This document shows, piece after piece, positions 1 through 64,000 of a stretch of 64,000 bases of DNA (positions within the stretch are counted from its first letter, which is position 1; each line of letters opens with the position of its first letter). Source of the stretch: Macrostomum lignano (lineage: Eukaryota); assembly GCA_002269645.1 (NCBI GenBank), contig NIVC01000036.1, positions 62,001 to 126,000 on the forward strand, written 5' to 3'. The notes beneath the pieces are model-generated. The model searched no databases. It had not been told where the DNA came from and saw only the letters and a program-made list of their open reading frames with translations. The position numbers and the translations under genes were made by a program.

Positions 1-722
1 ATACTGGAGCTGAGTCGTCAGAGACCAAATGAGACTCATGACACTTCAAATTATATCAAACTCTATCTGCAGTGTGCCAGTGCGTCCGCTGATTAGCACA
101 AACGTTCTCAGCACCATCAATTCAATTTCTCAAGAGATGCTGAAGCTCTTATCTAACTCTCTCTTCGCGTCCGCGATTTTGTAGCAGACATTTCTCCTTG
201 AGCTCTCGAGATGACATGTACTTATACTTTATACTCAACCCGCAACCCAGCAGAGTCAATGAAAGTTTCTCACCCACTTAAAAGTCAAACAAGCGAGCAC
301 TTGAAGAGACTTGAAGTTGCATGGCTTGGGACGCAAGGCAGGTGCTGCAGACTCAGACAGCCCTGTCAGTAGTTATTCAATCTGACACCAACAGACAAAC
401 AGGTGCAAGATCGTTCATTCAAAACTCAATATTTATTCTGGCAATACAGCTCTGTCGTCTTGTTGATTCTGAAGGAGCACGAGGTTCTCAAATTGACTTT
501 ATTTAGTCGCGTCTGGCAAACAGCAAGCCAGCCGGGACTCTTGCGCTTGCAGAGCCCTCTGCAATTTTTCAGCATTCTGTGCTTGAAGAACCTGTGAAAT
601 TGAGAGCTTGGAAACTGAATCGAAGAAACTGCAGTGAATGGCATCCGCAAACATCGCGCCGCGGCTGCTTCTGCTGCTGCTGCTGCTGCTGCTGCGTGTG
701 TGTGTGTGTGTGTGTGTGCCGC

Positions 723-3700
723 TCAACTCATGCGCTTCCATCTTTCTTTGATCCAGTTCCAGAACCTGTAGGCAGCGTCTGGTTGGTTCCACAGATCGCA
801 CAGGCCGGTGATGTTGTACTCCTGCCTCCTTTTCCACGTAGCCGGGCAATCCATTAAGTGCGAGTTGGATTCTTCGCCATCTCCACATAGCCTGCAGCTG
901 TCACTGTCCTGGTTGCCAAGTCTCTTGCGGAACTGGTTCAGTTCGAGGGAGTGTCCGGTACGGAAGCGTCTGAAGCTCACTGCTTCGCTGCGGTCTGCAT
1001 AGTCCTTCTTCCAGTTGCTTTTGGGGCCTTTGCTGTAGGTCTCTTTGCTGCGTTGGTGGCTCCATTCCTTCGCTCTGGTCAGGTCTCGGTAGATGGATCT
1101 CTTAACCGGGTTGGCAAGCACACCGGCTCCTCCAGCTGGTCTGCCGGCTGCGGCCTTTGCCGTGGTGTCGGCCTCTTCGTTCCCGCTGAGGCCACAGTGG
1201 GCCGGGACCCAGCAAATGATGAGCCGGCCGTTGGTCTCACTGGCTGCCTGCAAGTTGTTGGTGATTCTATTGGCTATCGGATTACTTCTCCTGCTGTGGA
1301 GGAGCTGGAGGCTGCTGAGGCTGTCCGTGGCAATGCAGGTGCTTTTTCCCCGGCCATGGTGACGGATCCAATCAGTGGCTGCTTGCAGTGCGTGCAGCTC
1401 AGCCTGGAGTGAGCTGCAGGGCTTGCCGGCGTCGACCTCAATACGGGTTTGTGTGTCCCAGCCGTCGATCCCTTTGGCTGTCACAACGACTCCGCCACCA
1501 CCTTTACCGTCACTGCTAACTGATCCGTCCGTGTAGAGGATGAGGTCTGCGTCGGCTGCGCAGCTTTGGATGATGTTCTCGGCCAGGTTCCTGTTGTCAG
1601 CTTCGCAAAGCTTGCGCCGGCCTTCCATGTGAATCGTGAATTTCCTTTCCTCCCATGGGGCCAGCGTGGCAGGTTGTTCATCCTTCTCCACTGTGATGTT
1701 GAGCAGACCATGGTCATCAAGCAACTCTTTAGCTCGGGCTCTCCAGCCTTTTCTTTTAAGCCTCTGCTTTGGCCCTTCGCCAACCAGCTCTCTTCTGATG
1801 CTACCGGGGGGCTGTCGTCTGAGGCGGTCGAATTTCTCGGCCCATCTGGCCTTGCTGCACACTTTGAGGGGCTCAAGGCCGCTTTCCATACTGAGCGCTT
1901 CAACCGGGGTAGTAGCCATGAGACCAGTCATGATCCTTTCAGCTGAGCGCTGTATCACTTCGAGCTTGTGCCAGCTGCTTTCGCTGATCCAAGGCATCCA
2001 TGCTGGAGCGCCGTACAGGATCTTGCTCTTAATAAGAGCTTCGTACGTGATTTTAATTAGCTCCAGGCTCCAGCCCCAGTCACTGCCAGCCAGTTTCCTT
2101 AATATGTTAACTTTCTTAAGGCATGCCTCTTTGATGTTGTTAACGTGCGTCTCGAACTTCAGCGTTCTGTCGAAGGTGAGCCCCAGGAACTTCGCGGTTG
2201 GGGCCCAGCTGATAGTGCTGCCGTACATCGTGAAGGTGGTGTCTTCTAGGCTGGTTCTAGTGCTAGTCGTGGACAGAAGCGTGAGGGAACACTTGCTTAC
2301 TGCAATCGGCATAAGCCAGTTATTGCTCCAAGTCTCCGTGAGCTGGATGGCTTTATCCATACTCGCGCGCATCTGGTCTTGCCTGCCAGAGGTCCAGATG
2401 GCGAGGTCGTCCGCGAAGCCGCTAACTTTGACCCCCTCGACCGCGCTGAGACCTTCTAGGAGGTCGTCAATGTAGACCAGGAACAGCAGCGGCGACAGGA
2501 CGGAGCCTTGCGGCAGGCCTTGCTCGAGCACTTTAAGCTTGCTGTCCTTGCCATTGAAGTTGACTTTAGCTAATCTGTGACTCAGCCACGCTTGTATCCA
2601 TCTGATCGAGAGCCTGCCCACTCCTTTGCTGATCAGTTTCCAGATGAGGCCGGTGCGGAGCACTTTGTCGAACGCTCGCTCGAAATCCACCAGTAGCAAA
2701 AGCGTATAGATTTTCTTCTGAAAGCCGTCATCGGCGTCCTGCGCGAGCCTGAGTAGTTGGTCCTCCGTGGATCTGCCAGCCCTAAACCCAGCCTGGCAGT
2801 CGCTAAGGAGCCCTTTGCTCTCGAGGTGGTAACTAATTCTGTTGGTGATAACTCTTTCAAGCCATTTGCCTAGGCAGGATGTGAGGCTGATCGGCCTGTA
2901 TGAGGGTATGCATTCAGCATCTTTGCCATGCTTCAGGAGCGGGATGATTCTAGCCGTGCGCCAGCTCTGGGGCACTTCGGCCTGCCTGTAGGAGTCGTTG
3001 AAGAGGCTAGTGATGACAGGTAGGCTGTTGGATGGCAATTCCTTGAGGAGCCTGGGGTGGATAAGGTCCTCGCCGGCCGCTTTGTTACCATCCATGGCTT
3101 CAAGCGCACTCACGACTTCGGACATGAGGATGGGCTGATCCATTTCTGCTTCCGCTGAAGTTTCCATCTCACGCAGGGCAGCGTTCGCACTACTTCTAAT
3201 TTTTCTTTGCTTTTTGGGAATAAAGTAGTTGCTGACTCGCGCGTATTCCTTCACAAATGCGTTGGCTTTGGCTCTGTCCGACAGGAAGGTCTTGCCACGA
3301 TGCTGGATGGATTTCCCCACTTGGTCTTTGGCGCTTTTGCCATTGAGGCGTTTGACTACTGACCACATTTTTGCACTGCTCGCGTTGTTACTCAGGTGGT
3401 TTCGCCCATCCTCCTCCTTGCTTTTCCTAATCTCAGACTTGAGCCGTTGTTCTTTTTCGGCCCATAGCTCCGGTTCAGCTGAGGCGTCGCACTTGCCAAG
3501 TTCCTCCAGGGCTTCCCTCACCTCGTCGTTGATGGAGGACCGGTTCCGGGTTGTGCGCGCAATGGTACCGACCGACGCTCTCGCAGCATTGATGATGATA
3601 TCCCTGATCTTTTTCTCATTCTCCTTAACGCATCCAGCGCCGCAAATCGATTCTGCCAGGCCGGCTTCGATGTTGTCTCTGTAGCCTGTCCAGTCAGCGG

Positions 3701-5693
3701 CTTTCCAATTCCAGCTGATGATCTTTCTGGCTGGCTCTCTGTTGCTGCAGCCATGCCCTAGCTGCATGATGATGGGGTGGTGGTCCGACCCGTGCAGCTG
3801 AGCTGTTTCCCAGGACCATATGGGTTCGTCCTCTCTGCTACAGAAGGTGATATCTGGCGATGATTTGATGCTCCCGGTGGGATCAACCCTAGTGACGCTG
3901 CCATCATTGAGCACAGCTAATTCATTGTTGTCCAGCCACTCACCGAGCGCTGTACCTCTGTCGTCACCTGGACAGATGTTGTCCCAGAGGGAGTGGTGGG
4001 CGTTAAAGTCGCCAGCGATTAGCCAATTCCTGCCTGCTGGGAGTTTGTTGATGGCCTCGCTGCTCACCGCTCTGGACCCTTCAGGCGGGATGTACACATT
4101 CGCTATCTGGACACTGTTGCCGTTGCCGTTGCTGGAGCGGTCTCTTCTCAGCCAGATCTTGGTAGCGATCATTTCGATGCCGTCCTTCTGGCATAGGTTG
4201 CATTCCACCTCTTCGTATTTGATTCCTGCTTTGATGAGCGTGGCTACGCCTCCTCCCCTACCGAATGTACTGAGGAGTTTCCTGTGCCGGTCTTTTCTGA
4301 CAATCTCGTAGCCTGGTATAGATAGGGTACCGTCTTCCTCCCTCAACTTGGTCTCTTGGAGCAGCATAACGTCAACGTTGTGGTCGTCCAGGAACTTCTC
4401 AAGCAGCGGCAGTTTGGCTCTGAGGTGGTCGCAGTTCCACTGCGCGACTCTGATGCTTTCGTTGCCGACCGTCCCTGCCGGACTGGTGGCATAATCAAGC
4501 GCTGAACCTCCGCGGCCTTCCCCCTTGGTCGCCCTGCACAGGCTGCATTCCCATCCACCATCTTTTTTGAACCTCTCTCTGCAGGCGCGGCTTTCAATGC
4601 CCGCGCAGGTCCAGTGCACGGTCTTCCCGCAGCCGCCGCAGCTGACCCCGGTGCCTCGCCTTCTGTACTTGTGACACTCCGCACAGTGTCCACCACTGTC
4701 CTTGGTAGCGCATTGCTGGTCACCGTCATAGGCGCCGCTGCTGCGGTGCTGCTCAGCCTCCGCGACGTCGTCCCCCGGGGGGCTGCTGCCGCATCTGGCG
4801 CATCTCCAGCTGGACTGGGCTTGGGTGTTGTACCTGCTGCATCCGCTACAGCTGCGGTGCACTCTAACTCCGCATCCCGTGCACTGAATTCCGCTGATAC
4901 CGAACTTCATATTTGCTTTACAGATGGAACATCTCCCTCCGCAGGCTTGGCTGACGCTAGCTGAGCCTTTTGGCTCTGTCCTACCATACTCCTCGACCTC
5001 TCCTGGCGGCTGGCTGGCTCCTTTCGTTTGTTCACTTTGAACGAACTCAGTGGCTTCCGCTACGGCTTTCTTCCAACCTGCTTTCTGCTGCGCAAAGCGG
5101 TCAGTCTCGGAGGTGGTGAATTCGTTATTTTTATTGGCTTTTTTAAAAAGAGTCTTATCATTGCATCCAAACCACCAAACCACCACTTCGTTGCCGACAC
5201 ATGGCCAGTCTTCAGCCTTCATCCTGGCTGGCCACCAGCCCCAGCCGCTCAGCTTGGCCCACACAACTTTCTGCTCCGACAGATGCAACTGGCCAGCAGC
5301 CTGGTTGGCTGCATCGGATTTCGCACTGCTGGTAGGCGGCCGGCGTTCACCAGGAGTAATGGGCCCAGCTGGCTGCAATGGCTCCTTCCTACAGCACGGC
5401 CCGATCCATTCTATGCTGGTAACCTTCTGCGCGTAGAAACTCCCTCTGTTCAGCCCACTGCACTTAAGGTGCAGCTGGCCAGAGCACTCCGAGCATTTTG
5501 GCCCTCTGTGAGTATGCCTTCCGCCGCAAACTCCGCACAGGTTCCTCCCCGGCGATGGTGGGCCGGGGTTAGATTCGACATCACCAGACAAGGTGATCAT
5601 CCTGGCGCTGACAGCGTAGCGGGCGCTGTCTTTGTAGTTGAACAGAACACCTCCTTTCGTTCCGCGATTGGTGTCGGGCCATCGCGTATCCAC
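723..5693 (-). CDS. Retrotransposon polyprotein: 2A, PHD, PWWP, PHD, PHD, APE endonuclease, RT, RNase H, C-terminal Zn motif
   Basis: Motifs: DVESNPGP; VVWAKLSGWGWWPAR; QWNCDHL...LLQETKL; GDFNAHH; SDHHPI; GLPQGSVLSPLLF...YIDD; FADDL; YTDGS...AELHAL...TDSLS...WVPAHCGLSGNEEAD; CRLCGDGEESNSHLMDC. The annotated start is a GTG inside the ribozyme; the first ATG is codon 32. Confidence 0.95.
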   Translation of the reverse strand: MDTRWPDTNRGTKGGVLFNYKDSARYAVSARMITLSGDVESNPGPPSPGRNLCGVCGGRHTHRGPKCSECSGQLHLKCSGLNRGSFYAQKVTSIEWIGPCCRKEPLQPAGPITPGERRPPTSSAKSDAANQAAGQLHLSEQKVVWAKLSGWGWWPARMKAEDWPCVGNEVVVWWFGCNDKTLFKKANKNNEFTTSETDRFAQQKAGWKKAVAEATEFVQSEQTKGASQPPGEVEEYGRTEPKGSASVSQACGGRCSICKANMKFGISGIQCTGCGVRVHRSCSGCSRYNTQAQSSWRCARCGSSPPGDDVAEAEQHRSSGAYDGDQQCATKDSGGHCAECHKYRRRGTGVSCGGCGKTVHWTCAGIESRACRERFKKDGGWECSLCRATKGEGRGGSALDYATSPAGTVGNESIRVAQWNCDHLRAKLPLLEKFLDDHNVDVMLLQETKLREEDGTLSIPGYEIVRKDRHRKLLSTFGRGGGVATLIKAGIKYEEVECNLCQKDGIEMIATKIWLRRDRSSNGNGNSVQIANVYIPPEGSRAVSSEAINKLPAGRNWLIAGDFNAHHSLWDNICPGDDRGTALGEWLDNNELAVLNDGSVTRVDPTGSIKSSPDITFCSREDEPIWSWETAQLHGSDHHPIIMQLGHGCSNREPARKIISWNWKAADWTGYRDNIEAGLAESICGAGCVKENEKKIRDIIINAARASVGTIARTTRNRSSINDEVREALEELGKCDASAEPELWAEKEQRLKSEIRKSKEEDGRNHLSNNASSAKMWSVVKRLNGKSAKDQVGKSIQHRGKTFLSDRAKANAFVKEYARVSNYFIPKKQRKIRSSANAALREMETSAEAEMDQPILMSEVVSALEAMDGNKAAGEDLIHPRLLKELPSNSLPVITSLFNDSYRQAEVPQSWRTARIIPLLKHGKDAECIPSYRPISLTSCLGKWLERVITNRISYHLESKGLLSDCQAGFRAGRSTEDQLLRLAQDADDGFQKKIYTLLLLVDFERAFDKVLRTGLIWKLISKGVGRLSIRWIQAWLSHRLAKVNFNGKDSKLKVLEQGLPQGSVLSPLLFLVYIDDLLEGLSAVEGVKVSGFADDLAIWTSGRQDQMRASMDKAIQLTETWSNNWLMPIAVSKCSLTLLSTTSTRTSLEDTTFTMYGSTISWAPTAKFLGLTFDRTLKFETHVNNIKEACLKKVNILRKLAGSDWGWSLELIKITYEALIKSKILYGAPAWMPWISESSWHKLEVIQRSAERIMTGLMATTPVEALSMESGLEPLKVCSKARWAEKFDRLRRQPPGSIRRELVGEGPKQRLKRKGWRARAKELLDDHGLLNITVEKDEQPATLAPWEERKFTIHMEGRRKLCEADNRNLAENIIQSCAADADLILYTDGSVSSDGKGGGGVVVTAKGIDGWDTQTRIEVDAGKPCSSLQAELHALQAATDWIRHHGRGKSTCIATDSLSSLQLLHSRRSNPIANRITNNLQAASETNGRLIICWVPAHCGLSGNEEADTTAKAAAGRPAGGAGVLANPVKRSIYRDLTRAKEWSHQRSKETYSKGPKSNWKKDYADRSEAVSFRRFRTGHSLELNQFRKRLGNQDSDSCRLCGDGEESNSHLMDCPATWKRRQEYNITGLCDLWNQPDAAYRFWNWIKERWKRMS
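5559..5600 (-). other. 2A-like ribosomal skipping peptide (MITLSGDVESNPG|P)
   Basis: Exact D-V-E-x-N-P-G-P consensus at 5582-5559. Confidence 0.85.
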
Positions 5694-5727
5694 AGCACCC
5701 CACTTGGCGGGTAGGAGGTCGTGCTGC
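5649..5727 (-). ncRNA. Candidate HDV-like self-cleaving ribozyme at the LINE 5' end
   Basis: Minus strand: P1 GCAGCAC/GUGCUGU with G1-U wobble; P2 ACCUCCU/AGGAGGU; P3 CCC/GGG; L3 GCCAAGU, whose CC pairs with the GG after P1' (P1.1); P4 CGCGAU/AUCGCG; J4/2 ...CGAA with the putative catalytic C at 5659. Confidence 0.75.
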
Positions 5728-6136
5728 TGCTGCTGCTGCTGAGCTCACCCGGTTTGTCTTCGGGCCAGGTGTTCCAAGCCGTGTCTGGCTTTCTCTGCAT
5801 CCGGCCAGAGTTTGTCAGAAACGAGCCTCGAGCCAGGTCGGACATCGAGTGCTCGAACCTTTGCAGCATGGAGCCGCGCTGTCAGGCGTTTAGCCTGGCT
5901 GACGGTGTTCGACAAGTGCAGCAAGTCGGTGAGGGACTGCGGCTGCTCCAGGAGAGGCCGGGTGTTCGTGAAGCAGCAGCCGGGACTCGAGCCGGGTGCG
6001 CTGTGTCCGTCCGACTTCGGAGACGACCACTGCGGAGTGAAGTACAAGCTGTTCAATGCGATCAACACCTGGGCAGTGCAGAGACAGAGGTGCGAGTCGG
6101 AGAGCGGTCTGGTGATCATGGCGGACGTGATCGACA

Positions 6137-6832
6137 CAAGGACGACTTAAGTAGAAGGACGGGAAACCTCGTTTCTTAGAAAATTTTTGAAGGCACTTTT
6201 TCCCGAAAATACACTACGGAGATAGGAAATTTTCATTTTTTCAGCACAAAAATTGCTATTACTTTTGATAGGAGGCAGATCCAGTGCTCATCTTTTGATA
6301 TGTTTTGCCTTTTTTATTGCTCTATCGATATTTATAAAGCTTTTCGTTCAGAAAACTAGGATTCTATGTAAATTTTTTATTCTACGTATATTTTCACGTG
6401 TCTTGTGATTTAAATACATTAGAATGCCACGGCTCGGCTCTTTGGTTTTAGAAGTCTATTTTATCATTCTTAACTGACTGTTTAGCAAATATTCGTAACA
6501 GAGATGATAAAACAGGTTCATAAAAGCAAATATTCGAGCTGTGTCATGCATTTTTGTGATTTTTAGATACAGGAAATGTACGTAGAATAAAAAATTTACA
6601 TAGAATCCTAATTTTCTGAACGAAAAGCTTTATAAATATCGATAGAGCAATAAGAAAGGCACAACATATCAAAAGATGAGCACTGGATCTGCCTCCTATC
6701 AAAAGTAATAGCAATTTTTGTGCTGAAAAAATGAAAATTTCCTATCTCCGTAGTGTATTTTTTCGGGAAAAAGTGCCTTCAAAAATTTTCTAAGAAACGA
6801 GGTTTCCCGTCCTTCTACTTAAGTCGTCCTTG
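6137..6832. mobile_element. Fold-back MITE (696 bp) with 8-bp TSD
   Basis: TSD GATCGACA at 6129-6136 and 6833-6840. TIR CAAGGACGACTTAAGTAGAAGGACGGGAAACC..., with inverted arms of roughly 250 bp or more. Confidence 0.92.
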
Positions 6833-7153
6833 GATCGACAGCGCCGAGCTGGCTGCCATCGGACAAGTTTTCAACACGAAGGGTGGCGGTGTCTCCATGT
6901 GGGTCGGCGGCTTCCAGACTCCGGGCAGTGCGGAGCCCGACGGAGGCTGGCGCTGGGTGGCCTGCAACATCAGATTCGACGCCAGCCTGTGGGGCGGAGC
7001 GGAGCCCAGCAACGGAGGAGGCAAAGAGGACGCAATCTTTGCTCACTTTGGTCTTGGTGACGCCTACCATCCCAGGACAAAGAACGGGCTGTGCGAGTGT
7101 GTCGCCGTTTGACTAAAATGAGTACACTTGTGGATTGGTGAAAACTGGTGGTA

Positions 7154-8838
7154 GACTGACTGACTGACTGACTGACTGACTGACTGACTGACTGACTGAC
7201 TGACTGACTGACTGACTGACTGACTGACTGACTGACTGACTGACTGACTGACTGACTGACTGACTGACTGACTGACTGACTGACTGACTGACTGACTGAC
7301 TGACTGACTGACTGACTGACTGACTGACTGACTGACTGACTGACTGGCTGACTGACTGACTGACTGACTGGCTGACTGACTGACTGACTGACTGACTGGC
7401 TGACTGACTGACTGACTGACTGACTGACTGACTGACTGACTGACTGACTGACTGACTGACTGACTGACTGACTGACTGACTGACTGACTGACTGACTGAC
7501 TGACTGACTGACTGACTGACTGACTGGCTGACTGACTGACTGACTGACTGACTGACTGACTGACTGACTGACTGACTGACTGACTGACTGACTGACTGAC
7601 TGACTGACTGACTGACTGACTGACTGACTGACTGACTGACTGACTGACTGACTGACTGACTGACTGACTGACTGGCTGACTGACTGACTGACTGACTGAC
7701 TGACTGACTGACTGACTGACTGACTGACTGGCTGACTGACTGACTGACTGACTGACTGACTGACTGACTGACTGACTGACTGGCTGACTGACTGACTGAC
7801 TGACTGACTGACTGACTGACTGACTGACTGACTGACTGACTGACTGACTGACTGACTGACTGACTGACTGACTGACTGACTGACTGACTGACTGACTGAC
7901 TGACTGACTGACTGACTGACTGACTGACTGACTGGCTGACTGACTGACTGACTGACTGACTGACTGACTGACTGACTGACTGACTGACTGACTGACTGAC
8001 TGACTGACTGACTGACTGACTGACTGACTGACTGACTGACTGACTGACTGACTGACTGACTGACTGACTGACTGACTGACTGACTGACTGACTGACTGAC
8101 TGACTGACTGACTGACTGACTGACTGACTGACTGACTGACTGACTGACTGACTGACTGACTGACTGACTGGCTGACTGACTGACTGACTGACTGACTGAC
8201 TGACTGACTGACTGACTGACTGACTGACTGACTGACTGACTGACTGACTGACTGACTGACTGACTGACTGACTGACTGACTGACTGACTGACTGACTGAC
8301 TGACTGACTGACTGACTGACTGACTGACTGACTGACTGACTGACTGACTGACTGACTGACTGGCTGACTGACTGACTGACTGACTGACTGACTGACTGAC
8401 TGACTGACTGGCTGACTGACTGACTGACTGACTGACTGACTGACTGACTGACTGACTGACTGACTGACTGACTGACTGACTGACTGACTGACTGACTGAC
8501 TGACTGACTGACTGACTGACTGACTGGCTGACTGACTGACTGACTGACTGACTGACTGACTGACTGACTGACTGACTGGCTGACTGACTGACTGACTGAC
8601 TGACTGACTGACTGACTGACTGACTGACTGACTGACTGACTGACTGACTGACTGACTGACTGGCTGACTGACTGACTGACTGACTGACTGACTGACTGAC
8701 TGACTGACTGACTGACTGACTGACTGACTGACTGACTGACTGACTGACTGACTGACTGACTGACTGACTGACTGACTGACTGACTGGCTGACTGACTGAC
8801 TGACTGACTGACTGACTGACTGACTGACTGACTGACTG
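7154..8838. repeat. (GACT)n microsatellite, about 1.7 kb, with scattered GGCT variants
   Basis: Read directly from the sequence. Confidence 0.98.
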
Positions 8839-8910
8839 ATTTGGCAGCTAGATTCTGTCTTCATTGCCCCCCCCCCGTTCAAAAAACATGCATTTGATAT
8901 GCAGTTACTA

Positions 8911-10001
8911 TCAAAACGTTTTCATCGGGTAAATCTCTTTCTTAAGACTTACTAAGCCTTGGGGAGCCCTTGTCCAAATTTTCCGTTTTCCGCATCCGTA
9001 CTTGTGAATTAAAAAGTTCCACATGTACCCTGTCTGGGATTCACATAGACAGTACATTTTGATGCCAAACTTGTTTCGCTTGCTTGGTATGTACTGACGA
9101 AAAATCAGGCGTCCTTTGTACAGCACTAGCGATTTGTCAAGGCAGATGTTCTGCTCTGGCAAATAAGTATTCTGCATTGCCTGCTGCACAATTCTAAGAA
9201 ACGGTCGAATCTTTCTTAGAATGTCGTTCAAGTCTGCGATTGCGGTGCAGTCGTAGAAGCGCAGGAAGTGCATGATTTGTTTATATCGATCTCTTGACAG
9301 GCTTGAAGGTTGCTGCATGAAAGGGCACTGGTCGAACGGGTCCGTAGACCAGTAAAGGTCCAATTCCGGCTTTTTGCTCAGCCCAATGAAAAAGTTGGTC
9401 GCTATCACCTTCCTGATCTCGTTCAATGTGCAATTCTTCCAAGTCTTCAAGATTGGTGGCACCTCAGCTGGCTCTTCAGCTTGAAACCTTTCTAACTCAA
9501 ACCAAGCTTTCTTGTTGGTCCTCTCGCACAGATTTTTCATCAGCGCGTCAGTTAAAAATAGGTCGAAAAACCATTGAATATTGTTGTCTGGATCAGCTGG
9601 CGCCACCAAATCCGGATGCAAGCCAGAGGTCGCCATGAATTCCGAATCTGGCTCCTGCAAACCATTCTCTCCGGGTACGACGCGTTGCCAGCCACCTATT
9701 TCTTCATCCACGGATGCATTGTCTAGATCGGAAGCCTCATCGGACGAGTCAGTAGTGGAATCGCTGCTATCTTGATCCTCGTCATCAGACATCAACTGCT
9801 CAAAATTTGGTTCTTCGTTGAGTGATGCCATGTATAACTACTCGCATCTGTATGCCAACTCTTACAAAATCCAAGCTCTTATGCTAGGTTTTTACAGTGA
9901 ATTTCCTAACCACATTCATAAGATTTCCTAAAACTCCAGGTCTTTAGCGGACAGTCCAACCAACTGTATATGACATAACTATAAAATTCGTCAGGAAGAG
10001 G
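8911..10001 (-). mobile_element. 3'-truncated piggyBac (PGBD4-like) transposon; transposase fragment at 8911-9831
   Basis: Acidic N-terminus; FFDLFLTD..LCERTN; YWST; LSRDRYKQIMHFLRF; KIRPF; NICLDKSLVLYKGR..FRQYIPSKRNKFGIK. Left end is TTAA|CCTCTTCC (TTAA at 10002-10005). No second or third catalytic Asp region and no right end. Confidence 0.88.
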
Positions 10002-10366
10002 TTAATTAAGATTAAGGTAGGCAGTCAATTTTCATGGACCCAGTGACCATTGCTGGCATTGAAGAAGCTCGGTCTCAGCCACCTGCTCGCCAGACTGGAG
10101 CAGGCATTTAACACTGTTCATTTGGTCTGTAGGCGACTGCAACTCATGCAGCTCATCCGTTTGGCCAATTGGCGAAATTTCCAGGTCCAAAAATTAAAGC
10201 AGAGCCCTTCGATTGGCCAGAGCAGAGCTACTCAATGAGGCTGTAAACATCAGGGCGGCCATAAAGTGCGTCTCTTTGTGCAAAAAGATTTTGCCATCAT
10301 TTTCAACTCAGCCCCAAAACTGCAGCTAACAAATTCCAAGCCACATAGAAACTGAGAGTGTCGAAC

Positions 10367-11106
10367 ATGACATCAATGAAAGTTGTGTCGCTGCTGCTGC
10401 TGCTTCTGCTGAGCTCACCCGCTGTGTCCCTGGCCAGGTGTTCCACGTCATCAACGGCTCGCTCTGCATCCGGCCCGAGTTCGTCAGAAACGAGCTTCTG
10501 GCCAAGTTGAGCGTCGAGTGCTCGCTGCTCTGCAGCATGGAGCCGCGCTGTCAGGCGTTCAGCCTGGCTGACGGTCCGTGCCAGCTGTTCGTGTTCGACA
10601 AGTGCAGCAAGTCGGTGAGGGACTGCGGCTGCTCCAGGAGAGGCCGAGTGTTCGTGAAGCGGCAGACGGGACTCGAGCCGGGTGCGCTGTGTCCGTCCGA
10701 CTTCGGAGACGACCACTGCGGAGTGAAGTACAAGCTCTTCAATACGACCAACACCTGGACAGTGCAGAGACAGAGGTGCGAGTCGGAGAGCGGTCTGGTG
10801 ATCATGGCGGACGTGATCGACAGCGCCGAGCTGGCTGCCATCGGACAAGTTTACAGCATGAAGGCTGGCGGCGTTGCCATGTGGGTCGGCGGTTTCCAGA
10901 CTCCGGGCAGTGCGGAGCCCGGCGGAGGCTGGCGCTGGGTGGCCTGCAACATCAGCTTCGACGCCAGCCTGTGGGGCAGCGGAGAGCCCGACAACCTGTT
11001 CAAAAGCTCCGAGGACGCGGTTTCCGCCCGAACCTTTCTGGGAGACGCTTACAGCTTTGATGCAATCAGAACCGGCCTGTGCGAGTGCCTGTCGCCCTTC
11101 AATTGA
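10367..11106 (+). pseudogene. PAN+CTLD copy 2 (class B), 1-nt frameshift after the signal peptide (real lesion or assembly indel)
   Basis: ATG at 10367 gives MTSMKVVSLLLLLLLSSPAVS. It has GTGTCCCTGG (3 C) where intact paralogs have GTGTCCCCTGG. The remainder is open to SPFN*. Confidence 0.85.
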
Positions 11107-12094
11107 CTGTTAAAACACTTTAAAAGAATTTTAGATCGGACTTTATGATTTCTACGACCTAAGCACCGTTGGCGTCCTAAATTGTTATGATTACTGCTCC
11201 ACAAACTTTAAATATAGTGGACAGTGTAATGAGACAAATATCCAAAATGAAAAAATGATATAGATTTTTCTTGATCTTACATGCGATTTTCAACATGGCC
11301 GCCGGCTCTCGACTGAACTGCCAAGCGGCAACGCTATAGTCTAACCTACAGGACTCTGACTAGCTCAATGTTCTTAGCAATCCCAAACTCTGCATGTCAT
11401 TCTGCTTGGCACCCCAGCCGACGACGAGACTGGGCAAGTTTGCTGAGGACACTGAGGAGAACTGCTGAGGGGATCACTGCAGATTGTCGAAAGGATCATT
11501 TCAGTCTGCAGAGGGGACAAGCTGTAAACTACTGAGACAGTTTCTCAAGACTTATGAGCGTCGTACCGGTATAGCTGCAACCTGCTGAGTGGATAACTGC
11601 GGACTGATTGGGGGGGGCAGACTTCTGAGGATAATAACTATCTACAGAGTTTTGAGCGGACAATAACTTTTGAGGATTAATTGCCAGTTGTTGGAGGAAT
11701 TACTGCAGACTGCTGAGTGAATTATTTTTGCTTGCTGATGGGACAATTCTAGCCCTAATTTTAGTGCTGAGGTTATAAATGCTTAATGTTGATAAAAGTT
11801 GTATTGACTGCAAAGTGGATAACTGCAGGCTGCTAAGAGATGACTGCAGTCTGTTTTGCGGGATTAGATGAAGGGATCATTTCAGGTTGTTGTGGTGATA
11901 ACTGCCGATTTCTGAGGGTTAACTTCAAACTGCTGAACTTACTAAACCTCTAGAAATGCTAAACTTCTTAAATAGCATATGGTTTATTTTGACCATCTGT
12001 CAATAGGCACAATAACCGCAGTAGACAGGCAGTTACAGGCATGGACTGAAGTTGGCGGTTCGAGTCTGCATTGGAGCAAGGAATTTATCTTTGT

Positions 12095-14250
12095 GACCTG
12101 TGACAATAATGGTTGGTTATTCGTGAGTGAGACTTTAGGATAATAGTCCGGCTCATGAGTGCGCGTGAGTGACTGACTGACTGACTGACTGACTGACTGA
12201 CTGACTGACTGACTGACTGACTGTGCGCAGCTCATGAGCCGGACTATTATCCTAAAGTCTCACTTACGAATAACCGCATTGTCGAATTTCAGTGGGGCCA
12301 TAGACAAAAAGGGCATCGAAAGGAGAGAGGGGTTACTGAGGAGAGAGAGACATAAATACTGAGGTGGTTTACTGGAGTTTGGGCCATAGACAACGAAGTT
12401 GCAAACAGGCTGGGGTTAAGAGGGTGGAAAGGAAGGAGATGTGGAGAGAAAGAGAAAATAAAACGTAAATAGCTACATTCGCTTGGCCATGGAGAACCAG
12501 ACGTCATATCCGATCAACTGGGGCAATCTGCCTGTCGAAAGTTTAGCCAACGTATCTAGCAGCGAACTCAATTGGATCTCAAGACTTTCCACATCTCAGA
12601 AGGACATGAAGGATAACGAAGACTTTTTGAACTTCTTGCACTTTCTTGAGAGCGGTGATACTGCCGATGATTTGCCTCTGCTACCGGCCGAGGATGATGC
12701 TCCAGCTGAAGAGGATGGAGAGAATGCAACTGAGCCGAAACGAGTTCCTTTGGATATGCGAGGCAATGACGAAAGATGAAATAGTGAGCCTACCAACCAA
12801 GACGCGTGAGCAGATGATTGCTCATGGTAACGGTTTTGTGCAGTTCCTTCGCGAACATGGAGCTGCTGTTCATGAATTGAGTCGTGTTGAGATGTGTGAG
12901 TTTCTTAGGTATTACTACTACCAATTGCGTCGCCATGATGGCGGTCCATACTCGCCTGCAAGTCTTGTGTGCATCCGCGCCGGGATACAGCGCTTTCTGA
13001 CTATGGTGGCTGGATTAACGATCAACATTATCGATGGTGAGGAATTCGTTCTAGCGAATAGAATGCTCCGAATGAAAGTCAGGGAATGGCACAACTCCGG
13101 CGGTCAGGTTCGATCATATCCGCCAATCGAGGAGGGTGATATGGAGAAGCTACGGACGTATTTCGACAGATCAAGTGCAGAGACCACTCAGGATGAGTTT
13201 CTATTTCGCGTTATGTACGGTCTAGGAGAACGAGGAAGGGAACATCTGGAGTCGATTGAATCCAAGAAGTGGTTGGTGAAGCGCGAAGACTCGGATGGAA
13301 GACCGTACTACGCATTGACTGTACTGAATTCCAAAAACAAGTCTGCCGATCCCAATCGAGCCAGGCGTGACATCGACGTAAAGCAGGCGAGAATCTACGA
13401 TGTTGGAATTGTGGACGACTACATGGCTATATTACCAACGGAGACGAAGAACGACTCATTGTTTCCCAGGCCACTGAAGAATGCAGGAGGCACCAGACGA
13501 TTTTGCTCGAAGCAGAAACGAGGAATAAATTACCTGAGGACTTTCATGAAGGCGCTGAGCAAAAAAGCGAAGCTGTCTAAGGAATACACCAATCATAGCA
13601 TTCGGTGAGTCAGTTGGTCGGGAAGTGCATGTGATGTTTTCAACTTGTGTCTGATTGAGTCTAATTTACAGTTCAATTGCTCAATTGTTCTAGAGTTAGC
13701 AGAGTGTGTGACCTGGAATCGGCTGGGCATTCGATGAGCGAGATCATGGCTATCACGGGTCAAAAGTCCGAGAGCACGGTCCGGCGCTACCTGGCAGTTA
13801 AACGGGACAAGTCCCTGCAACAATGCAGCGATGCAGTGTCGCGTGCGTTGAACATGGGACAAAGCGCCGCGACCCACGGTCAAGTAACAATGCCTGCTGA
13901 CATCAGCATCCAAAGTTCCATCGTGCAAGAAGCAGTGAGCGTGTCTGATGGTCGTCAGATGAACGGTCGGAATATCTTTATTATGAACAACTGCACTTTC
14001 AACAATTGCAATCTGTAATGGTCTTCGGCACTATGACAATTGCGCCATATTGATACTGCACAATTAACTTTCCATAGCGCTAATCTTTTGTTGTTGGTGT
14101 TTGCTGTTTTGTTCTAAAAATAGGCGTCCATTATCCCGAGTTTGAAATCATTATCCTGAAGTTTAAGTGAAAAAAAAATGTGCTCATGGTTTAACCATAG
14201 ACGATTGCATTATCCTAAAGGCTGATTTTTGACAATGATTGTCACAGGTC
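12095..14250 (+). mobile_element. Crypton-like (DUF3504-type) tyrosine recombinase DNA transposon
   Basis: Contains a YR gene. Perfect 13-bp inverted ends GACCTGTGACAAT (12095-12107) and ATTGTCACAGGTC (14238-14250), plus inner inverted CTTTAGGATAAT/ATTATCCTAAAG. Confidence 0.8.
12489..14018 (+). CDS. Crypton tyrosine recombinase; exons about 12489-13604 (apparent frameshift near 12744) and 13694-14018
   Basis: Motifs DGGPYSPASLVCIRAGIQRFL and GLGERGRE. HSIR is split by an 89-nt GTGAGT..TTCTAG intron (13605-13693) that restores the frame into VSRVCDLESAGHSMSEIMAITGQKSESTVRRY, giving R / HxxR / (H>Q) / Y. Confidence 0.82.
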
Positions 14251-14254
14251 GGTG

Positions 14255-14730
14255 GTGAATTATAGCTAAACTGCTGGTGAACCATAGCTAAACTGCTGGT
14301 GAACCATTGCTAAACTGCTGGTGAACCATAGCTAAACTGCTGGTGAAGCATTGCTAAACTGCTGGTGAAGCATTGCTAAACTGCTGGTGAACCATAGCTA
14401 AAATGCTGGTAAACCATTACTAAACTGCTGGTGAACCATTGCTAAAATGCTGGTAAACCATTGCTAAAATGCTGGTGAACCATTGTTAAACTGCTGGTGA
14501 ACAAATTGCTAAACTGCTGGTGAACCATTGCTAAACTGCTGGTGAACAAATTGCTAAACTGCTGGTGAACAAATTGCTAAAATGCTGGTAAACCATTGCT
14601 AAACTGCTGGTGAACCATTGCTAAAATGCTGGTAAACCATTGCTTAACTGCTGGTAAACCATTGCTAAACTGCTGGTGAACCATTGTTAAACTGCTGGTA
14701 AACAAATTGCTAAAGTGGTGATGAACCATT
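14255..14730. repeat. Minisatellite of about 22 bp (GCTAAACTGCTGGTGAACCATT)n
   Basis: Read directly from the sequence. Confidence 0.92.
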
Positions 14731-14849
14731 CCATTGTTTAAGAAAGGCTACATTTAAAGAGAAGAAAACTCAGCAAAAAAATAGCGAAAAAAGAATCCCC
14801 ATGTTAACCATACAAGAAGCGCTCTGTCGAACATAAAAGACTCATTGGG

Positions 14850-16660
14850 AATCGCTAAGATGTCAAGGCTCATGATAGAAATTCTGAGATGTCGTGTCAA
14901 GGCTCAGGGGGAATTGCTATAATGATGTGATTCTGGGGAGAATTGCTATGATTTCAAGGTTCATTTGGGAAATTGCTGAGGTATCAAGGCTCAATAAAAA
15001 TGCTTTGCTGTCAAGGCTCATGGAGATAACTACAAGTACTGGAATGCTGCGACTGTTGGAGGAATTGCCGACATTGTTAGGGAAAGAGTAAGACGTAAAC
15101 CATAAATGAATTGGCTTGTCAAACATAAAAGACTCATTGGGGAGTTGCTAGGATGTCAAGGCTCATTATGGAATCGCTGAGACTTCAAAGCTCACGGGGG
15201 ATTCCTGTAATGCTGTAGGGTGTGACTCTTGGGTATTGCTGAGATGCTAAGGTTCACAGGGGACTGGCTGAAATTTCAAAGGCTTCTAAAGGGAATAGCT
15301 GAAATTCACGAAATTTCAAGGTTAATTGGGTATTTTTTGAAATGTTGTGGTTCATGGTGGGAATTGCTAAAATGCTGTGACTTGGCAGGGTTAGGGTTCA
15401 AGCATAAGACTCGTGTGAAAGTGCCAAGATATCAAAAGGTTAGTCCCTCAATTTTCTGGCTCATGGGAAATTGCTAAGATTTCAAAAGCTCATTCGGGAA
15501 TTTCTGAAATTCTTGGGCTGAGAGGGAGTTGCTGAAATTCTGTGACTCGGCTGCAGGTTAAGGGTTAGGGTTTCGGTTTAATTATAGAGCGATCGTCGTG
15601 TCAATCATAAATGATTCATCAAGGAATTGCTAAGATTAAGGCTCTTGGGGCGAATTACTTAAATGCTTTGGCTCTTTTTTAGAATTGCTGACAGGTAAAG
15701 GCTTTCGGTGAAATTTAGATTTCAAAGCTTATGAGGAAGTTACTTAAATGCTCAGGCTCAAGGCTCACGGGGGAGATTGCTAACATGCCAAGACTCACTT
15801 ATGGGTTAGGGTTAGGGGCTTAGGGTCAGTTTTGGTTCAATCATAGAATAACCGCTGTCAACCATCAATTAGACTTACTAAGATGGGAATTGCTAAGAAT
15901 TCAAGGCTCATTGGGGGAATCGCTGAGTTGACAAGGCTCATGAAGAAATTGCTGAGTTTTCAAGGCTCATAAGGGGATTGCTGAATGTGGGAGAGGGGAG
16001 TTGGGTTGTTGGGATATCAAGGCTTACTGAGCTGGGAGAATTGAGTAGATGTCAATGATCGAGTTTAATTGCTGCGATGTCGATGCTTACTGAGGGAATT
16101 TCTGAGATGTCAAGGCTTACTGAGGGGATTTTTTAGATTTCAAGGTTTACTGGGGAAATCGCTGAGATGTCAAGGCTTATTGAGGGAATTACTGAGATAG
16201 CAAGGCTTACTAAGGGATTTAGGGGAATTGCTGAGATTTTAGGGCTTACTGGGAGAATTGCGTAGATATCAAGGCTTACTGAGGGAATTGTTGAGATTTA
16301 AATGCTTACTGAGGGGATTGCTGAGATTTCAAGGCTTACAGGGGGAATTGCTGAGATTTCAAGGCTAATGGGGGAAATCGCTGAGATGTCAAGGCTTATT
16401 GAGGGAATTACTGAGATAGCAAGGCTTACTAAGGGATTTAGGGGAATTGCTGAGATTTCAAGGCTTACTGAGGAAAATGCTGAGATTTCAAGGCTTACTG
16501 GGTTAATTGCTGAGATTTCAAGGTTTATTGGGGGATTACTGAGATGTCAAGGCTCGAGTTTAATTGCTGCGATGTCGATGCTTAATAAGGGAATTTCTAA
16601 GATGTCAAGGCCTACTGTTGTTGAAATATCAAGGCTCATGGGGGATGGCTGAATTGTTGG
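14850..16660 (+). repeat. Degenerate 30-bp satellite family (GGGGAATTGCTGAGATGTCAAGGCTTACTG)
   Basis: Same unit occurs at 38330-39225, 55920-56400 and 57440-57660. Confidence 0.88.
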
Positions 16661-17154
16661 GGCGAGGGGGTTAGATTGTTGAGCGATTGTCAGATAGTCC
16701 AGCAGTACGGCTTAAGTAGCTCATTTAATTCAGATAATGAAAAAGTACACACAAGTGGTGTTGATTTCTGCTAATAGGAAATACCAGCGTATTTATTAAA
16801 GGTTTGGTTCTTTGAGTTCGGCTAATAAATAGGGGTCTAAGTCCGTCAGGGATTGGCATCTTGAGCTCCTGCTACGGACCAGCATATGCTCAGGCTAATG
16901 ACGATATGCACTAAGAGTTTGTGCTTGAAAGGATAAGCAGTATTTGCTGATTAAGAAACGGTTTTGGGCTGATGAAGGAAACTTTGTTGGCTGATTCATG
17001 GCAATTAGTTTTTTCCAAAAATGAGAAAAGATAACTATTGATTAATTTAAATCAAAATTATGGATAATTAATAAAGTTATTATTACTCTTGGGCCAAAAT
17101 AAACACCACTTACGGTCATTTTAGAGGCCCCCCAGCGGGGGGCTAAATGGCTAG

Positions 17155-19033
17155 TCCAATATACTAAAAATGGTCTGTCTGTGTCTATCTATCTATCTAT
17201 GTGATCGATTAGAGAAAAAATGACTCAACTAATTTTCTTCGAACTTGCACTGTTCGATCAGAATTTTTTTCCGTGACGGTACATGCAACGTGGCTAAGAA
17301 ATTGCTCGATGCTAAAGGGATTAAATATTCGAAAAACATGCTTTTCGCAAAGGTCAAGCAGCTCTTTCGACTTGAAATGCATTGTAAGAATGCTAGAGAA
17401 AAAACTGACTGGTTGAATTCTAATTCTGAAATAGATTGCATCACAATAGGCTTTTTATTTATCGTCTGTGCACTGGCTGAATTTTGACACTGAATTGAAT
17501 TGCGTCACAGTATTGAAAACGCTGTGTTTAAGCATAGCACAATACTTGATTTGATTATCCTAAGAAATTGCCTAAGAAATTGATTATGTCATAAATGCTT
17601 CGTGTGACTTTTACTCAATTGACTTGGTGTGAGTGTTGAATTATATAAGTGCTACAAATTCACTTATAATTTCAATGAGAGCTAGCCTAGATGTGAACAC
17701 ACTGGACTGCTAATGCAGCAACCTGGGTTCGAATCTTAATAATGTATAAAAAATAAAAGTAGCATACGTTTCTTTATAATTAATTACATGTAAAAAGACC
17801 TGGATTGTGGCGCTGGATAAACCAAGGATTATTGTACCTGATAAGCCAAGGATTATTGTACTTGATAAGCCAAAGATTATTGTACTTGATAAACCAAGGA
17901 TTATTGCACTTGATAAACCAAGGATTATTGCACTTGATAAGCCAAGGATTACTGCACTTGATAAACGAAGGATTATTGCACTTGATAAGCAAAAGATTAC
18001 TGCGCTAGATAAACCAAGGATTATTGCACTTGATAAGCCAAAGATTATTGTACTTGATAAACCAAGGATTATTGCACTTGATAAACAAAGGATTATTGCA
18101 CTATATTAGAAAGGGCTATTGCACTAGCCCAGACATCGATTTTTGGACTTGATGAGTAAAGGATTATTGCACTAGCTGTGAAGCTGATTATTGCGCTGTC
18201 TAAAAAAGAGATTATTGCGCTCGCTGAGACATGGATTGTTGCACAACCTAAGAAAGCGATTATTGCATTAGCGGAGGTAACATTTGCTCTAGCTACTTTC
18301 TGTCTCGTGGATGCTTGCTATCTGGAGGATGCTTGCTCTCGAGGGGGGATACTTGCTATTTGGGAGTTGGGGGTTACTGGCTACATGTATGTGATTCTTT
18401 CTATCCAGGGATGCTTGCTATTTAGGGATTCTTGCTATCTGCAGGATGCTTGCTATCTGGGTGGATTCTTCTATAATATCCGGGGGGTGCTTGCTATCTG
18501 CAGGATGCTTTTAAAATATCTGGGGGGTGCTTGCTTTCTGCAGGATGTTTGCTATCTGGATAGATGCTTCTATCTGGGGGTGCTTGCTATTTGCAGGATG
18601 CTTACGATCTGGGTGGATGCTTCTATAATATCTGGGGGGTGCTTGCTATCTGCAGGTTGCTTCTATAATATCTGGGGGTGCTTGCTATCTGCAGGATGCT
18701 TCTATAATATCTGGGGTGATGCTTGCTATGACCATTAGAGGATGCTTGCTATCTGCGGTTGTTTACTTTTGGAGGGGGGGGTGCTTGCTGTCTTGGGAAT
18801 ATTTTCTATTTAGGGAAGCTATATTTTGTTGCCTGTTTGTTAATTTTAGAGAAAAAGTGATTCTTTCACTTTGCAAACACCTTTGTCCGGACAATTTTAC
18901 ACGAATGAGGTGATTTATAAAAGTGAAAAAGGAATTGGTGTTTAAGAAAATGTGCTTTTTTATTGTTTTCCATGAACTATTTTTGCTCCTTTCTTATTGG
19001 GCGCCCCGAAGGGGGGCCACACTAGATTGCTAG
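17155..19033 (+). mobile_element. Non-autonomous Helitron-like element, joined head-to-tail to another Helitron 3' end at 17127-17154
   Basis: 5' TCCAATATACTAAAAATGG followed by TCTG/CTAT repeats. 3' GC hairpin (GCCCCGAAGGGG) then CTAG|T at 19030-19034. Internal tRNA-like stretch (about 17690-17745) and tandem repeats are shared with the 55062-59113 element. Confidence 0.65.
17800..18110. repeat. 24-bp minisatellite (GGATTATTGCACTTGATAAACCAA)n
   Basis: Read directly; it produces the spurious ALDKPRII ORF. Confidence 0.9.
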
Positions 19034-20103
19034 TTTACTCCTATTTTTTGTTTAAATTTATCCGAAGTATTTGTTTGAGTATAACTTCAGATTTGGAATT
19101 GCTATGAGACCGATGGCTAACCCTGAAGGGTGTAGCAACATGCATGTCTAGTACGAATCTTTATTACATGCGCTGTTTGTGTAAATCCTGTATGGGCACC
19201 ACGGGATAAAAATGTTTGAGATCCAAAGTGTAAAACTTGAGTGCCTTACAACGCTTCATCGTGAAACCAGCATGTTGAAAAAAATAATTTAGCTTTCAAT
19301 ACTACTCCTTCTCATCTTAGAAGGCCCATGCAGTTTCATGTGTGTGAGAAAATTTACGGATGATAAAATGCGTAGCTACATCTGTCACAGCAACAGGCTG
19401 CAGAGAGGGAACCTCATACCGCATATTTAATGAGCTGACTATCGATTTGTCTTTTATAACCCTTTGGCAATACTTAGAAATCAAAAGCTATTGGCAAACT
19501 GAAAGCGAACGACAAAGGCATATCCATTTTTTCTTTTACCATAAAGACATAAGTAGAACAAGAGATATGCAAAGGCTATTCTGAATATTCTCTGCATAGA
19601 TTGTCTAGTTTTTCCCATCCGTGCTGGCATATCAGCAAGCTATTCAATTAGCTAAGGATGTTTCGGAACCTCCAGCTGTGAGCCAACTGGCTGTTGGTAA
19701 AATAGTTCTCACTAAGCAGACACAAGCCACTTACTCGTACATCCAGTGGATATCTTCATCTGGAAGGCATCTCTGATACCCCTTGGCCATTGATCCAATT
19801 TTAGTAGCATTAATTAACTATCAATCTGCTCCCTTAGTTGGGATGGCTACAAAGAAAGGAATGAAAACTATACGAGTTAGAGCTTTTCACCGAGTACATT
19901 CGCTGTTGTAAGTATCCTATCGAAACTGAGGCTTTTAAAGCAAAAAGAGCATCAACCCTGAAAGCCAGCTACCGATTTTAGCCTAAGATACCAGCAGTTC
20001 TGGTGAGCTTTGGCATCGAAGCCTCCATTTAAGCCATGTGGCTTAACCCTAACTCTCACCTCGATCTACCGTTGGCTTGGGCCTACCAACCACTTCCAAT
20101 TGA

Positions 20104-20242
20104 CCTGTGGGGCAGCGGAGAGCCCGACAACCGCTACGGAGGCACCGAGGACGCGGTTTCCGCCCGAACCTTTCTGGGAGACTTTTGCTGGTTCAATGCA
20201 GTCAGAACCGGCCTGTGCGAGTGCCTGTCTCCGTTCAGCTGA
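20104..20242 (+). pseudogene. Isolated 3' fragment of the PAN+CTLD gene (binding-loop region only)
   Basis: LWGSGEPDNRYGGTEDAVSARTFLGDFCWFNAVRTGLCECLSPFS*; the upstream sequence is unrelated. Confidence 0.9.
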
Positions 20243-20918
20243 CAGTTAAAAGCACTTGAAGGAATCTTGGATCAGAATTTGATTGGCATGCCTCGCTCGC
20301 GTCTCTGACTGCGAGACAGTTGAATAAGACAAACATCCGAAATAAAAAATGTATTAATTCTAAAAAATTGATTGTATCAATATTAGAAAATTGTATCGAT
20401 TGCCTTCAAAACATTTCGAGTGTTGCGTCCTTCTACTTAAGTTGTCCTTGCTTTTTCGATGCGCCAGGGCGGTCGCCGATCAATTAGCACTAAAGAGATT
20501 TACAGATCGGCTTTACGGTCGTCATTGGATCTAGCTACGGTCTAGCGGTAAATTGTGTAGAGGTTCATTCTTCATTCATTCTTAAAATGCTACTGTTAAG
20601 TAAGGTAAAGCAAGCATTTTCAGCAGAATTAAAGCTTGAATCATGATCGTGTAGTGATCCGCTAGTTGGTGTTAGGCGTCGCACTTTGTCAGCAGTCGCC
20701 CTTGCCCTCGCCCTCGCCCTGGGTTGCTGTCTGCCGCTGGTCAGCTTCCCGCCTCCCTCCTTTTGTCTGTCTGTTGCTGCTCCCTTCCCTCGTTTTGCCC
20801 CTTGTTTCTCAGCCCTCAGCTTCTCTGCTGTGGGCTGTCTCTGTTTCGCTCGGTCTTTGTTTCCTCTGTTCTTTGAGTCCTAAAGTGCAGTAAACATGTT
20901 TACTGCACTTGTTGGCCC

Positions 20919-21635
20919 TGTTTACCGGGAGAGTCACATGCTTTCGGCCCCCTCCCTTCTCTAAGGAGAGGAGTGACTCATGTTGCTAAAAATAGCAACT
21001 GAGTCACAGCCATGTGCACTCTGTCGGGAGACCCTCAAGTGACGTCAGTTCTAAAAATAGAACGAATCACGAGGTCTTCCGCACGCTTGTACCCTGCCCG
21101 AGACTCTCAAGTGACGTCAGTTCTAAAAATAGAATGAGGTCACGAGGTCTTGTGCGTGGGTGTTTCCCGGTTATAAATAGGACCCCTCTCCCTTGTTTCC
21201 GTCAAGGAAAGGCTTCTTATCTGCGGAGAATTCACTAAGATCCCGTGTGCGTCAGTGTCTAACTAAGTGCCCTTTGCGTACTGAATCCGTTTGTACTGGT
21301 CTGACTGAGACCCCACTAAAGCCCAAGCCTAAGGGAGGCTAACACTGCCTTCCCAGCCACCCCTGAGCCCGGCGGGGATCTGCTGATCAGGACGCCTTGT
21401 TCATTAATCTGCTAATCTGCACGCTGTGCTGAGTTCGTTGACTTGTTTATTTCGTTCCGACGGGAAGCTCACCTCATCGAAGGCCGAGACCTGAAGGAAC
21501 TCGTGGCAGCACTACCTACGCTACTGAGAGTTGAGAGAACTTCCCACTGAAGAGGCTCGAGTCTTAAGGTAATTTTAAGCGCCTGAACCGGGAAGAAAAC
21601 ACCATTCCACTTCATTGGTGGCAGCGGTGGGATTC
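20919..21635 (+). mobile_element. 5' LTR plus primer-binding site of an LTR retrotransposon; internal region truncated
   Basis: TG...CA ends (left boundary uncertain), TATAAAT at about 21174. TGGTGGCAGCGGTGGGATTC at 21616-21635 is complementary to a tRNA-Leu 3' end and lies 1 nt after CA. Confidence 0.65.
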
Positions 21636-21899
21636 AAAGACCTACCAGGCCACCCCGAGAAAACGACAAGTACTTCAATCGTACGAGCGTAAGCAGAGAT
21701 GAACCAATGCTACAGTACCTTCTTGGACCACCCAGACAAGGCTATATCTCCGAGAGAAACGTGTACCGATTGGTAAGCCTTTGGTGGCGTCTTTGTTATT
21801 TGATTATTGAGAGCTGAGTCATTGCCGGCCGTTATTGATTAGTTGATTTATATTGAGTTATTGAATTAGAGGCCTCTATATTCCTAAGGGATCGGATCC

Positions 21900-23960
21900 A
21901 TTAGACCGATTCTGATACTAGAAAGCTTTATATCAACATTTGAATATGATTGCAATTTCCAACAACTTCAACGCGTTTCGCACGCCATGGTACATCGTCA
22001 GGATTTATGAGAACGATTTGAGAAAGTGAGATTGAAAACGATTGATTAAATATTGGTTTTTGCAACGTACACAGGTAAGGAGGGTAAGATTGAAAACAAT
22101 TGATTACAACTTGGCTTTAACAACATACATAGGTAGGTAGGAGAGAAAATTATATATTGAGATTGAAAATTAAACCAAATGCACAAAATTCTTGTCCAGT
22201 GGTCAAAAGGCAGAATCAGGGGCGGTAGCTTAAGTAATTGAACGTCAAGTTAAGTGTACACAGCGTACACGACTGTGTCACTCACTGTTCAGAAAACGCG
22301 GAGAACGTGACCTGCACCACTATGTTGTAATTGGGTGTTGAGACTCGGGGTCTGAGCTTTTATGTGCAGGGCCTCGAGAATTCTAAGTTTGGAGTCAGTA
22401 TGGCTTTGGTCAATGATTTTAAAGTGTTCTTCTGGTTTGCAGTCATTGCAGTTAGTGCATTCAAGGAGGTGAGTTTGTATAGCAGATGGTTTGAGCCAGT
22501 GTTCCCTGATCCTCGTGTGTAGGTGTCTTTTGGTTTTCCCCACGTAGGAGACGCTCTGGTCCACAGAGCAGTTAAATTGGTAGACAACACCTGCACGCAG
22601 AGTACAAGGAACACGCGACTTTAATCTGCTAACAAAGTTCCCAATCTTTTTCGTGTGGAAGACGACCCGGATGTTACGATTGAAAGAGGCAAGGAATAAC
22701 CTACGCATTCTGTTTTTAAAGGCTGGAGATGGAGGTCCGAGGAAGGGGAGACGCAGAATGGGTTCAAATTCTTCAGTGGTAACAGATTGCTCAGGTTTTT
22801 GTTTGGTGATTTTGTCCGAGATGAACTTGTTGATGATTTTTTGAACCAGACAAACGGGGTAGTCATTTTGATGGAACAGTCTGGTGAGGAACTGCACCTC
22901 CCGGTCAAAGTTGATCCAGGTGTTACAGGTAGTGAAAGCTCTATGGATCAAACACCTCACGAGCCCAGTTTTCCATTGTCTGGGGCAAGTGGCTTGGAAG
23001 TTGAGAATGAGATTGGTAAAGCTTTTCTTACGGAAGACTTTTGTGGAGAGGGTTTCCTTACTGTAGTCAATGTCAATGTCCAGGAAGGGGAGTCTTTGGT
23101 CAACAGCATGTTCAACCGTGGATTTAATGTTCTTATGAGTGGAGTTGAGAGCGTGGAGGAACAGATCAATTTTTTGCTCCTGATCAAAGATGGCAAACGT
23201 ATCGTCGACGTAGCGCCTGTAGAATTTGGGGGCACAATTGAGAGACATCCAATTTTCGGTTTCCCAGTGGGCCAAGCAGACGTTAGCCAGAGTGGGGGCC
23301 AAGGGGCTTCCCATGGCACAGCCATCAACTTGCCTATAGTATTTAATAAAGATTCCAGAGGTAGCAAAGCCCAGGAGTTTTCTAAATGACGTCTTGGCCA
23401 TGGTGGGAGGGTTCGTGTTGTACACCAACTCAGTGGCATAGTCAATGGCCAGATCAGAGGGAATGTTGGTGAAGAGAGAAACAACATCAAAACTACATAG
23501 AGAGTCGGATCTGTTGAGCGTAGGGTTGGACTTTTGAAGGTCATTGAGGAAGTCTTTGTTGGATTTGGACATGAAATTGGAAGGAATGCAGGGCTTGATA
23601 AGGGAATCCAGGTACTTGGCAACTTCGTATTCAGCGGTTTTGACCCTGGAGACAATTGGTCTAAGGGGATTGTCAGGTTTGTGGACTTTACAAACTGCGT
23701 AGAGTTGTCCCGGTTGACTGCCACTAGGGAAGATACGCTGATGGATGTTTGGTTAGATGTGTTGTTTGATATGGTTGCGGAGGAAATTTTGAAGAGATCG
23801 TTCGGCTTTGAGGATGGGATGCGACATGGTGACAGTGTCATGAGTGTCCAGGCACTGGAATTTGGCTATCGCTTTACCCCTGCCCGTTTGTTTATTGGCA
23901 CTTGCCAGTGTGCTATGGTTTTAGACCCCGCCAATCAGATGGCGTTAGTCTATTTTTGTA
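21900..23960 (-). mobile_element. Penelope-like element (RT + GIY-YIG), degenerate upstream; open frame about 23752-22289
   Basis: LYAVCKVHKPDNPLRPIVS; SFDVVSLFTNIP; GCAMGSPLAP; RYVDD; LPFLD; VVYQFNC..SYVGKTKRHLHTRIREH; LEALHI. In-frame TAA near 23755. Boundaries approximate. Confidence 0.88.
21970..22001 (-). ncRNA. Minimal type I hammerhead ribozyme motif in the PLE 3' region
   Basis: CUGACGA-UGUAC(CAUGGC)GUGC-GAAA-CGCG-UU with a palindromic ACGCGU stem III. Stem I is weak. Confidence 0.55.
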
Positions 23961-24289
23961 CGTAGCTTCGTGTAATAAACTACTTTCGTCACTTAGGTCT
24001 ATTTCTATTTCTGTGTCTATTCTCCTTTGCTTACAAAAATGACTCAATTTTGTCTTGACTAGCAGCATGTACCCATAGTAAAATACGGAGGATTCTGCTG
24101 CAGGCGCCTAGACTGACTGCAAAGGTTGCAAAAGAGGAATAAAGGCATGGACGAGCGTCAGAAGAATGCTGAAAATAACCAGGCAGAGCAGAAGGCAATG
24201 GACCGTCAGTACAGATATGTGTGGAGTAGCAAAACGAAAAAAACGAAGGAGTACGCAAAGCGAAGAAGAAGATGCTGACACTCATCTCT

Positions 24290-25325
24290 TACTGGAATGA
24301 ACTGCTACGATCGGCGAAGATGGATACACTGGAAGTAGGCAACCTTGTGAAGGACAGACTGTGATGGAAGGAAGTCTTCAAAAGAAGAGACAGGTAGTTG
24401 GAAAGCGAGGAAAAGCACCGAAAGAAGGCGAGCAGAAATAGCTGAACATGTGGCCGAAGTTGAGAACAAACTGACCGGCTACAGATGCCGTTACCCAGAG
24501 TGCGACAAGATAAGCAGGTTACGTGGTGGAGTCGCGATTCATCAAAAGAGATGCCATAGGGAGTCGACGTTCAGAATGAGCTGTGGGAAGTGCGGGAGCG
24601 ATGTCTTCAAGAGCAAAGCCACGAGAAAGAACCACGAGAAATGGTGTCAGGGAGGCGGCATGAACAGCACCAAAAAAGAAGGTAAGCGGTGCGGTAGCTA
24701 AATTTCAAAGTCGAACTTTGCACTGCCCACGAGGACCTGTGGCGGAAGGAAAGAAGAGAAAAACATCAACAGAGAGGAAGGTGTAACACCGGGGGCCGTA
24801 GCCCAGCGGTAGCGCAGCTGCTCTGGTGTGCCGCAACCCAGGCTCGATTCCAAGTGCAGCCACATTAATTTGGGGCTGGATTGAAATCTTGGCTTGGTTC
24901 GCTTGTGCAATTAACGGCCTTGAGAGCCAACCCCCCAAGGCGCAGTGAAGTGTACATGCCTATCAATTGATAAAGTTAGGGCCGCTGTACACTCCTGTGT
25001 GAGTATGTGCCTGCGTAACGTATCCGCGCGCTTGTATGCCTGCTCAGGGGAGTCGGCGGAATGGGCAGTAATGCCTCTCGCCGGTTGTGTGCCTATGTCG
25101 CTTAAAGTGCGCCGGGGTGCACACAACCCCCCTGCCTCTAATAAAAAAAAGGTGTAACACCGAAAGGCGAGAATTTACAAGGGCAAACAAGCGCGATGCA
25201 AATACTGCGACAGAATGCTGTCGGCGACGAATATTGCGCGTCACGAGAGGCTGCGCACGGAAAGACGGGATGAAATCTTCGGGACCTACGCCACAAGGCG
25301 ATAAAAAAGGCAGAAGAAGAAGAAA
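24290..25325 (+). mobile_element. 5'-truncated, degenerate RTE-like LINE 3' end with multiple Zn fingers and a (GAA)n tail, interrupted by a SINE
   Basis: ...VKDRL*WKEV; CRYPECDK..GGVAIHQKRC; CGKCG..RKNHEKWC; after the SINE, CKYCDRMLSATNIARH, then AGAAGAAGAAGAA. Confidence 0.6.
24792..25148 (+). mobile_element. tRNA-derived SINE, full length, with 14-bp TSD
   Basis: A box TAGCCCAGCGG, B box GCTCGATTCC, A-rich tail. TSD AAGGTGTAACACCG at 24778-24791 and 25149-25162. Other copies at 34130-34270 and 54835-59194. Confidence 0.88.
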
Positions 25326-26640
25326 ATAAGCACAATGCATATTTCGCACTGATCAGTAATTTCTATGTGTACATGTTCAAAGAGTTTAGCGTGTCGAATG
25401 GAAGCAAAGAGTTGGAGAGAATAGCTAACTTTGACAACTTTGAGAACCCCGATTACGTCCAGTTGGGGAGTGGAGCTGGCTTAATCCCAATGAGCAAAAG
25501 GGAAATGTGAATGACTGCAGTTACAAAAAAAGAAAGATGTAACTATCCTCTTGCAGGTGCAAACGATGCTGCTAAGAACCCACAGTTTAGGTCTGTAGAC
25601 ATTTTTTACCTTGGAGATTTATGAGTTGTTTCTGTAATAGTTTTATTCTGTTGACAATTCGTTAGCTACACATTTAGGTTCACTAGAGTAAATTGAGATC
25701 AAGGAATTTGAACAGGAGCTGAGCTGACCATACAAGGCTGGTCAATATGAGAGGAAAATAAAGCTAAATATGATCAACAACTCGTCAAGTAAAGTTTGGG
25801 TTAAAAAAAGAAAACTAAATAGTAGGTTAGAAAAATGGAAGCTATAATCGAAAGAATAATAAATAATGTTGTCTCCCACGCAGACACGCATTCCAGTTAC
25901 TGTTATTGGAAGAATTACTAAATCAAACGAAATTTTCATAGAAAAAAATAGAACAGCCTATTCAATTGGATGCTGAGGCGAATTATCATGTTTATCTTAA
26001 TGACTTTACAGGTTGGTCGAATGGCCCTACTGTGACCCTGATCCTAGCTAATAGCAAGTTCTACTACAAATAAAAAGGTGAGGCAGCTGAGGCAATTTCC
26101 ATTTACCGTAGGAACACAGGGTGTTGAGATACTTATGATTACTTCTTGGAAAAGGTTTTACGACAACAAAAAAATTCCTGTTAAACTAACCTATGATGTC
26201 ATTGTGATGAGATTGGTCCTACAAGTTCATAAGGACGCTGAGATTAAGTTTAAAAAACAACACATGGTACAATGAGTTGAGTTTTGACGCAAAAGTTTAC
26301 AAACACGGTTTGTTCTTGGCACCAAATATTGCTGATATTGTTAAAGGTTTAAATAGTTTAATTCGCAGCAATTTGAGTCTCGATTGAGTCTATGAATGTA
26401 AACGAACCAACATACTGTTCAACATTTCAACCTTTATGAATTCTATTCTATTCCAATTGTAGAGCAGATGGTATTGAATTTCAGGTCTTTGACCACTTCT
26501 ATCAATTCTAAAGTCTTGTTAAACTCTCGCATTCGTCTGAGCTCTCCTGCAGATTTGGCTGCATCAATTCCCCCCCCCCTTTCACAGCTGTGGCTATTGA
26601 ACCTGTTGTTACTATCTTTAACTACATTGCCCAGTGAGCC

Positions 26641-26855
26641 GGCTTCCAGACTCCGAGCAGTGCGGAGCCCGACGGAGGCTGGCGCTGGGTGGCCTGCAAC
26701 ATCAGCTTGGACGCCAGCCTGTGGGACAGCGGAGAGCCCGACAGCCGCTTCGGAGGCACAGAGGACGCCATTGCCGCCCGAAGCATTCTGGGAGACGCTT
26801 GTGTTGCGGTGCAGTCAGAGCCGGCCTGTGCGAGTGCCTGTCTCCTTTCGACTGA
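26641..26855 (+). pseudogene. Isolated 3' fragment of the PAN+CTLD gene
   Basis: GFQTP..EPDGGWRWVACNISLDASLWDSGEPDSRFGGTEDAIAARSILGDAC; 1-nt deletion in the last loop. Confidence 0.9.
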
Positions 26856-27323
26856 CAGTTAAAAGCAATTAAAATAATTTTAGAGCTGAACTTAAACTAT
26901 GCAGCTTTGGCGTCCCAATACCAACGCAAGCATTGAGACAGTTCAAGGAGTTCCAACTAAAAGCAGGATTTTCTGCTTCAAGCGCTTTCATGCCTGGAGC
27001 CAGCTGCGAGCATCCACAGACCTGCGCTGTCGATGGCTTTCTTGATTTAAAGCTCCTTCCTTGCTTGCTGAGAGCCTCTGAAAGTCATAAAAAGCAATAT
27101 AAATGGTAAAAAATTGTTTTTTGTAGCATTGTTCTGTTGCACAATTCCCAATTTCAAAGATTTAAAAAGATATATTCGATTGGCCAGAGCAGAGCTGCTG
27201 CTCACTGAGGCTGCCCTTCAAACATCAGGGCGGCAATAAAGTGCGTCTCTTTCTGCAAGAATATTTTTGCAGTTTATTTTTAACTCAGCCCAAACAGCCC
27301 ATAAAAAGTTAAGAGCGTCGAAC

Positions 27324-28068
27324 ATGACATCAATGAAAGTTGTGTCCCTGCTGCTGCTGCTGCTGCTGCTGATGCTGAGCTCACCCGCTGTGTCCCCAGG
27401 CCAGGTGTTCCACGCCATCAACGGCTCGCTCTGCATCCGGCCAGAGTTCGTCAGAAACGAGCCTCAAGCCAGGTCGGACATCGAGTGCTCGCTGCTCTGC
27501 AGCATGGAGCCGCGCTGTCAGGCGTTCAGCCTGGCTGACGGTCCGTGCCAGCTGTTCGTGTTCGACAAGTGCAGCAAGTCGGTGAGGGACTGCGGCTGCT
27601 CCAGGAGAGGCCGGGTGTTCGTGAAGCAGCAGCCAGGACTCGAGCCGGGTGCGCTGTGTCCGTCCGACTACGGAGACGACCACTGCGGAGTGAAGTACAA
27701 GCTGTTCAATGCGATCAACACCTGGGCAGTGCAGAGACAGAGGTGCGAGTCGGAGAGCGGTCTGGTGATCATGGCGGACATGATCGACAGCGCCGAGCTG
27801 GCTGCCATCGGACAAGTTTACAACACGAAGGGTGGCGGCGTCTCCATGTGGGTCGGCGGCTTCCAGACTCCGGGCAGTGCGGGAGCCCGATAGAGGCTGG
27901 TGCTGGGTGGCCTGCAACATCAGCTTCGACGCCAGCCTGTGGAACAGCGCAGAGCCCGACAACAGAGGAGGCAGCGAGGACGCAGTATTTGCTCGCTTAG
28001 GTCTTGGTGACGCCTACCAAGGAACGTCAAGGAACGGGCTGTGCGAGTGCGTGTCGCCGTTCGAATGA
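27324..28068 (+). pseudogene. PAN+CTLD copy (class B signal peptide) with a +1 frameshift at about 27880
   Basis: GCGGGAGCCC versus GCGGAGCCC in paralogs. The downstream frame continues WCWVAC...EPDNRGGSEDAVFARLGLGDAYQGTSRNGLCECVSPFE. Confidence 0.85.
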
Positions 28069-29108
28069 CGCACCGATGAGCTCAATATGCTTGTTTTGAA
28101 TTTAGGCTAAATTTTCGTATGCCCTTCATCACCCGACGTGTACTCACATGAGTCTGTACGATTGTTCCGCCGAAACTTTTCTCGTCAATATTCCCGTGCT
28201 TTTTTACCGACAATATTTGCTACTGCCCTCTGGCTTTGTTCAACTCTTCTGACGAATGTTGCGGAACTACGCAGTCCTTAAGTATCACAATTAAACTATC
28301 CTAGCTAGTCGAAAGACGACGCTGTAATGTCTCTTTTGAACAAATAAAAGGAACTTACTTATTATCGTCACAATGAAATGGCACTTTTCGAAAAAAACAG
28401 GCTTATAATGCTTACTACTATTAATTTATTTATTGTTAGATATGGTTCTTTGGTCTCAGGTTAGTTGACAGGCGCACAGTGGGAGGTCAGTGCAAGGGGC
28501 AGAGGAGGCAGTGGGGTGTCCCAGTTTAGGAGAGACAGCGCAAAGTTATTTTTTTGGCTGACTGCAGGGCTCAAGGTCTCATATTTGCTGTGTGTCTCAT
28601 TATCTAAAACCTACCTGCTTGTCGTAGAACTGACGACATTCTTTTCGATCAGAAAAATGCGCTCGTAATTACAGTCTCTGCTTTAGCTCCAAATACAATG
28701 GATTTTAAATTGCTTTGCCGCTTCCAGTTATTTTAGCCTGCCTTCAATGTCAGTAGATTGCTAGTCCCGATGCTAAAGTTGATGTCCGTCTTTAAGCGGC
28801 CAAGAAGCCAATCCGCTTGTGATTGCTACGAACATTGAACTAGTCGGTTTCCTGTAGGTTAAACTATAGCGTAGCCGCTTGGCAGTTTAGTCGAAAGACG
28901 GCAACTAAAATGTGTTGAAAATCGCATTTAAAATAAAAAAAAGTCGTTACATTTTTTGTTTGGATATTTATCTCGCTAAACTGCCTCAATGCTGTCTCAA
29001 TGCTATTCTACTTAAAGTTTGTGGAGCAGTAACCATAACAGTCTGAGACGTCAACGCTGCATAATAATCAAAGGTCAGATCCAAAATTCTCTTAAGTCCT
29101 TTCAACAG

Positions 29109-29852
29109 TCAGTTAAACGGCGACAGGCACTCGCACAGACCGGTTCTGACTGCGCCGCGACTGTCAGCGTCTCCCAGAAAGGTTCGGGCGGCCACCGCGT
29201 TCTCGGTACCTCTGTACCGGTTGTCGGGTTCTCCGCTGCCCCACAGGCTGGCGTCGAAGCTGATGTCGCAGGCCACCCAGCGCCAGCCTCCGTCGGGCTC
29301 CGCACTGCCCGGAGTCTGGAAGCCGCCGACCCACATGGAGACGCCGCCACCCTTCGTGTTGAAAACTTGTCCGATGGCAGCCAGCTCGGCGCTGTCGATC
29401 ACGTCCGCCATGATCACCAGACCGCTCTCCGACTCGCACCTCTGTCTCTGCACTGCCCAGGTGTTAATCGCATTAAAGAGCTTGTACTTCACTCCGCAGT
29501 GGTCGTCTCCGAAGTCGGACGGACACAGCGCACCCGGCTCGAGTCCCGGCTGCTGCTTCACGAACACTCGGCCTCTCCTGGAGCAGCCGCAGTCCCTCAC
29601 CGACTTGCTGCACTTGTCGAACACGAACAGCTGGCACGGACCGTCAGCCAGGCTGAACGCCTGACAGCGCGGCTCCATGCTGCAGAGCAGCGAGCACTCG
29701 ATGTCCGACCTGGCTTGAGGCTCGTTTCTGACGAAATCTGGCCGGATGCAGAGAAAGCCAGACATGGCTTGGTACACCTGACCTGAAGACACACCGGGTG
29801 AGCTCAGCAGCAGCAGCAGAAGCAGCTGCGGCGCGATGTTTGCCGATACCAT
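29109..29852 (-). CDS. Secreted PAN/apple + CTLD protein, intact (247 aa, class A 5' end)
   Basis: Poly-Leu signal peptide; IECSLLCSMEPRCQAFSLADGPCQLF (PAN-like Cys pattern); WVGGFQ..WRW..W.SGEPDN..GLCE (CTLD). Confidence 0.85.
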   Translation of the reverse strand: MVSANIAPQLLLLLLLSSPGVSSGQVYQAMSGFLCIRPDFVRNEPQARSDIECSLLCSMEPRCQAFSLADGPCQLFVFDKCSKSVRDCGCSRRGRVFVKQQPGLEPGALCPSDFGDDHCGVKYKLFNAINTWAVQRQRCESESGLVIMADVIDSAELAAIGQVFNTKGGGVSMWVGGFQTPGSAEPDGGWRWVACDISFDASLWGSGEPDNRYRGTENAVAARTFLGDADSRGAVRTGLCECLSPFN

Positions 29853-30664
29853 TGGGGAGCTTCTTCAGACCTTCGGCAAGCACAGAACTGCAGCGGGCTC
29901 TACAAACGAATGAAGTCCTCGCTTAAAGCTGTTTGCCAGACGCGACTAAATAAAGTCAAATGGGAAACTCGGCTTCTAAACCAACAAGACGACAGCTGGA
30001 TTGTCGCAGTAAATATTGAGTTTTGAATAAGAAATTTTACACCTGTTCGTCTGCTGCTGTCAGCTTGAGTAATACGACTGACAGGCTGTCTGAGTCTGCA
30101 GCACCTGCCTTGCATCCCAAGCCATCGAAAATTCAGCTTTAACTCTCATCAAGTGCTCGCTTGATTGATTTTTAAGTAGGCGAGAAATTTTCATCGATTC
30201 TGTTGCCAATAGGATAAAAAATAGGATAGGATAAAATAAAATAGAATCCTGCTTTCGACGCCATTGTTGTGTTTTATGCGTTGACACTGCGTTGAGCCGA
30301 AGGCTGTTATCAGAAGAGCATGGCTTAAGTTGCATGTATATTTTGTTTAACGATATAACTCGAGGCAAGCCTTAATAGAGTCAGTTGGTATAGCTGCTTG
30401 GGACACAGACAAAATAATTAACGCTGGGGCAACGACTGAAAATAAAAGTACATTGGATTCGAATCGGTATACAACACATCTCTCGGAGAGGAACATCTGC
30501 TAGAAGATCGCGGAGAGAGAGTTGGAGAGGAGCTCCAGCATCTTTTGAGAAATTGGATTGATAGTGCTGGAAACGTTTGTGTTAAAAGCAGCCGACACAC
30601 TGGCACACCGCTGATAGAGTTTGATATAATTTGAAATCTTATGTGTCTGATCATTTGGTCTCAG

Positions 30665-30895
30665 GCGACTCAGCTCCAGTATCTCACTGGTAGCTTACAT
30701 ATGCATGGATTATTTTACAGGGCTACTCAGCTCCAGTATCTCACTGGTAGCTTACATATGCATGGATTATTTTACAGGGCTACTCAGCTCCAGCATCTCA
30801 CTGGTAGCTCACATGTGCATGGATTATTTTACAGGACTACTCAGCTCCAGCATCTCACTGGTAGCTCACATGTGCATGGATTATTTTACAGGACT
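30665..30895. repeat. 57-bp tandem repeat, about 4 copies
   Basis: Unit GCTACTCAGCTCCAGTATCTCACTGGTAGCTTACATATGCATGGATTATTTTACAGG; no spacers. Confidence 0.92.
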
Positions 30896-30989
30896 ATTAC
30901 AGTCTAAGTGAAAGTTCGGCTGCAGTTGGGCGTTGATATTCATAAGCCAAACAGCAGACTTTGCTGCTGAGTTTCTGAACTTCATCTGC

Positions 30990-31272
30990 CTCTCCTCTCC
31001 CCTCCTGGAACAGCCGCAGTCCCTCACCGACTTGCTGCACTTGTCGAACACGAACAGCTGGCACGAACCGTCAGCCAGGCTGAACGCCTGATAGCGCGGC
31101 TTCATGCTGCAGAGGTTTGAGCACTCGATGTCCGACCTGGCTCGAGGCTTGTTTCTGACGAACTCTGGCAGAGAAATCCAGACACGGCTTGGAACACCTG
31201 GCCTGAAGACACACCGGGTGAGCTCAGCAGCAGCAGCAGAAGCAGCGGTGGCGCGATGTTTGCCGATGCCAT
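30990..31272 (-). pseudogene. 5' fragment of PAN+CTLD (class A), with a 7-nt deletion and 3' truncation
   Basis: MASANIAPPLLLLLLLSSPGVSSGQVFQAVSGFLC then frameshift; homology ends after CGCSR. Confidence 0.88.
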
Positions 31273-31712
31273 TCGCTGTAGTTTCTTCGATCCAGTTTCC
31301 AAGCTCTCAATTTCACAGGTTTTGCAGCACATAACGCTGAAAATTGCAGAGGCCTCTGCAAGAGCAAGAGTCCCGGCTGGCTTTCTGTTCTCCAGACGCG
31401 ACTAAATAAAGTCAATTAATTTATTTAGCTGCTCACCAGACTGGAGCAGACATTCAACACTGTACATTTGGTCTGTAGGCGACTGCAGCTCATGCAGCTC
31501 ATCCGTTTGGCCAATTGGCGAAATTTCCAGGTCCAAAAATTAAAGCAGAGCCCTTCGATTGGCCAGAGCAGAGCTACTCAATGAGGCTGTAAACATCAGG
31601 GCGGCCATAAAGTGCGTCTCTTTGTGCAAAAAGATTTTGCCATCATTTTCAACTCAGCCCCAAAACTGCAGCTAACAAATTCCAAGCCACATAGAAACTG
31701 AGAGTGTCGAAC

Positions 31713-32453
31713 ATGACATCAATGAAAGTTGTGTCGCTGCTGCTGCTGCTTCTGCTGAGCTCACCCGCTGTGTCCCCTGGCCAGGTGTTCCACGCCATCA
31801 ACGGCTCGCTCTGCATCCGGCCCGAGTTCGTCAGAAACGAGCTTCTGGCCAAGTTGAGCGTCGAGTGCTCGCTGCTCTGCAGCATGGAGCCGCGCTGTCA
31901 GGCGTTCAGCCTGGCTGACGGTCCGTGCCAGCTGTTCGTGTTCGACAAGTGCAGCAAGTCGGTGAGGGACTGCGGCTGCTCCAGGAGAGGCCGGGTGTTC
32001 GTGAAGCAGCAGCCGGGACTCGAGCCGGGTGCGCTGTGTCCGTCCGACTTCGGAGACGACCACTGCGGAGTGAAGTACAAGCTCTTCAATACGATTAACA
32101 CCTGGGCAGTGCAGAGACAGAGGTGCGAGTCGGAGAGCGGTCTGGTGATCATGGCGGACGTGATCGACAGCGCCGAGCTGGCTGCCATCGGACAAGTTTT
32201 CAACACGAAGGGTGGCGGCGTCTCCATGTGGGTCGGCGGCTTCCAGACTTCGGGCAGTGCGGAGCCCAACGGAGGCTGGCGCTGGGTGGCCTGCAACATC
32301 AGCTTCGACGCCAGCCTGTGGGGCAGCGGAGAACCCGACAACCGGAACGGAGGTACCGAGAACGCGGTGGCCTCCCGAACCTTTCTGGGAGACGCTGACA
32401 GTCGCGGCGCAGTCAGAACCGGTCTGTGCGAGTGCCTGTCGCCGTTTAACTGA
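31713..32453 (+). CDS. Secreted PAN/apple + CTLD protein, intact (246 aa, class B)
   Basis: Open from MTSMKVVSLL to SPFN*; same domain motifs as the other copies. Confidence 0.85.
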   Translation: MTSMKVVSLLLLLLLSSPAVSPGQVFHAINGSLCIRPEFVRNELLAKLSVECSLLCSMEPRCQAFSLADGPCQLFVFDKCSKSVRDCGCSRRGRVFVKQQPGLEPGALCPSDFGDDHCGVKYKLFNTINTWAVQRQRCESESGLVIMADVIDSAELAAIGQVFNTKGGGVSMWVGGFQTSGSAEPNGGWRWVACNISFDASLWGSGEPDNRNGGTENAVASRTFLGDADSRGAVRTGLCECLSPFN

Positions 32454-33067
32454 CTGTTGAAAGGACTTAAGAGAATTTTGGATCTGATCTTTGATTATTA
32501 TGCAGCGTTGACGTCTCAGACTGTTTTGGTTACTGCTGCACAAACTTTAAGTAGAATAGCATTGAGACAGCATTGAGGCAGTTTAGCGAGATAAATATCC
32601 AAACAAAAATGTAAGAACTTTTTGTTGATTTTAAATGCGATTTTCAACACATTTTAGTTGCCGTCTTTCGACTAAACTGCCAAGCGGCTACGCTATAGTT
32701 TAACCTACAGGAAACCGACTAGTTCAATGTTCGTAGCAATCACAAACGGATTGGCTTCTTGGCCGCTTAAAGACGGACATCAACTTTAGCATCGGAACTA
32801 GCAATCTACTGACATTGAAGGCAGGCTAAAATAACTGGAAGCGGCAAAGCAATTTAAAATCCATTGTATTTGGAGCTAAAGCAGAGACTGCATTTTTCTG
32901 ATCGTAAAATAATGTCAGATCTACGACAAGCAGGTAGGTTTTAGATAATGAGACACAGCAAAAATGAGACCTTGAGCCCCGCAGTCAGCCAAAAAATTAA
33001 CTTTGCGCTGCCTCTCCTAAATTGGGACACCCCACTGCCTCCTCTGCCCCTTGCACTGACCTCCCAC

Positions 33068-33659
33068 CGTTGCTGGGCTCTCCGCTGCCCCACAGGCTGG
33101 CGTCGAAGCCGTCGGCTCCGCACTGCCCGGAGTCTGGAAGCCGCCGACCCACATGGAGACGCCGCCACCCTTCGTGTTGTAAATTTGCTGCACATGAGCC
33201 AGCTCATTGCCGTCGATCACGTCCGCCATGATCACCAGACCGCTCTCCGACTCGCACCTGTCTCTGCACTGCCCAGGTGTTGATCGTATTGAAGAGCTTG
33301 TACTTCACTCCGCAGTGGTCGTCTCCGTAGTCGGACGGACACAGCGCGCCCGGCTCGAGTCCCGGCTGCTGCTTCACGAACACCCGGCCTCTCCTGGAGC
33401 AGCCGCAGTCCCTCACCGACTTGCTGCATTTTTCGAAAACGAACAGCTGGCACGGACCGTCAGCCAGGCTGAACGCCTGGCAGTGCGTCTCCCTGCTGCA
33501 GAATGAAGAGCACTGGATGCTCGATTTAGCGTGTGAATAGGTTCTTATGAACTCAGGCCGGGTGCAGAGCGAGCCGTTGATGGCGTGGAACACCTGGCCT
33601 GGGGACACACCGGGTGAGCTCAGCAGCAGCAGCAGGGACACAACTTTCATTGATGTCAT
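33068..33659 (-). pseudogene. Divergent PAN+CTLD copy (class B) with frameshift, internal deletion and 3' truncation after EPSN
   Basis: PAN patch TYSHAKSSIQCSSFCSRETHC; frameshift at about 33260; WRWVACNI deleted; fused to the 3' flank of the 31713 copy. Confidence 0.88.
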
Positions 33660-34589
33660 GTTCGACGCTCTCAAGTTCTTATGGGCTGTTTGGGCTGAGT
33701 TGAAAATAAACTGCAAAATATTTGCAGAAAGAGATGCACTTTATGGCCGCCCTGATGTTTGAAGCCTCAGTGAGCATCTCTGCTCTGGCCAATCCAAGGG
33801 ATCTGTTATAATATTTGGACTTGGGAATTTCGCCAATTGGCCAAACGGATGAGCTGCATGAGCTGCAGTCGCTTGTAGACCAAATGTGCAGTTTTGAATG
33901 TCTGCTCCAGTCTGGTGAGCAGGTGGCTGAGCTTCTCCAGTGCGAGCAGGTGTCAGCGGGTCCATGAAAATCGATGCCGACCCTAACGCTAAACCTAAAC
34001 CCTAAGCAAGTTGCAAGTTCCTAGTCATGTGCAAGTATTGCCAAGAACAAGATTGAAAAAATTATTTTATTGTGTTTTTTAAACGGATTTCACAATTTGC
34101 TATTCGACTCAGCGTTTGAATGGGGTGAATTAGTGGCAGGGGGCTGTGTGCACTCTGGCGCACTTTAAGCGACATTGCCACACAACCGGCGAGAGGCATT
34201 ACTGCTTATTCCATCGAATCCCCTGAGCAGGCAAACAGGCGCGCGGATACGTACGCAGTCATACTGTACCAACACTTCTAACAAACTGCAACTGTAACGA
34301 CTGACTCCAACCAATTTTTAACTGCTTGCCTTCTAATATCTATATCTCAAGACGACTAATGAAGATTTTGTTAACGGTGTGTATTTGTTATTTACAATTG
34401 TTTGCCATACCATAGGCACTAGTAGCAGAGTTATAAGTCAGGAGTAAATCAATAGGTCTCCAAGCTTCTATCCACGTTTTGGTACTTGAAATGAATCCTG
34501 ATGAAAATTCTCCCCCATCCCCCATGCCCCCGTGGTTCGCTGTAAGCTTTGAAAATTTGGGCTGAACCTCCTAACGAACAGAGCTCTAA

Positions 34590-34760
34590 GGAAGGCAAGT
34601 TATATCAAAAGATGAACATTGGGTCTGCCTCCTATCAAAGGAAATAACCATTTTTGTTCTGAAATAATGAAAACCCATCTCCGTAATGCTTTTTTCGGTA
34701 AAACCTGCCTCCTAAAATTTTCCAAGAAACAGCTTCCGTCACACTTGAGTAGTATAAGGA
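34590..34760. mobile_element. Diverged relic of the 6137-6832 MITE right arm
   Basis: ATATCAAAAGATGA.C..TGG.TCTGCCTCCTATCAAA ... ATCTCCGTA.TG matches 6667-6755. Confidence 0.6.
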
Positions 34761-36007
34761 TCATATTTAATCGACTATTGTAGGGACTATTAAGAATAGG
34801 ATTTAGGTTAGGTTAGGTTTGGAAATTAGAAAACTGTTGTTATCAGAGCGTGGTGGAGTGTACGCTCGTAGCAGTTGTGGACAGCTGCACTCTTACAAAA
34901 AGCCACAAGTGTTTGATAACGGCATTGTAAAGGGCGAGTGCAGGCCGCCTTAACTTCACTTATTTCCACTTTAAAGATTATTTATGCATTTTATGTGAGG
35001 CGGGGATTCAACTACATCTAATACTATACAAGTTGTATCAGATGACCCACAAGCGAGGAAGGTCCGTTGAATCGGCCGGAACGTTGCGAGCCTGGGAACG
35101 GCGCGTTATCTGATGATGCGAACTTTTTGAAGGGGTTGCGTGAGGGAAATTTATTATAAATACCGCGATGGTTGAACATCTATCCTCACCTGTTGTTCAA
35201 CGGGGGTTCAGCTAGGCTAGACGCGGATCAGCCCTAGGAGGGGGCTCTGCGGGGCTCTGCGGCAGAGGTGTGTAGAGGGGTGGGTCCACCAAGGGTACTA
35301 GACCCGGGTCACCTGAAAATTGGATTCCTCCTGTTCGTAGAGCACAAAGCAAGTTTTTTGGGCTGCGCACAAAGTTTCGCAGACTATTGGAGAGGCCGGA
35401 GGGAGAGCCAGAGCCATAAGAGGCAAGATTGGGCGCCTTTAGGGGCGAAAAATTTTGGGGGTCCTAACTGCGAAGCTCAATTTTTATTCCATGGCCAGCT
35501 CACCGTTATCTTAGTTTGATCAGATCCGGCCTCCTCAGAGACCAGCATCCGCTGACGTAAACTACCCTTCAGGCAGGGCCCTGTAGGCAACCAGTGAGAT
35601 CGATTGCATCTCTGGACTGCGAGCCGTATTGCCACCCCGTACCCCAGGTGCGAGCCAGTCGCCAATACTGCTGAGTACAATCCAAGATGCCAGATCCCCG
35701 ATCTATTCTTCACTTACTTACTCACTCACTTACTTACTTAATTACTTACTTACTTATAATTAGTCCTTGATTTTCAATAAGTTATTAAAAAATCTGCGAC
35801 AACTTCAAGACGACATGAGCTTACGCTCATAAACCGACTCTGAAGGAATTTTAGGAGACTGTCGATTATAATTCATTCGGGTTGATGGCGTTGTTGCGAC
35901 TGCAGAGTTTGCAAAACTGCCTCCTGCGTAATGCAGTTTTTTTGCAGCTGTGAACGCCAGAGATTCAACAATTGAAAGCCTGTCTTTACGAGTATAAAGA
36001 CGCCATT

Positions 36008-37457
36008 TCCCGCCAGGCCGGCCCATCGTGTCTGACGTGCACAGCGAGTCATATGCCAGCGGCCGCTTCATCGACTGCAGCCGATCGTCATCAGGGATAC
36101 CGACCACTTTCAGGCGGCCATCAGAGACATCACCTGCCCGGCGCCGGGTGAGACCTTTCTGTTCACCATGGACGTCTCCAGCCTGTACACCAACATCCTG
36201 ACCGCGGACGGACTCGAGTGCGTGCGGAGGGCCTTCAGGGAGCACCCGGACGCCCGGCGCCCGGACGCGAGCCTCCTCAGTCTGCTCAAGCTGAACCTGG
36301 AGCGCAACGACTTCGAATTCGACGGGAAACTTTTCCTGCAAGTGAAAGGCACGGCCATGGGGAAGTCGTTTGCACCCAGCTACAGCAACATCTACATGGG
36401 CTACTGGGAGCAGCGGGGCCTGGAGCTCAGCCCGCAGAAGCCCGCCCTGTGGCTGCGCTACATCGACGACATCTTTGGCGCCTGGCACGGAACGAGAGAC
36501 GAGCTGGTCCGCTTCCACGAGCTCCTGGATGGCCTCGACCCGAACATCAGGTTGCAGCTGAGCTACAGCAGCACCGAGGTCAACTTCCTGGACACCACCG
36601 TCTTCTGGGACCGCGAGGGGGACTCCAAGCGTCTGGCGACCAGAGTCTTCTTCAAGCCCACGGACAGCCGAGCTCTTATCCACCGCGACTCATTTCACCC
36701 AAGGCGGACTTTCAAGGGTGTGGTCAAGTCCCAGCTCATCAGATACGCCCGCAGGTGCTCCCAGATAGTCGACTTCAACGCGGCCTGTACCGAGCTGATG
36801 TCGAATCTGGCGCAGCACCAGGGCTACAACAGGCGATTTCTACGCGATGTCAAGTATGAGGTGCTGGCGGAGTTGGGCTTCTACCCGACAAGGCGGTGGG
36901 AGTTCGGCTTCCTGCCTTGCAACCCGGTCCGGCTGTGCAAGTGCTGCCTTCACGCCAGGTTCACCTCTGTCTGTCCGGGATCCGCGTCCACGACCGTCAC
37001 GATCACCATCAACCAGAGGATCGACTGCAACTCAATCAACGCCGTCTACACCGTGTTCTGCCGCCGCTGCGGCTGCACGGTCTACGTCGGCGAGACGGTC
37101 AACAGCATCCGCGGCCGCATGCTAGCGCACGTCGGCGACATCAGGCACGCACGCGACACTCCAGTGGCCCGCCACTTCAGCAACCATGGCCACAGCCTCG
37201 AGGACTTCGCCTTCACTGGAGTGTGGACGCGAGACGGCTCTGGGTCCAAGGCCAATGAACGGCGTCAACGCCGGGAAGCCAAGCTCATCGCGGTCCTGAA
37301 GACTCTGGTCCCACATGGCGCCAACGAGCTGGCCGGGGTGCTGCACAATCTAGCGATCCCACTGATCGTGCCGCACTGCGCTGGGTCGGACACCCTGGTT
37401 GCCAAGGTGAGGGACGGCATGGCACGGCACTGCGATGCCCCTGTACTGCCGGATTAG
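36008..37457 (+). mobile_element. Penelope-like element, Neptune-type, truncated at both ends
   Basis: PPGRPIVSD; MDVSSLYTNI; GTAMGKSFAPSYSNIYMG; RYIDD; NFLD; Cys-rich linker CNPVRLCKCCLH; VYTVFCRRCGCTVYVGET (GIY-YIG). Confidence 0.92.
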
Positions 37458-38329
37458 AATCTCCAGGGCTCCGGCCAGTTTTGGGTCGCCGATTCGGAGG
37501 CTGCAAATGGGCTGGGATCTCCGACCGGAGACCTTAAAGGGTTTAAGATCTCCATCGGAAAATACAAACCGTTACATGTAGAAGATCGATAACCGTTGTG
37601 GAATCTCAGGGCATGGTCAGGTCTCCCCATCCGGAGATCCTAAACCAGATTATGTTGTCCCTCGGAGATTCTGCACCGTTTGCCGATCTCCATCACGACT
37701 GCAAAAACTAAGGTTTGATTCAGGATCTCTGGTTACCGATCTCTCCCATATTTATCTAGTCAGAAATTCTAATCTTTTTATTGTGAATAGTTACCTATCA
37801 CATTCGCGTAATTTTGTGTTGGATCTCCCGGCCAGAGATCTTTAACTCCGGAGAACAGAAACCCTAACACCGGAGCGCAGCCCCGAACCAAGGCGCAGTC
37901 AGAGACTGAGACAAAACCAAGAGTTTTCTACAGGACCTGATTCACGGACTACTTAAGTAGACTTAAGTTAACAAAAATTAAGTAGTCCCTGATCTGATTG
38001 GGGAAGGCTGACTGGGACTTGACCTGAACGGAACTAACTAAAGGGAGGAGATGCTATGTATGGCTTAGCCATAGATATGAATTTTAGCACAGGCTGCTCT
38101 TTATTTTTTCAAGTTGAACTACTATGCTCATACGTCAAAAAGCAAGGTTTATAAAAATAGAGCCCTGAATCTCGGCTCAGGATTGAGCAAAAATATGTCA
38201 TTTAGCGGCTACGAGCTGCTACTCCAAAACCAATGACAGTCTCAGACATAACAAAATCACCTAATTCAAGTAAAATTTTCAAAGAATGGAATGAAAATTT
38301 TTGAATAAACGACATTTAGCTTCTGACCT

Positions 38330-39225
38330 CTCAGCCTTGATATTTTAACTATTCCCCCAGTAAGCCTTGACATCTCAGCAATTCCCCCAGTAAGCCTTGA
38401 CATCTCAGCAATTCCCCCAGTAAGCCTTGACATCTCAGCAATTCCCCCAGTAAGCCTTGACATCTCAGCAATTCCCCCAGTAAGCCTTGACATCTCAGCA
38501 ATTCCCCAGTAAGCCTTGACATCTCAGCAATTCCCCAGTAAGCCTTGACATCTCAGCAATTCCCCAAGTAAGCCTCGACATCTCAGCAGTTCCCCCAGTA
38601 AGCCTTGACATCTCAGCAATTCCCCCAGTAAGCCTTGACATCTCAGCAATTCCCCCAGTAAGCCTTGACATCTCAGCAATTCCCCCAGTAAGCCTTGACA
38701 TCTCAGCAATTCCCCAGTAAGCCTTGACATCTCAGCAATTCCCCAAGTAAGCCTCGACATCTCAGCAGTTCCCCAGTAAGCCTTGACATCTCAGCAATTC
38801 CCCCAGTAAGCCTTGACATCTCAGCAATTCCCCAGTAAGCCTTGACATCTCAGCAATTCCCCCAGTAAGCCTTGACATCTCAGCAATTCCCCAGTAAGCC
38901 TTGACATCTCAGCAATTCCCCCAGTAAGCCTTGACATCTCAGCAATTCCCCAAGTAAGCCTCGACATCTCAGCAATTCCCCCAGTAAGCCTTGACATCTC
39001 AGCAATTCCCCCAGTAAGCCTTGACATCTCAGCAATTCCCCCAGTAAGCCTTGACATCTCAGCAATTCCCCAAGTAAGCCTCGACATCTCAGCAGTTCCC
39101 CAGTAAGCCTTGACATCTCAGCAATTCCCCCAGTAAGCCTTGACATCTCAGCAATTCCCCCAGTAAGCCTTGACATCTCAGCAATTCCCCCAGTAAGCCT
39201 TGACATCTCAGCAATTCCAGTAAGA
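38330..39225 (-). repeat. Homogeneous 29-30-bp minisatellite (CAGTAAGCCTTGACATCTCAGCAATTCCCC)n
   Basis: Read directly from the sequence. Confidence 0.97.
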
Positions 39226-39770
39226 CCCCCCACATATCATAGATCGACAGAAAACATCAGTAAAGCAGGGGCCATCAACCATGTCAGAAAAATCCGAGAC
39301 AATGACTTTGTCCAGCCAGTCGCTGTCGGAGTGGGCCTTTTAAACTTACTGCTGGAGCGTGAATAGGAATGACTGGTGCAACGGAGCGGCAAGAAGAGCA
39401 CGAAACAATCAGAAGCAGGATTTTCTGCTTCAAGCGCTTTCATGCCTGAAACCAGCTGCGAGCCTCTGCAGACCTGCGCTGTCGATTGCTTTCTTGCTTT
39501 TAAGCTCCTTCCTTGCTTGCTTATTGAGAGCCTCTGAAAGTTATAAAAAGCATATATATAACGGCAAGCAATTGTTTTTTGTAGCATTGCTCCACAGCAA
39601 AATTCCCAAGTCCAAATATTATAACAGATCCCTTGGATTGGCCAGAGCAGAGCTGCTCACTGAGGCTTCAAACATCAGGGCGGCCATAAAGTGCGTCTCT
39701 TTCTGCAAATATTTTGCAGTTTATTTTCAACTCAGCCCAAACAGCCCATAAAAAGTTGAGAGCGTCGAAA

Positions 39771-40508
39771 ATGACATCAATGAAAGTTGTGTCCCTGCTG
39801 CTGCTGCTGCTGAGCTCACCCGCTGTGTCCCCTGGCCAGGTGTTCCACGCCATCAACGGCTCGCTCTGCATCCGGCCAGAGTTCGTCAGAAACGAGCCCC
39901 TGGCAAAGTTGAGCGTCGAGTGCTCGCTGCTCTGCAGCATAGAGCCGCGCTGTCAGGCGTTCAGCCTGGCTGACGGTCCGTGCCAGCTGTTCGTGTTCGA
40001 CAAGTGCAGCAAGTCGGTGAGGGACTGCGGCTGCTCCAGGAGAGGCCGGGTGTTTTTGAAGCAGCAGCCAGGACTCGAGCCGGGTGCGCTGTGTCCGTCC
40101 GACTTCGGAGACGACCACTGCGGAGTGAAGTACAAGCTCTTCAATACGACCAACACCTGGACAGTGCAGAGACAGAGGTGCGAGTCGGAGAGCGGTCTGG
40201 TGATCATGGCGGACGTGATCGACAGCGCCGAGCTGGCTGCCATCGGACAAGTTTTCAACACGAAGGGTGGCGGCGTCTCCATGTGGGTCGGCGGCTTCCA
40301 GACTCCGGGCAGTGCGGAGCCCGGCGGAGGCTGGCGCTGGGTGGCCTGCAACATCAGCTTCGACGCCAGCCTGTGGGGCAGCGGAGAACCCGACAACCGG
40401 TACAGAGGTACCGAGAACGCGGTGGCCGCCCGAACCTTTCTGGGAGACGCTGACAGTCGCAGCGCAGTCAGAACCGGTCTGTGCGAGTGCCTGTCGCCGT
40501 TCAACTGA
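39771..40508 (+). CDS. Secreted PAN/apple + CTLD protein, intact (245 aa, class B)
   Basis: Open from MTSMKVVSLL to SPFN*. Confidence 0.85.
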   Translation: MTSMKVVSLLLLLLSSPAVSPGQVFHAINGSLCIRPEFVRNEPLAKLSVECSLLCSIEPRCQAFSLADGPCQLFVFDKCSKSVRDCGCSRRGRVFLKQQPGLEPGALCPSDFGDDHCGVKYKLFNTTNTWTVQRQRCESESGLVIMADVIDSAELAAIGQVFNTKGGGVSMWVGGFQTPGSAEPGGGWRWVACNISFDASLWGSGEPDNRYRGTENAVAARTFLGDADSRSAVRTGLCECLSPFN

Positions 40509-40810
40509 CGCACTGATAAATTAATCTGATCCGTCAGATCAGAAGGCAACACCAGCCTCTGATTTAATCAGTTTGAAAACTAATGCTCGTCATTTTTATC
40601 GGATTTTAAAGCCTCAGTCAGTCTTTACTCTTTTGATAACACCTTCATATTTAATACAGTGTTAACCGCAGCTGTTTCACAGGTTTCGTTATTACACTTT
40701 AACTCACGGACCCAGGTTTAAATTAGATAAATTTAATGCGAGTTCTGTTTTATCTGAACGAGATGTCAAGACGCATAGGAGGAATTGCTGAGATGGCAAG
40801 ACACATTGGG

Positions 40811-43800
40811 CCTTGACTTACTTGACTTAGCTGCAGGGCTGTTCCAGAAGGGACACAGCGGGAAGGCGCGAACGCCCATTCCGCTAATCCCTGAACGGCC
40901 GACGCATCGCTATGAGCGAAGGGTTGGCCCGCCCAGGGAGGTCTCCCAGTGTCGCCAGCAGCCATGATGCTCTCTGAATGGGAGAGTTCAGCCCTGCGGG
41001 TGGCCTGGAGGTAGCGCATGAGCTGATTAAAATTTTCGGGTTTGCACGCTTCAGTAATATATGTGTGTGGTCCGAGGTAAGTGAGTCTGGCTCGCATGAA
41101 GGCGGGACAGATGCTGACGAAATGCTCAGCGGTTTCGTCACCTGAGTTACAGAAACTGCAGATGGCGTTGGTGGCGTTGCCCTGCAGGTACTGGTGCCTG
41201 GAGAAGCAGCCGTGACCAGAGAGGGTCATGGTGGCAGCCCTGATGTCTCTTCGCGAGAGGCGCAAGAGGAGCTTCAGGAGCTGGCGAGAGGGCTGAGGGA
41301 CAGCGCCTCTGAATTGCCTGCAAGTAGTGCAGTTCGCCCAGGCTGAGTGGTGCTGGGTCCTGATCTACGTTTTGATGCGCGAGTCGATGACACAGCCGGG
41401 AATCGGGACAAGAGGTTCAGGCCCGAGAGAGGAGCCGGAGGCGCCAACTTTTGCAAGGGCGTCGGCTAACTCATTCCATCGGATCCCTACATGCCCCGGA
41501 ACCCACTAGGGTAGTTTTGTTGGTGGAACCTAACATATTAAGAAGTTTGATACAGTCAAGGACTGTAGCAGAGTTGACGCTGCAGCCACAGATGGCGTGC
41601 AAGGCAGCTTGGCTGTCCGAATGGAAAATGATGCTCTTACCGGTTACGCCAGTGGTGAGGAGCTCTGCGGTGCAGGAGCTGATGGCGATAACTTCATTTT
41701 GGAAAACACTGGAGTTGACCCCAGTGTATTGAGCGTGGGTAGCGATGACCCTACCGTTCAGGAAGATCCCAACACCAAAGCCGGTGTTGGCTGACTGCTT
41801 AGAACCGTCGGTGTAGCAATGAAGCTCACCAGGGTTCCAGTGGTCATTGATGGTATCGCGCGGGTCGATAGCTACAGAGTAGCGTTGTCTCAGGTTGAGC
41901 GTTGAAGCAATGCCATCGGTGAAGATGTGATTGGCCTCGCACTCACTGAGAATGTTGAGGCACCGGTCGCTATGTGGAACAAGGAGCAGGTGCTCTCATG
42001 TAGAGGAATTTTACGCCGGCAAAGGACGTGGACCTAGTGGCATTGCAGATAAGCCTACACGCTCTACCCTGGATCGTGTTGAGCATCTCTGCATGGGTTT
42101 TGATCTGGGTGGCGCTGACCCAGACAACAGAGGCGTATGTAATAGCAGGTCTAATTATGGAAGTGTAGATCAAGGCGTGTCAGTTGAGCATCAAGGACTG
42201 TCTGAGAGATCAGTCCTCAGCCAAGCCTGGAGATGGACGGCTGTTGCCCGGGCCACACACATAAAAATCAGAGTAGCCAGAAGGAATGTTGGGCACCAGG
42301 GTTCCTGGATCAGGATGAGGCCTGGCCTGTACAGCTCAGCAATATTCATCAGATTTACTGACGCAGATACGCAATGCTGTAAATTAATTTGCAGACAGAA
42401 TGTCGCTCCTTTTGCAGCGTGGAGCTTAGCCATACTGTACTAAATGCAAGACTGGCTCGAACCCCGGGCCATCAAGGAGACTTGGACAACAGTTCGCCCT
42501 CGTCCAAGGCCCCCACCAGCCCCCTACCCCCCCCCCCCCGGCAGAGTCCTCAGGCTCCGATGACAGGATGGAGGAGGTTTCCTCATCTGCATCTTTGCCC
42601 TCAGACCCCATCAGAGTGGCCGAGGAGAGCTCGGATTCTGAAGACCCAGTTTCATCCTCAACTCCTTCTTCGGCTGGCTTGGCCGGAGCCGTCGCCACAG
42701 ACGCCGAATTGCTTCTAGCAGAGGGGCGAGGTGCAGCATCGGCTTTAGGATTGGCTTGCGCCTTTCCTTGGGCCTCAGACTGCGCCCCGCTCTTGCCGGA
42801 GATGCCGGGGTTGGCAGTAGCCTTCCCTTTGGCAGACTTTCCTCGGCGCAACTTGAGCTTGAGGGCACCCAGCTGGAAAGAGGATCCATTAGGGTACCGA
42901 CTCGCCCAAGCGTTGGAAAGGCCGAGGACAATTGATTTACCCGTCTCCCCCCTGCGGACATTGCGGTGATACACCAGTCCACTAGCAGGGAGGTCGGGAT
43001 TCAGGCGCAGTAGGACCCGGCGGATAACGTCTGGTCCAGCTGCGGTGCTCTCTGCAGGGACAAAAACCGCATAGCTGCCGCTTGGCGCGTTGCTTAGCGC
43101 GTTTGCGCTCAAGCCGAGCCCGCTGAGCTGCGTCGGATCTGCCAGATTTGGCCGGTCCTTTGGGCTCAGAGCTCGCGGTTCCCTTTGATCCACCAGCAGA
43201 GCTGGCAGGTCTTTGGATACTTTGGTTTTGGCAGCTCTGGTTGGATCTGCCGGCAGAGCCAGCCGATCCTCCCTTTGCCACAGTTGAATCAGTCGGTTGG
43301 GATCTGCCAGCAGGGCCGGCCGGTCCTTCGGACTGAGGTTGGGGTTTAGAAGGATCCCCGTCCTTAGGTAAAGTTTGTTTATCCATAGTCGGCTCGAAGG
43401 CCATTATAAAGGTTGGTGGGCTACCCTCGAAGGGGCGCGATACCCACCCGGCCGCTCCACCTGACCGGGCAGTAGGCCAAAAGAACCCTCAAAGCTGGCC
43501 CGACACCAGGAGGGGGACCGCTTGCGACCGGACTACTCCCCGGCCTTCCAGCCCATCGGCACGGTCGAACATCTTAGGCATCAGAGGGTACGTTGAGCAG
43601 TACCACGGCCTGCGAAGTTCGGCCGTAGCCACTGGATGGGTCACCAGCGCCGGAGCCCAGTCTGTCCGGCAGCCCTAGGATCTGCCTTGAACACACGCGG
43701 GGACGGGTACCCCTGGGTCGGCTTGCGAGACAGCGTGGGGGGGGGTCTGCGGCTGCCAGAGGCAAACAGAGGGTGCAGACCTCCCACCGGCCTTTACCTG

Positions 43801-43901
43801 CTGAAGATAGGGGCAGGCGTGAAGCATCGCAGAACTTAGCCCTTGGGCCTGGTCTGTCTCATACTTCACTGGCATGCTGAATACGCCTTTGCGAGCAAAC
43901 T
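40811..43901 (-). mobile_element. LOA/R1-group non-LTR retrotransposon, internally deleted (ORF1, APE start, post-RT region, RNase H, Zn knuckle)
   Basis: ORF1 at about 43404-42430; QINLQHC..IQEPW joined directly to IYTSIIRPAITYASVVW; RNase H YTDGSK; LSGHGCFSRH..CSFCNSGDETAEHFVSIC. Possible 7-bp TSD CATTGGG at 40804-40810 and 43902-43908. Confidence 0.8.
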
Positions 43902-44659
43902 CATTGGGAGATTACTGAACTGCTATGGCTCATGGATGTTGCTGAGATGCTAATATTTTCTAGTTTTTTTAATTCAACAAATGCCTAAAATGAGAGGTGT
44001 CTAGCCAACCTTCTGGTCTCCCAATTACACCAATATTGATGGGCTGCAGAGGGCAGAAACGAGCTGTATCGCCGAGGTGCATAGAATTCAAGTTTTTTAA
44101 ATCTGAAATGCCAAAAAAGCAACTCTGCCTACTTACTAAGTAGTAAAAAGGGTGGCATTTTTAGCGTCCCTGTCAGTACAGTGAGTATATTTGACCTCAT
44201 CTCAGGCTCTCTACGGCCTCTCCAATCCCCTGGGGCTGGTTGCTAGGCGGTGTCCCCAAGTATTCGTGCTGCAATCGAATTTCGTTCATGCAAACTCAAG
44301 CGCACTAGAAAAGTTCTCCACGGAGGAAAAATTGGTCTCGTTAGCCTATGAGCATGGCCTGGGTTTATCCAGACTTGATTTCCTGAGACCTGGATTAACT
44401 AACACACGAAACAAACTAGCTGATATATTCAGCAAAAAAGGTCTGGCCTGTCGCAACTGTAAATTGGAAAACAGAAGTTAATATATGAATTATTCAGTAG
44501 TTTGCAGTAGATTGCGCTGCCTTGACATTTCAGCGTGCATTCACCATAATGACAGTTAAGTAAATGCACCCACCACATGTGAACTTACTGCCCGCCCGCT
44601 AATATACTAAAAAGGTGTCTTCTAGAATGCATCGTATAAATGACGCAGTATGGTATCAG

Positions 44660-47645
44660 GATATGCAGTGGGGTGTCGGGGATTCAGTGGTGTGTCGGGG
44701 ATTCAGTAGTGTGTCAGGGGATTCAGTGGGGTGTCGGGGATTCAGTAGTGTGTCAGGGGATTCAGTGGGGTGTCAGGGGATTCAGTAGGGTGTCGGGGAT
44801 TCAGTAGGGTGTCGGGGATTCAGTAGGGTGTCAGGGGATTTAGTGGGGTGTCGGGGATTCAGTAGTGTGTCAGGGGATTCAGTGGGGTGTCAGGGGATTC
44901 AGTAGGGTGTCGGGGATTCAGTAGGGTGTCGGGGATTCAGTAGGGTGTCAGGGGATTTAGTGGGCTGTCAGGGGATTCAGTAGGGTGTTAGGGGATTCAG
45001 TGGGGTATCAGGGGATTCAGTGGAATGTCAGGGGATTAAGTGGGGTGTCAGGGGATTCAGTGGGGCGTCAGGGGATTCAGTGGGATGTCAGGGGATTAAG
45101 TGGGGTGTCAGGGGATTCAGTGGGGTGTCAGGGGATTCAGTGGGGTGTCAGGGGATTCAGTGGGGTGTCAGGAGATTCAGTGGGATGTCAGGGGATTCAG
45201 TAGGGTGTCAGGGGATTCAGTGGGGTGTCAGGAGATTCAGTGGGGTGTCAGGGGATTCAGTAGGGTGTCGGGGATTCAGTAGTGTGTCAGGGGATTCAGT
45301 AGGGTGTCAGGGGATTCAGTAGGGTGTCAGAGGATTCAGTAGGGTGTCAGGGGATTTAGTGGGGTGTCAGGGGATTCAGTGGGGTGTCAGGGGATTCAGT
45401 GGGGTGTCAGGGGATTCAGTGGGGTGTCAGGGGATTCAGTAGGGTGTCAGGGGATTCAGTGGGGTGTCAGGGGATTCAGTGGGGTGTCAGGGGATTCAGT
45501 GGGGTGTCAGGGGATTCAGTGGGGTGTCAGGGGATTCAGTGGGGTGTCAGGGGATTCAGTGGGGTGTCAGGGGATTCAGTGGGGTGTCAGGGGATTCAGT
45601 AGGGTGTAAGGGGATTCAGTGGGGTGTCAGGGGATTCAGTGGGCTGTCAGGGGATTCAGTGGGATTTCAGGGGATTCAGTGGGATGTCAGGGGATTAAGT
45701 GGGGTGTCAGGGGATTCAGTGGGGTGTCAGGGGATTCAGTGGGGTGTCAGGGGATTCAGTGGGGTGTCAGGGGATTCAGTGGGGTGTCAGGGGATTCAGT
45801 AGGGTGTCAGGGGATTCAGTGGGGTGTCAGGAGATTCAGTGGGGTGTCAGGGGATTCAGTAGGGTGTCGGGGATTCAGTAGTGTGTCAGGGGATTCAGTA
45901 GGGTGTCAGAGGATTCAGTAGGGTGTCAGGGGATTTAGTGGGGTGTCAGGGGATTCAGTGGGGTGTCAGGGGATTCAGTGGGTGTCAGGGGATTCAGTGG
46001 GGTGTCAGGGGATTCAGTAGGGTGTCAGGGGATTCAGTGGGGTGTCAGGGGATTCAGTGGGGTGTCAGGGGATTCAGTGGGGTGTCAGGGGATTCAGTGG
46101 GGTGTCAGGGGATTCAGTGGGGTGTCAGGGGATTCAGTGGGGTGTCAGGGGATTCAGTAGGGTGTAAGGGGATTCAGTGGGGTGTCAGGGGATTCAGTGG
46201 GGTGTCAGAGGGTTCAGTGGGATGTCAGGGGATTCAGTAGGGTGTCAGGGGATTCAGTGGGGTGTCAGGAGATTCAGTGGGGTGTCAGGGGATTCAGTAG
46301 GGTGTCGGGGATTCAGTAGTGTGTCAGGGGATTCAGTAGGGTGTCAGGGGATTCAGTAGGGTGTCAGGGGATTCAGTAGGGTGTCAGGGGATTCAGTAGG
46401 GTGTCAGGGGATTCAGTAGGGTGTCAGGGGATTTAGTGGGGTGTCAGGGGATTCAGTGGGGTGTCAGGGGATTCAGTGGGGTGTCAGGGGATTCAGTGGG
46501 GTGTCAGGGGATTCAGTAGGGTGTCAGGGGATTCAGTGGGGTGTCAGGGGATTCAGTGGGGTGTCAGGGGATTCAGTAGGGTGTAAGGGGATTCAGTGGG
46601 GTGTCAGGGGATTCAGTGGGGTGTCAGGGGATTCAGTGGGGTTTCAGGGGATTCAGTGGGGTGTCAGATGATTCAGTGGGGTGTCAGGGTATTCAGTGGG
46701 GTGTCAGATGATTCAGTGGGGTGTCAGGGGATTCAGTGGGTGTCAGGGGATTCAGCGGGGTGTCAAATGATTCAGTGGGGTGTCAGGGGATTCAGCGGGG
46801 TGTCAAATGATTCAGTGGGGTGTAAGGGGATTCAGTAGGGTGTAAGGGATTCAGTAGCGAGTAAGGGATTCAGTGGGGTGTCAGAGGATTCAGTGGGGTG
46901 TCAGGGGATTTAATGGGGTGTCATGGGATTCAGTAGCGTGTAAGGGGATTCAGTGGAATGTCAGGGGGATTAAGTGGGGTATCAGGGGATTCAGTGGGGT
47001 GTCAGGGGATTCAGTGGGGTGTCAGATGATTCAGTGGGGTGTCAGGGGATTCAGTGGGGTATCAAGGGATTCAGTGGGGTGTCAGGGGATTCAGTGGCGT
47101 TTCAGGGGATTCAGTATGGTGTCAGGGGATTCAGTAGGGTGTCAGGGGATTCAGTAGGGTGTCAGGGGATTCAGCGGGGTGTCAAATGATTCAGTGGGGT
47201 GTCAGGGGATTCAGTGGGGTGTCAGATGATTCAGTGGGGTGTCAGGGGATTCAGTGGGGTTTCAGGGGATTCAGTGGGGTGTCAGGGGATTCAGTGGGGT
47301 GTCAGGGGATTCAGTAGGGTGTCAGGGGATTCAGTGGGTGTCAGGGGATTTAGTAGGGTGTCAGGGGATTCAGTGGGGTGTCAGGGGATTCAGCGGGGTG
47401 TCAAATGATTCAGTGGGGTGTCAGGGGATTCAGTGGGATGTCAGGGGATTAAGTGGGGTGTCAGGGGATTCAGTGGGGTGTCAGGGGATTCAGTGGGGTT
47501 TCAGGGGATTCAGTGGGGTGTCAGATGATTCAGTGGGGTGTCAGGGTATTCAGTGGGGTGTCAGATGATTCAGTGGGGTGTCAGGGGATTCAGTGGGTGT
47601 CAGGGGATTCAGTGGGGTGTCAGGGGATTCAGTGGGGTGTCAGAG
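44660..47645. repeat. 20-bp satellite (GGGGTGTCAGGGGATTCAGT)n, about 3 kb
   Basis: Read directly from the sequence. Confidence 0.98.
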
Positions 47646-49638
47646 AATGCAGTCAGAGATTCCACGATAGCAGTGAGATTCCACATAAGAAACAGTGAGA
47701 TTCCACATAAGAAACAGTGAGATTCCACGGTGGAAGCAGTGAGATTCCACATAGAGGCCGTGATTGTGCGCAGGTAGCCCGTAATGAATAGACGCGTGGA
47801 AGCGAACAGCCGCTTTTTACTTGGCCCGTTGACAATGGACCCGCAACCCGGCTATTATTAAGCATCGCCCGATAGAGATGCGAGACTGACTGACTTGCCT
47901 GACTTTATTCTTCCTGAGCCAAAGTAATAAAAATAATGAGGCTGAGTCTTGACCGTCTGGTGGCTGCTGTATCAATATTGATATAGATTTACAGTGTACA
48001 CCATTAGGGGTTATATAAAGCTAATCTTATACCAAGTATTTGATACTGAGCTTTAGGAAGATTTAGGGGTTTAGAAAAAAATTCCCATGACAATATTATT
48101 GGATAGATTATGATGCTGCTAGTTGAGGCTAATCCTGATTTAGCACGCGAAGTGAGGAAATTCACGCACCGGATTTTGCTTGGGACTTTTGAAGGGCGAA
48201 TATTGGATGCGGTCTCTGTCGAAGATGGAGGGAATAGGGGGAGAGAGTGATGGAGGGTATTAGAGGCAGAGAGAAGGGGAGAGAGAGTGAGGGAGAGTAT
48301 GAGAGAGGGAGAGAGGGAGAGAGAAGGAGAGAGGGAGAGAGGGACAGAGAAGGAGAGAGGGAGAGAGAGGGAGAGAGTTAGGTAGAGCGAGAAGGGGAGA
48401 GAGACTGAGGGAGAGTATCAGAGAGGGAGAGAGAGAAGGAGAGAGGGAGAGAGGGAGAGAGGAGAGAGGGAGAGAGAGAGAGAGAGGAGAGAGAGGGAGA
48501 GAGAGGAGGAGAGAGGGAGAGAGGGAGAGAGGGAGAGAGGGAGAGAGGGAGAGAGGGAGAGAGAGAAAGAGAGAGGGGGAAAGGGAGAGAGGGAGAGAGG
48601 AGAGAGGAGAGAGGGAGAGAGAGGGAGAGAGGGAGAGAGGAGAGAGGGAGAGAGAGGGAGAGAGGGAGAGAGGAGAGAGAGGAGAGAGAGGGAGAGAGGG
48701 AGAGAGAGAGAGAGAGAGGAGAGAGAGGGAGAGAGGGAGAGAGGGAGAGAGAGAGAGAGGGAGAGAGGGAGAGAGGGAGAGAGGGAGAGAGGGAGAGAGA
48801 GGGAGAGAGAGGGAGAGAGGGAGAGAGGGAGAGAGAGGGAGAGAGGGAGAGAGAGGGAGAGAGGGAGAGAGAGGGAGAGAGGGAGAGAGGGAGAGAGGGA
48901 GAGAGGGAGAGAGAGAGGGAGAGAGAGAGAGGGAGAGAGGGAGAGAGGGAGAGAGAGGGAGAGAGGGAGAGAGAGTGAGGGAGAGAGGGAGAGAGGGAGA
49001 GAGGGAGAGAGGGAGAGAGGGAGAGAGAGGAGAGAGGAGAGAGGAGAGAGAAGGGAGAGTGAGGGAGAGGGAGAAGGGGAGAGAGTGACGGAGAGTATGA
49101 GAGAGGGAGAAGTAGAGAGAGAGTTAGGGAGAGAGAGTGAGGGAGAGAGGGAGAGAGAGGGAGAGAGGGAGAGAGAGGGAGAGAGGGGAGAGAGGGAGAG
49201 AGGGAGAGAGAGGGAGAGAGGGAGAGAGGGAGAGAGAGGGAGAGAGGGAGAGAGAGTGAGGGAGAGAGGGAGAGAGAGGAGAGAGGGAGAGAGAGGGAGA
49301 GAGAGGGAGAGAGGAGAGAGAGGGAGAGGGAGAGAGAGAGGAGAGAGAGGAGAGAGAGGAGAGAGGGAGAGAGTGAGGGAGAGAGGGAGAGAGAGGGAGA
49401 GAGGGAGAGAGGTAGAGAGAGAGAGGAGGAGAGAGGGAGAGAGGGAGAGAGGGAGAGAGGGAGAGAGGGAGAGAGAGGGAGAGAGAGGAGAGAGGGAGAG
49501 AGGGAGAGAGAGGGAGAGAGGGAGAGAGAGGGAGAGAGGGAGAGAGAGGGAGAGAGGGAGAGAGGGAGAGAGAGGAGAGAGAGGGAGAGAGGGAGAGAGA
49601 GGGAGAGAGGGAGAGAGTGAGGGAGAGAGGGAGAGAGA

Positions 49639-50129
49639 GGGGTCCATGAGAATTGCCCGCAGACAAATTGCCCGCCGAGATTTGCCCGCAGGAGATTTGC
49701 CCGTGGAGATTTGCCCGCCGAGCTTTTCCCGCGGAGATTTGCCCGCAGTGCATTTTGCCCGTGAGCGAATTGCCCGTGGAGATTTGCCCGCCGAGATTTG
49801 CCTGCGAGCGAGTTGCCCGCCGAGTTTTTTCCCGCCGAGGTTTGCCCGCAATGCTTTTTTCCTGCAGCGCATTTAGCCACGCGGCAGATTTTGTCTGCAT
49901 TGCCTTCCCAATGCTTAGTAAATCTCAATAAAGAGATTTACATGATCAAAACGTTTTGATAGTAACTGCATATCAAATGCATATTTTTTTAGGGGGGGGG
50001 GGCAATGCAGACAGAATCTAGCTGCCAAATGCGCTGCGGGAAAAAGCATTGCGGGCAAACCTCGGCGGGAAAAAACTCGGCGGGCAATTCTCGGCGGGCA
50101 ATTCGTCTGCGGGCATTTCTCGTGCTCCC
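49639..50129. mobile_element. MITE-like element with imperfect inverted arms built of TTGCCCGC repeats
   Basis: Left GGGGTCCATGAGAATTGCCCGCAGAC; right end is the reverse complement of GGGAGCACGAGAAATGCCCGCAGAC. The core (49930-50030) also occurs inverted at 8839-8925. Confidence 0.7.
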
Positions 50130-50595
50130 AGAGAGAGGGAGAGAGGGAGAGAGAGTGAGGGAGAGAGGGAGAGAGAGGGAGAGAGGGAGAGAGGGAGAGA
50201 GAGTGAGGGAGAGAGGGAGAGAGAGGGAGAGAGGGAGAGAGAGGGAGAGAGGGAGAGAGAGGGAGAGGGAGAGAGGGAGAGAGAGGGAGAGAGGGAGAGA
50301 GAAGGGGAGAGAGAGTGAGGGAGAGTATGAGAGAGGGAGAGAGGGAGAGAGAAGGAGAGAGGGAGAGAGGGACAGAGAAGGAGAGAGGGAGAGAGAGGGA
50401 GAGAGTTAGGTAGAGCGAGAAGGGGAGAGAGACTGAGGGAGAGTATGAGAGAGGAGAGAGAGAAGGAGAGAGGGAGAGAGGGAGAGAGGAGAGAGGGAGA
50501 GAGGAGAGAGGGAGAGGAGAGAGGGAGAGAGAGGAGAGAGAGGGAGAGAGAGGAGGAGAGAGGGAGAGAGAGAGAGAGGGAGAGAGGGAGAGAGG

Positions 50596-50631
<36 letters not shown>

Positions 50632-50714
50632 AGGGAGAGAGGGAGGAGAGAGAGAGAGAGAGAGAGGAGAGAGAGGAGAGGAGAGAGAGAGAGAGAGAGA
50701 GGGAGAGAGAGGAG

Positions 50715-52325
50715 GGCGCCTCCAATCTCGGGCGCTGACACGGTAGAAAGTCAGAAAGGACTGAAAAAAGTCAATTTAAATTGAGTAGCCGATATTTCGA
50801 AATTAAATTTCTTCGTCAGGGCTGTAAGCGAGTGTAGTTTATTTGGCGCGAATTGCCGTCAAAATATAAAGGCGATATCGCCAGGAGAGACGATCGATAA
50901 ATTGATGTGCTCAAGCACTTAAAACAGTGCGATGGTCAGTACATTAAAACGAGTCCGAGACTATGAGAAAAGCGGGGGGTGGCTAAATCTGTACAATTGG
51001 GCCTAGACGACCTTTAAGTGTAGAATAAAAATTGCAAAAATAAATGGCGAAATAAATAGGTAAGGTAAATAAAAATAATTATTAAATGCTCACAGCAAAA
51101 ATGCAGGTGCAGCGTACACAGTGTCAGAAAAATGAATAAAAAGCAGAAAATAAATAATCTGAATAAATCGAAATAAAGTCAATGAAAAAATCACAGAGGG
51201 GAAAATAGCAGTAAAGGAGCCTTTGTACAGCTGATCTCAATTGGCAGAAGCTGGTTCGAGCTGGCTGTGGCAGAGTAGATCCCGAAGGCTCCTCCCTTTA
51301 GTGAAGGCCGGCAGTACAGGGGCATCGCAGTGCTGTGCCACGCCGTCCCTCACCTTGGCAACCAGGGTGTCCGACCCAGCGCAGTGCGGCACAATCAGTG
51401 GGATCGCTAGATTGTGCAGCACCCCGGCCAGCTCGTTGGCGCCATGTGGGACCAGAGTCTTCAGGACCGCGATGAGCTTGGCTTCCCGGCGTTGACGCCG
51501 TTCATTGGCCTTGGACCCAGAGCCGTCTCGCGTCCACACTCCAGTGAAGGCGAAGTCCTCGAGGCTGTGGCCATGGTTGCTGAAGTGGCGGGCCACTGGA
51601 GTGTCGCGTGCGTGCCTGATGTCGCCGACGTGCGCTAGCATGCGGCCGCGGATGCTGTTGACCGTCTCGCCGACGTAGACCGTGCAGCCGCAGCGGCGGC
51701 AGAACACGGTGTAGACGGCGTTGATTGAGTTGCAGTCGATCCTCTGGTTGATGGTGATCGTGACGGTCGTGGACGCGGATCCCGGGCAGACAGAGGTGAA
51801 CCTGGCGTGAAGGCAGCACTTGCACAGCCGGACCGGATTGCAAGGCAGGAAGCCGAACTCCCACTGCCTTGTCGGGTAGAAGCCCAACTCCGCCAGCACC
51901 TCATACTTGACATCGCGTAGAAATTGCCTGTTGTAGCCCTGGTGCTGCGCCAGATTCGACATCAGCTCGGTACAGGCCGCGTCGAAGTCGACTATCTGGG
52001 AGCACCTGCGGGCGTATCTGATGAGCTGGGACTTGACCACACCCTTGAAAGTCCGCCTTGGGTGAAATGAGTCGCGGTGGATAAGAGCTCGGCTGTCCGT
52101 GGGCTTGAAGAAGACTCTGGTCGCCAGACGCTTGGAGTCCCCCTCGCGGTCCCAGAAGACGGTGGTGTCCAGGAAGTTGACCTCGGTGCTGCTGTAGCTC
52201 AGCTGCAACCTGATGTTCGGGTCGAGGCCATCCAGGAGCTCTTGGAAGCGGACCAGCTCGTCTCTCGTTCCATGCCAGGCGCCAAAGATGTCGTCAATGT
52301 AGCGCAGCCACAGGGCGGGCTTCTG
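50715..52325 (-). mobile_element. 5'-truncated Neptune-type PLE, near-identical to 36008-37457, with its 3' end retained
   Basis: Coding from KPALWLRYIDD to PAFTKGRSLRDLLCHSQLEPASAN* (51237); hammerhead in the 3' region. Left boundary approximate. Confidence 0.9.
50787..50823 (-). ncRNA. Minimal type I hammerhead ribozyme
   Basis: AGCC-CUGACGA-A-GAAA(UUUAA)UUUC-GAAA-UA-UC-GGCU: intact core, 4-bp stem I, palindromic AUAU stem III, AUC cleavage triplet. Confidence 0.8.
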
Positions 52326-54834
52326 AGGGAGAGTATGAGAGAGGGAGAGAGAGGAGAGAGAGGGAGAGAGAGGAGGAGAGAGGGAGAGAGGGAGAGAGAG
52401 TGAGGGAGAGAGGGAGAGAGAGGGAGAGAGGGAGAGAGAGGGAGAGAGGGGAGAGAGAGAGAGAGGAGAGAGGGAGAGAGAGGGAGAGAGGGAGAGAGAG
52501 GGAGAGAGGGAGAGAGAGTGAGGGAGAGAGGGAGAGAGGAGAGAGGAGAGAGGGAGAGAGAGTGAGGGAGAGAGGGAGAGAGGGAGAGAGAGGGAGAGAG
52601 GGAGAGAGTGGGAGAGAGGGAGAGAGAGTGAGGGAGAGAGGGAGAGAGAGGGAGAGAGGAGAGAGAGGGAGAGAGGGAGAGAGGAGAGAGAGAGGGGAGA
52701 GAGGGAGAGAGAGGAGAGAGGGAGAGAGGGAGAGAGGGAGAGAGGAGAGAGAGTGAGGAGAGAGGGAGAGAGGGAGAGAGGGAGAGAGGAGAGAGAGGAG
52801 AGAGGGAGAGAGGAGAGAGAAGGGGAGAGTGAGGGAGAGGGAGAAGGGGAGAGAGTGACGGAGAGTATGAGAGAGGGAGAAGTAGAGAGAGAGTTAGGGA
52901 GAGAGAGTGAGGGAGAGAGGGAGAGAGAGGGAGAGAGGGAGAGAGAGGGAGAGAGGGGAGAGAGGGAGAGAGGGAGAGAGAGGGAGAGAGGGAGAGAGGG
53001 AGAGAGAGGGAGAGAGGGAGAGAGTGAGGGAGAGAGGGAGAGAGAGGGAGAGAGGGAGAGAGAGGAGAGAGGGAGAGAGAAAGAGAGAGGGAGAGAGGGA
53101 GAGAGAGGGAGAGAGGGAGAGAGGAGAGAGAAGGGGAGAGTGAGGGAGAGGGAGAAGGGGAGAGAGAGGGAGAGAGGGAGAGAGGGAGAGAGAGGGAGAG
53201 AGGGAGAGAGGAGAGAGAAGGGGAGAGTGAGGGAGAGGGAGAAGGGGAGAGAGTGACGGAGAGTATGAGAGAGGGAGAAGTAGAGAGAGAGTTAGGGAGA
53301 GAGAGTGAGGGAGAGAGGGAGAGAGAGGGAGAGAGGAGAGTGAGGGAGAGAGGGAGAGAGAGGGAGAGAGGGGAGAGAGGAGAGAGAAGGGAGAGTGAGG
53401 GAGAGGAGAAGGGGAGAGAGTGACGGAGAGTATGAGAGAGGGAGAAGTAGAGAGAGAGTTAGGGAGAGAGAGTGAGGGAGAGAGGGAGAGAGAGGGAGAG
53501 AGGGAGAGAGAGGGAGAGAGGGAGAGAGGGAGAGAGGGAGAGAGAGGGAGAGAGGGAGAGAGGGAGAGAGAGGGAGAGAGGGAGAGAGAGTGAGGGAGAG
53601 AGGGAGAGAGAGGGAGAGAGGGAGAGAGAGGAGAGAGGGAGAGAGAAAGAGAGAGGGAGAGAGGGAGAGAGAGGGAGAGAGGGAGAGAGGAGAGAGAAGG
53701 GGAGAGTGAGGGAGAGGGAGAAGGGGAGAGAGTGACGGAGAGTATGAGAGAGGGAGAAGTAGAGAGAGAGTTAGGGAGAGAGAGTGAGGAGAGAGGGAGA
53801 GAGAGGGAGAGAGGGAGAGTGAGGGAGAGAGGGAGAGAGAGGGAGAGAGGGGAGAGAGGAGAGAGAAGGGGAGAGTGAGGGAGAGGGAGAAGGGGAGAGA
53901 GTGACGGAGAGTATGAGAGAGGGAGAAGTAGAGAGAGAGTTAGGGAGAGAGAGTGAGGGAGAGAGGGAGAGAGAGGGAGAGAGGGAGAGTGAGGAGAGAG
54001 GGAGAGAGAGGGAGAGAGGGGAGAGAGGGAGAGAGGGAGAGAGAGGGAGAGAGAGAGAGTGAGGGAGAGAGGGAGAGAGAGGGAGAGAGGGGAGAGAGGG
54101 AGAGAGGGAGAGAGAGGGAGAGAGGGAGAGAGGGAGAGAGAGGGAGAGAGGGAGAGAGAGTGAGGGAGAGAGGGAGAGAGGGAGAGAGGGAGAGGGAGAG
54201 AGAGGGAGAGAGAGTGAGGAGAGAGGAGAGAGAGGGAGAGAGGGAGAGAGGGAGAGAGGGAGAGAGAGGGAGAGAGGGAGAGAGAGGGAGAGAGGGAGAG
54301 AGAGTGAGGGAGAGAGGAGAGAGGAGAGAGAGGGAGAGAGGGAGAGAGAGGGAGAGAGGGAGAGAGAGTGAGGGAGAGAGGGAGAGAGAGGGAGAGAGGG
54401 AGAGAGGGAGAGAGGGAGAGAGAGGGAGAGAGGGAGAGAGGAGAGAGAAGGGGAGAGTGAGGGAGAGGGAGAAGGGGAGAGAGTGACGGAGAGTATGAGA
54501 GAGGGAGAAGGAGAGAGAGAGTGAGGGAGAGTATCTGAGAGGGAGAGAAAAGGGGGAATGAAAACTATGAGCTTCCTCACTCTCCCCTTCTATCAGAGCT
54601 AAAAAATTCAATCATGTCATGCGACTAAAGAAGCCCTACGCTCCACAATTATCCCCTTGAAGCTCAATAGTCTACGAAATTTCTCCCCGAAGAAAAATAA
54701 CAACAGCTAGGCGCTATTTTTAAGCAAGCAGATTTTTTATTACCTATTAGTAAACAGCCGAAGCCTGTAAAATGATTCGACCTTAAACGAAGGTGATTAC
54801 TTCAGGGCTAGAAATTAATTTAGCGTAGTGGACA

Positions 54835-57800
54835 ATTTTCGCACAACCGGCGAGAGGCATTGCTGCCCATTCCACTGACTCCCCTGAGCAGGCACACAAG
54901 CGCGCGGATACGTACGCAGGCACACACTCACACAGGAGTGTACAGCGGCCCTAACTTTATTTATTGTTAGGCATGTACACTTCACTGTGCCTTGGGGGTT
55001 GGTCCTCAAGACTGTTAATTGCACGAGCAGAGCCAAGCCGAGATTCCAATTTAGCCTCAAACTAGCCAATTCCAACCCCCGTTGGGGCTTTCCGTCAGAA
55101 CTCCTACCAAAGTTTTCCCACGCAAAAGAAATTCACCCAACTGAACCCCCCATCCAAAGAATCTCTCTGATGCAAATAATCTCACATGCAAAAAACCCTC
55201 ATCCAAAGAATCCCCATACAAAGAACCCCCATCGACAGAATCCCCGAATCCGAAGAATTCCCCATTCAAGGAATCCTCTATCTGTAGAATTCCCTATTTA
55301 ATGAATCGCCCATCCATAGAATCTCACATGCAAAGAATACCAATCCTTCCCGTCCCATCCCCATCCCATCCCATTGATAGAATCCCCGATCGAAGAATTT
55401 CCCATTCAAGGAATCCTCCCATCTGAAGAATTCCCCGTCCAATGAATCCCTTATTCAAGAAATCCCCCATCCACAGAAACCCTCTATCCAAAGAATCCCC
55501 CCAGCCATCCCTATCCAAAGAATCGCCCATCCATCCCTATCTAAAGAATCCCCCATCCATCCCTATCCCAAGAATCCTCCTATTCATCTTTATCCAAAGA
55601 ATTTCCCCATCCATTCCTATCTAAATAATCCCCCTAACCATCCATATCCAAAAAATTCCTTCTCTAAAAAATCCCTCCTCTAAAGAATTCACATCCTTAA
55701 ATAATCCCCCATCAAAAGAATAATTGGCCAAAGAATCCAGAATCCCCTCATCTAAAGAACCCCCGTTCAAATAACCCCCATCTAAAGAATCATTTATCTA
55801 AAGAACCCCCCATTCAAAAAACCCTCCATCGAAACAATGCCCCACCGAAGAAATTGCCCAAAAATTTATCCATTAGAAGCATCCCTCATCCAAAGAATCA
55901 TCAATCCATAGAATTCCCCCAAGACTTAACATCTCAGCAATTTCCCCAAGCCTCGACACCTCAGAAATTTTCCCTAAGCATTGACATCTAAGCAATTCCG
56001 GCGCAAGCCTTGACATGATACCAATTTCTCCCCGTCCAAAGCCTTGACATCTCAGTAATTCCCCTCCCCAAGCCTTGATATCTCAGTAATTCTCCCAGTA
56101 AGCCTTGATATCTCAGTAATTCCTCCAGTAAGTCTTGACATCTCAGCAATTTCTCCCCGTCCAAAGCCTTGGCATCTTAGCGATTCCCCTCCCCGAGACT
56201 TAAGACCTCAGCAATTCCTTTTTAAGCCTTCACACCTCAGCAATTCCCCCCACAAGCCTTGACATCTCAGCGATTCCCCCACAAGCCTTGGCATCTCAGC
56301 AAGTCCCTCTTAAGCCTTCACATGTCATTAATTCCCCAAGGTAAGATTTTATACATGTATCTCAATAATTCCCCTTGTAAATCTTGACATCTTAAAATTC
56401 TCTTCCGAGCAAGCATCCCCCAAGAGCAAGCGTCCTTCCGATAGCAAGCATCCCCTGATAGAAAGTACCCCCAGCAAGATTAGTGAAGCAATTTCCTCAG
56501 CTAGCCAATTCCAACTCCCGTTGGGGCTTTCCGTCCAAACTCCAGCCACAGTTTTCCTACGCAATAAAATTTCACCCAACTGAATCTCCCATACAAAGAA
56601 TCCCTCATCCAAAGAATACACCACCCATAAAATCCACGATACAAAGAATCTCACATGCAAAGAAGCCGCCATCCAAAAAACCTCCCATCGATAGAATCAC
56701 CGATCCCAAGAATTCCCCATTCAAGGAATTCTCCTATCTGAAGAATTGCCCATCCATAGAATCTTACATGCAGAGAATCCCCATCCAAAGAGCCCCCATC
56801 GATAGAATCCCCGATCCGAAGAATCCCCCTATCCATCCCTATCCAAAAAATCCCCGACCTCCATCCATATCAAAAAATCCCCCATCCAAAGAACCCCTAT
56901 CAATAGAATCCCGGATCCAAAGAATTTCCCATTCAAGGACTTCTCCTATCTGAAGAATTTCCCATCCAATGCATTGCCCATCCATAACATCTCACATGCA
57001 AAGAATCCCATTCAAAAGAATCTTTATTTAAAGAATCCCTCATTCACAGAATCCCCATCGAAAGAATCCTCCACCCATTCATATCCAAAGAATCCCCCAT
57101 CCATTCCTAACTAAAGAATCTCCCTCCAAAGAATCCCCATGCAAATAATCCACGTCCAAATAATCCCCATCCACAGAATCTCCATCCACATTATCCATTG
57201 ATTCTCCCATCAAAAGAATAACTGGCCAAAGAATACCTTCATCTAAAAAACCCGTTCAAAAAATTCACGTCCAAATAATCCCAATCAACAGAATCCCCCA
57301 TTCAAGGAATCCAAAGAATCTCCCATCCAAATAATCCGCCCATTAATAGAATTCTTGGCCAAAGAATCCCCTCATCTCCTCGAGATATCCATTAGAAGCA
57401 TCTCTCGTTCAAAGATTCCCCAATCCATAGAATTCCCCCCAAGACTTAACATCTCAGCAATTCCCACCAAGCCTTGACACCTCAGAAATTCCCTCCAAGC
57501 CTTGACATCTCAGCAATTCACTCTTAAGCCTTGGCATCTCAGTAATTCTCTCAGTAAGCCCTTATATCTCAGTAATTCCCCCAGTAAGTCTTGACATCTC
57601 AGCAATTCCCCTCACGTCTTGATATTTCAGCAATTCCCTCTCAGCCTTGGCATCTCAGTTTAATAAAAATTTTTGAATATGGACTACATGAATACTCGTA
57701 GCTTCTCTTCTACCTGATTTACCTGACGTTTTTTTAGTTTTCTTTAGCTTAAAAGTTTAAAATTAATTTTTTTTAATAAAAAAGCTTTTACAAATTAAAA

Positions 57801-59194
57801 ATTCGAACCCACGTCGCTGCATTAGCAGGTCAGTCTGTTTACCTCTAGGCTAGCTCTCATCGTTTTGATAACATAAATCGTCGCACTTATATAATTCAAC
57901 ACTTTCAAAACTCCACGCACAGAGTAAATCACGCGAAGCAGTTATGACAAAATTTCTCAGCCAGTCTATCAGTTTCAAATAAAGTCACCAATATGGTTAC
58001 GCAATCTAAATCTAAATTCAATGGCGCTGGCTTGAATTGTGGAGTTGCGATAAAGTAGGGGTTTGCGATATTGGAGAGCGTACAATGAGTATATAAAGTA
58101 AAGTTCATAGGAATCTTCTTTTTAATGATGTGCTTTTAATTTTTCGAATCTAAGCAAAAAATTATATTCCCGAACTCAGCGTTTCAAGCTCTTTCTAGCA
58201 ATACAAGGCTCTCTTCTGAAAGTAAAAAACTCGAAGCACAAACAACGATTGAACATTCCTGCTATAAAGCATTCAAATTCATAAGGTGTACATTCAGCGC
58301 TAGCTACAGTGAGAGGCCTGCAAGTTGATGCATTGAAATTAACAACCAAGCCAGCCCATGAATAATTGAATAGCGACACCCGCCCCTCAATTAAAATGTG
58401 TTGCGCAACCTTTCAACGCTTGTAGCTCTCCACGCGAGTGTAGAGAACCAATGCTATAGTTGGCACTGAGTTATGATGCAATACAATTCCATCGGCAGTC
58501 AGACTGCTTCTCAATCGGAAAGAACTGTTTGAACTTTAAAAAACAGGGAGAAAATCGAGTTTTTCGAATATTTAAGCCCAAAAAAATGAAGCAATTTCTT
58601 AGCAAAATTTTGTGTACCAGCGCACCATCAATACGCATCGAATGCAGAAAACCCCACGAAATTCCGACTATGTAGAGTCAAGTTAAGCAAAGGTTCCTAT
58701 AGATACATAGTTTTGATTTTTAGTATATTGGAAGCATCCAGAATTTTTATTATACCCCCCCTTAATTGGTTACGCAAGTTAAATAGAGTAATTATCTGGG
58801 CAGTGGGGCAAAGTGAATTTTCTTATCAGTTGGCTCTGGCGCAATCATTAAAATTGGCTGTGAAGTTTCTCGCTGCGCGCAGGCTGATAAAAAAATACAC
58901 TAAAAAGGCCATTTAAAACAGTTTTTCGAATATTTAATCCCCTTAGCATTGAGCTAGAGCTTAATAAAATTACATGTACCGTCCCGGGCACATTTGACAT
59001 CTTTTGGCGAAGAAACGGAGAAAATCGGTTGAGCCTTTTGGGAGATAACCTGTTACATACCCACAGACAGACAGGGCCGGTGGAGGGGGGGTTGCTACTT
59101 TAGATATATTAGATTAATGTGACTGCACTTGGAATCGAGCCTGGGCCGCTGGCACGTCAGAGCGCGGCGCAGGACCACTGGGCTACGGCCCCCC
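54835..59194 (-). mobile_element. tRNA-derived SINE split by a Helitron (head 59114-59194, body 54835-55061)
   Basis: Joining the halves gives CACATTAA|TTTGAGGCT, matching CACATTAATTTGGGGCT in the intact 24792 copy. Confidence 0.85.
55062..59113 (-). mobile_element. Non-autonomous Helitron, about 4.05 kb, filled with tandem repeats
   Basis: 5' TCTAATATATCTAAAG; 3' hairpin CCCCAACGGGG then CTAG; inserted at A|T with no TSD; second internal hairpin+CTAG at 56501-56530. Confidence 0.85.
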
Positions 59195-59344
59195 GGATAA
59201 CGTACGAGTGCTTTTTTCATGGATAGAATGCATAAGATGCAATCCTACGAACGCGCAGCCCTGAATTTGGGTTTATGCCATAGACTAATTCGGTCGGTCG
59301 AGAATACGCTAGCGATACAACAAATATACATTCCTTACCGACCT

Positions 59345-59790
59345 CCATCTCCGACTCATTTCTAAAAAAACTCCTACTCATTTCTAAGAAAACTTCGACT
59401 CATTTCTAAGGAAACTCCGACTCATTTCTAAGAAAACTCCGGCTCATTTCTAAGAAAACTTCGACTCATTTCTAAGAAAACTTCGACTCATTTCTAAGAA
59501 AACTCCGGCTTATTTCTAAGAAAACTCCGGCTCATTTCTAAGAAAACTTCGACTCATTTCTAAGAAAACTCCGGCTTATTTCTAAGCAAACTCCGAATCT
59601 TTTTTAAGTAAACTCCGGCTCATTTCTAAGGAAACTCCGAATCTTTTTTAAGTAAACTCCGGCTCATTTCTAAGGAAACTCCGACTCATTTCTAAGAAAA
59701 CTCCGACTCATTTCTAAGAAAACTCCGGCTCATTTCTAAGAAAACTCCGGCTCATTTCTAAGAAAACTCCGGCTCATTTTTAAGAAGTTT
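59345..59790. repeat. 22-bp minisatellite (CTCCGACTCATTTCTAAGAAAA)n
   Basis: Read directly from the sequence. Confidence 0.95.
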
Positions 59791-60429
59791 CCAAACCCTC
59801 GCAAAAGTCCACAGTGTGCGCCTCGAAAAACAGCCCTGGATGGCGGCTGACCGCTCCGAATTGCGTGACTGAACTTTTTCCATTTCGCTAGGTGAAGTTT
59901 TTGCTGCTCTTTCGAGTTCGACCGCTATTAACCCCCCCCCCCCCCTACAGCAGTTGGTCGTCCCTTCCCTTCCTCACTTAAGTCGGCTCAGCCGCAGAAT
60001 AACTGGAGCTTATTTTCATTTTTAAGACTATGATTCGATATTTTCTGACCATCCAAGCCCGCTGTGTGCGAAGTGATGGCTGACTGCCGATTCCGGGATG
60101 CGTGGGAGGAAACGCCATGTGATAAGCGTAGAAACAGGGAGTAGACGTTGAGTATAGATGGAGATATGAGATAGTAGTGAAAGAAAAATTAACTATAAAT
60201 ATGAGATTAGAGACGGAGAGGAGAGACTAGATTGACGAGAAAAGAATGAGAGAGCAATAATTAGTGAGAGAGAAAATAAGGGGGGCAAGTTAGACATAGA
60301 GAGAAACAGAAAGTGGGAGACTAGAGACGGGATTAAAGAGAAGAATTAGGCAGATAGAAGGGAAAGAGGGAAGCTTGGAGACGGGGAATGAAAAAAGTGA
60401 AATTAGAGACAGCGGAGTGGAGACGAGGA

Positions 60430-61460
60430 ATTTGAGATGGAATATTAGAGACAGGGGATTAAAGAAGGAGGATTAGAGACATTGGATTAAAGAAGGAGGA
60501 TTAGAGACAGGGATTAAAGAGGGGGATTAAAGACAGGGGATTAAAGAGGAGGATTAGAGACATTGGATTAAAGAAGGAGGATTAGAGACATTGGATTAAA
60601 GAGAAGGATCAGAGACATTGGATTAAAGAAGGAGGATTAGAGACATTGGATTAAAGAAGGAGGATTAGAGACATTGGATTAAAGAAGGAGGATTAGAGAC
60701 ATTGGATTAAAGAAGGATGATTGGAGACAGGGGATTAAAGAAGGAGGATTAGAGACAGGGGATTAGAGAAGGAGGATTAGAGACATTGGATTAAAGAAGG
60801 AGGATTAGAGACAGGGGATTAAAGAAGGAGGATTAGAGACAGGGGATTAGAGAAGGAGGATTAGAGACAGGGGATTAAAGAGGGGGATTAGAGACATTGG
60901 ATTAAAGAAGGAGTATTAGAGACATTGGATTAAAGAAGGAGGATTAGAGACATTGGATTAAAGAAGGATGATTAGAGACATTGGATTAAAGAAGGAGGAT
61001 TAGAGACAGGGGATTAGAGAAGGAGGATTAGAGACATTGGATTAAAGAAGGAGGATTAGAGACATTGGATTAAAGAAGGAGGATTAGAGACAGGGGATTA
61101 GAGAAGGAGGATTAGAGACATTGGATTAAAGAAGGAGGATTAGAGACAGGGGATTAAAGAAGGAGGATTAGAGACAGGGGATTAGAGAAGGAGGATTAGA
61201 GACAGGGGATTAAAGAGGGGGATTAGAGACATTGGATTAAAGAAGGAGTATTAGAGACATTGGATTAAAGAAGGAGGATTAGAGACATTGGATTAAAGAA
61301 GGAGGATTAGAGACATTGGATTAAAGAAGGAGGATTAGAGACAGGGGATTAGAGAAGGAGGATTAGAGACATTGGATTAAAGAAGGAGGATTAGAGACAT
61401 TGGATTAAAGGAGGAGGATTAGAGACAGGGGATTAGAGATGGGGGATAAGAGACAGGGGA
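60430..61460. repeat. Minisatellite of about 28 bp (GGATTAGAGACATTGGATTAAAGAAGGA)n
   Basis: Read directly from the sequence. Confidence 0.95.
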
Positions 61461-62277
61461 TTGGGGGATTAGCGAGGTGGATAAGAGAAGGGATTAGTGA
61501 GAGAGAGGAAGATGAGAAAGGCATAAGCGAGTGTTCAAAAAGAGCCGCAGTAAACTGTAAATTTGCACTGGAATCTTCCATCACAACTCCGCTAGTTAAT
61601 AATTAGCTATTCCTATTGTCAGAATTTTGCACACAAAGGCCAGAGCTTTTGGAAAATTTGAATGGCATGCAATTTATGGTTTGTTTCCATTTGACTCACA
61701 GACGCACAGCTAAGACACAAACACGCACACTAGCTCTTATTCTTTCGAATACCTTTCTCTTAGCTCCCTCAAATTACTTATTTAGACAGAGAACAAAAGC
61801 GGCGTGAACATTGCAGTATTGGATACAACGTGGTGCTTAGCCATATGGGGTGAGATCTGGTAATACAGCTCTACTTCTTTTCCTCTGTCCCTCTCTACCC
61901 TCTTTCCCCCCTCTTATGCACGTTGGCTCTGCACCACTGCTGCAATTGGCCAATCAGACCTTGGAAGAGACGGTTTGAACTGACGGGCGCATCTTTTTAT
62001 TAACGAACAACTACCGTTGCCCTAAACTTCTAGCCAACTAGAGCATTTCCATCCATTGCAACTGCTCCGTTCATTCTATCTGTTCTACTCATTGCTTCCA
62101 TCTTTTGAAGTATATATTAACTATAGTCGTGAAAAGCACAGCAAAATACGATTTCTCTTCACATATTCACGCCAGAATTCAGCTGTCCTGCTGTTCTGCT
62201 TTGACTATTTTGGCAAGGAGTGCTCTGCAGGTAAGTGCTTGAAGCTGTTTATAGGTGCCAGATAGAGTATTTTTTAC

Positions 62278-62992
<715 letters not shown>

Positions 62993-63426
62993 TTCCCAAG
63001 CTGCAGCAGTGGTATTCAGCCTCTCCATTCCGCATCTCCTACAGTTTTACAATCTGTCAGAGTACACTATTGCTCAGTCAAGACTCATAGATGCGGTCAG
63101 TCAATCTAAATGGTAAAATATATTATGCATGACCTTTCTTGTCAGGAATTATCCTAATTAAATTCGTCTAAAGGTAGACAATAAAAGATAAACTTCGATT
63201 ATTACTGATCAGATGTTTCATAGATTCAATGCATGCAAGATTAAATTATGGCACTGTATTTGATCTCGTAAAATGTAACCAAATGTTTGAATACATCAAT
63301 CAAAAATCATACATCCGAACTAAACTGCTGCAACACACCTCTAGCAGAACAGTTGCGAGTCTTTGCAAGCGACATTCTCGCGAAGTTGAGCTCTACCAGC
63401 AGCAGCAGGAGCAGAAATCTCTAACC

Positions 63427-63531
63427 ATGACCAGCACTGGGGAAAACGGCGCAGACGCTCGCAGCAGCCTTGGCGTCCCCGACATCCTCATTGAGCATGT
63501 GGACTTAGTTGACAGCGCCGAACTGCATCAG
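63427..63531 (+). CDS. Possible first coding exon of an unidentified host gene continuing beyond the window
   Basis: ACCATG start, MTSTGENGADARSSLGVPDILIEHVDLVDSAELHQ, then CAG|GTGAGA donor in phase 0. An upstream CAG|GTAAGT donor lies at about 62231 and a CCAAT at about 61950. No homology recognised. Confidence 0.35.
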
Positions 63532-63599
63532 GTGAGAGAGAGTGCGCTTGCATGCTCATGTCTCAGCAAATTGCGCAACAGCGTAATGCAGATGTAGAT

Positions 63600-64000
63600 A
63601 AGAGAAAGTGAAAGATGAGAAAAAATAGGAGACAGTAAAAATATTGAGAGGGAGATGTGAGAGAGAAAAGAGGAGAGAGAGGTGAGAGGAGAGAGGAGAG
63701 AAGATAAAGGAGAGAGGGACAGGAGAGAGGAGAGAGGTAAGGGGAGAGGAGAGAGGAGAGAGAGAGAGAGTAGAGAAGATAGAGGAGAGCAGAAAGAGGA
63801 GAGAGAAGAGAGAACAGAGGGGAGAGAAGAGAGAACAGAGGGGAGAGAAGAGAGAACAGAGGGGAGAGAAGAGAGAACAGAGGGGAGAGAAGAGGGAACA
63901 GAGGGGAGAGAACAGAGAACAGAGGGGAGAGAACAGAGAACAGAGTGAAGAGAAGAGAGAACAGAGGGGAGAGAAGAGAGAACAGAGGGGAGAGAACAGA
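63600..64000. repeat. GA-rich repeat (GAGGGGAGAGAAGAGAGAACA)n
   Basis: Read directly from the sequence. Confidence 0.9.

What the first reader, a model, noticed from the sequence alone, without database searches (positions are those of the whole stretch)
638..40508. Ten-copy cluster of intronless PAN + C-type-lectin genes with variation focused on the ligand-binding loops
Seen: the central block (CQAFS...GVKYKLF...RCESESGLVIMAD) is almost invariant even at silent sites. Differences pile up after EPxN (GGGK, LFKSS, RYGGT, RFGGT, RGGS, RYRGT, RNGGT), after LGD (AYHPRTKN, AYSFDAIRT, FCWFNAVRT, AYQGTSRN, ADSRGAVRT, ADSRSAVRT) and in one PAN patch (EPRARSDI, EPQARSDI, ELLAKLSV, EPLAKLSV, YSHAKSSI). 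Known: those CTLD positions form the long loop and beta-4 binding site. Inference: a secreted recognition repertoire (immune, mucus/adhesive or reproductive) under diversifying selection with concerted evolution of the scaffold.
Basis: partly seen in the sequence, partly recalled or inferred. Interest (0 to 1): 0.8.

Follow-up and report, generated by a model that had tools for sequence, protein, structure and literature searches.

The report
Flatworm PAN–C-type-lectin gene cluster, mostly decayed
A flatworm-type genome segment holds ten copies of a small secreted two-domain (PAN/apple plus C-type lectin) gene, only three of them intact, and their identical middles and different ends are explained by copy-to-copy sequence exchange, not by proven selection for new binding sites.

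Summary
The sequence observation is real. [quoted passage not shown] The domain calls needed family profiles and an AlphaFold model, because the proteins alone fail Pfam thresholds.

"Ten genes" overstates it. Three copies are intact (c6, c8, c10). Two carry one homopolymer frameshift each (c2, c5). Five are disrupted or fragments (c1, c3, c4, c7, c9). Positions 638-5717 are a LINE, not part of the family.

The core (codons 61-205) is nearly identical at silent sites (dS 0.02-0.13). The variable ends are just as divergent at silent sites (dS 0.3-1.6), with dN/dS 0.16-0.57 between C-terminal types. Tree-based omega is 0.89 in the two CTLD loops, 0.42 in the neighbouring framework and 0.48 in the core. 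The loop excess is not significant (P=0.11) and not above 1.

The copies are mosaics (PHI P<0.0002). A distant homolog shows the core's silent sites are free to change (pS 0.62). Best reading: a birth-and-death cluster with gene conversion homogenising the core. Diversifying selection is unproven and function is uncharacterised. Closest named relatives are Macrostomum lignano proteins (55% identity or less).

The parts
5718..6136 (+). c1, 5' part of a pseudogene (codons ~9-153). Its start and promoter are replaced by the adjacent LINE, and it has a 17-bp deletion in the PAN domain.
6137..6832 (.). 696-bp foldback/TIR element inserted into c1. It has perfect TIRs of 32 bp or more and an 8-bp target-site duplication GATCGACA (6129-6136 and 6833-6840).
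6833..7112 (+). c1, 3' part of the pseudogene (C-terminal type D3, 2-bp deletion near the end). It is followed by a 1.7-kb (GACT)n array.
10083..11388 (+). c2 duplication unit. The CDS equivalent is 10367-11106. A 1-bp deletion in a CCCC run (about 10428) puts the ATG and signal peptide out of frame. Type P1/A1-B1-D2.
20104..20311 (+). c3, 3' fragment (last ~47 codons plus shared 3' flank), type D2.
26640..26917 (+). c4, 3' fragment (last ~72 codons, 1-bp deletion, plus 3' flank), type D2. It lies directly upstream of c5.
26961..28077 (+). c5 unit. The CDS equivalent is 27324-28068. A 1-bp insertion (GG to GGG near 27881) creates a premature TAG. Type P1/A1-B2-D3.
28476..29866 (-). c6 unit. 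Intact CDS 29109-29852 (247 aa). Type P2/A2-B2-D1. Its 3' flank and CDS form a 1353-bp inverted duplication with c8 (94.8% identity).
30999..31288 (-). c7, 5' fragment (codons ~5-95, 7-bp deletion), type P2/A2-B2. It lies head to head with c8.
31429..33070 (+). c8 unit. Intact CDS 31713-32453 (246 aa). Type P1/A1-B1-D1.
33069..33986 (-). c9 pseudogene (ATG at 33659). It has a 2-bp deletion at codon 135 and a 41-bp deletion, and it is truncated at codon ~213, exactly where the c8 duplicon ends. Its PAN patch is divergent (YSHAKSSI).
39413..40517 (+). c10 unit. Intact CDS 39771-40508 (245 aa). Type P1/A1-B1-D1. This was the reference copy, used for the structure model.

Best explanation
This is a lineage-specific, TE-riddled cluster of a small single-exon gene for a secreted PAN/apple + C-type-lectin-like protein. 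It evolves by birth-and-death plus inter-paralog gene conversion.

At least two 5' types exist, covering the promoter, signal peptide and N-terminus: P1/A1 and P2/A2. There are two to three PAN-patch types (B1, B2, and the c9 variant) and three C-terminal types (D1, D2, D3). These are joined in different combinations onto one recently homogenised core (codons ~61-205).

The 'invariant middle, variable ends' pattern therefore reflects different coalescence times along the gene. The core was exchanged recently. The ends are old and escaped exchange. It is not a replacement-specific burst in the binding loops.

The divergent C-terminal modules evolved mostly under purifying selection in their framework, with near-neutral loops. 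So they were once, or still are, functional binding-site variants. Today only three nearly identical-loop genes are demonstrably intact.

Inferred, not shown: the product is an extracellular glycan- or protein-binding factor. The CTLD keeps E-P-D, E and D of the Ca2+ site-2 ligands but has Gly in place of the WND Asn. The ligand, tissue and role are unknown.
For: Domains and secretion:
- The family profile hits more than 160 solved CTLDs (mannose receptor CRD4 2.6e-16, mincle 1.7e-15).
- Relatives pass Pfam Lectin_C (2.4e-11) and PAN_1 (2.1e-7).
- The N-terminal profile hits only PAN/apple structures: Eimeria MIC5 at 1.3e-5, then HGF N domain, factor XI, MIC4.
- The AlphaFold model has pLDDT 84.3 and pTM 0.79. 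Foldseek top hits are CEL-I, rattlesnake lectin, langerin and CD23, with target TM 0.74-0.81.
- The N-terminus is hydrophobic and the mature protein has 14 Cys.

Decay:
- Lesions were catalogued per copy.

Different ages along the gene:
- Core dS is 0.02-0.13. Between C-terminal types dS is 0.3-1.6, with dN/dS 0.16-0.57.
- The silent-site contrast between core and C-terminal framework is significant: Fisher P=2.8e-7 (c10-c5) and 0.010 (c10-c2).
- Synonymous changes per synonymous site on the trees are 0.14 in the core and 1.13 in the C-terminus.

Mosaicism:
- Among 57 informative sites, 593 of 1596 site pairs are incompatible. PHI is 0.188 against a permuted mean of 0.372, reached in 0 of 5000 permutations.
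- All four combinations of A1/A2 with D1/D3 and of B1/B2 with D1/non-D1 occur.
- Flank types recombine too.

No nucleotide-level constraint on the core:
- c10 against a 46%-identical homolog gives core pS 0.62.
- The run of identical codons at CSKSVRDC is not significant (P=0.13).

Selection:
- Framework omega is 0.42 (P=0.0025 for below 1). Loop omega is 0.89 (not different from 1). Core omega is 0.48.
Against: - Loop omega is twice the framework value, and the loops carry in-frame indels. All three C-terminal types switch at the same place, around the EPDN motif. Selection to keep distinct binding modules would produce exactly this.
- Counts are small (14 loop codons, 8 sequences). Most lineages are pseudogenes or possible pseudogenes, which pushes omega toward 1 in either direction.
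- Silent sites are near saturation between types, so parsimony and NG86 ratios are rough.
- Recombination violates the single-tree assumption.
- No expression, population or read-level data were available.
- Paralogs elsewhere in the genome, which could be donors, were not seen.
Confidence: 0.65

Rival explanations
1. This is a secreted recognition repertoire whose CTLD long-loop and beta4 residues and one PAN patch are under diversifying (positive) selection, while the scaffold is kept uniform by concerted evolution.
For: - Variation is strongly non-uniform.
- Variable residues map next to the Ca2+/sugar-site motifs of the model.
- Loop omega of 0.89 exceeds framework omega of 0.42. One pair (c2-c3) has loop pN/pS 1.8 against 0.11 in the framework, Fisher P=0.037 uncorrected.
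- The loops carry in-frame indels.
- All types share a common conversion boundary near EPDN.
Against: - Silent divergence rises as much as replacement divergence in the variable segments.
- Omega is never significantly above 1. The loop-versus-framework contrast gives P=0.11.
- Most variants sit in pseudogenes or fragments. The three intact genes have nearly the same loops.
Confidence: 0.25
2. Assembly artefact. The copies, or their mosaic structure, are haplotigs, collapsed or expanded repeats, or chimeric joins in a repeat-rich polyploid flatworm assembly.
For: - The region is full of TEs and satellites.
- The two single-base frameshifts (c2, c5) lie in homopolymer runs, as long-read errors typically do.
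- No exact protein match was found in public assemblies.
Against: - The copies lie in both orientations within one contiguous window. They have unique flanks, different TE insertions, private indels and 5-17% divergence.
- Duplication units are only 0.9-1.35 kb, not long collinear blocks.
Confidence: 0.07
3. The core is invariant because of nucleotide-level function, such as an overlapping antisense or alternative-frame gene or an RNA element, not because of recent exchange.
For: - Antisense ORFs of 255-260 aa and +1-frame ORFs of 150-160 aa span the copies.
- The CSKSVRDC codons are 24/24 nt identical to a distant homolog.
Against: - The antisense ORF is a by-product of codon usage. GC3 is 0.81 and there are no TTA, CTA or TCA codons after codon 23.
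- Core silent sites are 62% different from the distant homolog.
- The identical-codon run is not significant (P=0.13).
- There is no Rfam hit.
Confidence: 0.03

Closest known systems
Uncharacterised Macrostomum lignano 'C-type lectin domain-containing' and 'Apple domain-containing' proteins (UniRef A0A1I8...; P0001-P0003, P0005, P0006, P0008-P0010)
   Same: They share the signal-peptide-PAN-CTLD layout, the length (202-273 aa) and invariant blocks (CSKSVRDCGCSRRGR, CGVKY, CESESGL..MAD, LCEC.SPF). P0005 (3072 aa) contains 3-4 such modules, each preceded by a signal-peptide-like stretch. This suggests a fused model of tandem genes, that is, clustering in that species too (inference).
   Different: Identity is at most 55%, so the window comes from another species or a distinct subfamily. 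None of these proteins has a known function or a published description that I could find.
Canonical Ca2+-dependent C-type lectin CRDs (CEL-I of Cucumaria echinata, rattlesnake venom lectin, langerin, CD23, mannose receptor CRD4, mincle)
   Same: The fold matches (target TM 0.74-0.81). It is long-form, with an N-terminal Cys hairpin, a WIGL-like WVGG, and an EPx motif followed by an acidic residue and a downstream D.
   Different: Sequence identity is about 20%. The motifs are EPD instead of EPN/QPD and LGD instead of WND, so the Asn ligand is lost. The canonical C2-C3 disulfide cysteines are absent, and there is an extra Cys in the long loop (C193) and a CEC pair at the end. Sugar binding is untested.
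PAN/apple-domain binding modules (Eimeria MIC5, Sarcocystis SML-2, Toxoplasma MIC4, HGF N domain, factor XI/prekallikrein apple domains)
   Same: The N-terminal domain profile hits only these structures (best 1.3e-5). The predicted layout is beta-sheet plus a central helix with Cys.
   Different: Similarity is weak (Pfam PAN_4 14-17 bits against a threshold of 27 for the window proteins). There are eight cysteines rather than the usual six. It is fused to a CTLD.
Clustered immune or recognition gene families shaped by gene conversion and birth-and-death, for example sea-urchin Sp185/333 (SpTransformer) clusters (PMC5103432, PMC5491942); from my own knowledge also NK-receptor CTLD clusters and C. 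elegans clec clusters
   Same: These are small genes tightly clustered among short tandem repeats and duplications, with mosaic combinations of sequence blocks among paralogs and many pseudogenes.
   Different: The protein family is unrelated to Sp185/333. There is no evidence here for immune induction, extreme inter-individual diversity or editing. The resemblance is in evolutionary mechanism only.

Membership tests
C-type lectin-like domain (CTLD) superfamily | CTLD fold (two helices, beta1-beta5, long-loop region) | tested here: met
   AlphaFold model pLDDT 84.3. Foldseek against PDB gives CEL-I, langerin, CD23 and mannose receptor CRD4 at probability 1.00 and target TM 0.74-0.81.
C-type lectin-like domain (CTLD) superfamily | Sequence-profile membership (Pfam Lectin_C PF00059) | tested here: inconclusive
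   The window proteins alone give no hit at E of 10 or below. The family profile hits more than 160 solved CTLDs down to 2.6e-16 for a single domain. 10 of 24 relatives hit Lectin_C, best 2.4e-11.
C-type lectin-like domain (CTLD) superfamily | Conserved cysteines C1-C4 (plus C0-C0' in long form) | tested here: inconclusive
   C0/C0' (C108, C117), C1 (C137) and a C-terminal Cys (C238/C240) are present. Canonical C2 (beta3) and C3 are absent, and there is an extra C193 instead. Disulfide pairing could not be read from the model.
Ca2+-dependent carbohydrate-binding C-type lectins (functional CRDs) | Ca2+ site-2 ligands: EPN or QPD, Glu, and the Asn-Asp of WND | tested here: not met
   The motifs are E206-P-D208, E215 and G225-D226. 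The WND Asn is Gly in all window copies and absent in the close M. lignano relatives. More distant relatives keep ND. So 4 of 5 ligands are present and binding activity is unknown.
PAN/apple domain | Profile match to PAN families | tested here: inconclusive
   The window proteins score 14-17 bits on PAN_4 against a threshold of 27. Relatives hit PAN_1 at 2.1e-7. The N-terminal family profile hits only PAN/apple structures, best 1.3e-5.
PAN/apple domain | Fold: antiparallel sheet packing a central helix, stabilised by conserved disulfides | tested here: met
   The model has strands 25-32, 39-42, 61-65, 71-75 and 90-97 around helix 48-57, with pLDDT 83-94. Cysteines at C51, C55, C61 and C71 are invariant in the family. 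No separate fold search of this domain was possible.
   Loop omega is 0.89 (P for above 1 is 0.71), framework omega 0.42, core omega 0.48. The loop-versus-framework Fisher test gives P=0.11. Pairwise C-terminal dN/dS between types is 0.16-0.57. Power is low.
Concerted evolution / gene conversion among paralogs | Mosaic phylogenetic signal and locally depressed silent divergence not explained by constraint | tested here: met
   PHI P<0.0002 with 593 of 1596 incompatible site pairs. Core dS is 0.02-0.13 against 0.3-1.6 at the ends. Core pS to a distant homolog is 0.62.

The most novel reading that the evidence does not exclude
The dead copies and fragments (c1, c3, c4, c5, c2) are not just debris. 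They could be a germline reservoir of alternative binding-site cassettes (C-terminal types D2 and D3, and the PAN patches). These would be copied by gene conversion into the few promoter-bearing genes at a shared breakpoint next to the EPDN motif. That would give this flatworm lineage a rapidly reshuffled lectin repertoire, analogous in logic to pseudogene-templated diversification.
Probability: 0.07. Interest if true: 0.65.

Novelty: new member of a known kind. Interest (0 to 1): 0.3.

Why it matters
Lineage-specific expansions of secreted C-type lectins are a recurring theme in invertebrate immunity, adhesion and reproduction. Flatworm examples are almost unstudied.

This locus gives a compact, well-resolved case of how such a cluster turns over. 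It shows duplication units of about 1 kb, TE hits, pseudogenisation, and gene conversion that homogenises a core while older end modules persist.

It also shows that 'variable binding loops on an invariant scaffold' can arise from conversion-tract geometry alone, so silent sites must be checked before selection is inferred.

The PAN + CTLD pairing in a 25-kDa secreted protein, with a modified Ca2+ site and disulfide pattern, is a reasonable target for expression and glycan-binding work in Macrostomum-type models. Nothing here overturns current understanding.

Tried and rejected
- Pfam on the window proteins alone gave no Lectin_C hit and only sub-threshold PAN_4. I had to go through family profiles.
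- The first AlphaFold run, with an 8-sequence alignment, failed (pLDDT 32.8). It succeeded only with 28 sequences.
- Exact-protein look-ups of c10, c8, c6 and of M. lignano P0001 in public assemblies found nothing. So there is no expression or source-organism evidence. P0004 maps to a 925-bp Logan contig without context.
- Nucleotide-level constraint or an overlapping antisense gene as the cause of core invariance was rejected.
- An Rfam scan of the window gave no hits.
- A search for extra diverged copies with a family HMM on six-frame translations found none.
- Literature searches for this family in Macrostomum or other flatworms (adhesion, seminal fluid, PAN + CTLD) found no description.
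- I did not use the third homologous-protein search to pin down the species from the TEs, because it would not change the verdict.


Full report
**What is in the window.**
The window is eukaryotic and repeat-rich. Its transposable elements are:
- a full-length LINE ORF with endonuclease, reverse transcriptase and RNase H (723-5693, minus strand);
- a piggyBac-like transposase fragment (8911-9831);
- a Penelope-like RT with GIY-YIG (22289-23572) and a related element (36168-37457; the latter had no Pfam hit).

It also holds large micro- and minisatellites.

Three independent searches find the same ten loci related to one ~740-bp coding unit, and no others: tblastn with the intact protein, blastn with copy 10 plus flanks, and a family HMM run on the six-frame translation. 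I call them c1 to c10. Coordinates are in the parts list. The family occupies 5718-40517. The first 5 kb of the reported interval is the LINE.

**What the protein is.**
- The intact product is 245-247 aa.
- On its own it fails Pfam. There is no Lectin_C hit even at E=10, and PAN_4 scores 14-17 bits against a threshold of 27.
- The large protein database returns only four close hits, three of them Macrostomum lignano proteins at up to 55-56% identity.
- An exhaustive profile search returns 1191 relatives. The full-length ones share the same layout.
- The profile of 24 family members hits more than 160 solved C-type lectin domains, including mannose-receptor CRD4 (2.6e-16), mincle (1.7e-15) and codakine.
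- Ten of the 24 members pass Pfam Lectin_C (best 2.4e-11) and six pass PAN_1 (best 2.1e-7).
- A profile of the N-terminal 82 residues hits only PAN/apple structures: Eimeria MIC5 at 1.3e-5, then Sarcocystis SML-2, HGF N domain, factor XI, prekallikrein and Toxoplasma MIC4.

**Structure model.**
- An AlphaFold model built on eight sequences was useless (pLDDT 33).
- With 28 sequences it reached pLDDT 84.3 and pTM 0.79.
- Foldseek places its C-terminal half on CEL-I, rattlesnake lectin, langerin, CD23 and mannose-receptor CRD4, with target-normalised TM 0.74-0.81.
- The N-terminus is a typical hydrophobic leader. The mature protein has 14 cysteines.
- The single ORF aligns end to end with the M. 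lignano proteins, down to the C-terminal LCEC.SPFN.

So 'intronless, secreted, PAN + CTLD' is supported.

**The putative sugar/Ca2+ site is modified.**
The motifs are EPD in place of EPN/QPD and LGD in place of WND. The canonical beta3 and post-beta4 cysteines are missing. A new Cys sits at 193 and a CEC pair sits at the end. Lectin activity is therefore an open question.

**State of the ten copies (codon alignment; raw sequence).**
- Intact: c6, c8 and c10.
- c2 lacks one C in a CCCC run at codon 21. This separates the ATG and signal peptide from the rest.
- c5 has GG changed to GGG at codon ~183, giving a TAG five codons later. Both this lesion and the one in c2 are homopolymer changes and could be assembly errors.
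- c1 has lost its start to the LINE and has a 17-bp deletion and a 2-bp deletion. It is also split by a 696-bp foldback element with perfect terminal inverted repeats and an 8-bp target duplication.
- c9 has 2-bp and 41-bp deletions. It is cut off at codon ~213, exactly where the c8 duplicon ends.
- c3 and c4 are 3' fragments. c7 is a 5' fragment.

So there are three sure genes, two doubtful ones and five wrecks.

**Checking the observation.**
- Among the six long copies, third-codon-position diversity is 0.00-0.09 across codons 61-195. It is 0.20-0.38 in codons 1-45 and 211-245. First and second positions follow the same profile.

The non-uniformity is therefore real and large. But it is a property of all sites, not only of amino-acid-changing ones.

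**Selection tests.**
Nei-Gojobori estimates:
- Core dS is 0.02-0.13.
- For the last 40 codons, dS is 0.28-0.54 between types D1 and D2, and 0.95-1.97 between D3 and the other two types.
- dN/dS between C-terminal types is 0.16-0.57.
- The silent-site contrast between the core and the C-terminal framework is highly significant: P=2.8e-7 for c10-c5 and 0.010 for c10-c2.

Splitting the C-terminus into the two 'loops' (codons 210-214 and 227-235) and the remaining framework gives pairwise pN/pS of 0.5-1.1 in the loops, with one pair at 1.8. The framework gives 0.1-0.5 between types and about 0.9-1.1 in two within-type pseudogene pairs (c3-c4, c5-c1).

Parsimony counts on region-specific trees:

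| Region | Synonymous changes | Replacement changes | omega | Test |
|---|---|---|---|---|
| CTLD loops | 15 | 41 | 0.89 | not different from 1 |
| C-terminal framework | 23.5 | 31.5 | 0.42 | P=0.0025 for below 1 |
| PAN patch | 5.5 | 14.5 | 0.77 | not different from 1 |
| Core | 13 | 22 | 0.48 | P=0.031 for below 1 |

The loop-versus-framework contrast gives Fisher P=0.11. The loops are thus less constrained than their surroundings, but positive selection is not demonstrated. Many of the lineages counted are pseudogenes.

The significantly low framework omega does show one thing. The divergent C-terminal modules spent most of their history under purifying selection, that is, as working proteins.

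**Why the core is uniform.**
The copies are mosaics. The block types and their members are:

| Block | Type | Copies |
|---|---|---|
| 5' (promoter, signal peptide, first ~30 codons) | P1/A1 | c2, c5, c8, c9, c10 |
| 5' (promoter, signal peptide, first ~30 codons) | P2/A2 | c6, c7, and c1 as far as it survives |
| PAN patch | B1 | c2, c8, c10 |
| PAN patch | B2 | c1, c5, c6, c7 |
| PAN patch | own variant | c9 |
| C-terminus | D1 | c6, c8, c10 |
| C-terminus | D2 | c2, c3, c4 |
| C-terminus | D3 | c1, c5 |

- All four combinations of A1/A2 with D1/D3, and of B1/B2 with D1/non-D1, occur. The 3' flank types are shuffled again.
- Of 1596 pairs of informative sites, 593 are incompatible with a single tree. 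The PHI statistic (0.188 against a permuted mean of 0.372) was reached in 0 of 5000 permutations.
- The duplication units are short (0.9-1.35 kb) and lie in both orientations. One is a 1353-bp inverted pair, c6/c8, at 94.8% identity.

Nucleotide-level constraint does not explain the core:
- Against a 46%-identical homolog from a public transcriptome or assembly contig, core silent sites are 62% different.
- The locally identical CSKSVRDC codons are within expectation for a GC3 of 0.81 (P=0.13).
- The long antisense ORFs follow from the absence of TTA, CTA and TCA codons.

The simplest account is recent inter-paralog gene conversion or unequal exchange across the core, with the older end modules escaping it. 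Two causes are possible, and these data cannot separate them: conversion tracts may stop where similarity drops, or homogenising the binding-site modules may be disadvantageous.

**Comparison with what is known.**
- The closest named relatives are uncharacterised M. lignano 'C-type lectin' and 'Apple domain-containing' proteins.
- One of them, a 3072-aa model, contains three to four PAN-CTLD modules, each preceded by a leader-like stretch. It is probably a fused model of tandem genes. That suggests the family is clustered there as well.
- I found no paper describing the family.
- In mechanism, the cluster resembles other clustered recognition-gene families that evolve by birth-and-death and conversion among repeats, such as sea-urchin Sp185/333 (PMC5103432). 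There is no homology to that family.

**Verdict.**
This is a new, lineage-specific member of a well-known kind of locus. The 'concerted scaffold' inference is supported. 'Ten genes' and 'diversifying selection on the loops' are not supported by present evidence. Function, expression and assembly correctness remain untested.

Noticed in passing
window 6137-6832 (TSD 6129-6136 and 6833-6840); related piece at 34580-34730: A 696-bp near-palindromic foldback element with perfect TIRs of 32 bp or more (CAAGGACGACTTAAGTAGAAGGACGGGAAACC) and an 8-bp target-site duplication GATCGACA. This suggests a hAT-like MITE. It is inserted in codon ~153 of c1. An 81%-identical partial copy lies near c9.
   Followed up: partly
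window 7154-8839: A (GACT)n microsatellite of ~421 units (98% pure) starts 42 bp after the c1 stop. Similar tetranucleotide arrays occur at 12166-12223 and 62235-63116.
   Followed up: no
window 38333-39218; also 15885-16652 (-), 55912-56392, 57431-57658: A 30-bp minisatellite (29.8 copies, 95% matches; AGCCTTGACATCTCAGCAATTCCCCCAGTA) lies just upstream of the c10 unit. Diverged arrays of the same repeat occur at three other places in the window.
   Followed up: no
window 29019-29786 (+), 31761-32543 (-), 39953-40552 (-) and the +1-frame ORFs such as 39980-40453: Long ORFs (150-260 aa) lie antisense to, or frame-shifted within, each lectin copy. They are explained by codon usage (GC3 0.81, no TTA/CTA/TCA sense codons after codon 23) and are not evidence of overlapping genes.
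   Followed up: yes
window 39597-39770, 31518-31712, 10172-10366, 27143-27323, 33660-33833 (-) versus 29853-29990 (-) and 31243-31330 (-): There are two unrelated upstream (promoter/5'UTR) types. P1 has an inverted CCAAT box (GATTGGCC) and CATAAAG about 115 bp before the ATG (c2, c5, c8, c9, c10). P2 has TTGACTTTATTTAGTCGCGTCTGG (c6, c7). The intact c6 therefore uses a different 5' region from the intact c8 and c10.
   Followed up: partly
window 723-5693 (-): An apparently full-length LINE ORF of 1656 aa. Upstream of the endonuclease, RT and RNase H domains it carries PHD fingers and a weak, below-threshold PWWP-like match. Its 5' end abuts c1 at about 5714-5718.
   Followed up: no
window 44000-54600: This region has very strong GC and AT skew (GC skew up to 0.84). 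Kilobase-scale purine-rich GA-type simple repeats read as (SL)n or (RE)n ORFs. They are interrupted by a third Penelope-like copy at 51237-52208 (-).
   Followed up: no
M. lignano protein P0005 (UniRef A0A1I8H3Z5), residues 395-1427: This 3072-aa 'Apple domain-containing protein' contains 3-4 PAN-CTLD modules, each preceded by a signal-peptide-like hydrophobic stretch. It is probably an annotation fusion of tandem single-exon genes.
   Followed up: partly

What the first reader, a model, noticed from the sequence alone, without database searches (positions are those of the whole stretch)
5649..5741. HDV-like ribozyme whose P1 helix is completed by the (CAG)n target: a possible trinucleotide-repeat-coupled retrotransposon
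Seen: the LINE 5' end folds into a full HDV double pseudoknot, with one extra A between P2 and P3 and a G rather than U at the first L3 position. Six of the seven 5' P1 bases (GCAGCA, 5727-5722) are indistinguishable from the flanking (CAG)n duplication; only the C at 5721 is element-specific. Known: Ingi/L1Tc elements carry 5' HDV-like ribozymes, and in some R2 elements P1 is partly supplied by co-transcribed target rDNA. Inference: this element may process itself out of any antisense read-through transcript of a CAG tract, or carry a CAG-like 5' end that favours integration at such tracts. That would be an R2-like dependence on a microsatellite target, which I do not know to be described.
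Basis: partly seen in the sequence, partly recalled or inferred. Interest (0 to 1): 0.85.

Follow-up and report, generated by a model that had tools for sequence, protein, structure and literature searches.

The report
Self-cleaving ribozyme heading a repeat-targeting LINE
An intact jumping gene (LINE) inserted in a CAG repeat starts with a well-supported HDV-type self-cleaving RNA fold whose first helix looks like the repeat; relatives show that this helix belongs to the element, so it is a new variant of known biology, not a new mechanism.

Summary
On the minus strand, 5727-5649 folds into a complete HDV-like double pseudoknot. It has P1, P1.1, P2, P3, P4 and a catalytic C at 5659. It sits at the 5' end of an intact 1625-aa single-ORF LINE (2A peptide, PHD/PWWP, APE, RT, RNase H) flanked by (CAG)n on both sides.

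A covariance model built only from six relatives (42% protein identity or less) finds this site alone in 64 kb (E 6e-7). Across eight ribozymes 95% of cells pair, and 10 of 19 pairs show compensatory changes.

Most sampled relatives carry (CAA)n or other trinucleotide 3' tails. They abut (CAA)n/(CAG)n tracts or form head-to-tail arrays, so coupling to trinucleotide repeats is real at clade level.

P1's 5' strand is carried by the element. It covaries in relatives (GCCCCAC, GUCACAC, CUCCCUC, CAGGAUC). One GCAGCAC copy and one GUCACAC copy lie in non-repeat DNA. GCAGCAC looks ancestral and conserved while P2 and P4 drift, which fits selection for CAG microhomology at 5' joining. That last point is inferred.

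Only one copy of this family was available, and catalysis is untested.

Novelty: a new variant combining known parts (R2-like, L1Tc-like, microsatellite-specific LINEs).

The parts
5728..5741 (-). 5' flanking (CAG)n tract. TRF calls the tract 5722-5741 because it runs into P1.
5649..5727 (-). HDV-like self-cleaving ribozyme fold. Predicted cleavage lies between A5728 and G5727.
   Evidence: Manual fold. Leave-one-out CM hit at E 5.7e-7. Covariation.
5721..5727 (-). P1 5' strand GCAGCAC. The first six bases equal two CAG units.
   Evidence: P1 pairs in 100% of cells, with 3 pairs changed on both sides.
5692..5698 (-). P1 3' strand GUGCUGU. U5692 forms the G.U pair at the cleavage site.
5713..5719 (-). 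P2 5' strand ACCUCCU. It pairs with 5649-5655 (AGGAGGU).
   Evidence: Five of 7 P2 pairs show compensatory changes.
5699..5711 (-). P3 (CCC/GGG) enclosing L3 (GCCAAGU). C5707 and C5706 form P1.1 with G5690 and G5691.
   Evidence: P1.1 pair types seen are CG, UG, AU and UA.
5663..5686 (-). P4 hairpin: CGCGAU / AUCGCG with a 12-nt loop.
   Evidence: Length and sequence vary among relatives.
5656..5662 (-). J4/2 (GAACGAA) with the predicted catalytic C at 5659. CGAA is invariant in 8 of 8 ribozymes.
5559..5582 (-). 2A 'ribosome skipping' motif DVESNPGP. The first ATG (5600-5598) lies only 13 codons before the skip site.
723..5600 (-). Intact single LINE ORF of 1625 aa. Domains: PWWP-like 5043-5270 (below the Pfam cut-off), PHD 4791-4931, APE endonuclease 3768-4445, reverse transcriptase 2172-2909, RNase H 1146-1547, then a C-terminal Cys/His motif.
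5601..5726 (-). Leader that stays open in the ORF frame from the ribozyme's first bases, with no ATG. An in-frame TGA at 5747-5745 lies just upstream of the repeat.
696..718 (-). The element's 3' tail, (CA)11. It begins four bases (GCGG) after the stop codon, so there is virtually no 3' UTR.
664..695 (-). 3' flanking (CAG)n tract: the target repeat, duplicated or split by the insertion.

Best explanation
Window 5727-696 (minus strand) is one intact copy of a single-ORF, APE-type LINE. It resembles Ingi/L1Tc (2A peptide, APE, RT, RNase H) and was inserted into a genomic (CAG)n tract.

Shown:
- Its first 79 nt form an HDV-like double-pseudoknot ribozyme that is conserved, with compensatory changes, in relatives of 42% protein identity or less.
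- The ribozyme's first base coincides with the junction to the repeat.
- The ORF frame is open from the first ribozyme bases to the 2A motif.
- Most sampled relatives carry trinucleotide tails ((CAA)n, (CCA)n(CAA)n, (AGC)n). They lie in or next to such repeats and in head-to-tail arrays.

Inferred:
- The element is co-transcribed from upstream. The ribozyme cuts 5' of G5727 and releases a unit-length RNA that starts GCAGCAC.
- Translation begins without a fixed AUG in or near the ribozyme, as proposed for R2. The 2A site then discards the leader peptide.
- Target-primed reverse transcription starts where the short-repeat tail can anneal to a nicked repeat.
- At the 5' end, the GCAGCA start of the RNA gives six bases of homology to a CAG target. 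This eases second-strand joining and lets the flank restore P1 if the first bases are lost.

P1 is therefore the element's own sequence and mimics the target. It is not supplied by the target.
For: Ribozyme:
- Fold read directly from the sequence.
- Leave-one-out CM gives a single hit in 64 kb at 5649-5727(-), E 5.7e-7.
- 94.7% of cells pair, 10/19 pairs carry double changes, 0/500 shuffles reach this, and slid controls pair at 35-51%.
- An independent ribozyme in L162 that was not used for training scores 68 bits.
- 70 bacterial or viral loci that match the 21-nt core pattern give no CM hit.

LINE:
- Pfam finds APE, RT, RNase H and PHD. The ORF is intact.

Repeat coupling:
- (CAG)n lies on both sides in the window.
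- Relatives L001, L002, L003, L004 (two full copies), L005, L006, L007, L008, L010, L015, L088, L089, L161 and L162 have trinucleotide tails and/or repeat-abutting 5' ends.
- Tandem arrays occur in L001, L004, L088 and L161.

P1 is carried by the element:
- P1 variants covary.
- L162 has GCAGCAC next to non-repeat DNA.

GCAGCAC is conserved:
- It is present in the deepest branch (the window) and in L002, L001 and L006 of a 100/100-supported clade, while 5 of 7 P2 pairs changed.

Open frame:
- 13 of 14 elements have no stop in the 2A frame between P1 and NPGP. The other 28 frames hold 66 stops.

Precedents:
- R2 ribozymes and the annealing model for 5' joining (PMC3774820).
- Ribozyme-assisted translation initiation (PMC6765202).
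- 2A in single-ORF LINEs (PMC3894237).
Against: - No cleavage assay has been done.
- Rfam HDV-type models do not match.
- L3 starts with G, not the usual U. This is shared only with L004a and could weaken catalysis.
- Only one copy of this particular family could be examined. Its tail is (CA)n rather than a trinucleotide, so its own target preference is extrapolated from relatives.
- Three other CAG tracts in the window are unoccupied.
- L087, L090, L162 and the partial ribozyme in L009 have non-repeat 5' flanks.
- L010 inserts in (AGC)n with a non-CAG P1, so CAG mimicry is not required.
- Conservation of GCAGCAC could be simple inheritance. The tree needs no convergence.
- Metagenome contigs break at repeats. 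This may enrich repeat-flanked ends in the sample.
Confidence: 0.7

Rival explanations
1. True R2-like dependence. The inherited element starts inside or after P1, for example at C5721. The CAG target supplies the P1 5' strand, so the ribozyme is active only after landing in a CAG tract.
For: - Six of seven P1 bases cannot be told from the flank.
- In L004b the first P1 base is A, readable as part of (CAA)n, and it pairs with a U that accepts A or G.
- In L087 the first P1 base G320 lies inside the putative 9-bp target duplication CACACATGG.
- R2 provides a precedent (PMC3774820).
Against: - HDV-type cleavage is 5' of P1, so the whole strand stays on the RNA and is copied.
- Relatives have non-repeat P1 strands starting exactly at the junction, with compensatory 3' strands.
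- L162 carries the full GCAGCAC with no CAG flank.
- L010 sits in (AGC)n with a different P1.
Confidence: 0.12
2. The ribozyme is real, but the CAG resemblance of P1 has no function. Target choice is set only by the endonuclease and by 3'-tail annealing, and GCAGCAC is an inherited accident.
For: - GCAGCAC can be explained by a single ancestral state.
- Sister-clade elements use unrelated P1 sequences in the same kinds of repeats.
- L162 integrated without a CAG flank.
Against: - P1 stays identical across lineages in which P2 and P4 have turned over.
- In Drosophila R2, P1 varies freely unless the target constrains it (PMC3774820).
- Four of five GCAGCAC-type 5' ends abut at least two further CAG units, even where the rest of the flank is CAA-rich.
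Confidence: 0.3
3. The fold is a chance or decayed look-alike and does not cleave.
For: - No Rfam match.
- Atypical G at the first L3 position and an extra unpaired A.
- Loose descriptor scans have a high background.
Against: - Leave-one-out CM hit at E 5.7e-7, at the exact 5' end of an intact ORF.
- Compensatory changes in all four helices, including the 2-bp P1.1.
- The CGAA catalytic strand is invariant.
Confidence: 0.05

Closest known systems
R2 retrotransposon 5' HDV-like ribozyme (Eickbush and Eickbush; PMC3774820)
   Same: - An HDV-like ribozyme sits at the 5' end of a repeat-targeted LINE and processes it out of a co-transcript.
- The ORF is open toward the ribozyme without a conserved AUG.
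- The proposed role of target-matching 5' RNA sequence in annealing the cDNA to the target is the same.
- P1 sequence is frozen when it matches the target.
   Different: - R2 has a restriction-like endonuclease and a single rDNA site. In many species its P1 5' strand is genuinely upstream 28S sequence.
- Here the endonuclease is APE-type and the targets are trinucleotide repeats.
- Here P1 begins at the junction and is carried by the element.
- A 2A peptide is present here.
L1Tc/ingi elements of trypanosomatids (L1TcRz within Pr77, plus an N-terminal 2A; PMC3185411, PMC4035085, PMC3894237)
   Same: - Single ORF with APE, RT and RNase H.
- HDV-like ribozyme in the first ~77 nt.
- 2A motif at the N-terminus of the ORF.
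- Tendency to sit near repeats and in tandem.
   Different: - L1Tc has a poly(A)-type end and only relative site preference, and its Pr77 doubles as a promoter.
- Here the tails are (CA)n or trinucleotide repeats, and PHD/PWWP-like modules precede APE.
- Sequence relatedness to Pr77 and RT-tree placement with reference Ingi elements were not tested.
Microsatellite-specific LINEs. Dong (TAA)n, Waldo (ACAY)n, Mino (AC)n, Kibi (TC)n and Koshi (TTC)n are named from memory of Kojima and Fujiwara 2004. Togen (TG)n and some HERO families are from PMC4640811.
   Same: - Insertion into simple repeats.
- The repeat is found on both sides.
- Tails made of the repeat.
- Head-to-tail arrays.
   Different: - Different clades (R4, R1, Tx1, NeSL, HERO) and different repeat units.
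- I found no report of a 5' ribozyme whose P1 equals the repeat unit, nor of CAG/CAA as the target. Repbase could not be searched.
HDV-like ribozymes in other LINE clades: R1 (including R6 and SART), R4, RTE and LOA/Baggins (Ruminski et al. 2011, as summarised in PMC5786205)
   Same: 5'-terminal HDV-like ribozymes that liberate promoter-less LINEs, some of them specific for repeats.
   Different: Those elements lack the 2A leader. The primary paper was not retrievable here, so I could not check whether any of their P1 strands overlap the target.

Membership tests
HDV-like self-cleaving ribozyme | Nested double pseudoknot with P1, P1.1, P2, P3 and P4 in the canonical order | tested here: met
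   All helices were placed by hand. 94.7% of cells pair, with compensatory changes in P1, P2, P3 and P1.1. P4 is present but is not column-consistent among relatives.
HDV-like self-cleaving ribozyme | Catalytic cytosine in J4/2, followed by purines and directly before the P2 3' strand | tested here: met
   C5659 lies within CGAA. CGAA is invariant in 8/8 aligned ribozymes.
HDV-like self-cleaving ribozyme | A ~7-bp P1 that starts at the cleavage site, usually closed by G.U or G-C | tested here: met
   G5727.U5692 closes the helix and P1 is 7 bp. P1 pairs in 100% of cells in 8 sequences.
HDV-like self-cleaving ribozyme | L3 loop consensus: U at the first position, two C for P1.1, G at position 6 | tested here: inconclusive
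   The window has GCCAAGU. The CC and the G at position 6 are kept, but the first base is G. L004a shares this (GACCAGU). The other six start with U.
HDV-like self-cleaving ribozyme | Match to curated Rfam HDV-type covariance models | tested here: not met
   No Rfam family matches at gathering score, or at E<=10 on 5500-5900. Rfam models cannot encode the pseudoknots, and I recall them as narrow.
HDV-like self-cleaving ribozyme | Mg2+-dependent self-cleavage giving a 5'-OH product | not testable with these tools
   Needs in vitro transcription and cleavage mapping.
Microsatellite-specific LINE | Many independent copies of one family at the same repeat | tested here: inconclusive
   The window holds only one copy of its family. 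At clade level, more than 12 junctions abut CAA/CAG-type repeats. Exceptions are L087, L090, L162 and the partial copy in L009.
Microsatellite-specific LINE | Target repeat present on both sides of a single insertion | tested here: met
   Window: (CAG)n at 5741-5722 and at 695-664. The same holds in L002 and L010.
R2-type ribozyme with target-derived P1 | The P1 5' strand lies in target sequence upstream of the element boundary, so cleavage is upstream of the junction | tested here: not met
   In relatives P1 starts at the junction and is non-target sequence. L162 has GCAGCAC without a CAG flank. In the window itself the boundary cannot be resolved.
R2-type ribozyme with target-derived P1 | Restriction-like endonuclease and an rDNA target | tested here: not met
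   Pfam finds an APE-type Exo_endo_phos domain. There is no rRNA in the window.
Ingi/L1Tc-type LINE | Single ORF with APE, RT and RNase H, no ORF1, and an N-terminal 2A | tested here: met
Ingi/L1Tc-type LINE | RT phylogeny places it with reference Ingi elements | not tested
   No reference Ingi, Vingi or I sequences were available. The nearest named relative is an unclassified Macrostomum lignano protein.

The most novel reading that the evidence does not exclude
The ribozyme and the repeat form a self-repairing pair. Because the RNA's first six bases equal the target repeat, any loss or addition at the 5' junction is rewritten by the CAG flank into a working P1. Only insertions in CAG-type tracts would then give daughters that can process themselves. 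Further, the leader frame reads CAG/CAA as glutamine, so copies landing in frame in poly-Gln coding repeats could be translated from the host message, with 2A releasing the LINE protein.
Probability: 0.12. Interest if true: 0.75.

Novelty: new variant of a known kind. Interest (0 to 1): 0.5.

Why it matters
This extends 5' HDV-like ribozymes to a widespread clade of APE-type LINEs. I could not find the clade described, and it is seen mostly in marine, freshwater and soil metagenomes. Its members live in trinucleotide repeats.

It offers a second, independent system beside R2 for asking how the sequence left at the RNA 5' end shapes 5'-junction formation. Here the target is a simple, tunable repeat.

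The element is compact. It has a 79-nt ribozyme, a leader without a fixed AUG, a 2A site, one ORF and almost no 3' UTR. That makes it a tractable model for cap-independent LINE translation and for repeat-directed insertion.

It also shows a way in which LINEs can seed and extend CAA/CAG arrays.

Tried and rejected
- Rfam at gathering score and at E<=10: no hit.
- Plain MFE folding: no signal, as expected for a pseudoknot.
- A home-made HDV descriptor: 183 hits on the plus strands against 212 on the reverse complements when loose, and 18 against 16 when tightened. Descriptor hits were therefore trusted only at junctions.
- CM R1 does not reach the sister clade, even with filters off. The P1 helices for L007, L014, L015, L089, L090, L010 and L088 are hand-read and tentative.
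- Pattern scans of the bacterial/archaeal genome collection and of viral contigs: 70 loci, all chance matches by the CM.
- Search for more copies in the window: none.
- The window's own ORF is not in the protein collection, so same-genome copies could not be fetched.
- Host identification failed. The best named hits, for both the LINE and the neighbouring piggyBac ORF, are Macrostomum lignano at 42-45% identity.
- Ruminski 2011 and the Vingi paper are not held in the library.
- The idea that the poly-Gln frame is conserved was weakened. L007 reads the repeat as Gln, but its close relative L089 reads it as Thr, L008 as Thr and L010 as Ser.
- Joining the two flanks gives an open frame of only about 110 codons (poly-Ser) across the empty site. 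That is too short to call a host exon.
Full report
WHAT IS THERE

Read on the minus strand, the window holds one intact LINE from 5727 to 696.
- A single ORF runs from ATG 5600 to the stop at 725-723. It encodes 1625 aa without interruption.
- Pfam finds an APE-type endonuclease, a reverse transcriptase, RNase H and a PHD finger. It also finds a PWWP-like stretch that scores below the curated cut-off.
- Thirteen codons after the first ATG lies a canonical 2A motif, DVESNPGP (5582-5559).
- The 3' UTR is almost absent. After the stop come GCGG, then (CA)11 (718-696), then (CAG)n (695-664).
- Upstream of the element lies (CAG)6.7 (5741-5722).
- The copy therefore sits inside a CAG tract. No second copy or fragment exists in the 64 kb, and three other CAG tracts are empty.

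THE RIBOZYME FOLD

- P1: GCAGCAC 5727-5721 with GUGCUGU 5698-5692, with G.U at the cleavage site.
- P2: ACCUCCU 5719-5713 with AGGAGGU 5655-5649.
- P3: CCC/GGG around a 7-nt L3.
- P1.1: C5707/C5706 with G5690/G5691.
- P4: a 6-bp hairpin.
- J4/2: C5659 followed by GAA.

Rfam does not recognise the fold. An MFE fold is uninformative. A loose descriptor has a high false-positive rate. The case therefore rests on comparison with relatives.

RELATIVES

Protein searches found several hundred relatives, nearly all on unnamed 4-12 kb metagenome contigs. The best share 36-42% identity. I fetched the DNA of about 90 loci.

In the closest clade the 5' ends of L001, L002, L004 (two copies), L006 and L087 fold the same way. 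So does a copy in L162 that was not used for training.

Tests of the fold:
- On the eight-sequence alignment 94.7% of cells form standard pairs.
- Ten of 19 pairs show changes on both sides: three in P1, five in P2, one in P3 and one in the 2-bp P1.1.
- No shuffle out of 500 reaches these values.
- Sliding the partners by 1-3 columns drops pairing to 35-51%.
- A covariance model built from the six relatives alone finds exactly one site in the window on either strand: 5649-5727(-), full length, 36 bits, E 5.7e-7.
- Seventy bacterial and viral loci that contain the 21-nt core pattern score nothing with the model.

I regard the fold as established. Catalysis is untested.

IS P1 SUPPLIED BY THE TARGET?

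In every clear case the first P1 base is the first base after the flanking sequence. HDV-type cleavage is 5' of P1, so the whole strand stays on the RNA and is inherited.

The strand is not always repeat-like.
- L004a has GCCCCAC/GUGGGGC after (CAA)n.
- L088b has CUCCCUC/GAGGGAG after (CAA)n.
- The sister clade has CAGGAUC/GAUCCUG or CAGGGCC/GGCCCUG.
- L010 is flanked by (AGC)n on both sides, and its P1 is roughly CCCAUC/GAUGGG (hand-read and tentative).
- L087 has GUCACAC/GUGUGGC. It lies in a C2H2 zinc-finger gene array with a putative 9-bp duplication and no repeat tail.
- L162 carries the very same GCAGCAC as the window, but it abuts non-repeat DNA, namely an opposite-strand truncated LINE copy.

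A strict, R2-like dependence on the target for P1 is therefore not supported.

WHAT REMAINS OF THE COUPLING IDEA

In an RT-region tree the window, L087, L009, L002, L001, L003, L004a, L006, L004b and L005 form a clade with 100/100 support. The window is the deepest branch.

GCAGCAC occurs in the window, L002, L001 and L006 (and in L162, which was not in the tree). It is therefore most simply ancestral. It has stayed identical while P2 and P4 were rewritten. In Drosophila R2, P1 varies freely. In silkmoth R2 it is frozen because it matches the 28S target (PMC3774820).

Four of the five GCAGCAC-type ends are preceded by further CAG units even where the rest of the flank is CAA-rich. In L004b the first P1 base is A, as if taken from (CAA)n, and it pairs with a U that accepts either A or G.

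The best reading is that the RNA's 5' end mimics the target repeat. After reverse transcription the cDNA end can anneal to the CAG target to prime second-strand synthesis. This is the model proposed for R2 (PMC3774820). Small losses at the junction would be rewritten into a working P1. This is inference. Simple inheritance without function remains a serious rival.

REPEAT ASSOCIATION OF THE CLADE

Tails seen in relatives:
- (CAA)n in L001, L003, L004, L005, L009, L013, L015, L161 and L162.
- (CAA)n(CAG)n in L002.
- (CCA)n(CAA)n in L089 and L090.
- (AGC)n in L010.

Head-to-tail arrays occur in L001, L004 and L088. L161 is a mixed array in which a (CAA)7 tail is followed directly by a sister-clade 5' end.

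The window's (CA)11 tail is unusual. Its own target preference rests on a single insertion plus this clade-level pattern. Assemblies break at repeats, which may bias which ends are seen.

TRANSLATION

This point was noticed while checking junctions. In 13 of 14 elements the 2A frame contains no stop from the first P1 base to NPGP, over 56-145 codons. The other 28 frames hold 66 stops.
- The first in-frame ATG is not conserved, and it is absent in L015 and L088a.
- In the window the only ATG is 13 codons before the skip site. I judge that too short for 2A to act, which is an inference.
- An in-frame TGA lies just upstream of the repeat.

This fits initiation in or near the ribozyme without a fixed AUG, as proposed for R2 and L1Tc (PMC6765202). 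The 2A site would then remove the leader peptide.

Most repeat-flanked copies read the repeat as glutamine. L008, L010 and L089 do not. Fusion to host poly-Gln proteins is therefore only a remote possibility.

COMPARISON WITH KNOWN SYSTEMS AND NOVELTY

What is already known:
- Target-derived P1 is known in R2 (PMC3774820).
- 2A leaders are known in single-ORF Ingi-type LINEs (PMC3894237).
- Microsatellite-specific LINEs are known in several clades (PMC4640811).

I found no description of a CAG/CAA-associated APE LINE with a 5' ribozyme whose P1 equals the repeat unit. Repbase and the key 2011 paper could not be consulted.

I rate this a new variant of a known kind, of moderate interest.

HOST

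The host is unidentified. The window is rich in satellites. It also holds a piggyBac transposase fragment and a Penelope-like element. The best named relatives of two of its transposons are from the flatworm Macrostomum lignano at 42-45% identity.

Noticed in passing
window 5601-5727 (-), and the same region in L001, L002, L004, L006, L007, L010, L014, L015, L087, L088, L089: The LINE reading frame is open from the first base of the ribozyme to the 2A motif in 13 of 14 elements. That is 0 stops, against 66 stops in the other 28 frames. There is no conserved ATG. In the window the only ATG is 13 codons before the 2A skip site. This suggests AUG-independent initiation in or near the ribozyme.
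   Followed up: partly
window 4791-5270 (-): The LINE protein carries chromatin-reader-like modules ahead of the endonuclease. They are a PHD finger (above the Pfam cut-off) and a PWWP-like stretch (22 bits, below the cut-off). They may tether the element to chromatin.
   Followed up: no
window 7154-8839 and 8911-9831 (-): A 421-unit (GACT)n array lies directly next to a 306-aa piggyBac transposase fragment (DDE_Tnp_1_7, E 2e-40). The best named relative of the fragment is from Macrostomum lignano at 42% identity.
   Followed up: partly
window 22289-23841 (-): A Penelope-like element remnant. An RT plus GIY-YIG ORF of 427 aa overlaps a second ORF in another frame, which probably reflects a frameshift.
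   Followed up: no
window 44666-57658: A dense block of satellites and purine-rich arrays. It includes a 20-mer repeated 150 times at 44666-47643 and GA-rich arrays at 48262-54531. GC and AT skew are extreme (GC skew about 0.5).
   Followed up: no
window 29786-29847, 31206-31269, 33604-33635: Three further CAG/CTG tracts in the window carry no LINE insertion.
   Followed up: no
window 500-663 joined to 5742-5869 (-): Joining the two flanks in the AGC (Ser) phase gives one open frame of about 110 codons across the empty site. This might be a host exon with a poly-Ser tract, but it is too short to decide.
   Followed up: partly
L006 1-360: A unit of about 330 bp lies between two (CAA)n tracts. 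It starts with GCCCCAC and has a possible GUGGGGU partner, but the CM hit is weak (E 2.5). It may be a short non-autonomous derivative with its own ribozyme, like the R2 SIDEs.
   Followed up: no
L009 3585-4065: After the LINE's (CAA)5 tail comes a tRNA-like sequence resembling a SINE head. About 400 bp further on lies the first 38 nt of another ribozyme (E 0.0012), which is not preceded by a repeat.
   Followed up: no
L161 4400-4440 and L162 129-190 (-): Two unusual arrangements. In L161 a (CAA)7 tail is followed at once by CAGGAUC, the 5' end typical of the sister clade. In L162 a GCAGCAC-type ribozyme lies head-to-head against a 5'-truncated copy, with no repeat between them.
   Followed up: partly
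L007 ~305-345, L012 ~480-520, L089 ~290-330, L090 ~405-445: The sister clade shares a conserved nucleotide and peptide block just upstream of 2A: GGGTTTTTGGA...GGGTC.., translated as GFLE..G..PAFD.R. It could be a translation or RNA-structure signal.
   Followed up: no
L087 312-320 and ~5026-5034: A close relative inserted in a C2H2 zinc-finger gene array has a 9-bp direct repeat, CACACATGG, at both ends and no repeat tail. The first P1 base (G320) falls inside the duplication.
   Followed up: partly
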